Source: Ginglymostoma cirratum
Lineage: Eukaryota
DNA length: 64,000 nt
Reading direction: 5' to 3'
Assembly: GCA_024137785.1 (NCBI GenBank)
Contig: JAHRHZ010000031.1
Location: forward strand, 8,307,582-8,371,581
The notes beneath the pieces were generated by a model. It made no database searches. It was given only the letters and a program-made list of their open reading frames with translations, and was not told the DNA's origin. Within the stretch, counting starts at the first letter, position 1; each line of letters opens with the position of its first letter. The position numbers and the translations under genes are program-made. This document shows positions 1-64,000 of this stretch, one piece after another.

Positions 1-215
1 GTCACTTTAAACCTGTGTCCTTTGGTTACTGATTCTCCTGCTCAAGGAAGCAGTTTCTTTCCATTAGCTCTAATTTTGAAATGATGACATGATACCAAAA
101 TGTATGTACCAGAAAATATGAAACAGCACAAATCCCAATACAAAGTCCAAAGGGACACCACTGTACACTTCCCTCCAGTCAGATAAACTATCATTTGCCG
201 TGTTTTCTGCTTTCT
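1..215 (-). mobile_element. Highly decayed CR1 LINE remnant (RT fragment and 3' region)
   Basis: Reverse complement of about 131-190 translates as SDWREVYSGVPLDFVLG, a decayed CR1 RT motif (SGVPQGSVLG). Confidence 0.6.
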
Positions 216-1064
216 GACTCTCAGCTATTAAAAGTTAGGAAAGCTCCAGCTTTGTGCCTTAAAAGGAAATGATCAAAATGAAAGAAGGTCCTGAACCTGC
301 CATGCTTGCAGACCTTTTTTTTTTGCTTGATCTATCTGATTACAATGTGGAGCTCTTTTGAAAAATCAATCCCAGAACTCTTGTCAAATACAAGGTAAAT
401 TTTCGAGTTGATATAGGGTTGATTCAGATTTTGGGAGAATACAAACATCAGGGGTGCACGAAGACGATGTCTCCCCACTGAAATGTGTAGTCCTGGTGAC
501 TGACCAGATATAGGGTAGGAAGACCAGCCCTACATTAATCATAATGGTGGAGTTGCATAATACCTCATTCATTGTGAATGGGAAGCCAGGGAGTTTAATA
601 GAGTTGGACCAGAGGAACATCACTGCTAACACAAAAGAAGAATTTTTGATTTTGTAGATACTGAGTTTGAGGAAACATTAGCTCAACCAAAATTTGGCAT
701 CTGGCAGATTATTTGGAGAGAATAGCATTTTTCATTGCCTTGGATTTAATGGTAAATACCTCACAAATGAAAGACTTTATTAGGTTGTTATTGTAACTTA
801 CAACAGTCAATAATTTTTGATCCAAAGGGCGTGCACTGCTTTTGATGGATTTTTCCAGGCAGTAGAATCCAATAAAGCTCAGATTAATGTCTGACTATGG
901 AATTTCTTAGCTCAACAGAGTGTGTGTAGTGTCTCCATTGTTTTTAAGCTCAGTTGTTATTTGCTGTCAAAAGCCAGTCAATAAATTGGCAGATTTCCTG
1001 GAGTGAATCCCTGCTGTAACCAATGTGCTTTATAGAAAGCCTGTGAGAATCAAAGGCTAGAGAA

Positions 1065-1178
1065 TAAAGGCCCAGCTGGAATCACCTAATGAAGCACAAA
1101 CCAAGGATTAAACCTAAAACCTTACTGACCTGTATGGTTCATGATCAGAACAAACAATGGATTTACTCAAGGAGTCAT
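1065..1178 (-). mobile_element. Old tRNA-derived SINE head, UCON3-like
   Basis: Minus strand reads ...accatacaggtcagtaaggttttaggtttaatccttggtttgtgcttcattaggtgattccagctggg. It resembles the recalled UCON3 SINE head and the copy at 43110. Confidence 0.4.
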
Positions 1179-1511
1179 TTTTCAATCTTAACTTAATCAC
1201 AAACTAAATTGTTCAACATGTTTCATATTCCCGGACAAAATTTGTTCAAAGCGGATATTTCTCAAGGTGGCTTTTAATGTTAAACATGCTACAGAGTAAT
1301 GGTTTGTATTTCAGTCCATTATAAATTCCTTTGCATACAGACATTGCCTCTACTTTAAGTTGTTCTTCAGTGAGGTCAGAGTTCAAATATTCATATATTT
1401 AGGACCGGACTCCAGGTCACTCCTTGAGGTTCACAAAGCGAGACAAGCACTTTTGGTCCAACTAATAGAATCTTCTATTTGCAACGGCATCCTTCATTCA
1501 TCCAAAAGTTC

Positions 1512-3566
1512 TTTTTATTCATTTTTGTGGGTGAAGGGCTGGCTGGCCAGCATTTATTGCCCGTCTCCAGTTGCCCTCGGGAGGGTGCTGGTGAGCTGCC
1601 TTCTTGAACCACTGCAGTCCACTTTCTGGGGTTGACCCACCATGCCATTAGGGAGGGAATTCAGGATTTGACCCAGCAACAGCAAAAGAACGATACATTT
1701 TCAAGTCAGGATAGTAAGTGGCTTGGAGGGGAACTTGAAAGTAGTGGTATTCTCATGTATCTGCTGCCATTGTCCTTCTAGATGCATTTGGAGGTGCCAG
1801 TGTTGGACTGGGCGGTACAAAGTCAGATGTCTCATGACACCAGGTTATAGTCTAATAGCTTTATTTAAAATCACAAGCTTTTGGAACCCTCCTTTTTTGC
1901 CAGGTGAAGTGCCTCTCGATGGAACTGGTCGTGGGTTTGGAAGGTGCTTTCTGAGAATCTTTGGTGAATTTCTGCAGTGCATCTTGTAGATAGCACACGC
2001 TGCTGCTGCTGAGTATCGGTGATGGAGGGAGTAGATGCTTATGGATGTGGTGCCAATCAAGCAGGTTGCTTTGTGCTGGATGGCGTTGAGCTTCTTGAGA
2101 GTTGTTGGAGCAGCACCCATCCAGGCAAGTGGGGAGTATTCCATCATATGCCTGACAGATAGGCTTTGGGAAGTCAGGAGGTGAGTTATTAGCCACAGTA
2201 TTCCCAGCCTCTGAACTGCTTTTATAGCTACTGTGCCTATGATGCAAGTCCAGTTGATTAACCTCCAGGATGTTGATAGTGGGAGATTCAGTAACGGTAA
2301 TACCATTGAATGTTGAGTTCGCTGGTTAGATTGTCTCTTACTGGTGATGGTCATAGCCTGGCATTTGTGTGGTAATGGTTTAGTGGGTGATATGCTGCAT
2401 TGTGAGGTTGCAGATTGTGCTGGAGTACAATTCTGCTGCTGTTAATGGTCCGTATAGACTCATGGATGCCTCGTGATACTGCCACATGACACTATTCAGG
2501 TTATTCTTAAAGTGAAGACAGGATTTTGTCTCCAAAAGAATTGTGCAGCGGCCGTTCTTACCAAAGCTGTCATGGGCAAATTATTCTGCAGCAGGCAGAT
2601 TGATAAGGATGAGGTCGAGCATGTTTTTCCGTCTTGTTGGTCCCTTTCCCACCTGCTGCAGACCCGATCTATCAGCCATGTCCTTTAGGGCCCGGCCAGC
2701 TTGATCAGTTGTACAGCTGCCGAGTCATTCTTGGTCATGAACACTTTGTGCCCTTGTCATCCTCAGTGCTTCACTAAGTGTTGTTCAACACGGAGGAGTC
2801 CTGATTCATCAGCCAAGGGAGGATGGTAAAGGTAATCATTAGGAGGTTTCCTTGCCCATGTTTAACCTGAAGCCATAAGACTTTATGGAGTCCAGAGTTA
2901 ATGTTAAGGACTCCCAGGGCAATTCCCTCCTGACTGTACAGCACTGTGCTGCCACCTCTGCTGGGTCTATCCTGCCAGTGCGATAGGACATATCCAGGGA
3001 CGGTGATGGTGGTGCTTGGGACATTGTCTGTCAGGAATGATTCCGTGAGTATGACTACGTCAGGCTGTTGCTCGACTAGTCTGTGAGCCAGCTCTCCCAA
3101 TTTTGGCACTAATCCCCAAATGTTAGTGAGGAAGTCTTTGCAGGGTCAACAGAGTTGTTTCTGCCATTGTCTTTTCCGGTGCCTAGGTCAATGCCAGGTG
3201 ATCCATCCAGTTCCATTTCTCTGAGACTTTGTAGTGATTGGTACCAGTGAATGGCTTGCTAGGCCATTTCAGAGGGCAATTCAGAGTCAACCACATCGCT
3301 GTGGGTCTCGAGTCACACGTAGGCCAGAACAGCTGAGGATGGCAGATTTCCTTCTCTAAAGGGCATTAGTGAACCAGATGGGTTTTTCTCACAATCAACA
3401 CTAGTTTCATGGTCATCAGTAAATTCCCAACTGCAGAATTTTTTTCTATTATTGAATTCAAATTCTACTATCTGCTGTGGCAGGATTTGAACCCAGGTCC
3501 CCAAAGTATCAGCTGAGTTTCTGGATAATTAGTCTACCAATAACACCACTCGGCCATTGCCTCCCC
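1512..3566 (-). mobile_element. Non-autonomous CR1/L2-group LINE: tRNA-like head, APE endonuclease, RT core deleted, ORF C-terminus and 3' tail
   Basis: ORF 2774-3109 (PDVVILTES...PGY...DRPSRGG) is an APE endonuclease N-terminus. ORF 1845-2354 (MEYSPLAWMGAAPTTLKKLNAIQHKA) is a LINE ORF C-terminus. No YADD/FADD motif lies between them (junction near 2373). A box TGGCCGAGTGG is at 3546-3556 and B box GGTTCAAATCC at 3483-3493 on the minus strand. Confidence 0.85.
1785..1911 (-). mobile_element. Penelope-like terminal fragment (family C) nested in the LINE
   Basis: Matches 43765-43885 (ggaggtgcc...gttggactgg...caccaggttatagtc). Flanked by degenerate TSD ccttctagatg (1774-1784) and cctctcgatg (1912-1921). 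The LINE resumes after it. Confidence 0.75.
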
Positions 3567-3909
3567 TAAATGAACATTTGAATTGGTTCTTCACTTTGTA
3601 GCATTGATGCCCTGTCACAGTCTTCAAAATAGCTGTCGTACATTTGTTCGTTTCACCTCTCCGTGTATTTCGTCACACTTCAAAAATACTTATCCTATTG
3701 CAGGTTGTAGACCTTGATTGCCTCGAGGAGTGATTGCTTCTTGTGTAAGTGGGCTAAGGTATTTCATCCAGATAAATTGAACTGATTGGATGATTACTTC
3801 AAATACTGCTAATGAATACTTTTTTCCCACCCCATGAAGTATCACACCACTTCAACAGATAGGACATTAGATATATCTCGTTACTTTTGCTGCATTTAAT
3901 AATTAACGC

Positions 3910-4185
3910 TATAAGTAGGCCATATGGCCCCTCCAGCCTGCTGATATCAACTCCACTTTCCAGCTCTATCCCTTGCCGTCCAAGAGTCTAACTAGTTTTG
4001 AATATACTCAATGACAGAGCATCTAAACTACCCAGGAGAATCCCAAAGATTTACAACTATTTGTGAAAGGAAATGTCTCCTCATTTCAGTCCTACAGTGT
4101 TAACCCCTTATCCTAAGACTGGCCTCTACTTCTAGACTGTCCAGACAAATGAAATACCTCTCTGTATCTAATCTGGAAAGGTCCT
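3910..4185 (-). mobile_element. CR1 3' end fragment
   Basis: gtaggccatatggcccctccagcctgct...ctcctcatttcagtcct...ttctagact is the same CR1 3' region seen at 18878-19200. Confidence 0.6.
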
Positions 4186-4664
4186 AAGAATTTAAACAGG
4201 AAATGCTGAGTAAAACTGGAACTTTCACCCCTAGATTTTGTGCAGAAACGGTGTAGAAGTGTAAAGTAGAAGCAAGTTCCCATGCTAAACAATCATGTGC
4301 TCACTACATGAGATGTTTTATGAGGTAATTATTCTGGAAGATTAAAATTGGAGCTTCCACAATCTGATTATGTTGTACATGCTTGGCAGGGGAAAAAGCG
4401 GAGCAACTTACATCTTGAATAGGGAAGGCATATATCCTAGAAAGTCTTAGTAATAAAATATCTCTTGCAAATACAACTTGTACCTGATTGCTGACATGCA
4501 GTAAACCACATCATGTTTAAGTCCAGAGTCTCTTGTTAAAATTCTCTTCCTGACAGCAAATTACTCCACTCACAAGCTGCAGGATATTAACATCACTCTA
4601 CATTACAAACCAACTTTTCAGCCAACTCACTTAACTGACCCACAGCACTTAAGTTTTTTTCTTA

Positions 4665-4785
4665 CTTTACTCATGAGACATGGGCACCGGTGGCTAGGCA
4701 ACATTTAATGCCCATCCCTAGTTGCCCCTGAGAAGGTGGTGTGGTGAGCTGCCTTCTTGAGCATCTGCAATCAATATGCTATAAA
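4665..4785 (-). mobile_element. 3' tail of the LINE family at 1512-3566
   Basis: catttaatgcccatccctagttgcccctgagaaggtggt...gtgagctgccttcttga is near-identical to 1545-1607. Confidence 0.75.
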
Positions 4786-4934
4786 TTGATGATAAATGAC
4801 TTAATAATAAAAACTCTTACTTCAGATCTAGTAAGGAGTACCGATGCAAGTGTGAACTAAGGGCCAACCACACCTGTCAGTTACAAATTCTGTGGGGAAG
4901 TGAAAATCTGTAATGATAATCTCAAGTAGAAGTT

Positions 4935-5340
4935 CAACTTGGAAATGAATAGGATATCCGAGTAAAGTTAAAAATCTCAATTGGACAAAGGATGAAAATT
5001 TTTAATTAATAAACTGAATAAACTGAGAAGGCTAGAAGTCAAAGAGGAGTACTGACATCTTACAAGCATTGTTGTCATAGTGAGTGGATACCACAGGGCA
5101 CAGTTGCAATAAGGAAATCCATAGCCGAAGAAGTAATATACACCGAGCTTACAGCACCTCTTACATTGTGAAACCAGAAGACAACAACAGGGCAATTTAA
5201 GTGTTTAAAAGAAGATGGGAAGACTGTCGAGGTTCAGCTAAGAGTGTAGGCCTAGAATTTAAATAGTGGTTCAGGTGGGAAGAATTTATCAGGGACACAG
5301 GCACCAAGGACTAAGAAAGGTTAACAACTGGAAGATTAAC
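4935..5340 (+). mobile_element. Decayed CR1 linker/RT fragment
   Basis: Decayed KSPGPDG-like and LFKKG-like segments (gtgtttaaaagaag) followed by gttcagctaa...gtggga. Confidence 0.4.
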
Positions 5341-5612
5341 TGGAATTGTGAAGTGTGTACTTTAACTAGCTAAGATTATGTTACTTTTCAGAACAGTAAA
5401 GGGAATACTTCATAAGACAGAGTGGCATGAGAAACATACAGGGGAAACTGTCTACTGTCAACCCACAGATTGGTCCAGCTGCAGTTTATATCTTGAACTA
5501 CAGAATTTGTTTTCCCTGTCTACATATTTCCACTCATAATAATTTTTGCTGGTTTTATTTATGAACGAACGAGTGTGCGTTTAGTGTTTTAAAGGAGTAT
5601 TGCTCACATTAA

Positions 5613-5836
5613 GGGTCAGTTAGTTCTGTTGGCTAGACAGCTAGTTTGTCATGTAGAGTGATGCCATTGTGTTGGATCAATTCCCCCACTCTCTGAGGTT
5701 ACCATGAAGGACATTCCTTCTCAACCTCTCCCCTTGCGTGAGGCATGGTGCCCATCACGTTAAATCACCACCAGTCATCTCTAATGAGAAAGCAGTCCTA
5801 TGATCTGGTAGGAACGTGGCAACTTTACCTTTTACT
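5613..5836 (+). mobile_element. tRNA-derived SINE (second copy at 25863-26088)
   Basis: Head gttagttctgttgg...ggatcaattccc, body ctgaggttaccatgaagg...ttctcaacctc, tail actttacctttt. Colinear with 25863-26088. Confidence 0.7.
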
Positions 5837-5989
5837 TGGCTTTAGTTTCAGAGTAGTAGTAATCAATTTTTTACTATTGCTAAAGAAAAAGTTTGCAATA
5901 AATAATGTTATTTTCTTGTTAATTACAAAACTGGATTAAAGTTTTTTTTGCCCTGAATAGTCGTCCATCAAGGAAATTGATCACCTTAG

Positions 5990-6090
5990 GTAGATAAACA
6001 GGAAGCTGGAAGAGCATAGCAAGCCAGGCAGCATCTGGAGGGAAGGAGAAATCAACTTTTTGAGTATAACACTTCTTTTCCTCTCCAACC
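5990..6090 (-). mobile_element. Short Penelope-like terminal insertion
   Basis: gctggaagagcatagcaagccaggcagcatctggag resembles the other Penelope-like arms. TSD aaattgatcacc(t/c)tag at 5974-5989 and 6091-6106 (15/16 identical). Confidence 0.7.
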
Positions 6091-6296
6091 AAATTGATCA
6101 CCCTAGTGGTTTCATTGGAACATAAGAACTAAGTGTGGAGAAGGCAATTCAGCCCCTCGAGTCTGCTCCACCATTTGGTATTTCAACATTTGCGATGGCT
6201 TGTGGAATAATCAGGTTTGATTATCAACACATTCTTTCCAATTGGGTCATGATGCACTCTAAAGGCAAATGTGATAAACCAGGGAGGTATTCATGT

Positions 6297-6496
6297 GATA
6301 TAACAAGGTGTAGAGCTGGATGAACACAGCAGGCCAAGCAGCATCAGAGGAGCAAGAAAGCTGACGTTTCGGGTCTGGACCCTTCTTCAGAAATGGGGGG
6401 GAGGGGAAGGAGATTCTGAAATAAATAGAGAGGGGGAGGTGGATGGAAGAAGGATAAAGGAGCTGATAGGTGGAGAGGAGACAGGCAGTTTTCTGA
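6297..6496 (-). mobile_element. Penelope-like terminal insertion (family A), single arm
   Basis: Matches the left arm of 47984-48190. Exact 10-bp TSD gtattcatgt at 6287-6296 and 6497-6506. Confidence 0.85.
6363..6390 (-). ncRNA. Minimal hammerhead ribozyme core (family A)
   Basis: Minus strand reads CTGAAGA-A-GGGT-CCAG-ACCC-GAAA-CG-TC: intact catalytic boxes, perfect stem II, palindromic ACGT stem III. Stem I is weak (2 bp). Confidence 0.6.
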
Positions 6497-7220
6497 GTAT
6501 TCATGTAATGGTTCTATGCCTACTGGCCGAAAGGTAACCAACTTTGAATCTTGTAAAAACCCTTCTAATTCATTAAAATATTTTTGGCAAAGGAAATCTT
6601 CCACCCTTATCTAGTCTGGTACCTGACAGGAACACTTAAGTATAGTTGCTCACTGGTATTATTTCGAAGGGTGGCCAGACTGAAGGCCCATTGTGTTGGC
6701 CATGAAAACCTAAGTTGTACTGAGAGCATTCCATGATTGTGAATCACTTACTGGTTTTTGATGAAAAGTTAGTTATATCAGCTTCACCATGGAATGTATC
6801 TGAGGTAACATACATGAGGGGCACTTAGGGATCAGCAAGTCCAGAGCCAGGATTTGGTCTTCAGTGTTGTAGTGAGGAATAGAATAGAACAGAACATCCT
6901 TCATTGTCATGTGTATTCAAGTACGGGATCTCAAATGAGATTGAGGACCTTGTAACAGATTGTGAAATTTGAGCTTGAGCAGTGACTTTGAGTAATAAAA
7001 CATCACCACAGTTGTAGGTTTTAGGATCTTACATGAACCATTTACCTAATGTGGTCATGTCAGATAATAAATCACAGTTTTCTGAGGCTTTCAGCCATTT
7101 TTTAGCATTTCTGGTATTTAACATCGAAATAGCTTCCCAATGTATCCACAGTGAAATGGAGAAGCTGAGTGTGGGGTTCAGGTGTTCAAGTTCTTTGAGA
7201 AGAAAAATGATAACTTTTGT

Positions 7221-7523
7221 GGGTGGCACAGTGGTTAGCACTGCTGCCTCACAGTACCAAGGACCCAGGTTCGATTCCAGCCTCGGGCGACTGTCAGTGT
7301 GGAGTTTGTAGGTTCTCCCCGTGTCTGCATGGGTTTCCTTCGGGTGCTCCCACAGTCCAAAGATGTGCAGGCTAGGTGGATTGGCCGTGGTAAATTGCCC
7401 GTAGTGTTCAGGGAGGTGTGGATTAGGTGGATATAGGGGGATGGGTCTGGGTGGGATGCTGTGAGGTTCGGTGTGGACTTGTTGGGCCAAAGGGCCTGTT
7501 TCCACACTGTAGGGATTCTATGA
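7221..7523 (+). mobile_element. HE1-type V-SINE
   Basis: tRNA-like head gtggttagcactgctgcctcacag...ggttcgattcc, V-domain gtgtggagtttg...ttctccccgtgtctgc, CR1-like tail ccacactgtagggattctatg. Confidence 0.9.
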
Positions 7524-7674
7524 TGTGGAGTTCCATGATGTTACTGATCCACCCCAGTCCAATATGGCTTATCACCATCAAAGTTGCTAAGGGGCATAAA
7601 ATTGAAGACTCAACGCCCTGTCCTAAACAGAAAAGTTGATTCCACAGTTAAATCCATGGGTCTACAACAATGTA

Positions 7675-9040
7675 CAGGGGTTTTGCTTTAACACAAGTTC
7701 TGACAATGCAAATTGGCTATAACATGATTGACAAATAGAGGATCGCTATTTCTAAAACGCAAACTTGTGTTGGCTTTAAGGCGATTCCATCGGTGGCCTT
7801 ATTGTTGATGTTTTGGAAGATGTTTATAGAAAGTAGTACAGGATAAAAAAAACTGGATTTCAAGATTGTCTTCATTGTGGAAAATGCGCCAAGCCATCCT
7901 CACACCATTGGTGAGATTTTTGAAATCATCAAAGTGCTATTTCTACCCCCAAACACAATCCCTCTCCTTCAACCCATGGACCAGGGTGCAATAGCAGCTT
8001 TTAAAGCTTTTTATTTAAAGCACACTTTTAAGAGGCTGAATGCAGTCACTGAGGGGGATAAGGACAGTGTTCTTCAATTTTGGAAGAGCTTTAATATCAA
8101 GAATGCCATTGACGATATCGTGGAAGCCTGGGAAGATGTCAGTAAGGACTGCTTACATGCAGTTTGGTGGCAGCTTCTCCCAGATTTTTTTCAAGATTTT
8201 AAAGGCTTCGATCCGTCAGAGGAGATCCCAAGAATCAAAGACATTGCATTGATCTTACAAAGCAATTTGAATTTGAAGAAGTGGAGAGTGAGGATGTTGA
8301 AGAGCTGCTCGAGTCCCACTGTGAAGACCTCTCAACAGCTGACCTACAAAAACTTGTTGCTGAGGGGGAAGTGGAAGCCGAAGGTGTAGATGATGAAGTA
8401 CACGAGAGCTTTCCATTCTATTTTGTCTTCTATCCTGAGAGAAGTTGAGAAGCAGTGGTAGCTCTTAGAGGACAACTATTACAATGCAGAATGCAGCAGC
8501 ATAGCAGTTTGTGGAATGAGATCTTATTTGGCACCCTCTGAACAGCTTCATCATGAAAGAAGGAAAAGGGCAAAGCAGCAAAAACTGGATGTCTTTTTTA
8601 AGCCAAACTCCAAGAAACAGTCAGAAGATGATGAACCACAGCTATCCCCTTCTGGATTGACAATTTTTCACCCTAACCCTGCAACCACAACTGCACCTGA
8701 AGGTGATGATGATGATGATAATGATGATCCTTCGCTCCTGCATTAACAACAGAGCAACCTCAAAACCTCCTCCTCCATCAAGTTATCTTGATTTTTTTTC
8801 AAGATAAGGTGTTAAATTTGCTTTTATTTCATTATTAGATACAAATTAAACATTTGTTCAAACTGTGCTGTCCTTTGTGTTAGGTTTTTGAGTGATTTTT
8901 GAGCAATTTTGAGTGATTTTGTTTTTGGTGGTCTGCCCCTAACCCAACTTTTCCCATAGACCCCTTTATTTCTACAGCATGATTTTCTATAACGCGATAT
9001 TGTGCAGGAAGACAACGATTGCATTTTAGCAAAACCCCCA
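7675..9040 (+). mobile_element. Tigger/pogo DNA transposon, internally deleted
   Basis: TIRs caggggttttgct (7675) and agcaaaaccccca (ending 9040), each flanked by TA (7673-7674 and 9041-9042). Contains a DDE_1 transposase remnant. Confidence 0.85.
7850..8746 (+). pseudogene. Tigger/pogo (CENP-B-like DDE_1) transposase C-terminal half, frameshifted
   Basis: FKIVFIVENAPSHP...VLFLPPNTIPLLQPMDQGAIAAFK...AWEDV. After a frameshift near 8250 it continues EEVESEDVEELLESH...QQKLDVFFK. No N-terminal HTH domains, and the DNA-P aspartate reads as Glu. Confidence 0.85.
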
Positions 9041-10046
9041 TACATAAGAAAGAACATTTTCACCGAGAGCATCAAGCTACCCATTATAATTGATATCATT
9101 GTGCATGATGGTTGACAGACTTCGGACAAGAGCAACAGGTATGGATATGGAACCTTAACAGGAAAGGTACAGCACGAGATCCTGCAAACAAGCAGCAGTT
9201 GTGTATGGTTTGTACAGCTGAGGGAGTGGTACAAAGGAATACTTATAACCTTGTCTCGTTGCAAAACAATTGTCTGCAAAACTCATTGGGACAAATCCAG
9301 TGAAGGACATTGAGATGGCAATGATTTACATAACTCACAAGAACAGAATCAAGGCCAAAGACCGACCAATATTCTAAGTCTGAAGAGACAGTGTTTTAAA
9401 AGAACTGGAATATCTCCAGACTACTTCAATTTGTGATGTCAGAGAAATGAAGGGAGTGGTAAAGCATCATGGTACAGATGACGAGATACATGAAGGTATG
9501 AATGTTAACAACGGGGATAAAATCTTTGGGGGAGATGTTGTATTTAATAAATATTTCCGAAAAGGGTAGCTGATGAAGACTTCAATAAACTGCACCTAAT
9601 CTGATGATGTCATACTGTTTTGCGTGGAGATAAGGCAAAATAGCTTCAGATCTCGTGAATTGAAAACATTTACCCGAGGGCTCCCCAAAGTCTTAGTATC
9701 AACATGCATCTTGCGAATGTAACCTGATTGCTAAGTTTCTATAAACTACATTGGTGTTTAAGGCAAGAGTTTCTTCTCATTAAGACTCACTTGGTGACAG
9801 CAAACTGCTTCAAACAAAATGGTGCTTGTGAGTGCTAACTCAAAATATACGACAAGAAGCAGACACACAGGCATTTATGGAACAGATGAAAATAATATGC
9901 CAAGTATGTTAAACTCTCACACCATTTTGAGACTTTAATTACTTTTTTCACAACACACAGACCAGATTTGACGAGCAGGTGGTAGGGGAAACTTTAACCT
10001 CGAAGAACATGAAATGGACAGCGTTGATTGGCCATCTATTATATAT

Positions 10047-11104
10047 TGTTTCAAATTCTGGATCATGATTTGTATGTTTCTGTACGTAAGTTTTAGTTTT
10101 AGGGATTAGGAATTAAAGCTAACAGTAGGAAATGGGATAGATGTAACTGAAGCACATTGACAAGGTGGGGACCATGTTCCTTTTAGAGATTAACACTTAG
10201 AATGGTAGAATTAGAAACAACAGCTGAGCCTCCTGAGCTGGTGCCTACACTGCTGGAAGCACTGACAGTCCAGAGAGATTATGTGTTTGAGCAGTTAAAA
10301 TTAAAGAGATAAAATTAGTCAGTGAATGCTGACATGCAGTAAAATCCATTTACTTCATTGGATCAAACAAGAAATTGTACTTAATTTAAAACTGAAGACA
10401 ACCCAGATCAGGAGAAGTCATCATGATGATGTGTGGAGTTTAAGAAGTTTCAATGGTGTCATGTTATTAGGTGTATTTTATTTTGGGAGAAATTACTTGC
10501 AGCTGGGAGTGCCTCCAGCATTTTAAGCAGACTCCAAATGATTGGATGAACACATTCGCATGTCATGGAAAAAAATGAGGGATAGAAAGAAACCCAAGGA
10601 TCCATTGATAGTTCAGTGCAGGTGAGAGAGTGGGGTGAAGTAAGTTCTAATTAGATGTTTGAGAGCAGTCTCAAAGGTTCTGGAGAAACTGGGTTTTCAG
10701 AGAAGCAATTGAACTTTGAAGCAGTCCAGGTTGGAGATGTTTTGAGGCTGTTCTAAAGATAAGCCTTCAAAAGTGAAGAACTGGAAACCCTTGCAAAAGA
10801 TGTGGGGCTTGAATGAGATTTGGTGATTCACAATGTCAATAATATATCGGTGGGATTTGTCTTGACAACACCTAACATTGAAAGTGCCATCTATAGAGTG
10901 TTCGACTACAGCTTGTCCATCAATGCATATTTACCCTTGTTAATCCCGAATGATGATAGCCAAGTTGTATACATAGTGTACATGATTCAGAATCATTATC
11001 TGCTCAGCATATCAATTTCACTGTTATTGCCTATGTTTGATTTGTTTGAGGCTATATAATAAAGATTTTGTGGCATTTCAATTCAACCCTGGGATCATAA
11101 AACA
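10047..11104 (+). mobile_element. Possible solo LTR-like element
   Basis: Starts TGTT and ends gggatcataaaaca with AATAAA at 11058-11063. The 3' terminus resembles gtgatcataaca at 22745-22756. No TSD confirmed. Confidence 0.3.
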
Positions 11105-12279
11105 CGTTGCTGTTTTTATCAGGTCAAGGTTATTTCACAATTAATAAGTTAGATTTTGTCAACAGCATATCATTCCTGATGGTAACCAGAACACAATGCC
11201 ACCTCTGCCTCTTTTTGCCTTTTCCTTTAGATTATAATTAAAATTCTAAATGCCAGCAGTATACACACAAATCACATGTAGCCTGACAGGTGTGGAAGCT
11301 TTCCTTGGTGAAACTGCCATAAACTGACAATGTTACATCTACATGCAGCCTATTTAAATGTCTCCTGGTCAAACAGGGATGCTCTGCATCCCATCGTGAC
11401 ATTCTCACTCAACCCCACTGCTTTCAACTTAAAAGACCTGAAAGCACAATTGTGGCACATGCATTTTCCAAAATTAGGGTTCAATTATAAACATATCACA
11501 TAACATTGGTTTTGTTTTATTCAACAGTGCAACATCATTACTTGTTGAGACTAGCTTTGGCAGAGAGCTAACATAGTGGCATTTCTTATAGTTGATACAC
11601 ATTGATACTTAGAGGGAGCTCAGCACATTTCTTTCATTATGGGAGGAATTTCAATGTTCACTCTTTATAGAATGCTCACATTGTTGACTAATGTTATAGT
11701 CTCCACTCTGTAGGATATAGCTGAACGGACACATACAGCTGGCCCTCCCTTATAGGTGTTGTAAAGGACACTGTTGAAAACAATTGCAGAAGGACTAACA
11801 TATTTTTCTTGCATTGACTAACTCATTTCACATGTCCAAACTGCTGAATGATGGACCCTTTGCATTTTAAGCTTTCATGCCCCAAACCCACCACATGTCC
11901 TTTCCTGTATCCCTCTTTCAATTCTCCAAACTCTCAACCACAAAATCCCTCATCACTGCTAGTCCAGGAATTTGTATGCCAGAGTGCCTTAATATGCTCT
12001 CCATACTGTGGCATAGAATTAGAGTTAAAGAAGCAAAGCCACTGATCTTACACACAATTGCACAAAGCCTACAGGTGCATGCCAATTTTCACCAATCATG
12101 CACTGGATGGCGCAAGATTTTCATGCAGAACTGATTTTAAACAGTTTCAACAATCATGAAACAGTTTTCATTGAAGTGCTACCTTCAAGATGATGACCAT
12201 ATATAAAATAACAATGTATTACAACTTTGGGCACGCCGCAGACCAACACAAACATACCAATGACTTTATTACTGCAACT

Positions 12280-12960
12280 GGATAACATTCAAACTTGGGC
12301 TGATAAGTGGCAAGGAACATTCAGTGAATCACTGAATGAGGATTACTATTGACCAGAAACTGCACTGAGCCAACTACGTAAATCCTATGGTGACGAAAGC
12401 GGGTCACAGGCAAGGAATTGTGCAGTGAGTAACTCATCATATGTCTTCCAAAAGCCTAAGATAAACAAGTCAGGAATGGATATTCTCCACATGAGTGCAG
12501 TTCCTACAACACTTAAGAAACTTGACATAACATTGGATAAAACAAACTTCTTGATTCACATCCCATTCACCATGCTTATCACTCACTCCCTTCACTGCCA
12601 CTAATGCACAGTGGCAGCATTGTGGACCTCCATGAAGATGCACTGAACCAATTCACCAAGGTTTCTCCAAAAGCAGCTTCCAAATCCATGACCATGACCA
12701 TCCAGAAAGACAAGGGCAGCATATGCATGGCAACAGATGCAAGTTCCCCTCTGAGCCACACACCATCCTGACTTGACACAACTCCATCTTTTACAAATTT
12801 GGGTCAAAGTCCTGGAAATCCCTGCCTAATATCTTTGTGGGTGCAGCTACATCACAAGGACTGCAGCAGTTTAAGACTTCAGCTCACCATAGCCTTCTCC
12901 AGGGTAATTAAGAATGGGCAATAAATGCTGGACTTGTCAGAAATGTCCACATCTCTATAA
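12280..12960 (+). mobile_element. 3' portion of the LINE family at 1512-3566
   Basis: cttgggctgataagtggcaag (W-A-D-K-W-Q-like motif) through ggactgcagcagtttaag...gggcaataaatgctgg. This is the reverse complement of the 1512-2370 segment. Confidence 0.8.
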
Positions 12961-12992
12961 GGAATACTTTTAAAAAATGGAAGATCAGCCCT

Positions 12993-13445
12993 TTATCACG
13001 AAATGTGACCAGCAGTGTGCCACAAGGATTCGTACTGTGTCCATTGCTTTTCGTCTTTCGTGTAGATGATTTGGATGTGAACATAGGAGATATGGTTCGT
13101 AAGTTTGCAGATGACACCAAAATTGGAGGTGTAGTGGGCAGTGAAGAAAGTCAACTCAGAGTAAAATGGGACCTTGATCGGATGAGCCAATGGGCCGAGA
13201 GTGGCAGATGGAGTTTAATGTAGATAAATATGAAACGCTGCAGTTTGGAAAGGCAAATCAGGGCAGGACTTTTACACTTAATGGTAAGGTCCTGGGGAGT
13301 GTTGCAGAACAATGAGATCTTGGAGTGCAGGCTCATAGTTCCTTGAAAGTGGAGACACAGGAAGATAAGACCGTGAAGAAGGCATTTAGTATGCTTGCTT
13401 TTATTGGTCAATGCATTGAGTGTAGGAATTGGGAGGTCATCTTGC
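12993..13445 (+). mobile_element. CR1 (HER1-like) RT fragment
   Basis: ORF 13005: TSSVPQGFVLCPLLF...DDLD...KFADDTKIGG, the RT catalytic motif. Confidence 0.9.
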
Positions 13446-13449
13446 AACC

Positions 13450-14310
13450 TAAATCAAAATTTTACTTTCCATCCAATTAAATCACCCCACTCTTGCCACA
13501 CATTTCCATTCTTACAAGCTCCATAACATTTCTCCCTACTGGACAGAATGTTCTGCTCCTGGAGCTGGTGAGCTTGGAGGTCAGAAGGGCATTTAATTTG
13601 AAAGTTGGGTGGTAGGCATAAACCGCATTGTCTTCCACCTTCATGAGTGTTAGTTTCCTTCTGGAAGGTCCATGGTCTACCCATCTGCTCCGTTACCAGT
13701 TGAGGCCCATTTGCGGCCAATTAAGGGCCACCCATGAGCCTAGGGCCACTGCCACTGGGATAAACCCAGCCAAAAGCAAGTCTGTCACCATATGGTGTGC
13801 ACCATAGATCAACCTGTCTGGCAGTTAGCCAGCCTGGGGGGAGCCAGACTTAAACGCCTGACGAAGGCTCCTGACATAGGGCAGGGTGAAGGGAATGCCC
13901 CCTGCAACTACCTCCCTGCTTCTGGTCCACTATCCCCACTTCCCATGACCCCAAATCTGAGAAACGCACCAGCTGCAACCCAGCCAAATCACTAATCCTG
14001 ACTTTGGGTTCCCTATGATCTTGGGACTCCCACAGCACTCCTAAGGCAGCAGCTACCATCCTGTCTGTGGTGGACGCTGAACAATGGTCTCCAACAACTT
14101 CTGATTGCTTGGGCACTCTCACTGGGAAAGACCTTTGGCTTTGGCTCTCGATTACATGTGAAGGTCCACTCATGACCTCGCCAATGACGGACCATGATGT
14201 GGTTTGGTGGAGTGTCCCAGAAAAGAGAGTGAATGTTGCTCAGTGGGTCTCTAGCCAGCAGCCGAGAATCCCTGTCACCACAAGAGTTCATCCATTATTT
14301 CGGTCAGGAA
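13450..14310. mobile_element. Probable non-autonomous DNA transposon (Harbinger-type)
   Basis: GC-richer non-coding block with a quasi-palindromic ggcccatttgcggccaattaagggcc core, typical of shark Harbinger derivatives as I recall them. Termini are not resolved. Confidence 0.35.
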
Positions 14311-17300
14311 TGGAAGATAGTCACATACAATTACTGCTGCTCTTGTTATAATTATAAAAATATTTTACTCGTGCGTTTTCTCACTAAGCTGGCATCAATG
14401 GTCTGTATCAACAATCTTTTGGAGCTCTCATGGGCTCCATTGGAATGCAGTAGCGTACATTTTCAACATATTCATCATTAAAATACGTAGACTTCATTCT
14501 CCAGCTGTTACCTTCGGCACAGCCGAAGCTATAAATGTCATTTTGAATTTTAAAGAAATGTTATGCTCTGTTGAGATAAACCACAAAAGTGTCTGACATC
14601 ATCATATCATATAATTACATTAATAGCTTCTGGCAACATGCCTCATAGGTCTATCACCCTATTGTGGCAATTATAAAATCTATGCAAAAGACCAGCGTGC
14701 ATCTTGATGGAGTGCTTGTCCCTAATTGGCTTTGTTGTCAGTCAAATTGTTCATATATTGCAAAATAATTTGGAACAGAGTTATTTCTTGCTGGGAGAGG
14801 AGAAAGGGGCTCGGCACATTTTGTTCTGCCAACCTGAAAATAACCTTAGTTTACAGAACAATGACTGTGAACATCAATAATCTGCAATTATGACTTAGGT
14901 GCACTTCTATATCTCAGATCAAAGAAAAAGCACCACTCCTTCAGAAGAGCATCAGAAAACATTTAAGACTTCTACGTATGACAAACAAAAGCTTTTTTTT
15001 TATCAAATTGCTCCATGACTGTGTGCATTGCAAAAAAAGCAACATTTTTTTAAAAGTCCTCTAATAGAATATCAGTTATTTTCAATGTTGCGTGCTGTCT
15101 TCCTGACTATAATTATTTCAGTCATCAAGCAGCAGGTTGACCTCTCATCACCTGCAGAGCAATGCTAGTTTTTGATCACACTTGTTTGCACAGGTATCAG
15201 TCAAACACATAAAGCTGACATTCCAAACCATTAATCAGTGTCCCAATGGGTGGGTTAAACTAAAGTTCTCTCCCTACAGTTAATTGCAGTGACATCTTAG
15301 CTTCTGGTTAATTTAGCAATTGCTACTCTAAATTATCTATTACTTAATATGTTTATTAACATCCAGGAGGGAATTCAATTGAAACTTGAAGGAGAAAAAC
15401 TGCAGGAAGGTGGCGAAATAGAGCAGGGCAGTGAGTCTAATAAGATTACCCTTCAAAATAGGTGACACAGACCCAATTGGCCAAATGACCTCATTTTGTG
15501 AGATTCAGATTGCAAGGACAAATTCAGAATATTTCAAACAGCATTTCAGTCAAAACGTACGAATATAAAACATGAGTGCATGATCAAGCTCTAAATGTTT
15601 TACAGAAGAGCAAAATTGCTTTTCTGATTGTTAAAACATGCCTGATATGATCAATTTGCTTAAATTCATAGAGGAATGAAACAGTATTGTTCTTTGCTGC
15701 AACATGAAATCATTTCATAAAATAGATGCTCATTGAAGATCTGGCTAACAGGCACTGACACAACATTGATACAGCTACCTTCAGAGTCCTACATTTAGTA
15801 ATGGTCCTAAAACTTTCTATATTGATTACTCCAGTGATGCCTTACACTTTGAATCTATTTTTTCTGCCTCATTTTGGCATAATCTCAACACATCTAGCCT
15901 ACAGCCAGGAGTGATGCTCTGTGACAACCTGCTTGAAGGAGCAATTTTTTCCATCTAGCTAACATTTGGGTTCTGTTGATATTAGGAGTAATTGTGAACA
16001 TTTCATAGTTTATCATGATGCGTATCATGGAGATGAGCATGTGAAATGAATGGCTGCACTATTCAAGCAGTGCGACCCCTGCAAATCATGTTTTGTTTAT
16101 TTTAGGAGAACGCATTAAAACAAAAAGTCACTGACTAGTGAAAATATTTGGCTTTGAAGCCAAGGTTTTTCAGAATAAATAAAATATTTGCTGACGCTTG
16201 CCGATACCTAATTTTTTCAGTAAGTAGGAATGGTACCTCATTAAAGATTCACTAAGCATGATAATACAATCATTGAAGACACTCACAGCGTTGAAGCAAT
16301 GTGTACATAAAAATGACCTGCTATGTTTACAGAAGGTGTGTTACAAATCACAAGGATAATATGCCATTAATTAAATCACAATGCTTACAAATGTTTGTAA
16401 GAACTATCTGGCACAAGGTAACTCAACTGGCACTTATATTATTAGAAAAAGAAATCTGCATTAAGAAAATATAGGATTCTAATTGTACCACAATGCTCCA
16501 GAAGCTATTTTGTGCACTGATTTACCACACAGCACCAATTGTGCACACCACTTACTCAAGTGACTGTGTGCCAGCTTTGAGAAAAGGAATGAATATATAT
16601 ATCATGCGAATAACTGCAGTCTTATGTAAAATATCTTTTTAAGCAATGTTTAAACAGTGTGACATGTTAAGTTTGATGAACTAGATTCTGTCAGAGGTCC
16701 ACAGAATAAATATAGGATGAACTCCATTTTTTTGTTTTCAGAAGTAAGCGTGGTCCTGGTGAAAGAGAAACATAGGGTATGTGAATAGAGCCACAGAGAA
16801 AACGAAAAGTCATGATTATTTTGTGCAGTTTGATATCAAAGTATTTGATATTACCTGCTGACATTGATGTAAGGGGCACCAGTGAACTCTGTAGACCTAT
16901 ATTCTTGCTGAAGAGCAATTTTCCCTTGTTCATGCATAATGAAGAGTGATTTTAATTTTCACAAGTGGCTCCATTTATTCCCTTTGTAACTGTAATTGCT
17001 GATAGCTTTTATAAAATTACGCTGCAGCATTTAGTCATAACTTAAGAATTCTGATCTTAATTGAGAAGAAAAATAAAGGAACAGAAGGAGAACCAAAGGT
17101 AACATTCTGCAAAAGGACATTGTAAAGAAAGGGAAAAGGAGCAGCCACACCGATGCAGAATAACATTGAAAACAAATGCTTTCGCTGTTTAACTTTCTTC
17201 TCTTAAACACACATTTGAATTAAAACAGATGCATCTAAGAAAGACATTCAGTGGAGATTGCTGAACGGTTCTACTCTCTTTAAGTAACAAGGAAGACTGG

Positions 17301-17526
17301 TTATAAGTTCTAAGTGTTTGCTGAGGTATGGATTGAACCTTGTATTCCAAAATTTCCCCTTGTGACTTTCAGTTTGCTATAAAATTGAACCAGATGTTCA
17401 ATTTAAACAGATTGCTAATGGTTTCCAATGCCAGCTAAGATTTCAAACAGCAGTTACTTGTCCATTAAGATTTACAAAACATTTTCTTCATTGAATTTAA
17501 TGTCAATTAAAACCTGTATACAATTC

Positions 17527-17817
17527 AGAATCATACAAATCCTACAGTGTGGAAGCAGACAATTCAGCCTATTGAGTCCACACTGACCCTCCAATCCTAA
17601 CCCACCCCATAAGCCTACAGGCAACTTAGCACGGTCAATCCACCTAACCTGTGCATTTTTGCACCATGGGAGGAAACCAGAGTACCTTGAGGAATCCCAC
17701 ACTGACACAGGGAGAATGTGCAAACTCCACAGAGACAGTCACCCAAGGGTGGAATTGAACCTAGGTCTCCGGCATCGTGAGGCAACTGTGCTCATCACTG
17801 AGCCACCATACTGCTCC
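17527..17817 (-). mobile_element. HE1-type V-SINE
   Basis: Reverse complement of the 7221 element (gggagaatgtgcaaactccac...ggaattgaacc...cactgagccacc). Confidence 0.9.
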
Positions 17818-18019
17818 AAAGAAGTGATGGTTCTCGGTGGCAGTTATTTAGTGGAATAGAAACCGTGAAGTGAAAATTGGTTGAGCTCATACCTCCATTA
17901 GTGTCACCAAATGGCAACAGAATAAACACTATGCCATGCTGTGAGTCAACAAATTGCCATTTTGACATAGGATGAGGTTTCACAGAAGAAATTGCTGTTA
18001 GGCTCAAGTTTTGTTTTAT

Positions 18020-18270
18020 TAATTCAGAGGGTGTAGATGTGGCTGGCTGGGACAGCATTTGTCGTCCATCCCTAGTTGCCTTGAGAAGATGGTAGTGAGC
18101 TGCCTTCTTGAACTGCTGCAGTCCATTTGGTGTAGGTACACCCATAATACTGTTAGGGAGGGAATTCCACAATCTTGAACAAACAACACTGAAGTAATGG
18201 CAATATATTCCCAAGTCAGGGTGGTGAGAAACTTGGAGGAGAACTTGTAGGTGGCAATGTTCCAAGACAT
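18020..18270 (-). mobile_element. 3' end of the LINE family at 1512-3566
   Basis: WNSLPNSIMGVPTPNGLQQFKKAAHYHLLK in ORF 17795-18337. Matches 1540-1750. Confidence 0.85.
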
Positions 18271-18877
18271 ACTTTGATGCACAATTGGTCATACATCTGT
18301 TTAAGAACCTTCTCCAGGGTTTAGATTGTCTTAACATCGCCTAGATTGGTCATCTGATTTGAGGAAACCTATATCTCCATGTGGACGGAAAAGAACCTAC
18401 AAACAGACCACTGGAAGCCACGTCCGGTGCCAGCATCCAAGTAGAGGCAAAACAAGGTGAATGGTCTTCAATGATTGAAAACAACTGCAAAAGGTACGAC
18501 TGACCCTGATTGACTTCCTCCTGATTATAGCTCCCTAAATATCTTGTCCTCGAGGACATTGATGAACATGTAAGGTGCTCTTTAAGCTAGGCTGGTGCCT
18601 GCAGCTTGCTAGCAATACCTTGACTACTCATGAACACCAATTTTGAGTGAGCTTCAAAGCTCTGGCCATTTTCAAGCCTGAAGGTATTCACTTCCTTATG
18701 CCCTCCTATCATACTCAAAAGTGAAATGATTGTCAGCAGTGTCAAGACATTTATAATGGGCGAGAGTTTATATCTCGAAAATATTCAAAATTTAACACCA
18801 ATTAGTACTCAACTCACATTGCGGTTTACCAAACTCGGAATGTCTTCACAGTTCCAGAAGGGGCATAGTTTCCGTCA

Positions 18878-19960
18878 GACCATAAAGCCATGAGATAGAG
18901 GAGCAAAATTAAGCCATTCAACCCATGATATGTTTCTCAACACCATTCTCCTGCCTTTACTCCATAACCCTTGATCCCCTATTAATAAAGGACCTCTCTA
19001 TCTCTGCCTTCAACATGCTCAATAACTTGGCCTCCACAGCACTCTGTGACAATAAGTTCCACAGATTAACCATCCTCTGGGAGAAGAAATTCCTCCTCAT
19101 CTCACTTCTGAAAGGTTGTCCCTTCACTCCAAGGCTGTGCTTTCGGGTCCTAGACTCTCCTGCTGTTGGAAACACCTTCTCCACACCCACTCTATCTACA
19201 CATTTCTGTAAGTTTCAATGAGATTCCCCCGTCATCCTTCTAAACTCGATCAAGTACAGATACAGAGTCTTCAACGCTCCTCACATGATAAGGACTTCAT
19301 CTCCGGGATCATTTTTATAAACCGCCTGTGGACCTCCTTCAACACCAGCACATCCTTCCTTACATACTGGGCCAAAACTACTCACAATATTCCAAATGCT
19401 GTCTGACGAAAGCCTAATACAGCCTCAGGAGTACAAGTCTGTTCTTGTATTCTAGTCCTCTTGAAAGGAATGCTAGAATTGCATTTACCTTCCTGACTGT
19501 CAACTGAACCTGCATGTTAATCTTAAGAGAATTCTGAACTAGGGCTCCCAAGTCCCTTTCTGCTTCAGGTTTCCGAAGCCTTTCCACATTTAGAAAATAG
19601 TTTACATCTCTATTCTTCTCACAAAGTGCTTAACGTCACATTTTATTCCATTTGCCACTTCTTCGCCCACTCTCCCAGCAGCGTCATTGCTTCCTCAACA
19701 CTATCTCTCTGCCTATCTTTCTGTCATCTGCAAATTGAGCATCTGCAAATGCCCTCAGTTCTTTTGTCTAGATTGTTATGTATAACATGAATAGGTGTGG
19801 TCCCAACACTGATCCCTGGAGAAGTCTACTAGTCACTGGCTCCCATCCTGAAAAAGGCCCCTTTATTCTTACACTCTACCTTCCACCAAGACAGCCAATC
19901 TTCTATCCATCATATCCATGTACCTTGCCCCTAACACCATAGGCTCTTATCTTGTTTAGT
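18878..19960 (-). mobile_element. CR1 LINE 3' fragment
   Basis: ORF 18957-19190 SRTRKHSLGVKG...RRNFFSQRMVNLWNLL. RT motif remnant tgtcatctgcaaa (FADD) near 19722. Confidence 0.9.
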
Positions 19961-20175
19961 TTCCTTATTAGGAAATGGCATGCTGTTAAAGTGGCTTTCT
20001 TCTTCATTCAATAAATACAAGATCTGATCTGGTAATGTTTGCATTAGACACTGATGAGAAAAAGGAAAGAATTATATCTCATAGCGTTCATCTTCTGATT
20101 TTAACTGAAGAGTCAATGCACCAACTACCACATTTTTTCTAAGGTATTGCACGAATCAGTTCAGACTTTGCAAAA

Positions 20176-20315
20176 ACCAAAAGAACTATGGATGCTGTAA
20201 ATCAGAAACAAGAACTAAAGTTGCTGGAAAAGCTCAGCAGGTCTAGCAGCATCTGTGATGAGAAGTCAGAGTTAATGTATCAGGTCTGGTTATCCTTCCT
20301 CAGTTCTGTTTTTGC
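20176..20315 (-). mobile_element. Penelope-like terminal insertion (family B) with a 12-nt inverted stub
   Basis: Reverse complement of 50080-50170. TSD tcagactttgcaaaa (20161-20175) and ttagattttgcaaaa (20316-20330). The stub ttctgtttttgc (20304-20315) is inverted to the arm start. Confidence 0.8.
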
Positions 20316-20392
20316 TTAGATTTTGCAAAACATTGTCTTACACTTGGTTTTGTGAGGAAATGGTTTCATGGCTCTGGTACATATGCAGACAG

Positions 20393-21368
20393 CAAAGAAC
20401 AAAGAACAAAGAAAATTACGGCACAGGAACAGGCCCTTCGGCCCTCCAAGCCTGCGCCGATCCAGATCCTCTATCTAAACCTGTCGCCTATTCTTCAAGG
20501 ATCTGTATCCCTCTGCTCCCTGCCCATTCATGTATCTGTCTAGATACATCTTAAATGATGCTATCGTGCCCGCCTCTACCACCTCCACTGGCAACATGTT
20601 CCAGGCACCCACCACCCTCTGCGTAAAGAACTTTCCACGCATATCTCCCTTAAACTTTTCCCCTCTCACCTTGAAATCGTGACCCCTAGTAATTGTGTCC
20701 CCGACTCTGGGAAAAAAGCTTCTTGCTATCCACCCTGTCTATACCTCTCATGATTTTGTAGACCTCAATCAGGTCCCCCCCTCAACCTCTGTCTTTCTAA
20801 TGTAAATAATCCTAATCTACTCAACCTCTCTTCATAGCTAGCGCCCTCCATACCAGGCAACATCCTGGTAAACCTCCTCTGCACCCTTTCTAAAGCATCC
20901 AAATCCTTTTGGTAATTTGGCGACCAGAACTGTACACAGTATTCTAAATGTGGTCAAACCAAAGTCCTATACAACTGTAACATGACCTGCCAACTCTTGT
21001 CCTCAATACCCCATCCGATGAAGGAAAGCATGCCGTATGCCTTCTTGACCACTCTATCGACCTGCGTTGCCACCTTCAGGGTACAATGGACCTGAACACC
21101 CAGATCTCTCTTGTGCATCAATTTTCCCCAGGGCTTTTCCATTTACCGTATAGTTCGCTCTTGAATTGGATCTTCCAAAATGCATCGCCTCGCATTTGCC
21201 TGGATTGAACTCCATCTGCCATTTCTCCGCCCAACTCTCCAATCTATCTATATTCTGCTGCATTCTCCGACAGTCCCCTTCACTATCTGCTACTCCACCA
21301 ATCTTAGTGTCATCTGCAAACTTGCTAATCAGATCATCTATACCTTCCTCCAGATCATTTATGTATAT
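20393..21368 (-). mobile_element. Comparatively young 5'-truncated CR1 (HER1-like) LINE
   Basis: FADDTKI (21300-21320), WAEKWQMEFNPGKCE, RDLGVQVH, LYRTLV and FFTQRVVGAWNMLP motifs. (GTTCTTT)n 3' tail at 20394-20413. Confidence 0.95.
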
Positions 21369-21401
21369 GCCAGCAGAATGGAGAACAACAGCAAGACTGT
21401 C

Positions 21402-22756
21402 TGTTGTTAGCAGTGCTTCTATGGTGATGAGGGCATTAATTTAAGCGTACAGAGGTGCACATTTGTGAGAATGACGGCATGAAAGCCCAAGCACGAGGCC
21501 ATGGTACAAAACAAAAACAAGTCAGTGTGGCCAGATGAGTTGGGAGCTGAGAAGGTTTCAGCTAAGATGCTGTCATAGAATGCCTACAGAGTAGGAAGTA
21601 TTTGGCCCAGTGAGTGCAGACTGACCCACCAAAATGCATCCCACGCAGATCCACCCTTCTACCCTCTGCCCGAATCCTGCATTTCTCATGGCTAATCCAC
21701 CTATCTTGAGCATCCCTATAGTATGGCCAGTCTACCTAACCTGCACATCTTTGGGTGCTTATCTTTAGATCCAAATGTAGCTCGGGCTGAGTCATGCCCA
21801 AATGGAGCTGAAGAGGTGGAAGGCAGCTGCCAGCTTCATGCCATTGACAGCTCCATACTGTTTGAAAATTGGTGTCTATTGAAGCTGTTGTTAGCAGCTC
21901 AGCTGGGAGTTTGGGCACAAAATGCCCATGGGACTTAGTGACAGCTCAGTGGAGCTGTCCTGGTTGTCTATTCCATGGAGCTGGAGAAGGAATCTCTCAG
22001 TAAACTTGAGTGAAGCTGTCTACTCAGTGTCACTAGAAAGCTGCGTTCATGCTGGTGTTTTGATGCTAAAGGGTAACCTTATAAAGCCAGTAAAAGACAA
22101 TCTCAGGCGAAGGAATTGAGTAGCTGGGAGGACAGTAATTGTTGGCAGCAACGTGATGGAGGATCTGGGATTACACCCATGTTTAGATGCTGGAGAGTAG
22201 CTTGGGCAACACAGTGGGGTGCACCTAAAAACTAGATGAGGTCTACTGGAAACAAAAAACCAAGGAGGTGGAATCTTGCAGAAGATCAAAACAAGATTTG
22301 GAATGGTGTGCTTTTTGGTGAGAATTTTTGTGTACCTGTGGTACATAGGTGGAGTAGAGGCATTGTAGTCCAGGCAGCCGTCTAGCTCATTAAAGGACAG
22401 AAGCTGAACTCCCTGTTGAGGAAAACAGAATTATAATTTTGAGATTCACAATGATCACAGATATCTGACTGGATTGTTGAGAAAACTCCTGGGATCTGTT
22501 TCAGCTGTGTCTGTGACATGGTGTGAACTTTGTGGTTTGTGCTCAGCTGCAGTTTGCTTGTTAATTCACATTTACCACAAGTCAATTCTGGATGTTCAAG
22601 TATAAGATAGGAGTCTTTTTGGTTTATTAACTCATATTTCATAAAACTTATTTCTGTGATTTTATTTCTTTCACTTTTCTTCTGCTTTAGAACAAAGGAT
22701 CTAATTCGATACCTGTAACCTAACACATTTTGGGGTTCTTGTTTGTGATCATAACA
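21402..22756 (+). mobile_element. Possible LTR-like element interrupted by a SINE
   Basis: Starts TGTT and ends gtgatcataACA, the same terminus type as 11104. Non-coding. 5' boundary uncertain. Confidence 0.3.
21573..21754 (-). mobile_element. HE1 V-SINE 3' half
   Basis: catagaatgcctacag...ggctaatccacct...cctaacctgcacatctttgg. Confidence 0.8.
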
Positions 22757-23344
22757 ATTTAAATGGTATTAAGAATAATTAAGGATAATTAAATATGACT
22801 TTGTAATAAGTTGGTTGTCACCCTAAGAAAGCAAATCGTTCCAGCAATAATGTCATCGGATGTTGAAATCAATGAATTTAGTTCCTGCACATAATTGCAT
22901 AAGAAACCTTACAATGTAGCAAAATTCACAGGAGAGCACAGCAGTTTTTTCAGTTGCTAGTTCATTGCACAAATTCTATTGCTGTGGTTTCCTAGATTCT
23001 CACTAGATTTTCTGCAAATGCAATTTATATATCAAAAAAAATCTCTGGCTCAGTATGATAGCACTATTTCTGAATTGCTATCATTCACTTCTAAAACTGA
23101 AAACCCAGTGTGGAAAATTAATTGCCCCATCTCCAATAGTAATCTTCTCAGTTGTCCAGTGCAACACTGCATTGGATGAAAGTTAATGACAGTGAAATCG
23201 GCCTTGGTTCACCGTGCAAAGTAGGCAATAGTGACTATTCACTTATTTTTAAACCCTGTTGAAACTGGCCAGCATTCACCGGTAATCATCATTGTCAACA
23301 ACACTTTATTATGTTAAAGGCCATAAAAATATAAACGGCCCCAA

Positions 23345-24040
23345 AGTCCTCCACACGTATACTATAAAATAAAATTTGACACTGTAAATACAAAAGGAGA
23401 CACTACAACGTTTGATGAAAAGTTTGCTCAAACACATCAACTTTAAGGAATGTCCTAAAGCAAGAAAGTGGGATAGAGTGTTTTGAAGGCCTTAGGGAGG
23501 AAATGCAGGAGGTTGATTCGTGCACTGTCTGCTGACACGTGAAACTTCACACTTTGCTTCCAAATGATGTTGCTGAGAGGCAGCAGGTAGATGAGATATA
23601 GGAAGTGGCTAGGTATAGATCTTTAAGCACACCAAAGGTAATGATTTGTGACTGCGTGCAGTCCTGCTCAGCTTAATGACAGTGAAGGAGAGGTGGTGGA
23701 GATGAATGGTGTGATCAAAAGCTGCAGGCAGGTCAAAAAGGAAAGCTTACCTTCACCGTAAGTTCAGAGAGGACGTGGGAGGAGTTGAAAAAGAACTAGA
23801 GTAAGGTCTGAGCTTAGACTTAGGGCAGAGGGAATCAATAGAGGAAGTCTGGTCAGGTGGGCTAGTGGAAGGGCTGCCCCCAGAGGAGACAATTTGATCA
23901 GAATGTTGCAATTTTATGGATAAAGATGGCCATGAGTATCTTGTCATTATTATTGGAGCTGAGGGTGGAGTGGACAGAAGACAGGGTTTTAAGCAGACTG
24001 TTTTGGTGAAAAGAAGGTTGGGATTACCTTTGCATTCCAA
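23345..24040 (-). mobile_element. Old L2-type LINE remnants
   Basis: aaaatttgacactg...ctttaaggaatgtcctaaag...ttagggaggaaat is colinear with 28975-29200. Confidence 0.5.
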
Positions 24041-24046
24041 GTTCAT

Positions 24047-24632
24047 CATAGAACATCGAACATAGAACTGTACAGCACTGGAATGGGCCCTTCAGCCCAC
24101 GATGTTGTGTCGAACATGGAGCCAAATTAAATGAATCCCTTCTGCCTGCCCTTGGGGTCCATGTCCCTCCATTTCTTGCATATTCTTGTGCTTATCAAAA
24201 AGTTCCTTAAATGTCCCTATCATATCTGCCTCCATCACCAGCCCTGGCAGTGTGTTCCAGCCTCCTATCAATCTCTGTGTAAAAAACTAGTCCCTTATAT
24301 CTCCTTTGAACTTTTCCCCTGGCACCTTAAATGTATGACCCCTCATATTACACAATTCAACTCTGGGAAAAAGATTCTGACCATCAACCTTATCTATTGA
24401 TCTCATTATTTTATAGACTTCTATGAAGTCTCCCCTCAGCCTCCGCCACACCAGAGAAAACAGCTCGAGTTTTTCTAGCCTCTCCTTATAGCTCATACCC
24501 TCTAATCCAGGTAGCATTCTGGTAAATCTGTTCTGCGCCCTCTCCAAAACCACCACATCCTTCTTGTAATGGAGTAACTGGAATTGAACACAATACTCCA
24601 AGTGGGGCCTAACCAAAGTCTTATAAAGCTGC
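24047..24632 (-). mobile_element. CR1 LINE 3' fragment
   Basis: ORF 24287-24652 [16 protein letters not shown]...[15 protein letters not shown]...RRLRGDFIEVYKIM. (GTTCTAT)-like tail at 24047-24068. Confidence 0.95.
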
Positions 24633-25862
24633 TCACTGATGACAAAATGCATTTCTCACATTCCACCAATTTCTGTACAAGTTGCAGTTGAGTGTTAGAT
24701 GCCCAGAGGAAATTCCCAACATTGAACCAACTTAGACTAGCAAAGAGGGCTGGAAAAGGACCTGGTTACCTGATGTACTGGCGACTGCATTAAACCAGTG
24801 ATGTCAACAACTCCCAAGGCCTGCAGACTGATTTTTTTCCACTTCTGGGTCAGATCATTCAGAACAGGGGCATCTCATGTCAGGAGCTATATATCTACTT
24901 CAGTGAAAAAGCAATCTGTCCTGGTATTCACACTAATAACAGCCTACACTTGGCCACAAGCCTTTTGGATGCAACTGGAACACATTTGACTCATTTGCAT
25001 TTTGTTCCTCATGGGTTTGCAGTGGCGCTCACTAACGTTTTACAGTATCTTGTAAATAGTCAATGTGCTCACAGAATGCAATAAGGCACATTGAACAATC
25101 AGCACTGCAGAAGAATGCAAGGATAGGAATAGTCCGTAAAGTTGTCAACATATTTCAAAACTGAGATGTACTTGGGCAAAAACAAATTGGATCAAACTTA
25201 CTGCACTGGGCTACATAACTCTATTTTCCTTCTCTGTTGGCAGGAGTTGCCATATCAGGTACAGATTTGACTGATTACACTCTGATACGTTTTGCTTTTT
25301 AAATGAGGTAGTAAAACCAAGCAGGATATAGTTGAAACCTCAGCTAATTGCTCCTAGTCATCAGGAATTCTGAATAGGAGATATATTGTGAAATGTGTTT
25401 GTTAAACAATTTCTGCTCTAAGCTTCTCCCTGCAACAAAGTGGCCCAGGAATCATTATAATCACTTATTTATTTCCATTAAACAGCCATCAACAAATCTT
25501 CAAACTGGCATCACTTAGTAACATCCTCCAAATTCCATACGTGGAATGCTTGGTGCAGGGATAGCAGTGTATGGTACCTGGTTACAACATTCCAATTGTG
25601 GCCTGAAACCTTCAGGAACTGATGATTAGTTCCCAGGAGACTGCTACAAACAAATCTGGAGAACACTTGTTCGAAATAAAACAAGTGTTTATCACCCCTT
25701 CCTTTTATTTTCTAGGCCTTTGTTTGTTAACTATAAAAATATTGGAGAATTGAAAAAAAATGCTGTTGAATGACAGTAAATCATCATCCAAGACTTCTGC
25801 TTCTCATTTGGCTTGGGAAGATGGTGTAGAGTGAGAACATAATGACCAACTAATGGGAAAGA

Positions 25863-26088
25863 TGTCGATTTAGCTCAGTTGATTGAACAACTGGCTAATG
25901 ATTTAGAGGGACGCTGACAGTGTGTATTTAATTACCATGTCAGCTGAGGCTACTACAATGGATTATCTTTCTCAACCTCACCACTCACCTGAGGTGTGGT
26001 GAGCCACTGGTTAAACACACCAGTCATCACTTTCTGTTAAGAGAGCAGCCCTATCGACTGCTAAGACTATGGTGGCTTTACCTTTTAC
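25863..26088 (+). mobile_element. tRNA-derived SINE, same family as 5613-5836
   Basis: ttagctcagttg head, ttctcaacctc...cctgaggtgtggtga...gagagcagccctat body, ctttacctttt tail. Confidence 0.7.
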
Positions 26089-26658
26089 TCAGATGTAGTG
26101 TGGGGGAAAACCTCCAGGAATACATCCAAGAATAGTTAGTAACTCTCGTGTAATGATATGTCATCAGTCCTGGCAAGTCAAATCCCACTACTATCTTGTA
26201 AGTGGTATTTCATCTCTTCCCTGCAGTGAGAGAACGAAATAAGCTGAATGCACTTTGCTTTTGCACAGTTCCTGAGCACCTGTGGGATGGTCACTTTATC
26301 CTCCTAGATAAAGAGGGAAGAGTTTGGCAGAATATTCCAAAAGTTACAGGGAATAAATAACACTTAAAGTAATGTAAAATATTTCCTGTTGAAAACAAGA
26401 GTAAAAACTCTGTGGTACACTGTTCATCTTCCTTCACTTCAGGTAGTTAGAGGCAAAAGAAAAGGGATCAGCTATTTCATCTCAAGGAGAGGTCTGAGCA
26501 AAAATATGGATTTGTTTAAAAGAAAGTCTCAACACCTTGACAAAGTGATTCCCACTCGTAAGGCAAAATAAGGTTTTATTTCTTGACTGATAGTACAACA
26601 TACAGGGTTCACATTTACAATAGAGGAAATGGTGGAAATATATAACAAAATGATCAAA

Positions 26659-27275
26659 GAGAAAACAAGGTGTAGAGCTGGATGAACACAGCAGGCCAAG
26701 CAGCATCAGAGGAGCAGGAAGGCTGACGTTTCGGGCCTGNNNNNNNNNNNNNNNNNNNNNNNNNNNNNNNNNNNNNNNNNNNNNNNNNNNNNNNNNNNNN
26801 NNNNNNNNNNNNNNNNNNNNNNNNNNNNNNNNNNNNNNNNNNNNNNNNNNNNNNNNNNNNNNNNNNNNNNNNNNNNNNNNNNNNNNNNNNNNNNNNNNNN
26901 NNNNNNNNNNNNNNNNNNNNNNNNNNNNNNNNNNNNNNNNNNNNNNNNNNNNNNNNNNNNNNNNNNNNNNNNNNNNNNNNNNNNNNNNNNNNNNNNNNNN
27001 NNNNNNNNNNNNNNNNNNNNNNNNNNNNNNNNNNNNNNNNNNNNNNNNNNNNNNNNNNNNNNNNNNNNNNNNNNNNNNNNNNNNNNNNNNNNNNNNNNNN
27101 NNNNNNNNNNNNNNNNNNNNNNNNNNNNNNNNNNNNNNNTCCCCCATTTCTGAAGAAGGATCTAGGCCCAAAACGTCAGCCTTCCTCTCCTCTGATGCTG
27201 CTTGGCCTGCTGTGTTCATCCAGCTCAACACCATGTTATCTCAGATTCTCCAGCATCTCCAATTCTTGCTATCTC
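26659..27275. mobile_element. Penelope-like fold-back palindrome (family A) spanning an assembly gap
   Basis: Left arm 26659-26739 is the reverse complement of about 27164-27242. A 33-nt tail runs 27243-27275. Degenerate TSD tgatcaaa (26651) and taatcgaa (27276). Confidence 0.85.
26740..27139. other. Assembly gap, 400 N
   Basis: Run of N. Confidence 1.
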
Positions 27276-28974
27276 TAATCGAAGAGAAAGACAGGTTCAT
27301 GTTTCAGATTAGACATTTCGTCAGATTGACTGGTTGTGTGGTTCCAACGTTTTTCGTTCTTCGTTCTGAATTCCAGCATTCGCTGTGTGGAGGTTTTGTG
27401 TCTATTCAGCAGACAGGCTGGCTTCTACACCTCCCCCATTTAGGAAAAGGAAAGACAGATATCAGCACGTGTCTGAGATGTTTGGCCTGGACAGCAATAA
27501 GATGGATGTGAGTTGTTTCTTCTCACACGTTGAGGCCTATTTATCTAATCCCAGTGAGCATTTCAGATCACTGAGATAGAACAGTTAGCTACATGCTTTG
27601 TGACCCCGCTCAGGTAGGTTACAAACTCGCCCAATAGTGAAGAGCATAACATTAGTCATCAAATGTTGTCAGAAATGCTGTGAAGTGACAAGGATTCTCT
27701 ACAATTTAGAACTCATTCAGTTCAGTCACCACTGATACTATCAGTAATTCTGGGTTTTAAACAAGTTTATTATCTGCAGTTCTGATCTTCAACCAGCTAA
27801 CCTGCTTTAGCAGCTGGAAGAAATCTTTAATTGTCAGGGACAGATAAATATCAAAGTAATTTTCAGAAAAAAAACATTTATTTTCCTCTTAAATTGAAGC
27901 ATTTGACAAAGATAAGCCTACTCAAAACACCCATCAGCCCAAGCACACAAAGAAAAATGTCCAACCTAGTCCATACTTTCCTCACTACATCCAGACCATG
28001 ATTACAGGAAGGACAGAAAAATCTGGTGGCAGATCTAATGTGCCACTGAATTAAAGGTCTTCAAAATGGTCTTTCGGGAAATCAGAATCAATAAAGTTCA
28101 GCTCAAAAACTCCTGCTGAATAATGTTGAATTTTCTACAGAGGTTCATTATCAAACCCCATACATGAAACATCATTTCTTGGATCAATGCAACTTAATAA
28201 CAAGTAGGTGAATACAGTGAGTACCCACAATGACACTATTGCACAGTAGTATTGCAGCTACCAGTCTAATATCAGTAACACTTGGAACATTAATGTGAGC
28301 AGACAGCATCAAGCTCGACTGACCCATTCACACAACTTTGTTCTCTAGCCTCTGACAGCAAATGAGATTTCTAATAGGCAGATCGATTGGCACTTTTCTC
28401 ACATCAGGCAGGTTCAGCATTCCAGCAGAACGTTTTTCAAACTTACGGTTTGAAACATTAAGTTTGTTGCATCAGATACAATTCTGTTGCTTGTGTTTAA
28501 TATAAAGCCAAGCGGCACATTGTTTATTTTTCAAAGTTGCTTCAGACTGAGGGCAAAAGGCCAACTGGCACTGATTCAACAGCGTTCAGAAGACTCATCT
28601 CATATCTCAGTGCAAAATATTTTCATATCCAGTCAACTGCTGCTAGACTTTATTTCATATCACTTTACTCATGAAACAGTAAAATTGGAAAGAATGCAAT
28701 GCCTGTAACAGACTTAGATCCCTTCCCTACATTTTACTCTTCACAGATTGATTATAAAGCCAGTTACTTGATTTATCATTTAATATTTGAGCAGGGTATT
28801 TATTTTTAATACCTCATCCGAGCTTCCCAAATCCTGTCACATCTGCTTGGTATATAGAAATGAGCTCACTAGTTCTGCGTAACTATCGAAAAATACCCGC
28901 ACTTGAATGTCCAATCTGGGCTGGCTATCATATCATTGTTATATCATTGTGATATACTTATATTACTATAACTA

Positions 28975-30420
28975 CCAAGTGCATTTATGTAGCACCCATA
29001 ACTTACAAAACCTCTGAAAGCACATAGGAGCTATGAAACAAGATTTGATCACAGAACACATACTGAGATAATAGGTCAAATAATCAAAAGCTTGATTGAA
29101 GAAGTAGCTTTTAAAGAGTGTCTTAAAGGAAGAAAGGGAGGAGCAAGTGTATACTGCTTTAGGAAGGAAATTCCAGAGCTTTGGACCATAGGAGTTGAAT
29201 GTACAGCTACAAATGGTGGAACAATTAAAACTGGGCATGCTAAACTCACCAGAACTACAGCATGCAGATATCAGAGGGTGCTGGAGTCGACACAGCCACA
29301 GAAGGATTTGAAAGCAAGCATGAGATTTTTAAATTCAAGGATTTGCTTAATCAGGAGTCAAGAAACGATGGCCATGCAGAAAGGTGATAGGCAACTGGGA
29401 AATTGTGCAATACAGGGAACACAATTTTGGAGATTTCCAGTTGCAGGAAGTTAGTCTCATATACATTGGTGCAATCATGTCCAAAGATAGCAAAGGAATG
29501 GATAGGAGTTTCAGCAGCAGTTGAACTGAGGCAAAGACAATGTCAAACAATGTTATGATGTCTTCCGTCCCAAATTCAGGACCAGAGATTCCTGGCACCC
29601 ACCATCTTGAAAGCACAGCCATGCACCAGGCCAAGTGCTCCAAGTCCACAGTGATGCCAGTGTCCATATCATTGGGTGGCTGTGAAAATGCAGTCCACAG
29701 AGTCTTAAACTGATGCTCTGATGGCATCACTTTAATTCTGACCATAACAGTTTGTGGAAGTTAAATTCAATTAATGGATCTGGAATATAAAGTTGCCCTC
29801 ACTAAAAGTAACCATGACAACCACCATCAATTATTGTCAAAAGAAATGTGGTTCATTACTGCCCTTCAGTGAAGGAAATCTGCCACCTTTCCCTGGTCTG
29901 GCCTATATGGAAGTCCTGACCGAAGGCAACCTAGTTGACTCTTAGCTGTCCCCTGAGATGGTCTAGCAAGCCACACAGTTCATGGGCAATTATGGATGGG
30001 TACTAAATGCCAGCCTTACCAATGATGCCCATAACTCTCGAATGAACAAACAAAAAAGGTGGAAATAGCTGATCTTGTCAAAATACGAGGTCAGAAGTTC
30101 AGCTCACGGTTAAACTTGGCATGAAGATTACAAAGAGACTGGTGCAACCTCAGACAATAGCAGTGAGATGAATGGAGTTATTAATTTGGAAATGGATTTG
30201 CAGCTTGATTGATGATTTAGATGTAACACAGGGAATCAAGGGAGAAGATGGTGAGACAGGGGTGCCTGTGGTAAGCGTGTACGTGGAAACAGACACTTAG
30301 CTTTCAAAATGATGCCAGTGTCAGACAGCAGGGAGATGAGAATTAGGAGGCGGTCAAGGATGGATCCTCGGCAGATACCGGGGATCACTGTGAAGAAGTG
30401 AAAAAAAAGCATTTCCAATG
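28975..30420 (-). mobile_element. L2-type LINE 3' portion interrupted by a SINE
   Basis: ORF 28972-29238 GPKLWNFLPK...SLSSFKTLFKSYFFNQAF is an L2 C-terminus. The 3' end is gcatttatgtagcac. Decayed RT remnants continue to about 30420. Confidence 0.75.
29650..30057 (+). mobile_element. Short SINE sharing its body with 3250-3480 and its tail with the LINE 3' end
   Basis: gaaggaaatctgcc...ggtctggcctatatg...gttgactctt...ctagcaagccac joins directly to gggcaattatggatggg...aaatgc. Confidence 0.75.
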
Positions 30421-31619
30421 TGTCTCAGTTTATGACTGAAAAGAAATTGGAGTTATGTAAGAGAGGTGAGGGCTTCTTGCATTTGTTGATAGAGTTGGGG
30501 CTGGAGGGGATGGGAAAGGTTGTTCAAGTAGGTAGTTTTTCATAAAGAAATGAAGTTGGAGATTATTTTTTCAGTTCAGGATAACTTTGGAATAGTGACT
30601 GATTTTGACAGATGAGAATGAGGCCTGAGCAAACTGTTACATTATCCAGCTGAATCTGATGCTGAATGGCTAATTGGTCACTAGATCCATTCAAATCCCC
30701 GTCTCTCAGACCTTAAGGGAAAGAGAATAACGTTTTTAATAGGGTAGTCAGCCAGGGTCTGAGCAAGTTATAGTTTTAATAGGATCATAAGCAATTAAAA
30801 GGAACAAATCAGGGTATGCTTGATCAGATTGATAGGGTGAATGAATGGCATAGAGGTTTTGATTTTGAAATTGCAGTTGTAAGTAGTAGAGTTTCTCCTA
30901 GGGAAGGGCACAAAAGGCAGAATGGTTGCTGGGTGGAAGTGGATGAGTTTGAAGAGACAAAGAAGTAATAAAGAAACAGTTAAATGTGTCATTGACAAAA
31001 TGTAATTCACATTAATATTTTACTACTCTTCATAATTTCAGCAATAATAAAATCACCTTATGTCTACCAAAAACGTATTTAAAAACTTTTTTTGTTTTGC
31101 ATTGCTACTATTATTTTGGTGGAAGTGATAAAAATCCAAAGGCATGCAATAATCAACTTGAATTTATACAGTGTGTAATGCATGCTTCAGGGAATTGACC
31201 CAAAGCAGGGTTAAATCAAGTTCTCTGTCTAGAATTACACTGCAGCTCCAGCACTGCCACAAAGTAAAATTGTTTCATTCATAAGGGTTGCCAAATGAAA
31301 TACACGACAATTATGCCTCAAACCTCTCTTTGAATTTCCTCCAGTAAAATGAACCACCCTCTAGTTAGTTTGAAGTAAGATCAAACAAGAAGATTCAATA
31401 GAGAGGGAGAAAAGCGTGCAGCTTTATTTGTGATAATGGTCTTACTCACAAATTAACTTCAGCTCAGAATGAAATGATGATCAATGCTGAACTATTACCT
31501 TATAAGATCCAATTCATAAAATGTAATATTTCCAATCACTGTACTCATTTGAGCAAACAACTGTCATGGGTTTAGAAGTCTAGCCCCTTGTCAGAGCAGT
31601 CACCTTTGAAGCATCTGCA

Positions 31620-31990
31620 AAATATTTCAAAATCTAGTTCTTAACCTCATTTTCAAAATCCTGCACAGCTTCACCTTTCCTATCCATAATGTTCTTTAGC
31701 CCTCTCGATCTCCAAGAAATTTTTCTCCTACAAATGGACTACTCAGCATTTCTGATTTTTCTCATTGGTGGGTGTGCCTTGACATTCCCAACGCATGAGT
31801 TCTGGAACTCCCTCTCCTAACCATCTTGACTAATTGTTCTTCCTTTCAGACTTTGGTTAAAATTTACCACTTCAGCCGAAGTGTTTGGTAACCTGGCCTT
31901 CTCTCTCTTTAGAATTGGTGGCAATTTTTGTCAAATTATACTCCTGTGAAGAAGCCTGGGCAACTTACAATACAGAAGATGTTAAATAAC
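31620..31990 (+). mobile_element. L2-type 3' end remnant
   Basis: cctcattttcaaaatcctgcacagc...ttctggaactccctc (WNSL motif)...ctcctgtgaag. Confidence 0.55.
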
Positions 31991-32149
31991 TGTCTTTTGT
32001 TGTTACACTGAGCTCACTTTTTCAGCCTTGACATGAACAGAGCAACCACAGGAAGCTTTCAGTTAGTGGTACATAAGCCTCCTCATGCAATGACATCTAT
32101 CAAGTTTAACCTCAAGAAGAAAAATTCAAATTGGCTAGAATTGGCAACA

Positions 32150-32640
32150 AAGCAATTTCTGTATCAAAAGCAGACAACTACAAGAACAGATATCTCAGGG
32201 GAACATGTCTGGAAGAGATTAAAGAGAAAGAGAGGGCTGAAGCCAAGGAGGGTTTGAAAAGAAGAAAGAGAATTTTAATATCAAGACTTTGTTTGACCGG
32301 CAGCCAATGTAAATTAACAAGCACGGGGCCGATTGGTGATTAGGACTCGTGACAAGATAAAGGCACGAGCAGCAGGCATTTGGATAACATCAGATTTCTG
32401 AAGGGTAGAAAATGGGAAACTGTTCAGGAGTGGTTTTGAATGGTCAAATCTGGAGTTAGCGCAAACATGAAGGGAGGCTTTAGCAGCAGATGAAGAAGCT
32501 GCAGAGTTGAACGGTGTTAAGTAGATGTCAATCTGCAATCTTAGTGATGGCATGGATGCGTAGTCAGAAGCTCATATTGGGATCAAATATGCAAGCAGCT
32601 TGTCTCAGCTTTTGACAGTTACTTGAGAGAGAGAGAGAGA
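32150..32640 (-). mobile_element. L2-type LINE remnant
   Basis: ORF 32314-32553 ...LHVCANSRFDHSKPLL, a decayed HAFVTSRLDYSNALL motif. Confidence 0.65.
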
Positions 32641-32779
32641 GTACTGTAGTTTCACTTCTGTGGTGGGTAGTTCAAGTTGTGAAATTTCTAAACTCAGCAC
32701 ACTTGCCTCAGCCCTTCCAATTCAATTTCCTTGGAAGTAGATAAGAGGCAAATCACATTGTAGGATTAGACAGGCTGTT

Positions 32780-33616
32780 AAAAGGCCAGTTCAATTTTCT
32801 GTGACTTTTCCCCAGTTGTTTGCTTACATGTTAGGCATTGTAATCCTGACTCCTCACATGCCATCAATGCACCTCATCCCATGCCACCTCCATACCCCTC
32901 ATACCTTCCATGCCAAATTATGTTCCTCACTTACCCCAAATGGCCCCTTGTGCCCTCTGTGATTTCTCATTTTCATGCACATTCATCCAGAGTGCATTCA
33001 ATACAGAACCATCAAACACTTGAATAACGATGATAAGTGTGAAACCATTGAAAAACACACACACAATTTTCCTGAAAAAAAATACTGCTGTTGTTACAAC
33101 CCCATAAATGTGACAATCAAATAAAACTCTGAAGTATCAACATGTGATGTGCTTTGCCTTGTGCAAATAGTCAATGAACCATTGTCAACGCACATCACTG
33201 AAAAAAATAGCTATTCCAACATCATAAAACTGGCAGGCAAACAAAATCTCCACTTCTCCATCTGTCAACAAAGTTAATCCTGTTTTGGGAGTCTGGACTC
33301 TCAGCCCACAAACATAATGATGGAAACCTACTGCTGTGTACCATTAAAATCTCGAGACTTCTTGCAAAAGGCTTCCACTTACTCCAGTCACAGTCTAAGG
33401 TTGACTTTGATTGATATTTGCCATTGTGTAAAACTATGCTGACAATGCTTGATTTCCCACAAAAAAAGGAGAGCGGATTGTTGGGTAACTGATCACAAAA
33501 CAGAAGAACAGATTGTACTCCTGATCCAAAGAAAAACATGGGTCTACAGATTCAATCTTAACAAACCTGAGCCCCTCACCGTCAAAGCCAACATGTAGGT
33601 CTCAAGATTAAACTCC
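32780..33616. mobile_element. Probable non-autonomous DNA transposon with a degenerate ccatgcc/ccctc tandem tract
   Basis: Degenerate repeats at 32850-32960. Loose terminal inverted similarity between gttcaatttt and aagattaaac. Confidence 0.3.
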
Positions 33617-34369
33617 ATTCAACGCAAATGCAAGGGCATATATATCTTCAGCAACACCACGGTGCTTTCAATGAAGCTCAGTAATATTTTGCCCAGCCAT
33701 TTGAACTGAGCGCCAATGGACAAAGCCCCTTGGTGAAAAACCCCTCGGTGAAAAAAACAAATGAATGTTTCAGCTGCTTAATCGAGATCCAACAAAAAAA
33801 TGGCAGGGAAAATGTATTTAGGATTTTCAAGAATAGTGCCAAAATTTGATGAATATTTAAAATTGCCATGGGGATTTCAAAATGAAAAAGAACAGTCTGC
33901 ATTAATATTGCAAGCCTTAACATTTACTCACCACAAACCTTTCTACTCTGAACTCAGTCACACCATTAGGTTGACAAGCAGCAAGGCATAAAAAGTACAC
34001 CAGTTTTCTGTGTCCCTACAGCCCTGAGGCTGCAAATTGTTGAAAGAAATCAAAGCCAAATCTTGTGTAGTGTTCAGTAACTGAAAATGAGTGGGATAAT
34101 TTGTCAAAGACATCCTATTAAGTCTCCAACACAATCGAAGTTAGTCCCTAACCTTAATGTAAATTGTCAAGTATTACTGCAGCATAATAACTGATCATTT
34201 GGAGCAACCAGTCCATGTGGTTTTCCCATGTATATATACTGTTATACACCCACCAGCTACTTCTCACTGTTCTTCAACCAACTCCTTCAAACGATACTTC
34301 CAGTTCTTTCTCGTTCATATGTTCACCAAGATTCCTCTATGCTCATCTACGCTCATCCCTTCATCCCTA

Positions 34370-34705
34370 GGGTAGCACAGTGGCTCAGTGGTTAGCACTG
34401 CTGCTTCAAAGTGCCAGACAGACCTGGGTTCAGTTCCAGCATTGAGTGACTGTGTGGAGTTTGAACATTCTTCCTGCATCTGAGTGGGTTTCTTTTGGGT
34501 GCTCTGGTTTCTTCCCAGTCTAAAGATGCGCAGTTTAGGTGGATTGGCCATGCTAAATTGCCCATAGTTTGCAGAGTAGGTGGGTTAGCTGTGGGAAATG
34601 CAATGTTGTAGGGGTGTGGGTCTGGGTGGGATGCTTGTCAGAGTGTTGGTGTTGACTTGATGGGCTGAATGGCCTACTCCCACACTGTAGGGATTCTATG
34701 ATTCT
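34370..34705 (+). mobile_element. HE1-type V-SINE inside a decayed CR1 3' remnant
   Basis: gtggctcagtggttagcactgctgc head and cacactgtagggattctatg tail. Confidence 0.9.
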
Positions 34706-36246
34706 TGTGTTCCTTGCAGTAAAGGGTTCCACATTATAATCACTTTACAGAGATGGAGATTTCTGCTGAATTCCCCATTGAATTTATTAGTGACTGTCTT
34801 ACACTTTTGACCATTAGGTTTGGTATAACTTCAACTGGAAACTTCTCTACATCTACCCTGTCAAGTCTTTTCACAATCTTAAAGACATTGATCTAGCCAC
34901 CCCTCAGACTTCTCTTTGCCAGTTAAACCTCATTGCTGATAATCTTTTCTCTTCGACCTCAGGCGGTGATAAAACGGAACAGGGCAAAAAAGAAAAATAA
35001 AGATAATAAAGAAAAGGAAGAACAGAAAAGAATATAATTAGAGCAATGAAAGCAGCTTTAATTTGAGAGGAATAATTCCTTCAGTTTCTGAAATGATACT
35101 TCACATAAATTTATATTTAAAGTATTGAATATGGGTTCAACTCCATTTTTCATACTTAATATTCTGAGCTTGGCTGTCAGAATGTTTTTATTAACAGACT
35201 AAATGTTTTAAATTCCTTATTAAAAATATGTCCATTGCACCTTCCAGATGCACTGCATTGATAATCACAAATAGGATATAATGGCCAGGGCTATGCCTAG
35301 CTAAAGAATTAAACACTTCATAATAGTATTATGCTTTCTTACAAAATATTAACAATAATTATAAAACATTCAGATTTTTAGAAAATTAACTATATTGTAC
35401 TTACCTCTCTTAATAGTGAAAGCTTGATGTGAAGGCTTATTCCAACCAATTCAAACTCAGATACCATTCAGAAAAAGATCTTCACATCTTAAACATCAGC
35501 AATATAACTTGACAATCTTTACCTCCCTTAACAGGGGCTAAGGTTAAATCTAGTTTCCAATTCTAGTGAAAGTTTTCAAAGGCACTGATGCAGATCAAGA
35601 ACTAATGGTGGAATCTGCTGGCTCTGGAAGAGGCAAGGAGAATAGGGGTGAGGATATTAATTGGATAAGAGTCCAAAATTCACAATTTTGACAGTGGGAA
35701 AAGTTTTATTAATTAAGTTTTCTGACCTGAAAAAGCTGGTCGACCTTCTCCACACAGACATCAGGAATCTATCTGCATGTACTTACACCCTATTAAACCT
35801 GCTACACAATGGACTGCCTTGCCTTCAGCAAGCCCATATGAATGCTAGTTTGAAATTCACATGCTGTCACTTTGGCTTCGTTGTTCACATGCCATCACGC
35901 GGTGTGCTGCATGTTCCAACTACACCTTATTGAGTTCTTCATAAGGCAGACAATATTGAGATAGCTAAAAGGAGCCAAGATTAGGCCAGTACGATCTTAA
36001 GCATTCAGCATAGTTTTCTTGCATTACACTTTATTTTGTCAAAATCCTGGAGATCTTTCTTTTCCTTGACTCTATTATTCCAACAGTTGAGCACGTTCAA
36101 TGATTGTGCCTCCATTAATCTCCGGACAGGATAACTGCAAATGCTTGCCTCTCATCCCCCAGAAGAATTAAGTCCTTCAGATCTCGGAAGTGTATTCACT
36201 ACCTCTTAATCTGAAAATGTTTCACCAGGATACGGAGAGCCCAGTT

Positions 36247-36991
36247 TGGCAGGAAGCATAGAAAAAGGAGTACGTTATATAAATGGAGTGAGATTGCAGA
36301 GCACTGAGATTGAGAGGGAACTCAGTGTCCTCGTGCACAAATCAAAGAAGGTTAGTGTGCAGGTACATCAAGTAATCAGAAAAATGAACAAAATGTTTTT
36401 TTATTGTGAGTGGGAATGAATACAAAGATGAAGAGGTTTTGCTTCACTTATTCAGTGTATTGGTGAGACCACATCTGGTGTACTGTGTACTGTATTGGTC
36501 TCCCTATTTAAGGAAGAATGTAAATGCATTGTAGGAGCTCAGAGAAGAGTTATTAAAATAATATTTGAAATGGATGGGTTGTTGTGAGGAAAGTTTGGAC
36601 AAGTTAGATTTGTAACCGCTGGACTTCAGAAGAGTGCTTGTTTGAAACATACAAGACCCTGAGTGGGTCTTCACACAATTACAAAAGAAAGGAGGCTTCC
36701 TCTTGAGACAAAATCCAAAACCCAGGTCAGCGTTTAAAGGCAGAGATAACAAGACTTCCTTTTCAGAAAGGAACTCGAGTGCTGGAAATGTTATTGCTCA
36801 AAAGGCAGTGGAAACACTGTCTTGAATATTCTTCAAGCAGATGGAGGGAAATTCTTGGTGAGCAAACAGATGAAAGACAATCAGGATTAGGCAGGAATGT
36901 AGATCTGAGGTTACAATCTGTTGGAGCTATGATCTTGCTGAATGACAGACCAGGATAAAACAAGAAGTGTGGCATACCCCACTCCTAATTC
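36247..36991 (+). mobile_element. CR1 3' fragment
   Basis: ttggtgagaccacatctggtgtactgtgta (LVRPHL-YCV) and the CR1 3' UTR. Confidence 0.8.
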
Positions 36992-37469
36992 ACAGGTTTT
37001 AAGATCTTTCCTCCTTTCACCTTGCAGACCCCAGCACATTTCCTCCCTACACATATTGATTGTCTCTGTGTTCTCACCTGTGTAGCAAACCCTGACCACT
37101 TCTCTTCCTTCAGGAGTCACTGCCCTGAACTCACTGCACTGGTTATAATCCCCAATCAATAGGTTTATCCTTCCATCGTTAATAAGAACAGCGAAGCATG
37201 CAGATTGCTGATGATGATGGATAAAAGGTGTGCAATTGGAAGACCAGTATCATGTTCTGATGGGAAAGACACTTCAGCCAAGCATCAGAGCATCCACTGA
37301 CATCATGAGGCTACAGCAAATCTAAATGCAACACAAGCCAAGATATATTTGCAATAGTGCAAACGATATATTGAACAGACACCCTTGTTGATCATGTACC
37401 CTCAAAATCTCTTCTTCTTCCTTTGTCTCTCATTCCATTTAGGTGCTCGCCTGACATCCACAAATGAGG

Positions 37470-38063
37470 TTCTAACTGCAGCCTATTGGTGACTACGATG
37501 ACTCTATAAAACTCTGGTTAGACCACACTTGGAATATTGTGCTCAGTTCTGGTCACCTCATTACAGGAAAGATGTGGAAGCTTTACAGAGGGTGCAGAGG
37601 AGATTTACTAGGATGCTGCCTGGACTGGAGGACAGGTCTTATGAGGAAAGGTTGAGGGAGCTAGGACTTTTTTCATTGGAGTGAAAAAGGACGAGAGGTG
37701 ACTTGATAGAGGTTTACAAGATGATCAGAGGCATAGACAGAGTGGATAGAGAGAGACTTTTTCCCAGGGCGGAAATGACTATTACAAGGGGGCATAATTT
37801 TAAGGTGATTTGAGGATGCCATAGGGGAGATGTCAGAGGTAGGCTCTTCACACAGAGAATGGTGGGCGTGTGGAATGCGCTGCCAGCGGTGGTAGTGGAC
37901 TCAGATACTGTAGAGACTTTTAAATGACTCTTGGATAGGCACATGGAGGATAGTAAAATGTGGGGTATACAGGGTAGATTGACCTTAGGATAATAGGTTG
38001 CCACAACAGTGTGGGCCGAAGGGCCTGTACTGTGTTGTACTGTTCTGTGTTCTGTGTTCTATG
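37470..38063 (+). mobile_element. CR1 (HER1-like) 3' fragment
   Basis: ctctataaaactctggttagaccacacttggaatattgt encodes [13 protein letters not shown]. (TGTTCTG/A)n tail at 38041-38063. Confidence 0.95.
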
Positions 38064-39164
38064 ACCTTGGCGGGCATCCTCAGGGCTTGAGCCTAGACGG
38101 TCCCTTAAGCTGAGGGTGTTCCTGCACATGTGCACCTTCCTTGAATGATCTTCTGGAGATCACTGGCAGAGGGAACATGGAGAGGCAGGCACTTCTGGAG
38201 TGCCTCTTCTCTGTTGGTGCCCGATGGCAATTTTCTACCTCATTTGAGGAGAAGGAGCACCTGGAGGGAGGTCAAACCACATCAATCCTTGCTTTCCTTA
38301 CTATTGATGCACTGCCTCCATAGCTAAAACAATGGATTACATGGTCAAGAACATAGCCAGCAGCATCTGAGTGTCCTGCTGAATCTGGGTCTATAAGGCA
38401 GCTGCCAGCCTTTCCATGGAAGCAGCCAAGCACTCACGTGCCAGGGTCTCAACAGTGGACAGCACTTGAATAGAGACCTTGGTACTCTAGTCCCACATCA
38501 ATGTGGCTGACAACAACCCTGAGGGCAATTAGGGCCAGTCAATAAATACTGGCCCAGCCCTTGATGCCCATATCCAGTGTACAAATAAAAATAAAGCCTA
38601 TACCCTAGTTGACTGAGTGCCTCTGACACTGCTGCTTGATGCTCCCCACCTGTCTTCCATATTGAACATAGCAAACAAAAAGTTATCGTTTGTTGGGTCT
38701 GAGCAGGATCCTTTTCTCCAGGAGTCCTCAGGCAGCCAGAGACCGTGAACATTGATTCGTCTGTGGGCTGTGGATCCAGGACCCAATGTGCTGACCAGAT
38801 TGTGACCACAACCTTAATCTAGATAGTGGGGCCACCAAGGTGAATGTTTCTGTGCTGCTGGAGGAGGCAGGGTCAGGGGTGCATCAACCTCAGCAGGTGG
38901 GCTGGAAGCTGAGATGGAGCTGTCTTCAGTGCAGAAGCACTTCCTCAGCACATACACTATGCCAGGTCATGTGCTGTCCCTACGAAATGATGAGGAATGC
39001 ATTATCTAAGCATTGGTAGAATATTGATAGCACAAAGTGGCTGGCACCCATTCAGTGCTCATATTCTATCTGATATTAAAGCTGGCACCGTTTGAATGAG
39101 GAATGGACCTGTGAGATCAGTGCGCAGTGGGTAGACAAGGTCACTTAAAGCCCTTATAGAATGT

Positions 39165-39370
39165 GGGTAATCACGAATCTTTTTTCTGCTTGAGATGCTG
39201 TTTCTATCACAAGGCCCAAAGTTAATAATCTTCACTGCTACCTTAGTCCACAATGTTTTGGTCAGACAAGAAGGCTGTCATCCCTGACCAAGAGAACTTT
39301 TTACCTTTCCTAACCTGGGGCAGAACCTCAAGCAAGGTCTTGTTGAATAACACAGTGAGTTTCTGTTTGC
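39165..39370 (-). pseudogene. Myb/SANT-like (trihelix) ORF remnant of a PIF/Harbinger transposon; the element probably spans about 35600-40086
   Basis: KLTVLFNKTLLEVL...(frameshift)...TKTLWTKVAVKI...RNSISSRKKIRDY resembles the Harbinger Myb pattern (F...LE.L...W..IA..V...R....RK..DL). Candidate TIR aagattctgacc ends at 40086. Confidence 0.55.
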
Positions 39371-39594
39371 TGTATGACCTCTTCAAGGGAGGACGAATGC
39401 AACTAACACAGGCTGAATGATCCTCCAGGCTTGGAATGACAGAATGTCTGTCTGACTGGTCATTATGTAAGGCACCTGGACCTTTTATCTCAGAAGTTCC
39501 TGCAGGTAGTGAGATCTTCTCGCCTTCTCTTGCGCCTTCAGATTTGTCCCTATGTTTGTGCAAATACAGGCATGTATTCATAATGAGCTGAAAA

Positions 39595-40003
39595 TTCTCG
39601 ATGGAGTTTAGAAGAATGAGGGGTGATCTAATTAAAACTTACAGAATACTGAATGGCCTGGACAGAGTGGATGTTGGGAAGATGTTTCCATTGGTAGGAG
39701 AGACAAGGACCCGAGGGCACAGCCTTAGAGTAAAGGGAAGACCTTTTCAGGACGGAGATAAGGAGAAACTTCTTGAGCCAGAGAGTGGTGAATCTATGGA
39801 ATTCACTGCCACAGAAGGCTGTAGAGGCCAGGTCATTGAGTACATTTAAGACTGAGACAGATAGGTTCTTGGCTATCAAGGAGATCAAGGGTTGCAGGGA
39901 GAAAGCAGGAGAATGGGGTTAAGAAACTTATCAGCCATGATTGAATGGCAGAGCACACTTGATGGGCTGAACGGCCTAACTTGTGCTCCTGTGTCGTATA
40001 TTC
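39595..40003 (+). mobile_element. CR1 3' fragment
   Basis: ORF 39601 EFRRMRGDLIKTYRILNGLDRVD...TRTRGHSLRVKG. Confidence 0.95.
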
Positions 40004-40769
40004 TTACGGAATTCTGGCCCATCCTTGAGCAGAGGCAACACCGGAAGATGCTCCAGATTTGGATTCCATAGCAAAAGATTCTGACCTTGATTTTATTCAA
40101 TTTGAAAGTTGGTGGAGTTTCTCTGAATTTGTATGGTTCAAATAATGAGCAATGAAAATGCACATTTTTTCTCTGCTTATTGCTGATTTTAAAAAAGACT
40201 AAATGTAATAATGTGCTTCATATCAGCACCTTTTATTTGCCTTCTGGACGTGGATTGAGATTCACATTGGCACAAGAGAAATAAATTGTCTTTTAATACT
40301 CTAATCACAGCATTGAAGTGAATGTATCAACCAATTCCAAATGTCACTCTGAGTAGATAAAAACAGAAGACAGACTAGTATTTCATGACCTCAAATGTCC
40401 CAAAGCACATCGCAAAGCAACTGTACTCCAATGACTGTTACTTTGGAAACAGCAATAAAGATAATCATATTTCAGCTCAATCAGACTAATTGAAAGACAT
40501 AAGAAGCCTAGCTGAACTGAAACATGTTAAAATAGCACAGTGAAGTGTGTTCTGCTGGTGCTAGATCTCAGACGGGATGTTGGGCCTATAGAAGTAGTTT
40601 AACTATTTCTGACCCTGCTAAGCCAACCCAGGAGCCAAAATTTCAAATCAATGGGTCCTCATTGGAACATAATGGTCACTGCAGTGAAGTTAAAGTTGCA
40701 TCTGCACTGTTTAGAAATTGCAGTGGTAAAACAATCATTGGGCCAGTATAATAAACTTTCTGGTGCCTG

Positions 40770-41215
40770 CCAGGATAGCAATATAACTGTCGGACTGGAG
40801 GTGCAATATGCAAATTGGACCTGTACGCAGAGAAAATAGGTGAGGGCTGGTGGGATGCATAGGGAGGAGTTTCAGTTTGGCAAGAAGGGTTTAATGTTGT
40901 CCATTGGGTTAGATGAGATGATAGGTCTCGACCTCAACTGCTGCCTCAGATAGATGTGAAATAAAAATCCCATGATACTATATTGAAGAAGAGCAGGGGT
41001 GTTCTCCGGGGTAGACTGCCCAATATCTGTCCCTGAATCAGCATTACAAAAACAAGTCATCTCGTCATCTCACATTGCTGCTTACGGGACCCTGCTATGC
41101 AAAAAATGATTGCTGCTCTTCCCACTTTACAACAGTGATTGCACATCAAAAGCATTTCATCAATTGTAAAGTACTTAAGATATGCTGAGGCTAAAAAACA
41201 GGACAATATAATTTT
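40770..41215 (+). mobile_element. Deu-domain SINE (SacSINE1-like)
   Basis: atcccatgatactatattgaagaagagcaggggtgttctcc...cacattgctg...gggaccctgct...tacaacagtga matches the recalled Deu domain of AmnSINE1/SINE3/SacSINE1. Confidence 0.75.
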
Positions 41216-43109
41216 ATGATAAGAAAGAATTATCAATAAATTATCCACTTCTACATCGTTATCATATAACTCCATAAAGTGAAGAAAGGATTGTGCCTAC
41301 TAATCCCTCCTGCAGTCCCCATGGCAATACCTTCAATCAGAATCTACTTGCCGGGTATGAGGTGGTTCAGCTAACTAAGATTGACAGTTAATCAGTCCTG
41401 CTGCGTCTCCATGCCATTGCCCAACTAATCAGCACTTCTCATGCTATAAAATTGGTATTCCATTTCCAAGTTTGGTTTCTTCCATCTCAATTCTGCTAGC
41501 TGCCAGCAGTTTTGAATTTGTGCATTTATTTTAATGGTCTGTACTTCTAAGCAATTATTTATCCACGTTTCATGATACAATTCAAACATTCTGAACTAGA
41601 ACCATTTATGCTTATTCAGTACCATAGTACATTTACCAGACATGAAACACTCCACAGGTTCAAAAATCCATCATCCAAATTAGTGCAAAACAGGCCAAGG
41701 TGATTTAGCAGTCTATTTTGCGTTATGTCCGATTTTCATTTCAGCAAAGCCAGAATGACAATCACGTCCTTAACTTCTTGACAGCATTGCAATGATGAGT
41801 CTAATTCAACATTGTAACCTCTTGTCTTCTTTCCAACTGGAGTAGTCTCAAAGTCAACATGACGAATTTTTGTGCATCCAACGTGTTGCTAAACATTGGA
41901 CATCAATGTCCATAACAATCTCTGCAAGAGTTTAGTGCTTCTTTTTAAGGTTCACTAAATATGCGAGGTAATAGAACAATTATTTAAACTAATTGTGTAA
42001 TACTGCAATTTCTGGCATGCCTGTCAATGGTAACCGAGACACTTCTGTAATTGTTTCAATAATTTCAATGCTGATTAATGTTCACATTCAAACACAATTT
42101 AAATTTGAGAATCACAGGTAAAGTTTTTTTAATTCTGCAAGAGTGCACTGGTTTTGTGCATGGCAAAGCTGACAAGTCCAAAATGCTATTTTATTTGATT
42201 CTCCATTTGCCAAAATGTCTCCAAAGCAATCTTAAATTAATAAGAAAAATATATATATCAGACAGTATCTGAAATTATGACTCATACTTCAAGGTATGAC
42301 TAGCATGAGAGTGAATTTGTTTTTCTGTTAAGTAATCCACTGTTGTTTTTCAAATGCAATTTATGATTTGTCAATATTGCAGAAAAGTGTTTGTTTATTT
42401 TTAAATGGACCAAATGCACCTTTGAGCCAGGCAGCAAAGCATTTTGATTAGGCTTGTGTGACCTCAAATGAAATTGTATATTTGTGTGATGTCAACTGCA
42501 TTCCTTAAGAAAAGCAAATAAAAGAAATAAAAATAGATTGGAATCAGCTTTTCATTGAATAAATGAGTTATAAATGAGAAAGGAGTAAAATCGATTCTTT
42601 CGTTCCCAATACGTGATGCTGCTTTCCTCTAGGTGGACCTTGCACTGCCCATTCTCTGCACTGATAAAACTGAGACTGGGTAATACATCAACGAAAATCA
42701 AACTGTCAGTGAAATGCATTGTTGTGTCTGTTGGTTGAGTAGTCTCATAACATAATTCTTTGATTCAGGAGAAAAAAAAACCATTAGAAACACCACCAGG
42801 TAATAAATGAAGCTCAGTAACCCAATTAAACAGAAATCATCACATGCTTGAAGATAAAATCGCTTTGAACAAAATTCCACTCTTCAAAGATGCAACACTT
42901 TCAGCTGCTTTCACATTTTTAAAATGTGAGCAAAAGACTGATTAGCATTAAAGGTTGGTAAATGCCTTTCAAGGAAACACTAGACCAGGTTTAATTGTAT
43001 AATAAATGAATCTGTGAGCTGGTCAGAGCTCTAATCAATTCCTGTGAGTAACCTCAATTGAATGATCAGGGACCTGTACACTTAAATCATAAAAATGCAA
43101 TCAAGGAAT

Positions 43110-43470
43110 CCTAATAGCTCAGTTGCTAATTGTGTTGTCCAATATGGAACCAAGCCAGAGAAGAGCAGCAAAGTTTCACATTTGTGCTGAATTAAACAAC
43201 ACAGAAAAAATTAGATGATTGAATAGCAAAAGAAGTATTAAAATTTGCCTCAGCTAGTGAAGGAGAGCAAAATCAACCTGCTGTTTCCCATCAATTAATT
43301 GTTCTCGCTGCCCAGTGTAGAAATCTGACGAGGATAGGATAGAACCTTGCTTACCTACTCATCATGATTTTATGGCTTTCAATGCTCACAGTTCAAGTTT
43401 GCATGTGAAGAATGATAAGTTGAATAAGGTACCAAAGAGCAGACAGGAGCTGTAAAACTGTCGCCCCAAA
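43110..43470 (+). mobile_element. Old UCON3-like SINE
   Basis: atagctcagttg head, tgtgctgaatta, aaaatcaacc, gaggataggat and catgtgaagaatg...aggtacc follow the order of the recalled UCON3 consensus. Confidence 0.5.
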
Positions 43471-43760
43471 AAATGTCCTTGACTGAATCAGCGAAGGAAG
43501 CAATACATACATTGTGCTCTTAATGCATTGTACGATTTAAGAATTTAGAAAATCCTGTTTAGCAATTAAGTATGAGTTCGACTGAGATGCAATCTGAAAT
43601 TATGTAATGATGAGTAAAATATCAGTGTTTTATCAAAGTATTTGGAACTGCAAACTTTCTAACTGTTTCCACAAACTCACTATAATAATTGACCTGAACC
43701 AAGGAAAAATGCATCATCATAAAGCCTTTCAATTACGAGTTCTCTATTTTGAATGGAAAA

Positions 43761-43970
43761 CATGATGTGGAGGTGCCGGTTTTGGACTGGGGTGGTCAAA
43801 GTCAGAAATCACATGACACCAGGTTATAGTCCAACAGGTTTATTTGAAATTACAAGCTTTCGGACTGCTGCTCCTTCATCAGGCGACATTCACCTGACAA
43901 AGGAACAGTGCTCTGAAAGTTTAGTGATTTTAAATAAACCTGTTTGGCTGTAACCTCGTGACTTATGATG
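43761..43970. mobile_element. Penelope-like fold-back palindrome (family C)
   Basis: aggttatagtccaacaggtttatttgaaattacaagctttc...tcagg is inverted against cctgac...gaaagtttagtgattttaaataaacctgtttggctgtaacct. TSD ttgaatggaaaa (43749-43760) and ttggatggaaaa (43971-43982). Confidence 0.85.
43854..43882 (-). ncRNA. Minimal hammerhead ribozyme core (family C)
   Basis: Minus strand reads CTGATGA-A-GGA-GCAGCAG-TCC-GAAA-GC-TT, with palindromic AGCT stem III. The other arm shows the stem I pair tcac/gtga. Confidence 0.6.
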
Positions 43971-45958
43971 TTGGATGGAAAAGACTGCAGGATGGAGGAG
44001 AAGCAAAATGTGAGTAAGGGAGTTGAAAGTGGATAGCTGAAGAGAAAGGGGAGAGAGAAAAGAAAATTATTTGGCATTGGATGCGCTATTGTTCAGGGTT
44101 GAAAGTGAAATTAAACCATGTGAATAACCCTGGGTTGAAAATGTTTGTGTTCCCTACTGTAACTTTAATAGACATATTCTAACCTTGGTCTATCTCAGAC
44201 TCTTCTTATCTCTGTCTGAATTCTAATTACCTTTTCCTTTCACGTTCGATGGACACATTTTAAATGGAAGATAACAAGTTTATCTGAACTGTCACAGAAG
44301 CATTATTCTATTATCTAAGTCAAGAATAGCCAAACTTTCATAGCTGCAGTGGTGATTGGAGGAACTGTAGCTGACAAGGAGCTGTTCCAACAGATCCCCA
44401 GAGGTCATGTCATTTTTATGTTGATCGTGCTTCATCTATGAAAGAATACTTCCAAGTGTCCTATATTATCATGGTAAATAATAATCTTACCATCATACTT
44501 TATTACTAAATGAAGTTTAACAAAATGCCAATAAGTCCTTTCACTAACTCAAATCCTGTAAGCAGTGAAAGTGCAGCAAAAGCAAGGCTGCGTAGTTCTC
44601 GAAAGAGTCGATCACTTTTTTTTAAAATCAGAAAACTCATCTTAAATGTATTTTGTCTAGACTTCCTTCACATATGAATAAGTCACTTTGCTGCAATTGT
44701 AATTCCTCACCCAGTAGCTGAACAGTTGATAGAAGATCACCAGAGATGCGACTGGCACACCCACAGTTTGTATAAGGACAGGATGGCAGGGAGGTTCTGA
44801 ATGTAATACCATTCAAATGAAAGTCTCTCAATTGGAAACTGATTCACTCTCCAGTTACAGTCGGACCCACTGACTATTTTCATTTTCTGTTTGTTTGTGG
44901 ACAACCCACAATAGCTAAAGTTTCCGAGAGGATGCTTCTCACTTCCTAATGTTCCTTTTGTCACTCCTCACTGTTGTCTCAACTTAATCAGCTAGGGCCC
45001 ACAACACATCACAATAGCAGTAACTTAGTCATTGAAGAGTCACACTTCAAGATATTCGAATGCTTACACCTCAGAAGTGTCATGGCGAGTTCAGCACGAA
45101 AAGGTGTGTGCTGTCTTTCCACATCCAAATTTTATTATCGAGTTGCTAAGCTTGTGTTTCTCTTCCTTCTCAAGGAGTGTTTCCCTCGCATGAGATCTGA
45201 CTATGTACCACTTTTGAGTTGCCTATGTGACAGTAAATCAATATCGTGCCCAAAGACTGACTTAAACGGAGAGCCAGGAATTTCCTAGGTGCTGTCCCAG
45301 CCTCCAATTTTGTAGCTTTAGATCAGACTATAGCAAAGCTATAATTGCAGATGTGGTGACTTTCACATGCACAGCCATTATCCACATAGACAAGATGGTA
45401 AATCCATAATGACCTGTGTGTGTTAGTCATGGAAATAAAAAAAAAAATTTGTGATGCACAAGGATATAGACAAAGTGCTGTACCATGAAGTGCTGCAATA
45501 TTAGTACATCTGTTTCTAAGAACCCTCATTTCAACGTTCTGTCAATTCAAGCATCCCAACTGAATCAATGCTGGATTTATCACAGTACAGTTCCAGATCA
45601 CATGTATGATTCCCATGTCAGCCATGTACCCTTCACTGGCAATGCTCTATCTGATAAAAAAAATACCTTGCAAACATTGTCCCAGACGTCATCAATATCC
45701 CCACAATATTTTTTTGTTCCTGCAGTAGAACAGTCTGACCAGTCTGCTGGCACAGTGGGACACTGTTGGGAGTAGTCCTGGGACCTTCAAGATTGATTCC
45801 AAACTCCATGGGGTCTCATGGCATCAGTCAAACATAGACATGGAAACCTCCTGTTGGTTATCAGCATTCCATTCAGTGCTATTTCATGTTGAAATCACTT
45901 AGAAGAAACACTGAGGATAGCAAAAACACAAATGTACTCTGCATGGAGTTTTTTAATA

Positions 45959-46264
45959 TCATAGAATCCCTACAGTGTGGAAACAGGCCCTTCAGCCCAA
46001 CAAGTACACACTGACCCCCAGAGCATTCCACCCAGACCAATCCCCCTAATCTACACCTCCCTGAACACTACAGACAATTTAGCATGGCCAATCCACCTAA
46101 CCTACACATCTTTGGAGTGTGGGAGGAAACCAGAGCATCCAGAGGAAACCACACAGACACAGGGAGAATGTGCAAACTCCACACAGTCACCCAAGGGTGG
46201 AATTGAACCCAGGTCCCTGGTGCTGTGAGGCAGCAGTGCTAACCACTGAGCCACCATGCCACCC
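45959..46264 (-). mobile_element. HE1-type V-SINE, full length
   Basis: catagaatccctacagtgtgg...gagaatgtgcaaactccac...gcagcagtgctaaccactgagccacc. Confidence 0.95.
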
Positions 46265-46519
46265 CATAATCCATCACAAAGAACTATTGGGGAGTGCCAT
46301 GAGTGACTGAGTTGTGTAATTCTTGAAGGAGAAAACTGCCAGAATGGGTTTGTGACAGGCAATTAGAAAGTCAGAATGTGGTGAAGGTCTACTTGACCTC
46401 ATCCTTACCTTTTGCAGAACCATCTTCCCATGATGTTATTAGTAGGAATGACTATCTCAGTTCCTGTGGAACCCAAGTCATGTCTTTGAGGAAACCATCT
46501 ACTATATAGTGTGGCAGCA

Positions 46520-47524
46520 TCTTATAAAGCTGAAGTCGACCCCACTCTAATGACTAAAACCAAAACACCCAGAGAGACTTGCCTCACCCTATAATCTGTT
46601 AAAAGGAGTGTGAAAAATGTTATAACCTTCCTCTCGCCCTCAAGCTGTTACAACAGTGTAGTTAAATGAAATGAACTCCTTTCACTCACTCCATAATCAA
46701 TAAGTAACAATTTATTTATCGAATTTTAATGGGGAAAAATTTAACTGAACCATTAACAAACCGAAAAATCCACCCCCCCCCTTAACTATTAACTATTCCT
46801 GAGTAAATTCTAATGGTGTGCTGTTCCAATAAATACAAATTCCACTTATATAAACCAAATTAATAAACAAACAAAAAAAACTTAAAACTTAATTTCTTGA
46901 AATTACAGCCAAAATACATCTTCCAGAATGTTCTGTGCTTTCTCCGCTGTTCTTCGTTCAGGAACACCTTTCTCCACCGAATTCTTGTGTCAGGAATATT
47001 AGCTAAGTGTGCCGCTGTACCTTTAGTTAGATGATGGTTACTCTGAGAGCTTAGAGAATTCTGTGAGAGCCAGCGATTTGTCTATCGAGCTGATGGTTGT
47101 TAACTCTTTCAGATGGCAGTTGCTCTCAACTGATTTTCAAATGTCTTCTTCTTTTATACCCTTGATGACATATCAATTTCTTACAATAGAATTGGTCCTG
47201 AGTTGTCAAAACCATTAGATTTAAATTTAATTGGTTTTTAGTCACTCAGTGCCTGTTTTAAATTTAATTGGCTGATATTCAAACTGATTGCCTTGATAAC
47301 AAAACATGACTCCTGCCTGGGTTGCTAACCTTACAGCCTTTTGATACAAATGTTTCAATTCCAGGAACTCTCTGTGCATGTGCAGATTTTTAAAAAATCT
47401 GCACGGGTAGGAAAAGCACATCTTCTTTTAAGTGGAAAACACACTCTTCCCCCTATCATTTTACAAAGAAATTCTAAACGTCCCACCTTCCAATCCACAA
47501 GTACTCTCACCTAGTTTCACAACA
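46520..47524 (-). mobile_element. Probable solo LTR, about 1.0 kb
   Basis: Cleanly interrupts the LINE. Termini tcttataaagct and agtttcacaaca are loosely inverted (8/12). The minus strand has CCAAT boxes (about 47191, 47230, 47267), then TATAAAAG (about 47151-47158), then AATAAA (about 46711), in U3-R-U5 order. Confidence 0.6.
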
Positions 47525-47983
47525 ACTATTACTTGCGTGAAATGATAAATTCAGAATAGATTTGGCAGCTGAAAACTGGGCATTCAGGTGAGTCATCAGC
47601 CGTAGCAGAATTATATTCACTCACAATTTGTAAGCCTGTACCCTGGCATATTCCCTACTCTGCCATTACCTTCAAGGTAAGGAATCACTCCTGGTTCAGT
47701 GAGAAGTGTTGGAGAGCATGCCAAGAGTATCATCAGGCAAATAGAAAAATGAGCTATTCGCAAGGTGAAGTTAATTGATAGAAATACAATCTTGATAAAC
47801 TACACAAGCACCATTATAGCATTATTAGCAATTCCACAACCAATGGATCCAATCAGAGATTTCCAATCAGATTATTGTGATATGGTGCCTGCAATGGGAA
47901 GGAGGGGCTCCATGAATTTCTGATCTAGAAATGATAGCAGAATCCATCACGTCAGCGCAAAAAGCGATGTTGAAATGTTTACA

Positions 47984-48447
47984 GAGATACCAAGGTGTAC
48001 AGCTGGACGAACACAGCAGGCCAAGCAGCATCAGAGGAGCAGGAAGGCTGATGTTGCGGGCCTAGACCTTTCTTCAGAAATGGGGGAGGGGAAGGGGGTT
48101 CTGAAATAAATAGAGAGAGAGGGGGAGGCGGATAGAAGATGGATAGAGGAAAAAATGGGTGGAGAGGAGACAGACAGGTCAAAGAGGTGGAGATGGAGCC
48201 AGTAAAGGCACCGCCTCTTAGACCTGTCTGTCTCCTCTCCACCCATTTTTTCCTCTATCCATCTTCTATCTGCCTCCCCCTCTCTCCCTATTTATTTCAG
48301 AACCCCCTTCCCCTCTCCCATTTCTGAAGAAGGGTCTAGGCCCGCAACGTCAGCCTTCCTGCTCCTCTGATGCTGCTTGGCCTGCTGTTTTCATCCAGCT
48401 CTACCTTGGTATCTCAGATTTTCCAGCATCTGCAGTTCCTACTATCT
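47984..48447. mobile_element. Penelope-like fold-back palindrome (family A), complete
   Basis: Arms 47984-48190 and 48211-48415, a 20-nt spacer, and a 32-nt tail at 48416-48447. Exact 14-bp TSD ttgaaatgtttaca at 47970-47983 and 48448-48461. Confidence 0.95.
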
Positions 48448-49164
48448 TTGAAATGTTTACAACCATTTTCAGACAAAGTGTCAAGTAAATGATCAATGCT
48501 GATCTCCTCCTACATCCCAGCATCACAGATTCAATTTAATTCACCTCACGTGATATCAAGAAAAGACTGAAGATCCTGGATTCAGGAAAGGTTCCTGATA
48601 ATAGAGTGGTTGGCTTGCTGAAGACTTGTGCTCTAGAACTAGCTATGCCTTTAATCAAACTGTTCCAATGCAGTGATTATTATTTACGTGACATGTGGAA
48701 ACTTCCTGAGGTATGTCTGGTCCACAGAAAGCATAGACAAATTGAATCTGGATAATTATTGCCCAAATCCACTCTCACGTATCAGAAGGGATATAAATTT
48801 TCTCAAATGGCATTTACACAACAACTTCCAGCCCACCAATGCTTAGTGTGGGCTACAATCCTCAATGCTGCCTTCATCCAAACAGAACAACGGAGCTAAT
48901 TCCAGATGCGAGGTTATAATGAATGTCTTTGACATCCAGGTAGCATTTGATTGAGTGTGGCACCAAGGAACAATAGCAAAACTGGAGGTAACTCTTTGCT
49001 TAATAGAGCCATACTGAACACAAAGTTGACAACAACTTTCAGACGACTTGTTGAAATACTTAGTCCATAGATCACTGGAGGACATTTTAGTAGCTATTTC
49101 AATATCACTTAGCAATACTGTTGTTTTTCATTTTGCTTGCAATCTGCAAGCACATTTACAAAAT

Positions 49165-49537
49165 TCCTTCATGACATGTGGACATTGCTGGCAAGGCCAA
49201 TATTTGTTGTTCATTCCCTCTTGCTGTTGAACTAGGTTGTTTGCTAGGGTTATTTAAGCGGCCAGTTGAAAGACAATCATGCTGCTGTGGGTCTGGATTC
49301 AAATATAGGCCAGACCAGCTAAACATAACAGATTTCCTTCCTTAAAAGACATTAGTGAAGCAGATAGGTGTTTATGAATTTATTATTTGTTAATGATAGT
49401 GTCATTGTCACGATCACAGGGAACAGCTCTCAATTCCAAATTGAGTTTAAGTTCTCTGAGCTGCTGCGTATCCATCCTTTGTGCATTAGTCTGGGCCTCT
49501 GAATTACTAGTCCAGTGACGTAACCACTGTGACACTG
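49165..49537 (-). mobile_element. Short SINE, same family as 29650-30057
   Basis: gctgtgggtctgg...ataggccagaccag...cagatttccttccttaaaagacattagtgaa matches 3298-3373. Head ends tagtccagtgacgtaaccact. LINE-type tail at 49170-49230. Confidence 0.75.
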
Positions 49538-49781
49538 TCTATCTCTGTCATCTGTTGTATTACAGTTAACCTGCCTTCATTAACTCCACTTCACATTTTG
49601 CCCAGCGCATTGTCATCTTTGCCTCTTCTGCTTTGGCACCAATGCAAAAATACCCAATTTGCATTTTAGAATCCCAACGACTGGAATAAACTGGAAACAG
49701 CACTTGGCTTAACAACCGATCTGGCATTCCCTACCTCCCATGCAACCCCTGACAAGAATTTGTTATCTCCACGCTTCCAAA

Positions 49782-49838
49782 AAAAATTAACTTTTTTTTA
49801 TTTTTTAAATTTTTTTATTTTTTTTATATTTTTTTATT
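49782..49838. repeat. T-rich low-complexity tract
   Basis: (TTTTTTA)n-like run. Confidence 0.8.
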
Positions 49839-50005
49839 GAGACTGTAATTAAATCCAAATTCCCACAGCTTCCAACTCAACTAGAAGGCTTTTCATGCAA
49901 GGTACATATGGTAAGTTATATAAACAAATATGCATTCGTTTAAAAATATCATGAGAGCAGAAAGGCTTAAAAATGACCTGTATCCAATAGTAGGCTCATC
50001 ACCTT

Positions 50006-50170
50006 GAGCATCTGTGAAGAAAAAATCAGAGTTAATGTTTCGGGTCCGGTGACCCTTCCTCAGAACCTGACCTGAAACGTTAACTCTGATTTTTTTCCTC
50101 ACAGATGCTGAGCTTTTCCAGCAATTTCTGTTTTTGTTCCTGATTTACAGCATCCGCAGTTCTTTTGGTT
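50006..50170. mobile_element. Penelope-like fold-back palindrome (family B)
   Basis: agcatctgtgaagaaaaaatcagagttaatgtttcgggtc is inverted against gacctgaaacgttaactctgatttttttcctcacagatgct. Exact 10-bp TSD tcatcacctt at 49996-50005 and 50171-50180. Confidence 0.9.
50031..50066 (-). ncRNA. Minimal hammerhead ribozyme core (family B), one CpG-type change in stem III
   Basis: Minus strand reads GTT-CTGAGGA-A-GGGTC-ACCG-GACCC-GAAA-CA-TT-AAC. Stem I is GTT/AAC and stem II has 5 bp. The other arm retains GAAACGTT (50074-50081). Confidence 0.55.
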
Positions 50171-50204
50171 TCATCACCTTTAGTGTCTAGACAATGTGAT
50201 GAAC

Positions 50205-50740
50205 AATTTTTAAAAGCTAATAAAATCCTGGATAAATGGGTGGAACAGGAAAATACAAGTCTCTTGAGACTGCAACTGCAATTTCACAGTGTACAGGTCA
50301 GAGAACGTTCTGGAGTGTGTGTTCGATTCTGGCCACACACTAGATAAGTCATACAGGCTTTGGGAAAGATAAAGTGACAAATTGCTGGCCTGATCCCAAG
50401 TATAAATACAATAAACTAGAAAAAAAACTGCAGATGCTCAAACCCCAGGAAACAAGTCAGTTAAGATGTGAAACATCACAAGCTACAGCTAAACTAAAAC
50501 TAGACTTTAAAATTAGCTATCAAATCTCAACTAGAGGCCGCAGGTTTAGAATTATGAAAAATCCATTTCACGCGCAATTGAGAAGAAGACCTCTGGTTTG
50601 AAAAAGTTATGAACATTTGGAAAACTTTGCCAGATGAAGTAACACCATTGTAGCTATTCAAGGACCAAAAAGAATTTGAAGCATGAGAAGTACAGTACTA
50701 AAGATGTCAGTTTTGATGAGTGAAATAGGTCTTTCCTCCG
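50205..50740 (+). mobile_element. Decayed CR1 3' fragment
   Basis: tctggagtgtgtgttcgattctggcc (LEYCVQFW-like) and actagaggccgcaggtttagaatt (TRGH-like). Confidence 0.5.
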
Positions 50741-51132
50741 AGTGTTTTCTTTCTCTTATACTACAATGAGATGGGTTTTCTGAACAAGCATGGCAGAGGG
50801 GGTAGCAAATTGTTGCTGAATGCTTCGACAGCTAGACTTTGAAAACTCCGGGAATAAGCATTGAAATCTGAGACTCCTGTAACACAAACAATCCCTATCA
50901 ATTTAGATGTGCAAAAGTAACACATCTAAGTTTTGTTTCTAGATGTGTAGATAGCTTTTAAAAATTAACAAACACTCCAAGGCAATTCCCAGGAGTATTA
51001 CCAAACAAAATGAAACATTAAGCCACTTTGGAAGATATTACTCAAGATGATTGAAAGTTTGGACATCTTAAAGAGTCAGGAGGTCGAGGCATTGCTGAGG
51101 TTAAGGATTTTGCAGCCAAGATTGTGGCTGAC

Positions 51133-51470
51133 TATAGTATCATAGAATCCCACGAGTGTGGAACACAGCCATTCAACCCAATGAGCCTTCACTGACCCTC
51201 CTACCAGCATTCCAAACAGATCCCTACCATATCCCCAGGACTTATCATTTATTGTGGCTACAGATCCCTTGACATGACACATAATTAAGCATGGCCAATC
51301 CACCTAACCATCACATCTTTGGACTGTGGGAGGAAACCAGAACACACAGAGGAAACCTATGCAGACACAAGGAAAAATGTGCAAACTCCACACAGACAGT
51401 CACCCAAGACTGGTAGTGAACCTGAGACCCTGGAGCTGTGAGGCAGCAGTGCTAACCACTGAGCCACTGT
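51133..51470 (-). mobile_element. HE1-type V-SINE inside an L2 remnant (about 50950-51990)
   Basis: catagaatccc...atgtgcaaactccacacagacagtcaccc...gtgctaaccactgagccac. Confidence 0.9.
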
Positions 51471-51997
51471 TGGAACAATTATGTGAAGAATTAAAACCAG
51501 AGGTATTCAAGAGGTCAGAATTGGAGGAATACAGGAACCTCCAAAGGATGCCAGGCTGGAAGAGATCACAGTGATCGGGAGTGGCAAGATTATCTCTGAA
51601 AAAAAAACTCAAACATTTTTTGATCACTTGTGACAATAATTCTAATACCAGCTCTACAAATCTGAACCACAGGCCTTGACACTCACTTGGAGCCATGAAG
51701 AGTGTGGTGGGTGTTTGTGTGGGAGCACAGAAGGGTTTTTTTTCTTACAAATCTTGGAAACACTGCACGCTTGACTTGAAGGATGTTATTAAAACAATCC
51801 CAGCAGATTTCGTACCTGGCAACAAGCCTGACTGGGATGCTGATTTGTTGGGGATGAAAACCAGTGGGAAACAGATTTCGAATAAATAGGAGCTTGTGGG
51901 AAGCAGGGGGCAAATGAGAGGACTCAGGAGGCTGGGGAGATAGAGATCAAGGAATGTGTAAGCTTGTTGTGCTTAGAGGAAACACTCTTACAATCAG

Positions 51998-52211
51998 AGA
52001 ATAGAATCAGATAATCCCTACAGTGTGGAAAGAGATCATTCAGCCCATCCAATCTGCACTGACCCTCCAAACAGCATCGCACCCAGACCTAGCTCCTACA
52101 CCCACTCCCTGTAATCCTGCATTTCCCATGGCTAATCAACCTAGCTTGCAATCCTTGGATAGTACAGGACAATGTGGCATAGCCAATCCACCTAGAATGC
52201 ACATCTTTGGA
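51998..52211 (-). mobile_element. HE1 V-SINE 3' half
   Basis: aatccctacagtgtggaa...gccaatccaccta...gcacatctttgga. Confidence 0.85.
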
Positions 52212-53389
52212 TTGATCTTCCTCTTCTTGACTCACAAACAGTGCTGTAATTATATTTACTTCATTAATTTGCCCTTTCTTGTTTTCTTTTATCTTCTAGG
52301 ATTATCAAGCCACCTGAAAAATTATCTTCATGGTTGAAACTAAAAGCCCCGTTATAATGGTATGCTACCTCTTCAAAGTATTTTACTGACCAACTCACTT
52401 TCTGCCAGTTGATAAGTCACTTACCATCACTTATATCAAGACCAGAAGGTGGGTTGGGGAGTGGGTTGTGCCTGGAGGTTTCAATCCATCCCTAGAGTGT
52501 CAAAACTTGCCTGACAATCCCCCAACATATAAAACAGCTGATCTTAATCAAATTCATCACTTTAAGCTTTGCAAAGTCTTGCGAAAGACTGTAGCATTTC
52601 CCTAATTCTCTCTCTCTCTCCTAATGCTTATGTTCCTTCCATTGTTAGCCACATCACTTATTGGTTTGGGGGTTCGCCAGCTATTTCCACCCATTCTACT
52701 CTAATGGACTAGGAAGTCCTCAGGCGTAATGTTCAACTTCCTCATGTATAAATAGGAAGTAATTTAAGCCAAATGCTGCAGATTTAATGGGAGAATATTG
52801 GGTCAGCCACAAACTGACAGCATGGACTATGACAGTGCAGAATTGAGGACATTATTTACTCTTGGGTCAGTAAATGTTGCTCTTTCAGAGAGGTCCAAAT
52901 GAGGACAGTTGGAACACCACAGGCTATAGTAAGAATCAGCCACTTACATCAATCACTGCTGGCCAAAAAAAAACGATGTAACAGGCTGTTTCCAAACAGC
53001 TGGGGTTAAATTTGGTGCTTATCCCAACAGTTAAGTGACTGCAAATTAAGGCTTCAGGGAGCCGCCAGTGTAAAATTACAACCCTTTCTTGTGGTAACCT
53101 GGAATGAATCCATTCACATTAGGCAATATTTCAAGAGTGTGGAGTAAGAAGCAAATCTGGAAAAGATGTTGTGAGCCACAAGCTCGAGACCAGTATGCTT
53201 TCCACAAAGGCAAACACAGAACTGATGTTTGCTTAAGACATCTCGCAAGCTCTGTAATCATCAGTGATATGGTGGGCAATATAATTCAAAAGTTATATAT
53301 TCAGCAATGTCTACTTACTCCCTCCTGCAATTAAATTTGTTTTTGAATTGTTTAAAAGACATCATTTTCCATGCTGCGACTATATTTAC

Positions 53390-53476
53390 CAGGTTATACA
53401 GATTGATTGTCATCTTAGGAAACATCATAGAGCAGGATTGTTTGCTTCTCAATGTACCACGCATGCAGAGAAATCC
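53390..53476 (-). CDS. Candidate 87-nt internal exon of an unidentified gene
   Basis: Long pyrimidine tract and AG (tttccctttgtgttgttgtctgttttcctttctgttgtggcgtag), one open frame GFLCMRGTLRSKQSCSMMFPKMTINLYNL, then donor CTG|gtaaat. The peptide is not recognised. Confidence 0.25.
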
Positions 53477-54759
53477 CTACGCCACAACAGAAAGGAAAAC
53501 AGACAACAACACAAAGGGAAACTTCAACATAATTTATACACAACCCCATAGAAAAGCTGAAAATATATAGGTTTTCTCTAATAACTTTGCAGTATTGATG
53601 GTAGAAAACCTTCAGCATCTCACTGGACAGTAATAAGCAAGGTTTTAGACCTGATTGAAGTGCAGTTTTGAAAGGATCTGGTTCTGCCTAGATCCCGGTC
53701 ATTGTGGAACCGAGTCACAGAGACAGGGAAAGTTGAAAGAAAGCCAATCATTTTAGCACAAATAAACCTATATTGTAACAAATCCATTAAATTATAATTT
53801 TCTTGATTCTAAATCTCACTTGTTTATCTCCAAGCTGTTTTTAATTATTCATACAGATGTCACTGAGCAGATCAGCATTATTGGCCATCTCTAGTGGAGC
53901 TTCAGAGTGTGGTGGCAAACTGCCTGAGTTGCTTGTGAGGACTTTTCATAGGGTAGAAGAGGCAATAGCATTACTGTGGTTCTGGAATAATTTGGCTAGA
54001 CTGCATGGCTAATTACTTAGCTAAAAGGGATAATTGCCTGGGTTTTTGTTTTGATCATTCCATAATGTTCCAATGGAGTTTGACCAAAGCTAAAGGAAAG
54101 CATGGACTTTTTAAATATGCATGTTACACCCTGGTACATCATGTTAAAACTGGTCTTCTCTAACTTCAGAATACAACCATTGTCACTGTTTTGTCTGAGA
54201 GCAGCTGGTGGCAATGATCCTGCTATTACAATTTTTGAATCCAATGGACCTATCTTCTGTTCATTTACTTGTTGCATTACCTTCTCCTTTTGCATTGTAC
54301 CAGGATCCTGTTTGTTAATAATTTAATATCAGTTGCTTTCCACCTTGTTACAGAACTTTCATTTCATCCGTCTACTGTCTTCAGCTTTTCCTCTCTCAGT
54401 TCATGTCCAAAACGTGTTACTTCTGAGTTCCAACAAAAGGTCATTAACCTTTTGTCAACTCTGTTTCTCTCTGCACAGTTACCCTGCTGAGTATGTCAAG
54501 CATTTGCTGTTATATTACATAGTCACATTAGGGGGACATGACTATGCAATTGCACGGAAAAGGAGCAAAAAAGGGAATGAGAAAAGGAAATTAAATTAAA
54601 ATACATTAGATGATACAAGAAATGTAAAGCAAGAGTCTGATAGATTAAATTATTTATGTTTGTAATTGAACATACGTAAAGTTTAATCAGTGCATAATTA
54701 TAAGTAATCTGGTACTGCGTGGACTGGAGTGTAGAAAGTTATCTATTCAACATCAAATT

Positions 54760-55790
54760 ATCTTTATATAGATTCTCTAACATAATAAAGCATCCTAAGG
54801 TGCTTCACAGAATATTATGCAAAATGTTTAGAAACTGAACCACAAATTGAGAGATTAGGTTCAATGGCTCAAAGCCTAGTCAAAGAAATAGCTCTAAATA
54901 ATATATGGGAGGAATAAAGTCAGAGATTTTCAGGAAGGAAATTCCAGACCTTGAGACCTAGGTATAACCACACAAAGGTGGGACCACTATAGTAGAGGAT
55001 CCTCAAGAGATCAGAATAAGATGAACAGAGATATCAGATGACTGTGATGCTGAAGAAGATTACAGAGATAGGAAAGGGAGAGGGCATGATGAAATTCGAA
55101 ACAAGGATGAAAATTTCAAATTTGAGTTCTTGCTTGATGGGAAGCCAATGTAGGTCAGTGAACACAGGGTAATACAGAACATCTGGTTTGTGAACAGACA
55201 TAAGCAACAGAATTTTAAATGTGGAGACCAGCTAGGGGTGCGCTGTGACATTTAAGTCTAAAAGCAGTAAAGGCATGAACAAGGGTCACAGCGTCAGACG
55301 AATTGAGACAGGGTGAAATCAGCGAATTTACAGCAAGAGAAATAGCTGATCTTAGTGATGACATGTACATGCATTCAGCAGCCCTTCTCAGAGTTGTATT
55401 TAGCACTAAGGTTGTGAACAATCTAATTTAATCTGAGACAATTACCAGGAAGAATGATAGAGATGTTAATTACAGAATGGGCTTTCGAGTGACAACCAAA
55501 GACAATGGCTTCAGTCTTTCTGTTATATTACTGGGGGACATTACTGTTCATTTATTATTGTATATCAGATATATAGTGTGATAATTAGCAAAAGTAGCAG
55601 AGTCTACAGAGGTGTAGGTGAGGTAGAATTGGATGTAATCAGCATACACGTGAAAACTATTACAGTGATTTCAGATGGTGTCACCAAGAGGCAGACTATA
55701 GATGAGAAATAAGAAGAAGCCTGAGATGGGTCTGTGGGCAATGGCTGAAGGTAATACTTCAGGAATGGGAAGAGAGAAGTTATTGCAACC
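54760..55790 (-). mobile_element. L2-type LINE 3' fragment
   Basis: ORF 55215-55421 ISPCLNSSDAVTLVHAFTAFRL...LAGL is an L2 C-terminal motif. Confidence 0.8.
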
Positions 55791-56409
55791 AACTAGAGGT
55801 CTTGTAACATTCTAACCTACAGCACAGCCACAGAATACAAATTACTACAAAAGTGTGAGGTTATATTCTACCATCTAAAAAGGTACACAGAACTAAAACT
55901 TATTTACTGACATTAATACTGAATGAACATTGCTATTGTTCCAAACTGAATGCAAGCCATTAATTATAAATAGGAACAAGAAGAAATGTTTAATGTTCAG
56001 TTCATTTGTGGGGTCATTTCATTGAGCTATTGATTTTACTTCAGTTTTTTTCTGCATCCATATAAACATTTATACAAATAAACCTGGGGCTGGCTTTTCA
56101 GACTGTGGAGTGTTAATGGGCTCTTCCTTGAAGTATTGTCAATAATGCACTGGGGAATGAAAAGGGCAAGTGGTTCTCCGGTGACATTATCCAAATAGAT
56201 AACCACAGACCCTGTCTCTATCCTATCTGTCTTAGTGCGGTTGATCCAATTCTGAACAATCACAGACATCTTTATTATCTTCAACAAGCCCTCACTCGGC
56301 CCACAATCAGTCTTCAAATGTACAAAGTACTCGAGCTGCAAGTACGAGCAATAAACAAGTCTGGAGGTGAACTTCTGAGCGGCTATTAGCACAGGGAGAC
56401 TTTTTTAAA

Positions 56410-56590
56410 ATGTATTCATTCACAACTTGAAGGCACCATTGGCTAGGCCAGCATTTATTGCCCATCCCTAATTTTCCCTGAGAAGATGATGGTGTGCCAC
56501 CTTCTTGAACTGCTGCATTCCATGTGCTGTAGGTACATCCACAATGCCATTAGGGAGAGATTTCCAGGATTTTGACTCAGTGACTGAAAG
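56410..56590 (-). mobile_element. 3' end of the LINE family at 1512-3566
   Basis: ggccagcatttattgcccatccctaatt...cttcttgaactgctgca...ttagggagagatttccaggattttgac. Confidence 0.85.
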
Positions 56591-56682
56591 ACAAAGTGAA
56601 ACTTCCCTTTACTTTTTATGCACCTATAGAAGACTTTTGATTCCCCTTTATCTTAGTCCGACCATAATTCAACTGACTTACA

Positions 56683-56807
56683 CAAACAAAAATAAAATAC
56701 TGTAGATGCTGGAAATCACAAATAAAATCAGTTCCAAAGAAAAGCATTAACGCTTTCTCTCTCCACAGATGCTGCAAGACCTGCTGAGCTTCTACAGTAC
56801 TTTTTGT
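56683..56807. mobile_element. Old Penelope-like terminal insertion
   Basis: aaaatactgtagatgctggaaatc tail, then the inverted arm ctctccacagatgctgc...cctgctgag. Degenerate TSD ttcaactgacttaca (56668) and ttcaacaacttaca (56808). Confidence 0.65.
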
Positions 56808-56834
56808 TTCAACAACTTACATCAACTCGAGGAA

Positions 56835-57420
56835 TTAAGAAAGTTCATGAGGTCATTCAGCCCCTCCAGCCTCTTCTGCTATTCAGTTAGATCATGATTC
56901 ATCTGTAAATTAGTTCCATCTACTCACCATAGTTGCGTCACCTTTCACATTCTTGCCTAACAAAAACCCATCTCAGTTTTAAAGTTTTCAATTCCACCCT
57001 AGGCCTTAGCAGCACTATGAAGGAACAGAGATCTAGATTTCAACTGCACCTTGTTTTGAACTTTCTGAACTAACCCCAATATAGCCTAGCTATAATTTTA
57101 AGATTAATGTTCAGTTGTTTTGGACTCTCCAGCAGAGGAAACAGTTTCCCTTCACTTATCCTATCAAACCTGTTAGTAATTTAGATCACCTCCTTCATCA
57201 TTCTCAAGGAAATTTGAGCTTAGTCTCTGCAATCTCTATGCAACTTGAGCTTAGCATTGATACTTTTCTGGGTCTTTCTGCACCTCCTCCAAGACCAATA
57301 TATCCCTTCTGAAATGCAGTGCAGAACAAGGGCTCTGTATAGCTGTGACATAACTTCTATTTCTTTGTATTCTGGTCAACTTGTGATAAAGGTGAATATT
57401 CCATTAACCTTTTAAATTAT
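56835..57420 (-). mobile_element. Decayed CR1 3' fragment
   Basis: ggtcattcagcccctccagcct 3' UTR and ctgcacctcctccaagaccaatatatcc (D-L-LE-VQ on the minus strand). Confidence 0.65.
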
Positions 57421-58192
57421 CTTCTTTTATAATTCTATTGATGGAATCCTTCACCTTCCTGATCCATGCAGCTTAATATCAGAGTAGTGCAACAGGAGGG
57501 AACTGTAATAAGCAGTCTTTTGGGGGAAAGAACACCTATTAACTGATAAAATAACAAGCCTTAAATCAAAACAAAGCTGTAACATGACTTTTGCATTGTA
57601 GCTACACTTTGAGAATTGAATAAGAAATTGGGACCAAACTTGTCCTTGAATCTTGCTCTTTATTCCTGACGGTGTGAACCAGAAAATAGGTGTGTTTATA
57701 TGTAATTACCTGCAACAAATGAGGAATTTTTATAAATAGAGAGCCTGTAGAGTTAATACATGCAATCCTCCAGAGTTACACAAAGAAATCATTGTGAATT
57801 TAATATGTGTTTACTAGTTTTTGAAAATATTTTTCATTCTTTATATATAATACTCTAGGGGCCTCTGGAGAAGGTGAAACAGAGCTCAAAGACTGCAGGA
57901 AGCCTGCTTTTTTTTAATGGGAACTCAACTATAACAGCCACTTAAGCAATCAGGACACTTTAACAATTGGTTTGTGTTCAATTTGACCTTGCCCAACTCT
58001 TTTCCTGTTAATTGCCAAACCCATTAAAAGTCAACTTTTATGGCCTTCCTTTAAGTTCGAAGAAAAATTCTATCTGGAATTGAATGCATAGATTTACAAC
58101 AGGCAAACAGGCCTGAGACAAATTTATGCCCCATACAAGCATCTTCCAACCTTCCACCCTTACCTCTTCTAACCTGTCCAGCATATCCTTCT

Positions 58193-58413
58193 GAGACAAC
58201 AAGGTGTACAGTTGGATGAACACAGCACGCCAAGCAGCATCAGAGGAGCAGAAAAGCTGATGTTTCGGGTCTGGACCCTTCTCCAGAAACTTAAAAGGGT
58301 CCAGACCTGAAATGTCAGCTTTTCTGCTCCTCTGATGCTGCTTGGCCTGCTGTGTTCATCCAGCTCTACACCTTGTTATCTCAGATTCTCCAGCATCGGC
58401 AGTTCCTACTATC
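58193..58413. mobile_element. Penelope-like fold-back palindrome (family A), short form
   Basis: Arms 58193-58280 and 58295-58382, a 14-nt spacer, and a 31-nt tail. Exact 15-bp TSD ccagcatatccttct at 58178-58192 and 58414-58428. Confidence 0.95.
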
Positions 58414-58587
58414 CCAGCATATCCTTCTGTTGCTTTTTCCCCTGAGGAGTGTGGATTCCTGTTAACTGCATCAATGAAATTCACCTCAAATATTCATGAG
58501 GTAACATGTTCTGTGTTCTAATCTGTTCTAGACAAGTGCATTCAAATCTCCACAAATGTATATGCTGTGAGAGGCCTTTCTAGAAAT

Positions 58588-58981
58588 GGGTGAATTTTGT
58601 TCCCTCCTGGGTTGGGATTCCGGAGTTGGGTGAAATGGTTTCACATCCAAGGCAGGCTCTCGGTGTGAACTCTTGTCCCCACAAAGCAACCCACTTCAGT
58701 CAGGATAGGCTGTTGAGGTTTGCTCTACAGATAGACTGTGACAGCAGTCAATCTTCAGGCCATTTGAACAGACAGAAGACCTCCTACCATTTCTGCAATT
58801 CCAACTTTTGCTGAAGGTGCAAGGGGGTTGGGCTGGGAATCTGGGCCCCAACCCGCATCAACAGTCAGGGGAACCAGTAGTGCTTGCATGGTGGGATCCG
58901 GGAGTGGAAGTTTCAGTTAGAGGCTGGGAAACTTTGAAACCTGATTCTTTTTTCAGCAGAATCACAGAGGAAAATCCAGCT
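58588..58981. mobile_element. Probable Harbinger-type MITE
   Basis: Loosely inverted termini gggtgaatttt and aaaatccagc around a non-coding, GC-richer interior. Confidence 0.4.
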
Positions 58982-60429
58982 CCAGGGCTTAATGCTTTGC
59001 TCACCGAATCAAAAATCTGTATGCTCAGTAAATCTAGGTGGTATTTTCAAGATATTTGTCCCATCTGGTACTTGCAAACCTATTTCCAGCCAAGCAGGTG
59101 TCAAGTATTGTGGATAACTGGAGGTGTTTTCAGACACCAGAGTAACTGTTCAGCATCTTCAGCAACACGCTCAGAAATTTTGTTTAATGTATCTTTCTGG
59201 TCTACAATAAAATCACTCAAAATCTGAAGGCAAATTATTAGTAAAAATTAAAGCAATTAAATACAAGACATACAGATGTGGACTTCACAGCGCACAAATG
59301 AGAGCAGAGCTTGCAGCATTGACTTGGAACGCACAGTCAGCCTTCTTTACATTTGCACTAGCAGCTCTCTGAGAAGTTAGAATGATTTTCAACCGTATTA
59401 GACAGGCATTATTTTAGACTGCACTTGTTTCAGGTTGCTTTGCTAAACTGATCAACAACTAGGTATAGTTGACAAACTGCATGATCCAATTAGTCACTCC
59501 AATTTTGACAGTGACCTAACAAGTGGTCCTTACAGGGACCCCTAATGACGTCCTAGTTCAACCTTTTTTCTCGGCTCATTGTGAAACCAGGAGGAACAGG
59601 ACCAAATTAAAGCCTGAGTGGCTAAATATCAAGAGTGATTTAACAAACTCATGCACACTTCAAAGTTGGAGGAGTGGGCTTAATGTTATTCAATTTGTGC
59701 ACGCGACTTCCTCCTGCAAGCATGGCATTTATTTCAGAGGTGTGGGCATTTCTGCAATTCTCTGTTAACTGTAATTCCAATGCAATAACAAAAATAATTA
59801 GAGTGGAATTGAAAAGAAAGGAAAAATAATAGAAAGAAGATTAAAAATCTGGGTGGTAATCATATCTTCAGTTAATGCTCTCTGCAGCTGTGACTTGGCA
59901 TCTATATTCTTACTTAGGCATTAAAACCTCTGCAGGTAATCACAGAGATGAATGTCTGTTCACAGACTGCCTTCTTCACTTCATATAAAGCAGTTGATTA
60001 AATAAGAGATTTCACTGCAGAATCTTAGCCAGAGTGGAGCTGTCTCAGTAATAAAAAAAAACAATAATTCTTTTGCTTTACGAACCACTGCCTATATTTC
60101 TCCATTGGCTTGCTGCGAGCTGCACCAAAGTACCTAAAATAAAAGGATGTTGGAAGGTTGAAAAGGATATTGGAAGCAGATTCAATATTCCCTTTCAAAA
60201 GGGATTTAAATATACACTTGCAAAGGAAGGAACTACAGTGGCATGATGAAAGACCAGGGGAACAGGAATACTTAGATAGCTCTTTGAAAGAAGTGGTATA
60301 GGCACATTGGGCCAAATGGTCTCTTCTGTGCTGTATAATTCAAAGATGTACCCCAATATCGTAGTGTAAACAAATCTATAAGTAGTCCCCAGCTGATCAC
60401 TGTCTAACTGGTGACAAGAGCATTTCTGT

Positions 60430-61300
60430 CACAATAGTGAGATTGTGAAGTATGCAGGTCCACCATGAAACTTGAAACACTCTGTCAATGACTGCATGGC
60501 ACCTCCAGAGGAGCTCATGCAATGGATGCCCTGCTTCGGCATAACAACGGTCTTCTCGATCGTATTTCATGTGGCAACATAGCTTTTGTTGTATGCATAC
60601 TGTCCACATGTACACAAGTTATGCACAGGAATAATAAACCACATTTTCAAAGAAAAGTCATAATCACCGAGTAACAACATTCTCGATTCCCTTAGTGTCA
60701 GAAATGTTGATGGCATAATGGATTCTCAAAGAATGAAGCCGTCATTCCTGTTGCTTGGACATCAGGCATTGACCCGGGTCATTCACTAAGCATGATCACA
60801 CACCAGCTGGTTGGTGACGGAATGCAATTCCTTTTCAATTTAATACACCACAGAGAACAATGGGTGGCCAGAAAGTGATGTGTGAGCAGCTAGTGGCATC
60901 TTTAGAGGTGCCTGCAATCCTTTTAAAGCTCATGCTCACTCCACTTGCTTTTAATTTTCTGTTAAAAGAGATTGAAAAGTTTCAGTTCTCTGAGGATACA
61001 TAGTCTCAATGACCTCTCCAATGCAAGAATGGATGGAATCTGGGTAATATTGTAAAGGTTGCCCACTTCACTCATCTGGGCGGAGACTGATGCATAAAAA
61101 TTCATCTGATAGTTCCTTCACAGATACTGGCAATGCCATCCTGCCGCTCCTGTGAGGTTACAGCTGCAAGCAGGTGTCTGATCACAATGAGTACCTCTGT
61201 AGTGAAACAGAGGAGTCATGTAGAATGTTGCTTGCTGAGATGAAGTTTATTGCCTGAACATTGAGAGTGATTAAACGCCATTGTTGACATTCCTCTTCCT
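60430..61300 (-). pseudogene. PIF/Harbinger (HARBI1-like) DDE transposase, heavily decayed
   Basis: Minus-strand fragments in the expected order: MALPVSVK; GNLYNITQ..IHSCIGEV; N*KG/HSVTNQLVCDH...VNA*CPSNRNDGFIL; AYNKSYVAT*NTIEKT...K...SGGAMQ; CILHNL. Compare NRKGFHSLNVQLVCD, PGSSHDAFIL, YN..H..TR..IE.TIG.LK.RF and CCMLHN. Confidence 0.8.
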
Positions 61301-62227
61301 GTAACCTTCCCACCCTCCCTCTTTGAGCCATTGTGCTCCTCTGTGTCACCTCTGCTCATATACCCTGCCATTCTGTATTCAAGGGGAATGTGCAACAAAA
61401 AACAGTCCTACATCCATGCTTAGGGGCATGCAGTTTGTGCACAATTGTTAGACAGGAAAACATTCTTCAGCACATGCCACAACTCGTCTTATAGACTTCA
61501 GCAGCTTTAAAGACCTCTAGAAAGTATTTAATATTGCCATAATCAGAGGAGCTGGTAAAAATTAGCCATTCGTCTGAAAGTAATTACTGATCCCTTTAAA
61601 TAAGGCTGGTTGGACTTGTGGCTAGCTTGTGTGTTTAGCAGAAACATTATCTGGAAATTTGAACCACAAAATAGCAGCGCTGTATCGACACATTGATATC
61701 ATTATCTGCTTAGTCTCTGCATACTTCCAACTGTGCAAGCGAATTTTGGAGCAAAAACAGCACTTCTAATGCTTAAAATACGGCATTAATAACCTGAATT
61801 TTGCTATTGTGTTAAAACTAATAAAACTTTACCCCTACAATAAAACAGCAATGCAACAGGCTTTAAGTGCATGAGCCATGAATTAAATATAACGCTGCAG
61901 AGGTTACAGAAATCATATCCTCAAATTTAAATTAACCCGGGGAATTAGAGGCAGATTTTTACAGTGTCTTGAGAGACCTTCAAAAATGGCAGACAGGACA
62001 TGGATGTGAAAATCCTGATCACATTCCCATAAAGTCCCATTTTCACTGGTATGGTGTTTGAATCCCAGCCGATCTCACTACCTCACAAACTAGATCCCAG
62101 ACGGAAACCTGGATTGACAAATCATATTTGATTTGTTTTAGCTTAAACAACATGGTCTCTTGCTGAAATATAAACATAGAATGTTGCAGAGTTTGCTTTG
62201 ACAATGAAACAGAAGTTTAATAACAAA

Positions 62228-63045
62228 AGAGATGAGGATAAAATGGAATGTAACCATGTAAAGTGGCTTCAGGAGGATTTGAACAGACTTATTGAATAGG
62301 AAAGAATATTGTATCTGGGATATAATGCGCAAAAAGGTCAGCTGATCCACTTTGGTCAAAGAAGCAAATGTAGAAGCAAGTGTAGAATGTACAATGGGAA
62401 TCTCGTCCTTGTTGATAAATTAATGAAGGCTAACATACCGCATGGCAAGATATTAGGAAGATGAATAGAATGTTAGCCTTCATTGCCAGACAATTTGCAT
62501 ACAAGAGTAATGAAGACTTACTTCAAGTGTTTGGGACCACACAAAGTAATTGTGCAGTTTTAGTCTCCTTATCTTAGGAAAGATATTGTCATAGAGGAGT
62601 GTCATGAACAGACTTGTTCCTGGAATGGTAAGACTGTCCTATGAAGAGAAGTTGGTAAATTGGGCCTGTAGTGGAGGTTTAAAGAAAGTGATCTCATTGA
62701 AACTTAAAAATACTTACAGGGAAAGATGCAGGTAAGATGCTTCCCCTGACTCGGGAGTCTAAAACAAGGGCACAACTTAAAAATAAGGGGGATGCTACTT
62801 CAAAATGAGAAGAATAATTTTATTCAAAGATTGTGAACATTTGGGATTCTGTAGCCCAAAGCACTGTGGAAGCCCAGGCTTTTAGTATGTTTAAGATAGA
62901 GAGTGATGGATTTATGATTACCAGTGGCACACAGGTTTTTGGAATGGGGCATGTCAAGGCACTGATGTGTTCAATCAGCCATGATGGTATTGAAGGGGAG
63001 AGCAGCTGGGTGGGCTGAATTGTCTTCTCTTGTTCCTACATTCCT
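62228..63045 (+). mobile_element. Decayed CR1 3' fragment
   Basis: cttcaggaggatttgaacagactt (LQEDLNRL), FIQRL-NIWDS, and the CR1 3' UTR gggctgaattgtcttctcttgttccta. Confidence 0.8.
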
Positions 63046-63311
63046 AGAATAAATCAAACCATCTATTGATAAACAAATTCAATTTTTTTAGGAAAGAAAT
63101 ACTCAAAACAAAATCCCGTTAATCCCAAGTGTACCGTCGTAAATTGAAAAGAACAAAAACAGCTTTTGTATAGCATCCAAAACAAGCCTCTGATACAGTA
63201 TCTAAAACACCACGAGCACAATATTTTCACCAGAGTCCCTGTATCTGGCACGTCAGTAAATTTAAGTCACTTCTGACTTCAGTGTTCACACTGGGACTTG
63301 CAGGTGGCGGC

Positions 63312-63340
63312 GGGGGTGGGGTGTGGGGGGGTTGGGTGGG
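63312..63340 (+). repeat. G-tract cluster, potential G-quadruplex
   Basis: GGGGG-T-GGGG-TGT-GGGGGGG-TT-GGG-T-GGG has five runs of at least 3 G with 1-3 nt loops. Confidence 0.5.
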
Positions 63341-64000
63341 TTTCTTCCTGGAGCTTTCACACACATGCTTAAATGTACTCAGCTTTAAATAATGCCTTCA
63401 GTATTTTATCCCAACAGTTCAGGTTTGGGATTAACACTGACCTAGTTCATTGTCTATCTTTCCCTTCTCATGAACACAGGTCTATACATGCATCCTATTC
63501 CAAGGACTTCATAGGACTGCTCTACTCAACGTAAAAAAAAAACTGAAACCCAGAAGCTTCCCTCTATTAGTGATGGGTGTTTCGCTTTAATTTTAAAATG
63601 TGCGAGAAGTTTCTAACAAATATTGGGGACCCATTATTGTTTTATAACCCAGCAAGGTAAATCTACAAATCAACAAATATCCATTAGCTGGACACAAACC
63701 CCATTTAGCCTAAAGCTATGCCTCAAAATACTGTTTTAAAATAAATCACTAAGGTTACAATAAGTCATATTAAAATATATAAATCTTACAGTTCACATCA
63801 TAATGCAAAATAGATGGAGCTTGAAACCCGCAGGCATGAATTGAGAATTGCAAGTCCATTTAAACTCAGTGCACAAGACAAACAGATTCAATTCTCACTT
63901 GCAGAATGACCTAAACTGCAAAACATGTTCTAACACTTTACACTGGATATGCAAATGCTCAAGGTACCAAGCTATCGCAGGAGGTGGAATTGACTGCATC

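Follow-up and report, generated by a model that had tools for sequence, protein, structure and literature searches.

Hammerhead Cores in the Window

The window, i.e., the whole 64,000-nucleotide stretch of Ginglymostoma cirratum DNA analyzed here, contains 10 short insertions, three of which carry a minimal hammerhead motif with both boxes intact. At 1 insertion per 6.4 kb, this agrees with the density of about one copy per 7 kb proposed in a sequence-only reading of the same DNA; the count leaves out two weak profile matches (27281–27325 and 54454–54510, E about 0.2) and the segment 38347–38371. The letters of the three motifs are as that reading had given them. The A1 core (6363–6390, minus strand) reads CUGAAGA-A-GGGU[CCAG]ACCC-GAAA-CG-UC from 6390 to 6363, with boxes and ACGU palindrome intact, a stem II of 4 bp and a stem I of 2 bp; cleavage is predicted after GUC (6363). 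The C1 core (43854–43882, minus strand) reads CUGAUGA-A-GGA[GCAGCAG]UCC-GAAA-GC-UU from 43882 to 43854, with boxes and AGCU palindrome intact, a stem II of 3 bp and a stem I of 2 bp; cleavage is predicted after CUU (43854). The B1 core (50031–50066, minus strand) reads CUGAGGA-A-GGGUC[ACCG]GACCC-GAAA-CA-UU from 50063 to 50031, with intact boxes, a stem II of 5 bp and a stem I of 4 bp; its palindrome is broken to ACAU by a CpG-type change and ACGU is retained in the sister arm. The copies at 6363 and 43854, which had been proposed to have intact cores, do keep the core boxes, but stem I is just 2 bp in both, and intact ribozymes at these two sites are not supported.

CUGANGA and GAAA boxes with NUH are present at these three sites, the remaining arms being decayed, and all three have the extra nucleotide between 9 and 10.1 and the G10.1–C11.1 pair. 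Stem III is loop-less and palindromic in A1 (ACGU) and C1 (AGCU). The UCAC/GUGA stem I that had been ascribed to the copy at 43854 is found in the two other C arms, from which a 4-bp stem I can be inferred for C; the copy at 43854 itself reads UCGC/GUAA (2 bp).

A strict descriptor (extra nucleotide, G10.1–C11.1, NUH and stem I of at least 2 bp), based on the published consensus (PMC4209133) and drawn up after the motifs had been seen, finds three sites (6390, 43882 and 50063), or two if the palindrome is demanded, whereas 1000 shuffles yield no site at all. With a looser descriptor (exact boxes and stem II of at least 3 bp), the result is not significant alone, at four matches against a shuffle mean of 1.13 and maximum of 4 (30 shuffles); the fourth match (48567, plus strand) lacks the other features. 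Rfam covariance models gave no hammerhead family among 32 matches to the window at E ≤ 5, and the miRNA-type matches at 48093–48308 and 58230–58345 are below gathering scores and reflect inverted pairs.

Anatomy of the Insertions

Six of the 10 insertions are head-to-head inverted pairs, each with one arm longer at the 3' end (B3 by eye), and most of the insertions lie between target site duplications (TSDs) of 13–16 bp. A TSD score of at least 11 was obtained at 6 of 9 loci and at 0 of 297 random flank pairs, with search windows (35–60 nt) not exactly matched to the 40-nt null; the tenth locus has a 16-bp TSD found by eye.

The A1 insertion is a single 5'-truncated arm without tail (6300–6496, minus strand) with a pyrimidine-rich 5' part and a 13-bp TSD (6287–6299/6497–6509, 1 mismatch). 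A2 (26665–27275) is a head-to-head pair consisting of a short arm (26665–26739, minus strand), a 400-N assembly gap and a tailed arm (27140–27275, plus strand) with a core broken by G12 to A; its 14-bp TSD (26651–26664/27276–27289, 2 mismatches) has a score that ties the null maximum. In the A3 pair (47984–48447), the short arm (minus strand, core nucleotide C3 at 48077) and the tailed arm (plus strand, C3 at 48324) are 95.9% alike, GCAA replaces GAAA in both, and the 14-bp TSD is exact (47970–47983/48448–48461). Separately, the segment 47900–48500 is partly present in 20 of the 24 sequencing runs listed, 7 of them with at least half of its words, and none of the runs listed as containing it is an RNA run; nothing is inferred from this on expression, variation or distribution. 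The A4 pair (58194–58413) has an exact 16-bp TSD (58178–58193/58414–58429), a short arm (minus strand, C3 at 58286) that reads CUGGAGA and ACAU, and a tailed arm (plus strand) that begins inside the first box.

B1 (50009–50170) pairs a very short arm (50009–50069, minus strand) with a tailed arm (50064–50170, plus strand) that begins in stem II and carries the retained ACGU; its TSD is 13 bp (49996–50008/50171–50183, 1 mismatch). B2 is a tailed arm (20176–20315, minus strand) with a broken core (GAUA) and a 15-bp TSD (20161–20175/20316–20330, 2 mismatches); an inverted stub of 12 nt may be present at the 5' end of the arm. B3 (56688–56814) belongs to the A/B lineage and is a degenerate head-to-head pair whose core is lost and whose TSD-like repeat scores below the null maximum. 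An old arm of the same lineage (5990–6090, minus strand) has a decayed core and the TSD found by eye (5974–5989/6091–6106, 1 mismatch).

The C1 pair (43761–43967) joins a long arm (43761–43890, minus strand) to a short arm with a decayed core (43885–43967, plus strand, C3 at 43894), with a 15-bp TSD (43746–43760/43968–43982, 2 mismatches). C2 is a long arm with a decayed core (1786–1911, minus strand), inserted in another repeat; its TSD score is below the null maximum, and a paralogous copy of that repeat (12620–12790) provides the empty site, without C2 and with the duplicated target present once.

Most A/B arms are 60–225 nt, and the window has short copies only. Their 5' ends vary, two arms begin within the ribozyme and none begins at the cut site. 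In all 12 arms of A1–A4, B1, B2, C1 and C2, sequence continues in the 5' direction past the predicted cut site, which means that the template was uncleaved.

Two Lineages and Limited Covariation

A and B, which had been regarded as distinct families, align end to end (B1 against the A copy at 58194–58413, nhmmer E 6.7e-9) and therefore form one lineage; only C is separate, giving two independent lineages rather than three. A 7-bp hairpin between arm and tail is common to A and B, with compensatory change in 0 of 14 pairs. An ATG 21 nt past the cut site starts an open frame in A, but the frame stops after ~16 codons in B, and so this ATG is not called an ORF start.

The evidence for covarying stems is thin: there is one true compensatory swap (C–G versus G–C at 15.2/16.2) between two lineages, in addition to differing stem II sequences. 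The expected excess of core conservation is not seen in family A, where non-CpG departures in seven arms are 5/61 in the core and 19/445 in the downstream flank (Fisher p 0.19, paired arms not being independent). CpG columns depart more often (5/28) than other columns (34/626; p 0.02).

Relationship to Penelope-Like Elements

Minimal hammerheads are known in the pseudo-LTRs (pLTRs) of metazoan Penelope-like elements (PLEs; Cervera and De la Pena, 2014; PMC4209133). They have an extra nucleotide between 9 and 10.1, a G10.1–C11.1 pair, a palindromic 15.2–16.2 and a stem I of typically 3–5 bp, and dual motifs lie on opposite strands 100–700 bp apart (PMC4209133). The motifs in the window share CUGANGA-H, a stem II starting with G10.1–C11.1, GAAA, the loop-less palindromic 15.2/16.2 and a short stem I, as well as the occurrence mostly as solo or opposite-strand pairs and of several families per genome (PMC4209133). 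Both CG and GC palindromes occur in Fig. S3 of that study, and its Acropora Neptune row matches family A in the 4-bp stem II, the 4-nt loop and the CGUC-AGC 3' side; cartilaginous fish are absent from those rows of Fig. S3 that were available (PMC4209133). Points of difference are the stem I of family A, which has only 2 bp (U-A, U.G) in all five arms holding stem I, and the absence of a full-length parent from the window.

The insertion anatomy also corresponds to described PLE structure, in which arms are paired head to head, one of them ends in a tail of 30–40 bp and a TSD flanks the pair (PMC3846280; available portion of PMC8557442). In these respects, namely 5' truncation, head-to-head inverted pLTRs, one tailed arm and a TSD, the insertions resemble endonuclease-bearing (EN+) PLEs of the Neptune clade, with Poseidon_Ac as a mechanistic model (PMC11167929; PMC3846280; available portion of PMC8557442). 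The TSDs (13–16 bp) differ from the 8–10 bp of rotifer EN+ PLE examples, and a further difference is the offset between the two arms of a pair, at ~35 nt for A, ~50 nt for C and more for B1.

Full-length parents encoding RT and GIY-YIG had been anticipated, but no PLE ORF lies within the window: Pfam searches of all 242 stop-free frames of at least 62 aa, which shorter or frameshifted remnants would escape, revealed no RT plus GIY-YIG ORF and no GIY-YIG, and two weak RVT_1 matches sit away from these elements. An indirect link comes from the whale shark, in which DNA resembling family A is traversed by three gene models, in two cases as an inverted pair. In one model, P0003 (g42505.t1), a family-A-like pair is followed through to an antisense RT-like stretch; the residues that its opposite strand allows at positions 45 to 2 are compatible with the Neptune1_Ap row of RT motifs 6–7 at 28 of 44 gap-free positions, counted by eye, where 7.6 would be expected (P 3e-12 for a single comparison). 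P0003 is one model from another species, could owe its structure to splicing across unrelated insertions, and bears on the A/B lineage only. Pfam gave no match to P0001–P0003. Searches for homologous proteins with the arm translation (21 candidates) and P0003 (298 candidates) found nothing, both being weak negatives, and pattern scans of metagenome, prokaryote genome and viral collections gave 0 matches. The proposed Penelope-like link is supported by the insertion anatomy and by this one indirect RT connection for A/B; C is without an RT link. The A/B lineage is likely Neptune-type.

Origin of the Insertions

The insertions are very probably 5'-truncated ends (pLTR fragments) of two endonuclease-bearing Penelope-like lineages, which target-primed reverse transcription would have left behind and which now undergo neutral decay. 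This explanation rests on the motifs, the variable 5' ends, the head-to-head pairs in which the 3' end of one arm is longer, the 13–16 bp TSDs, the empty site and the CpG-biased decay taken together. The parent GIY-YIG/RT protein would make a staggered cut, and cDNA would be primed from both strands, starting at two nearby internal sites on uncleaved RNA. The two aborted cDNAs would then be joined head to head, leaving one arm tailed and the other without tail. In vitro, a lizard PLE uses two RT start sites, and both strands are cleaved and extended (PMC11167929). The ribozyme would be relevant, if at all, only in a full-length tandem parent, in which two same-strand copies would pair via the 4-nt palindrome, probably with protein help.

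A possible reading, to which we give somewhat less than even weight, is that lineage A has a merely vestigial hammerhead: boxes would be kept by descent, the ribozyme would no longer fold and the element would spread without it. This is compatible with the truncation model and differs on ribozyme function. It is consistent with the 2-bp stem I in the five A arms that hold one, the lack of excess core conservation and the dead GCAA core common to both A3 arms, although the last could reflect conversion between arms. Insertion in vitro is also independent of cleavage, and reads of the lizard element include none ending at the cut site (PMC11167929). On the other hand, A/B and C have nothing in common except core, stem II and palindrome, and other listed PLE hammerheads also have a 2-bp stem I (PMC4209133).

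It is improbable that the copies are defined non-autonomous ribozyme mini-elements (SINE-like elements or retrozyme monomers), transcribed, cleaving and spreading as short units. The presence of short copies only would fit this, and retrozyme monomers that derive from pLTRs are known from vertebrates, one chondrichthyan among them (bioRxiv 2026.07.22.740005). Like non-LTR retrozymes (bioRxiv 2026.07.22.740005; available portion of PMC7229834), the copies are non-coding and pLTR-related with a type I hammerhead; unlike those, in which tandem units follow one another head to tail and each contains a ribozyme, they occur scattered, as single arms or as head-to-head pairs. The 64-kb window has no head-to-tail array whose units each carry a type I hammerhead, and no tRNA gene was found. 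The variable 5' ends, two of them inside the ribozyme and none at the cut site, also speak against the mini-retroelements of the sequence-only reading as defined units; the copies look like truncation products, although a subset may come from a short non-autonomous donor. It is hardly credible that the inverted pairs represent MITE-like DNA transposons bounded by terminal inverted repeats, with the hammerhead match being incidental: six insertions are indeed inverted repeats flanked by a TSD, but arm ends are offset, centers differ among copies, TSD length varies, single-arm insertions have their own TSD (A1 and the old 5990–6090 copy) and none of the 1000 shuffled sequences contains the strict motif.

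Folding and Dimerization

Energy evaluation gives the predicted double-hammerhead folds -1.3 (A/A) and -2.3 (C/C) kcal/mol versus dimer minima of -26.2 and -16.0. The incompatibility of ACGU and AGCU between A and C holds on paper as a predicted structural property. Family-specific dimerization, as had been proposed, would not hold for A versus B, which share the ACGU lineage; the B 5' strand pairs over 5 bp with the A 3' strand. An inverted pair cannot dimerize in cis. Its arms occupy opposite strands and would form a single long hairpin, for which reason the dispersed copies are probably inert.

A more speculative and rather unlikely proposal is that the ACGU/AGCU palindrome would act as a self-recognition code, by which co-resident Penelope lineages would cleave only with kin and A and B would cross-activate, and that twin-primed insertions, with arms from two RT start sites, would be preserved in very large numbers in the genomes of sharks. 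If the latter is true, the second-strand step of PLE integration becomes testable by counting.

Implications

Hammerheads in the ends of Penelope-like elements are an arrangement already known, described in 2014. A literature search, with Repbase, Dfam and Lunse et al. (2017) outside its scope, found no published account of these shark families. The value of the window is modest and lies in the material: short PLE insertions are abundant in this shark-type genome, and their TSDs, tails and junctions can be read. Such insertions allow genome-scale tests of PLE integration and of hammerhead selection, questions from earlier PLE work (PMC11167929; available portion of PMC8557442), and the ACGU/AGCU pair is a natural control for dimer specificity.

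Hammerhead motifs and core decay

The three minimal hammerhead motifs claimed by the sequence-only reading are found letter-exact in the window, and are real and rightly recognised. A loose descriptor matches four sites in the window, which is not significant (shuffle mean 1.13, maximum 4; 30 shuffles). A strict descriptor, which follows the published minimal-hammerhead consensus and was composed after the sites were already known, matches 6390, 43882 and 50063, and has no match in 1000 block-wise dinucleotide shuffles. Among these sites, the 4-nt palindrome forming the loop-less stem III (ACGU in families A and B, AGCU in C) is kept at 6390 and 43882; B1 has the best stems and a broken palindrome. 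The two copies previously termed intact, A1 and C1, do contain the CUGANGA and GAAA boxes, but stem I is only 2 bp in each; stem II of C1 is 3 bp, and the UCAC/GUGA stem I ascribed to the 43854 copy belongs instead to the other two C arms (arms being single, probable pLTR fragments). No Rfam hammerhead family is present among the 32 matches in the window at E ≤ 5.

Self-comparison and profile searches of the window, with three weak matches (E about 0.2) excluded, yielded 10 insertions, or 1 per 6.4 kb, in agreement with the earlier estimate of about one per 7 kb: A1 (6300–6496), A2 (26665–27275), A3 (47984–48447), A4 (58194–58413), an old copy (5990–6090), B1 (50009–50170), B2 (20176–20315), B3 (56688–56814), C1 (43761–43967) and C2 (1786–1911). 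Possible older hammerhead-bearing remnants lie at 27281–27325 (−) and 54454–54510 (+), both with E about 0.2; the former adjoins the A2 pair and retains the CUGACGA-A...GAAA pattern.

Because A and B can be aligned from the core through the tail end (E 6.7e-9), they are one lineage, whereas C has nothing but the ribozyme in common with them; thus, of three supposedly distinct families, only C stands apart. The proposed covariation of stems is reduced to one clean compensatory change, stem III C-G in A/B versus G-C in C, and within family A the core shows no greater conservation than its downstream flank. In seven A arms, whose paired members are non-independent, non-CpG departures from the majority number 5/61 in the core and 19/445 downstream (p 0.19), and departures at CpG positions number 5/28 versus 34/626 elsewhere (p 0.02), as neutral decay predicts. 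GCAA is present in both A3 arms. Barring later homogenisation between the two, this suggests that copying continued from RNA with a dead core.

The window also contains a DDE_1 transposase fragment (7847–8386, +; Pfam E 1.2e-16), presumably a pogo/Tigger-type DNA transposon remnant. LINE remnants, which we take to be of CR1/L2 type, are located at 2777–3145, 12912–13220, 21057–21440, 20550–20977, 24187–24631 and 37502–37943, with weak Exo_endo_phos and RVT_1 matches and a recurring 400-bp family. A 300-bp repeat with at least six copies (7222–7524, 17530–17809, 34370–34705, 45954–46264, 51135–51470 and 52003–52214), in which ARAGORN detects no tRNA, resembles a V-SINE-type element.

Anatomy of the insertions

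Six insertions (A2, A3, A4, B1, B3 and C1) are head-to-head pairs with outward 3' ends, and in every pair one arm extends further 3' (B3 was assessed by eye); the excess is about 35 nt for A pairs, roughly 50 nt for C and larger for B1. Flanking direct repeats score at least 11 at 6/9 loci versus 0/297 random flank pairs (null maximum 10), the loci windows being not precisely matched to those of the null; the A2 repeat equals the null maximum, and B3 and C2 score lower. The old copy is flanked by a 16-bp repeat with 1 mismatch. C2 is inserted in another repeat, whose paralogue at 12620–12790 lacks the insert and has the target once; a third row in this alignment (18150–18330) aligned poorly and is uninformative. 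The 5' ends of arms are variable, two arms starting within the ribozyme and none of those aligned starting at the predicted cut site. The unit does not occur as a tandem array in the window.

In tailed A/B arms, which have the longer 3' end (e.g., 48352–48447), GAUGCUG after the core can form a 7-bp pairing with CAGCAUC in the tail. This pairing, common to A and B and without covariation, spans the short-arm end and is a candidate start hairpin for reverse transcriptase (RT). The inverted pairs at 48005–48396 and 58230–58345 give strong, sub-threshold Rfam miRNA matches and, if transcribed, would make long double-stranded hairpins.

Both motif and insertion type are already known, as Cervera and De la Pena describe the features found here for hammerheads of Penelope-like elements (PLEs), including opposite-strand pairs, low dimer activity and, for coelacanth and Xenopus, copy numbers in the thousands (PMC4209133). 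Fig. S3 of that paper includes CG as well as GC palindromes and, among the rows examined, no cartilaginous fish. From vertebrates, one chondrichthyan among them, bioRxiv 2026.07.22.740005 reports pLTR-derived retrozyme monomers.

Search for a parent element

No GIY-YIG or PLE ORF occurs in the 242 stop-free frames of the window. Its sole assembly gap (26740–27139, 400 N), located between the A2 arms, may conceal a longer element body and is the only place in the window that could conceal a PLE ORF. Across public contig collections (metagenome, prokaryote genome, viral), four scans for the pattern had no match. Two protein searches for relatives, with an arm translation and P0003 as queries, returned nothing, both being weak negatives.

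A profile of translated A arms retrieves three proteins, all Rhincodon typus gene models (P0001, P0002 and P0003) with no Pfam domain. By tblastn they read through family-A-like DNA, P0002 and P0003 traversing an inverted pair that resembles A4. All three terminate in translated family-A-like repeats and are likely annotation artefacts. The N-terminal part of P0003 resembled an antisense PLE RT, and this resemblance was then tested. On its opposite strand (positions 45→2), the encodable residues are compatible with the Neptune1_Ap RT row at 28 of the 44 positions free of gaps, among them the FLD and KPTDS motifs, versus 7.6 expected, as counted by eye for the best of the rows shown in an alignment from the PMC8557442 supplement. 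Read in this way, the gene model would consist of an inverted arm, a tailed arm and, on the strand of the latter, the RT, an arrangement canonical for PLEs. This single, possibly spliced gene model of another species is suggestive of an RT link for lineage A/B; the match concerns A/B only, and none was found for C. It also points to a shark as the source of the window.

Dimer pairing and proposed integration mechanism

A loop-less stem III would require a second copy on the same strand. As the transcript of an inverted pair would contain one sense and one antisense arm and fold back on itself, dispersed copies are likely inert. Predicted double-hammerhead folds from real copies score −1.3 (A/A), −2.3 (C/C), −8.4 (B/B), −4.4 (A/B), +1.5 (B/C) and +4.0 (A/C) kcal/mol; every score lies well above the minimum-energy dimers (−15 to −27 kcal/mol). 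By these energies, exclusion between A and C is sound on paper, exclusion between A and B is not, and no double-hammerhead fold is predicted to be favoured unaided.

The parent would most likely be a tandem pLTR-ORF-pLTR Penelope-like element. For Poseidon_Ac, a lizard PLE, PMC11167929 describes a protein that cuts and extends both DNA strands, reverse transcription beginning at two internal sites whose spacing corresponds to the genomic tail, and RNA used uncleaved, the hammerhead cleaving only with protein present. A published alternative for head-to-head junctions is self-priming on an antisense template (PMC3846280). Under the Poseidon_Ac model, a staggered cut would produce the 13–16 bp duplication and two aborted cDNAs, one carrying the tail, would be joined head to head; this model would yield insertions such as those seen here.
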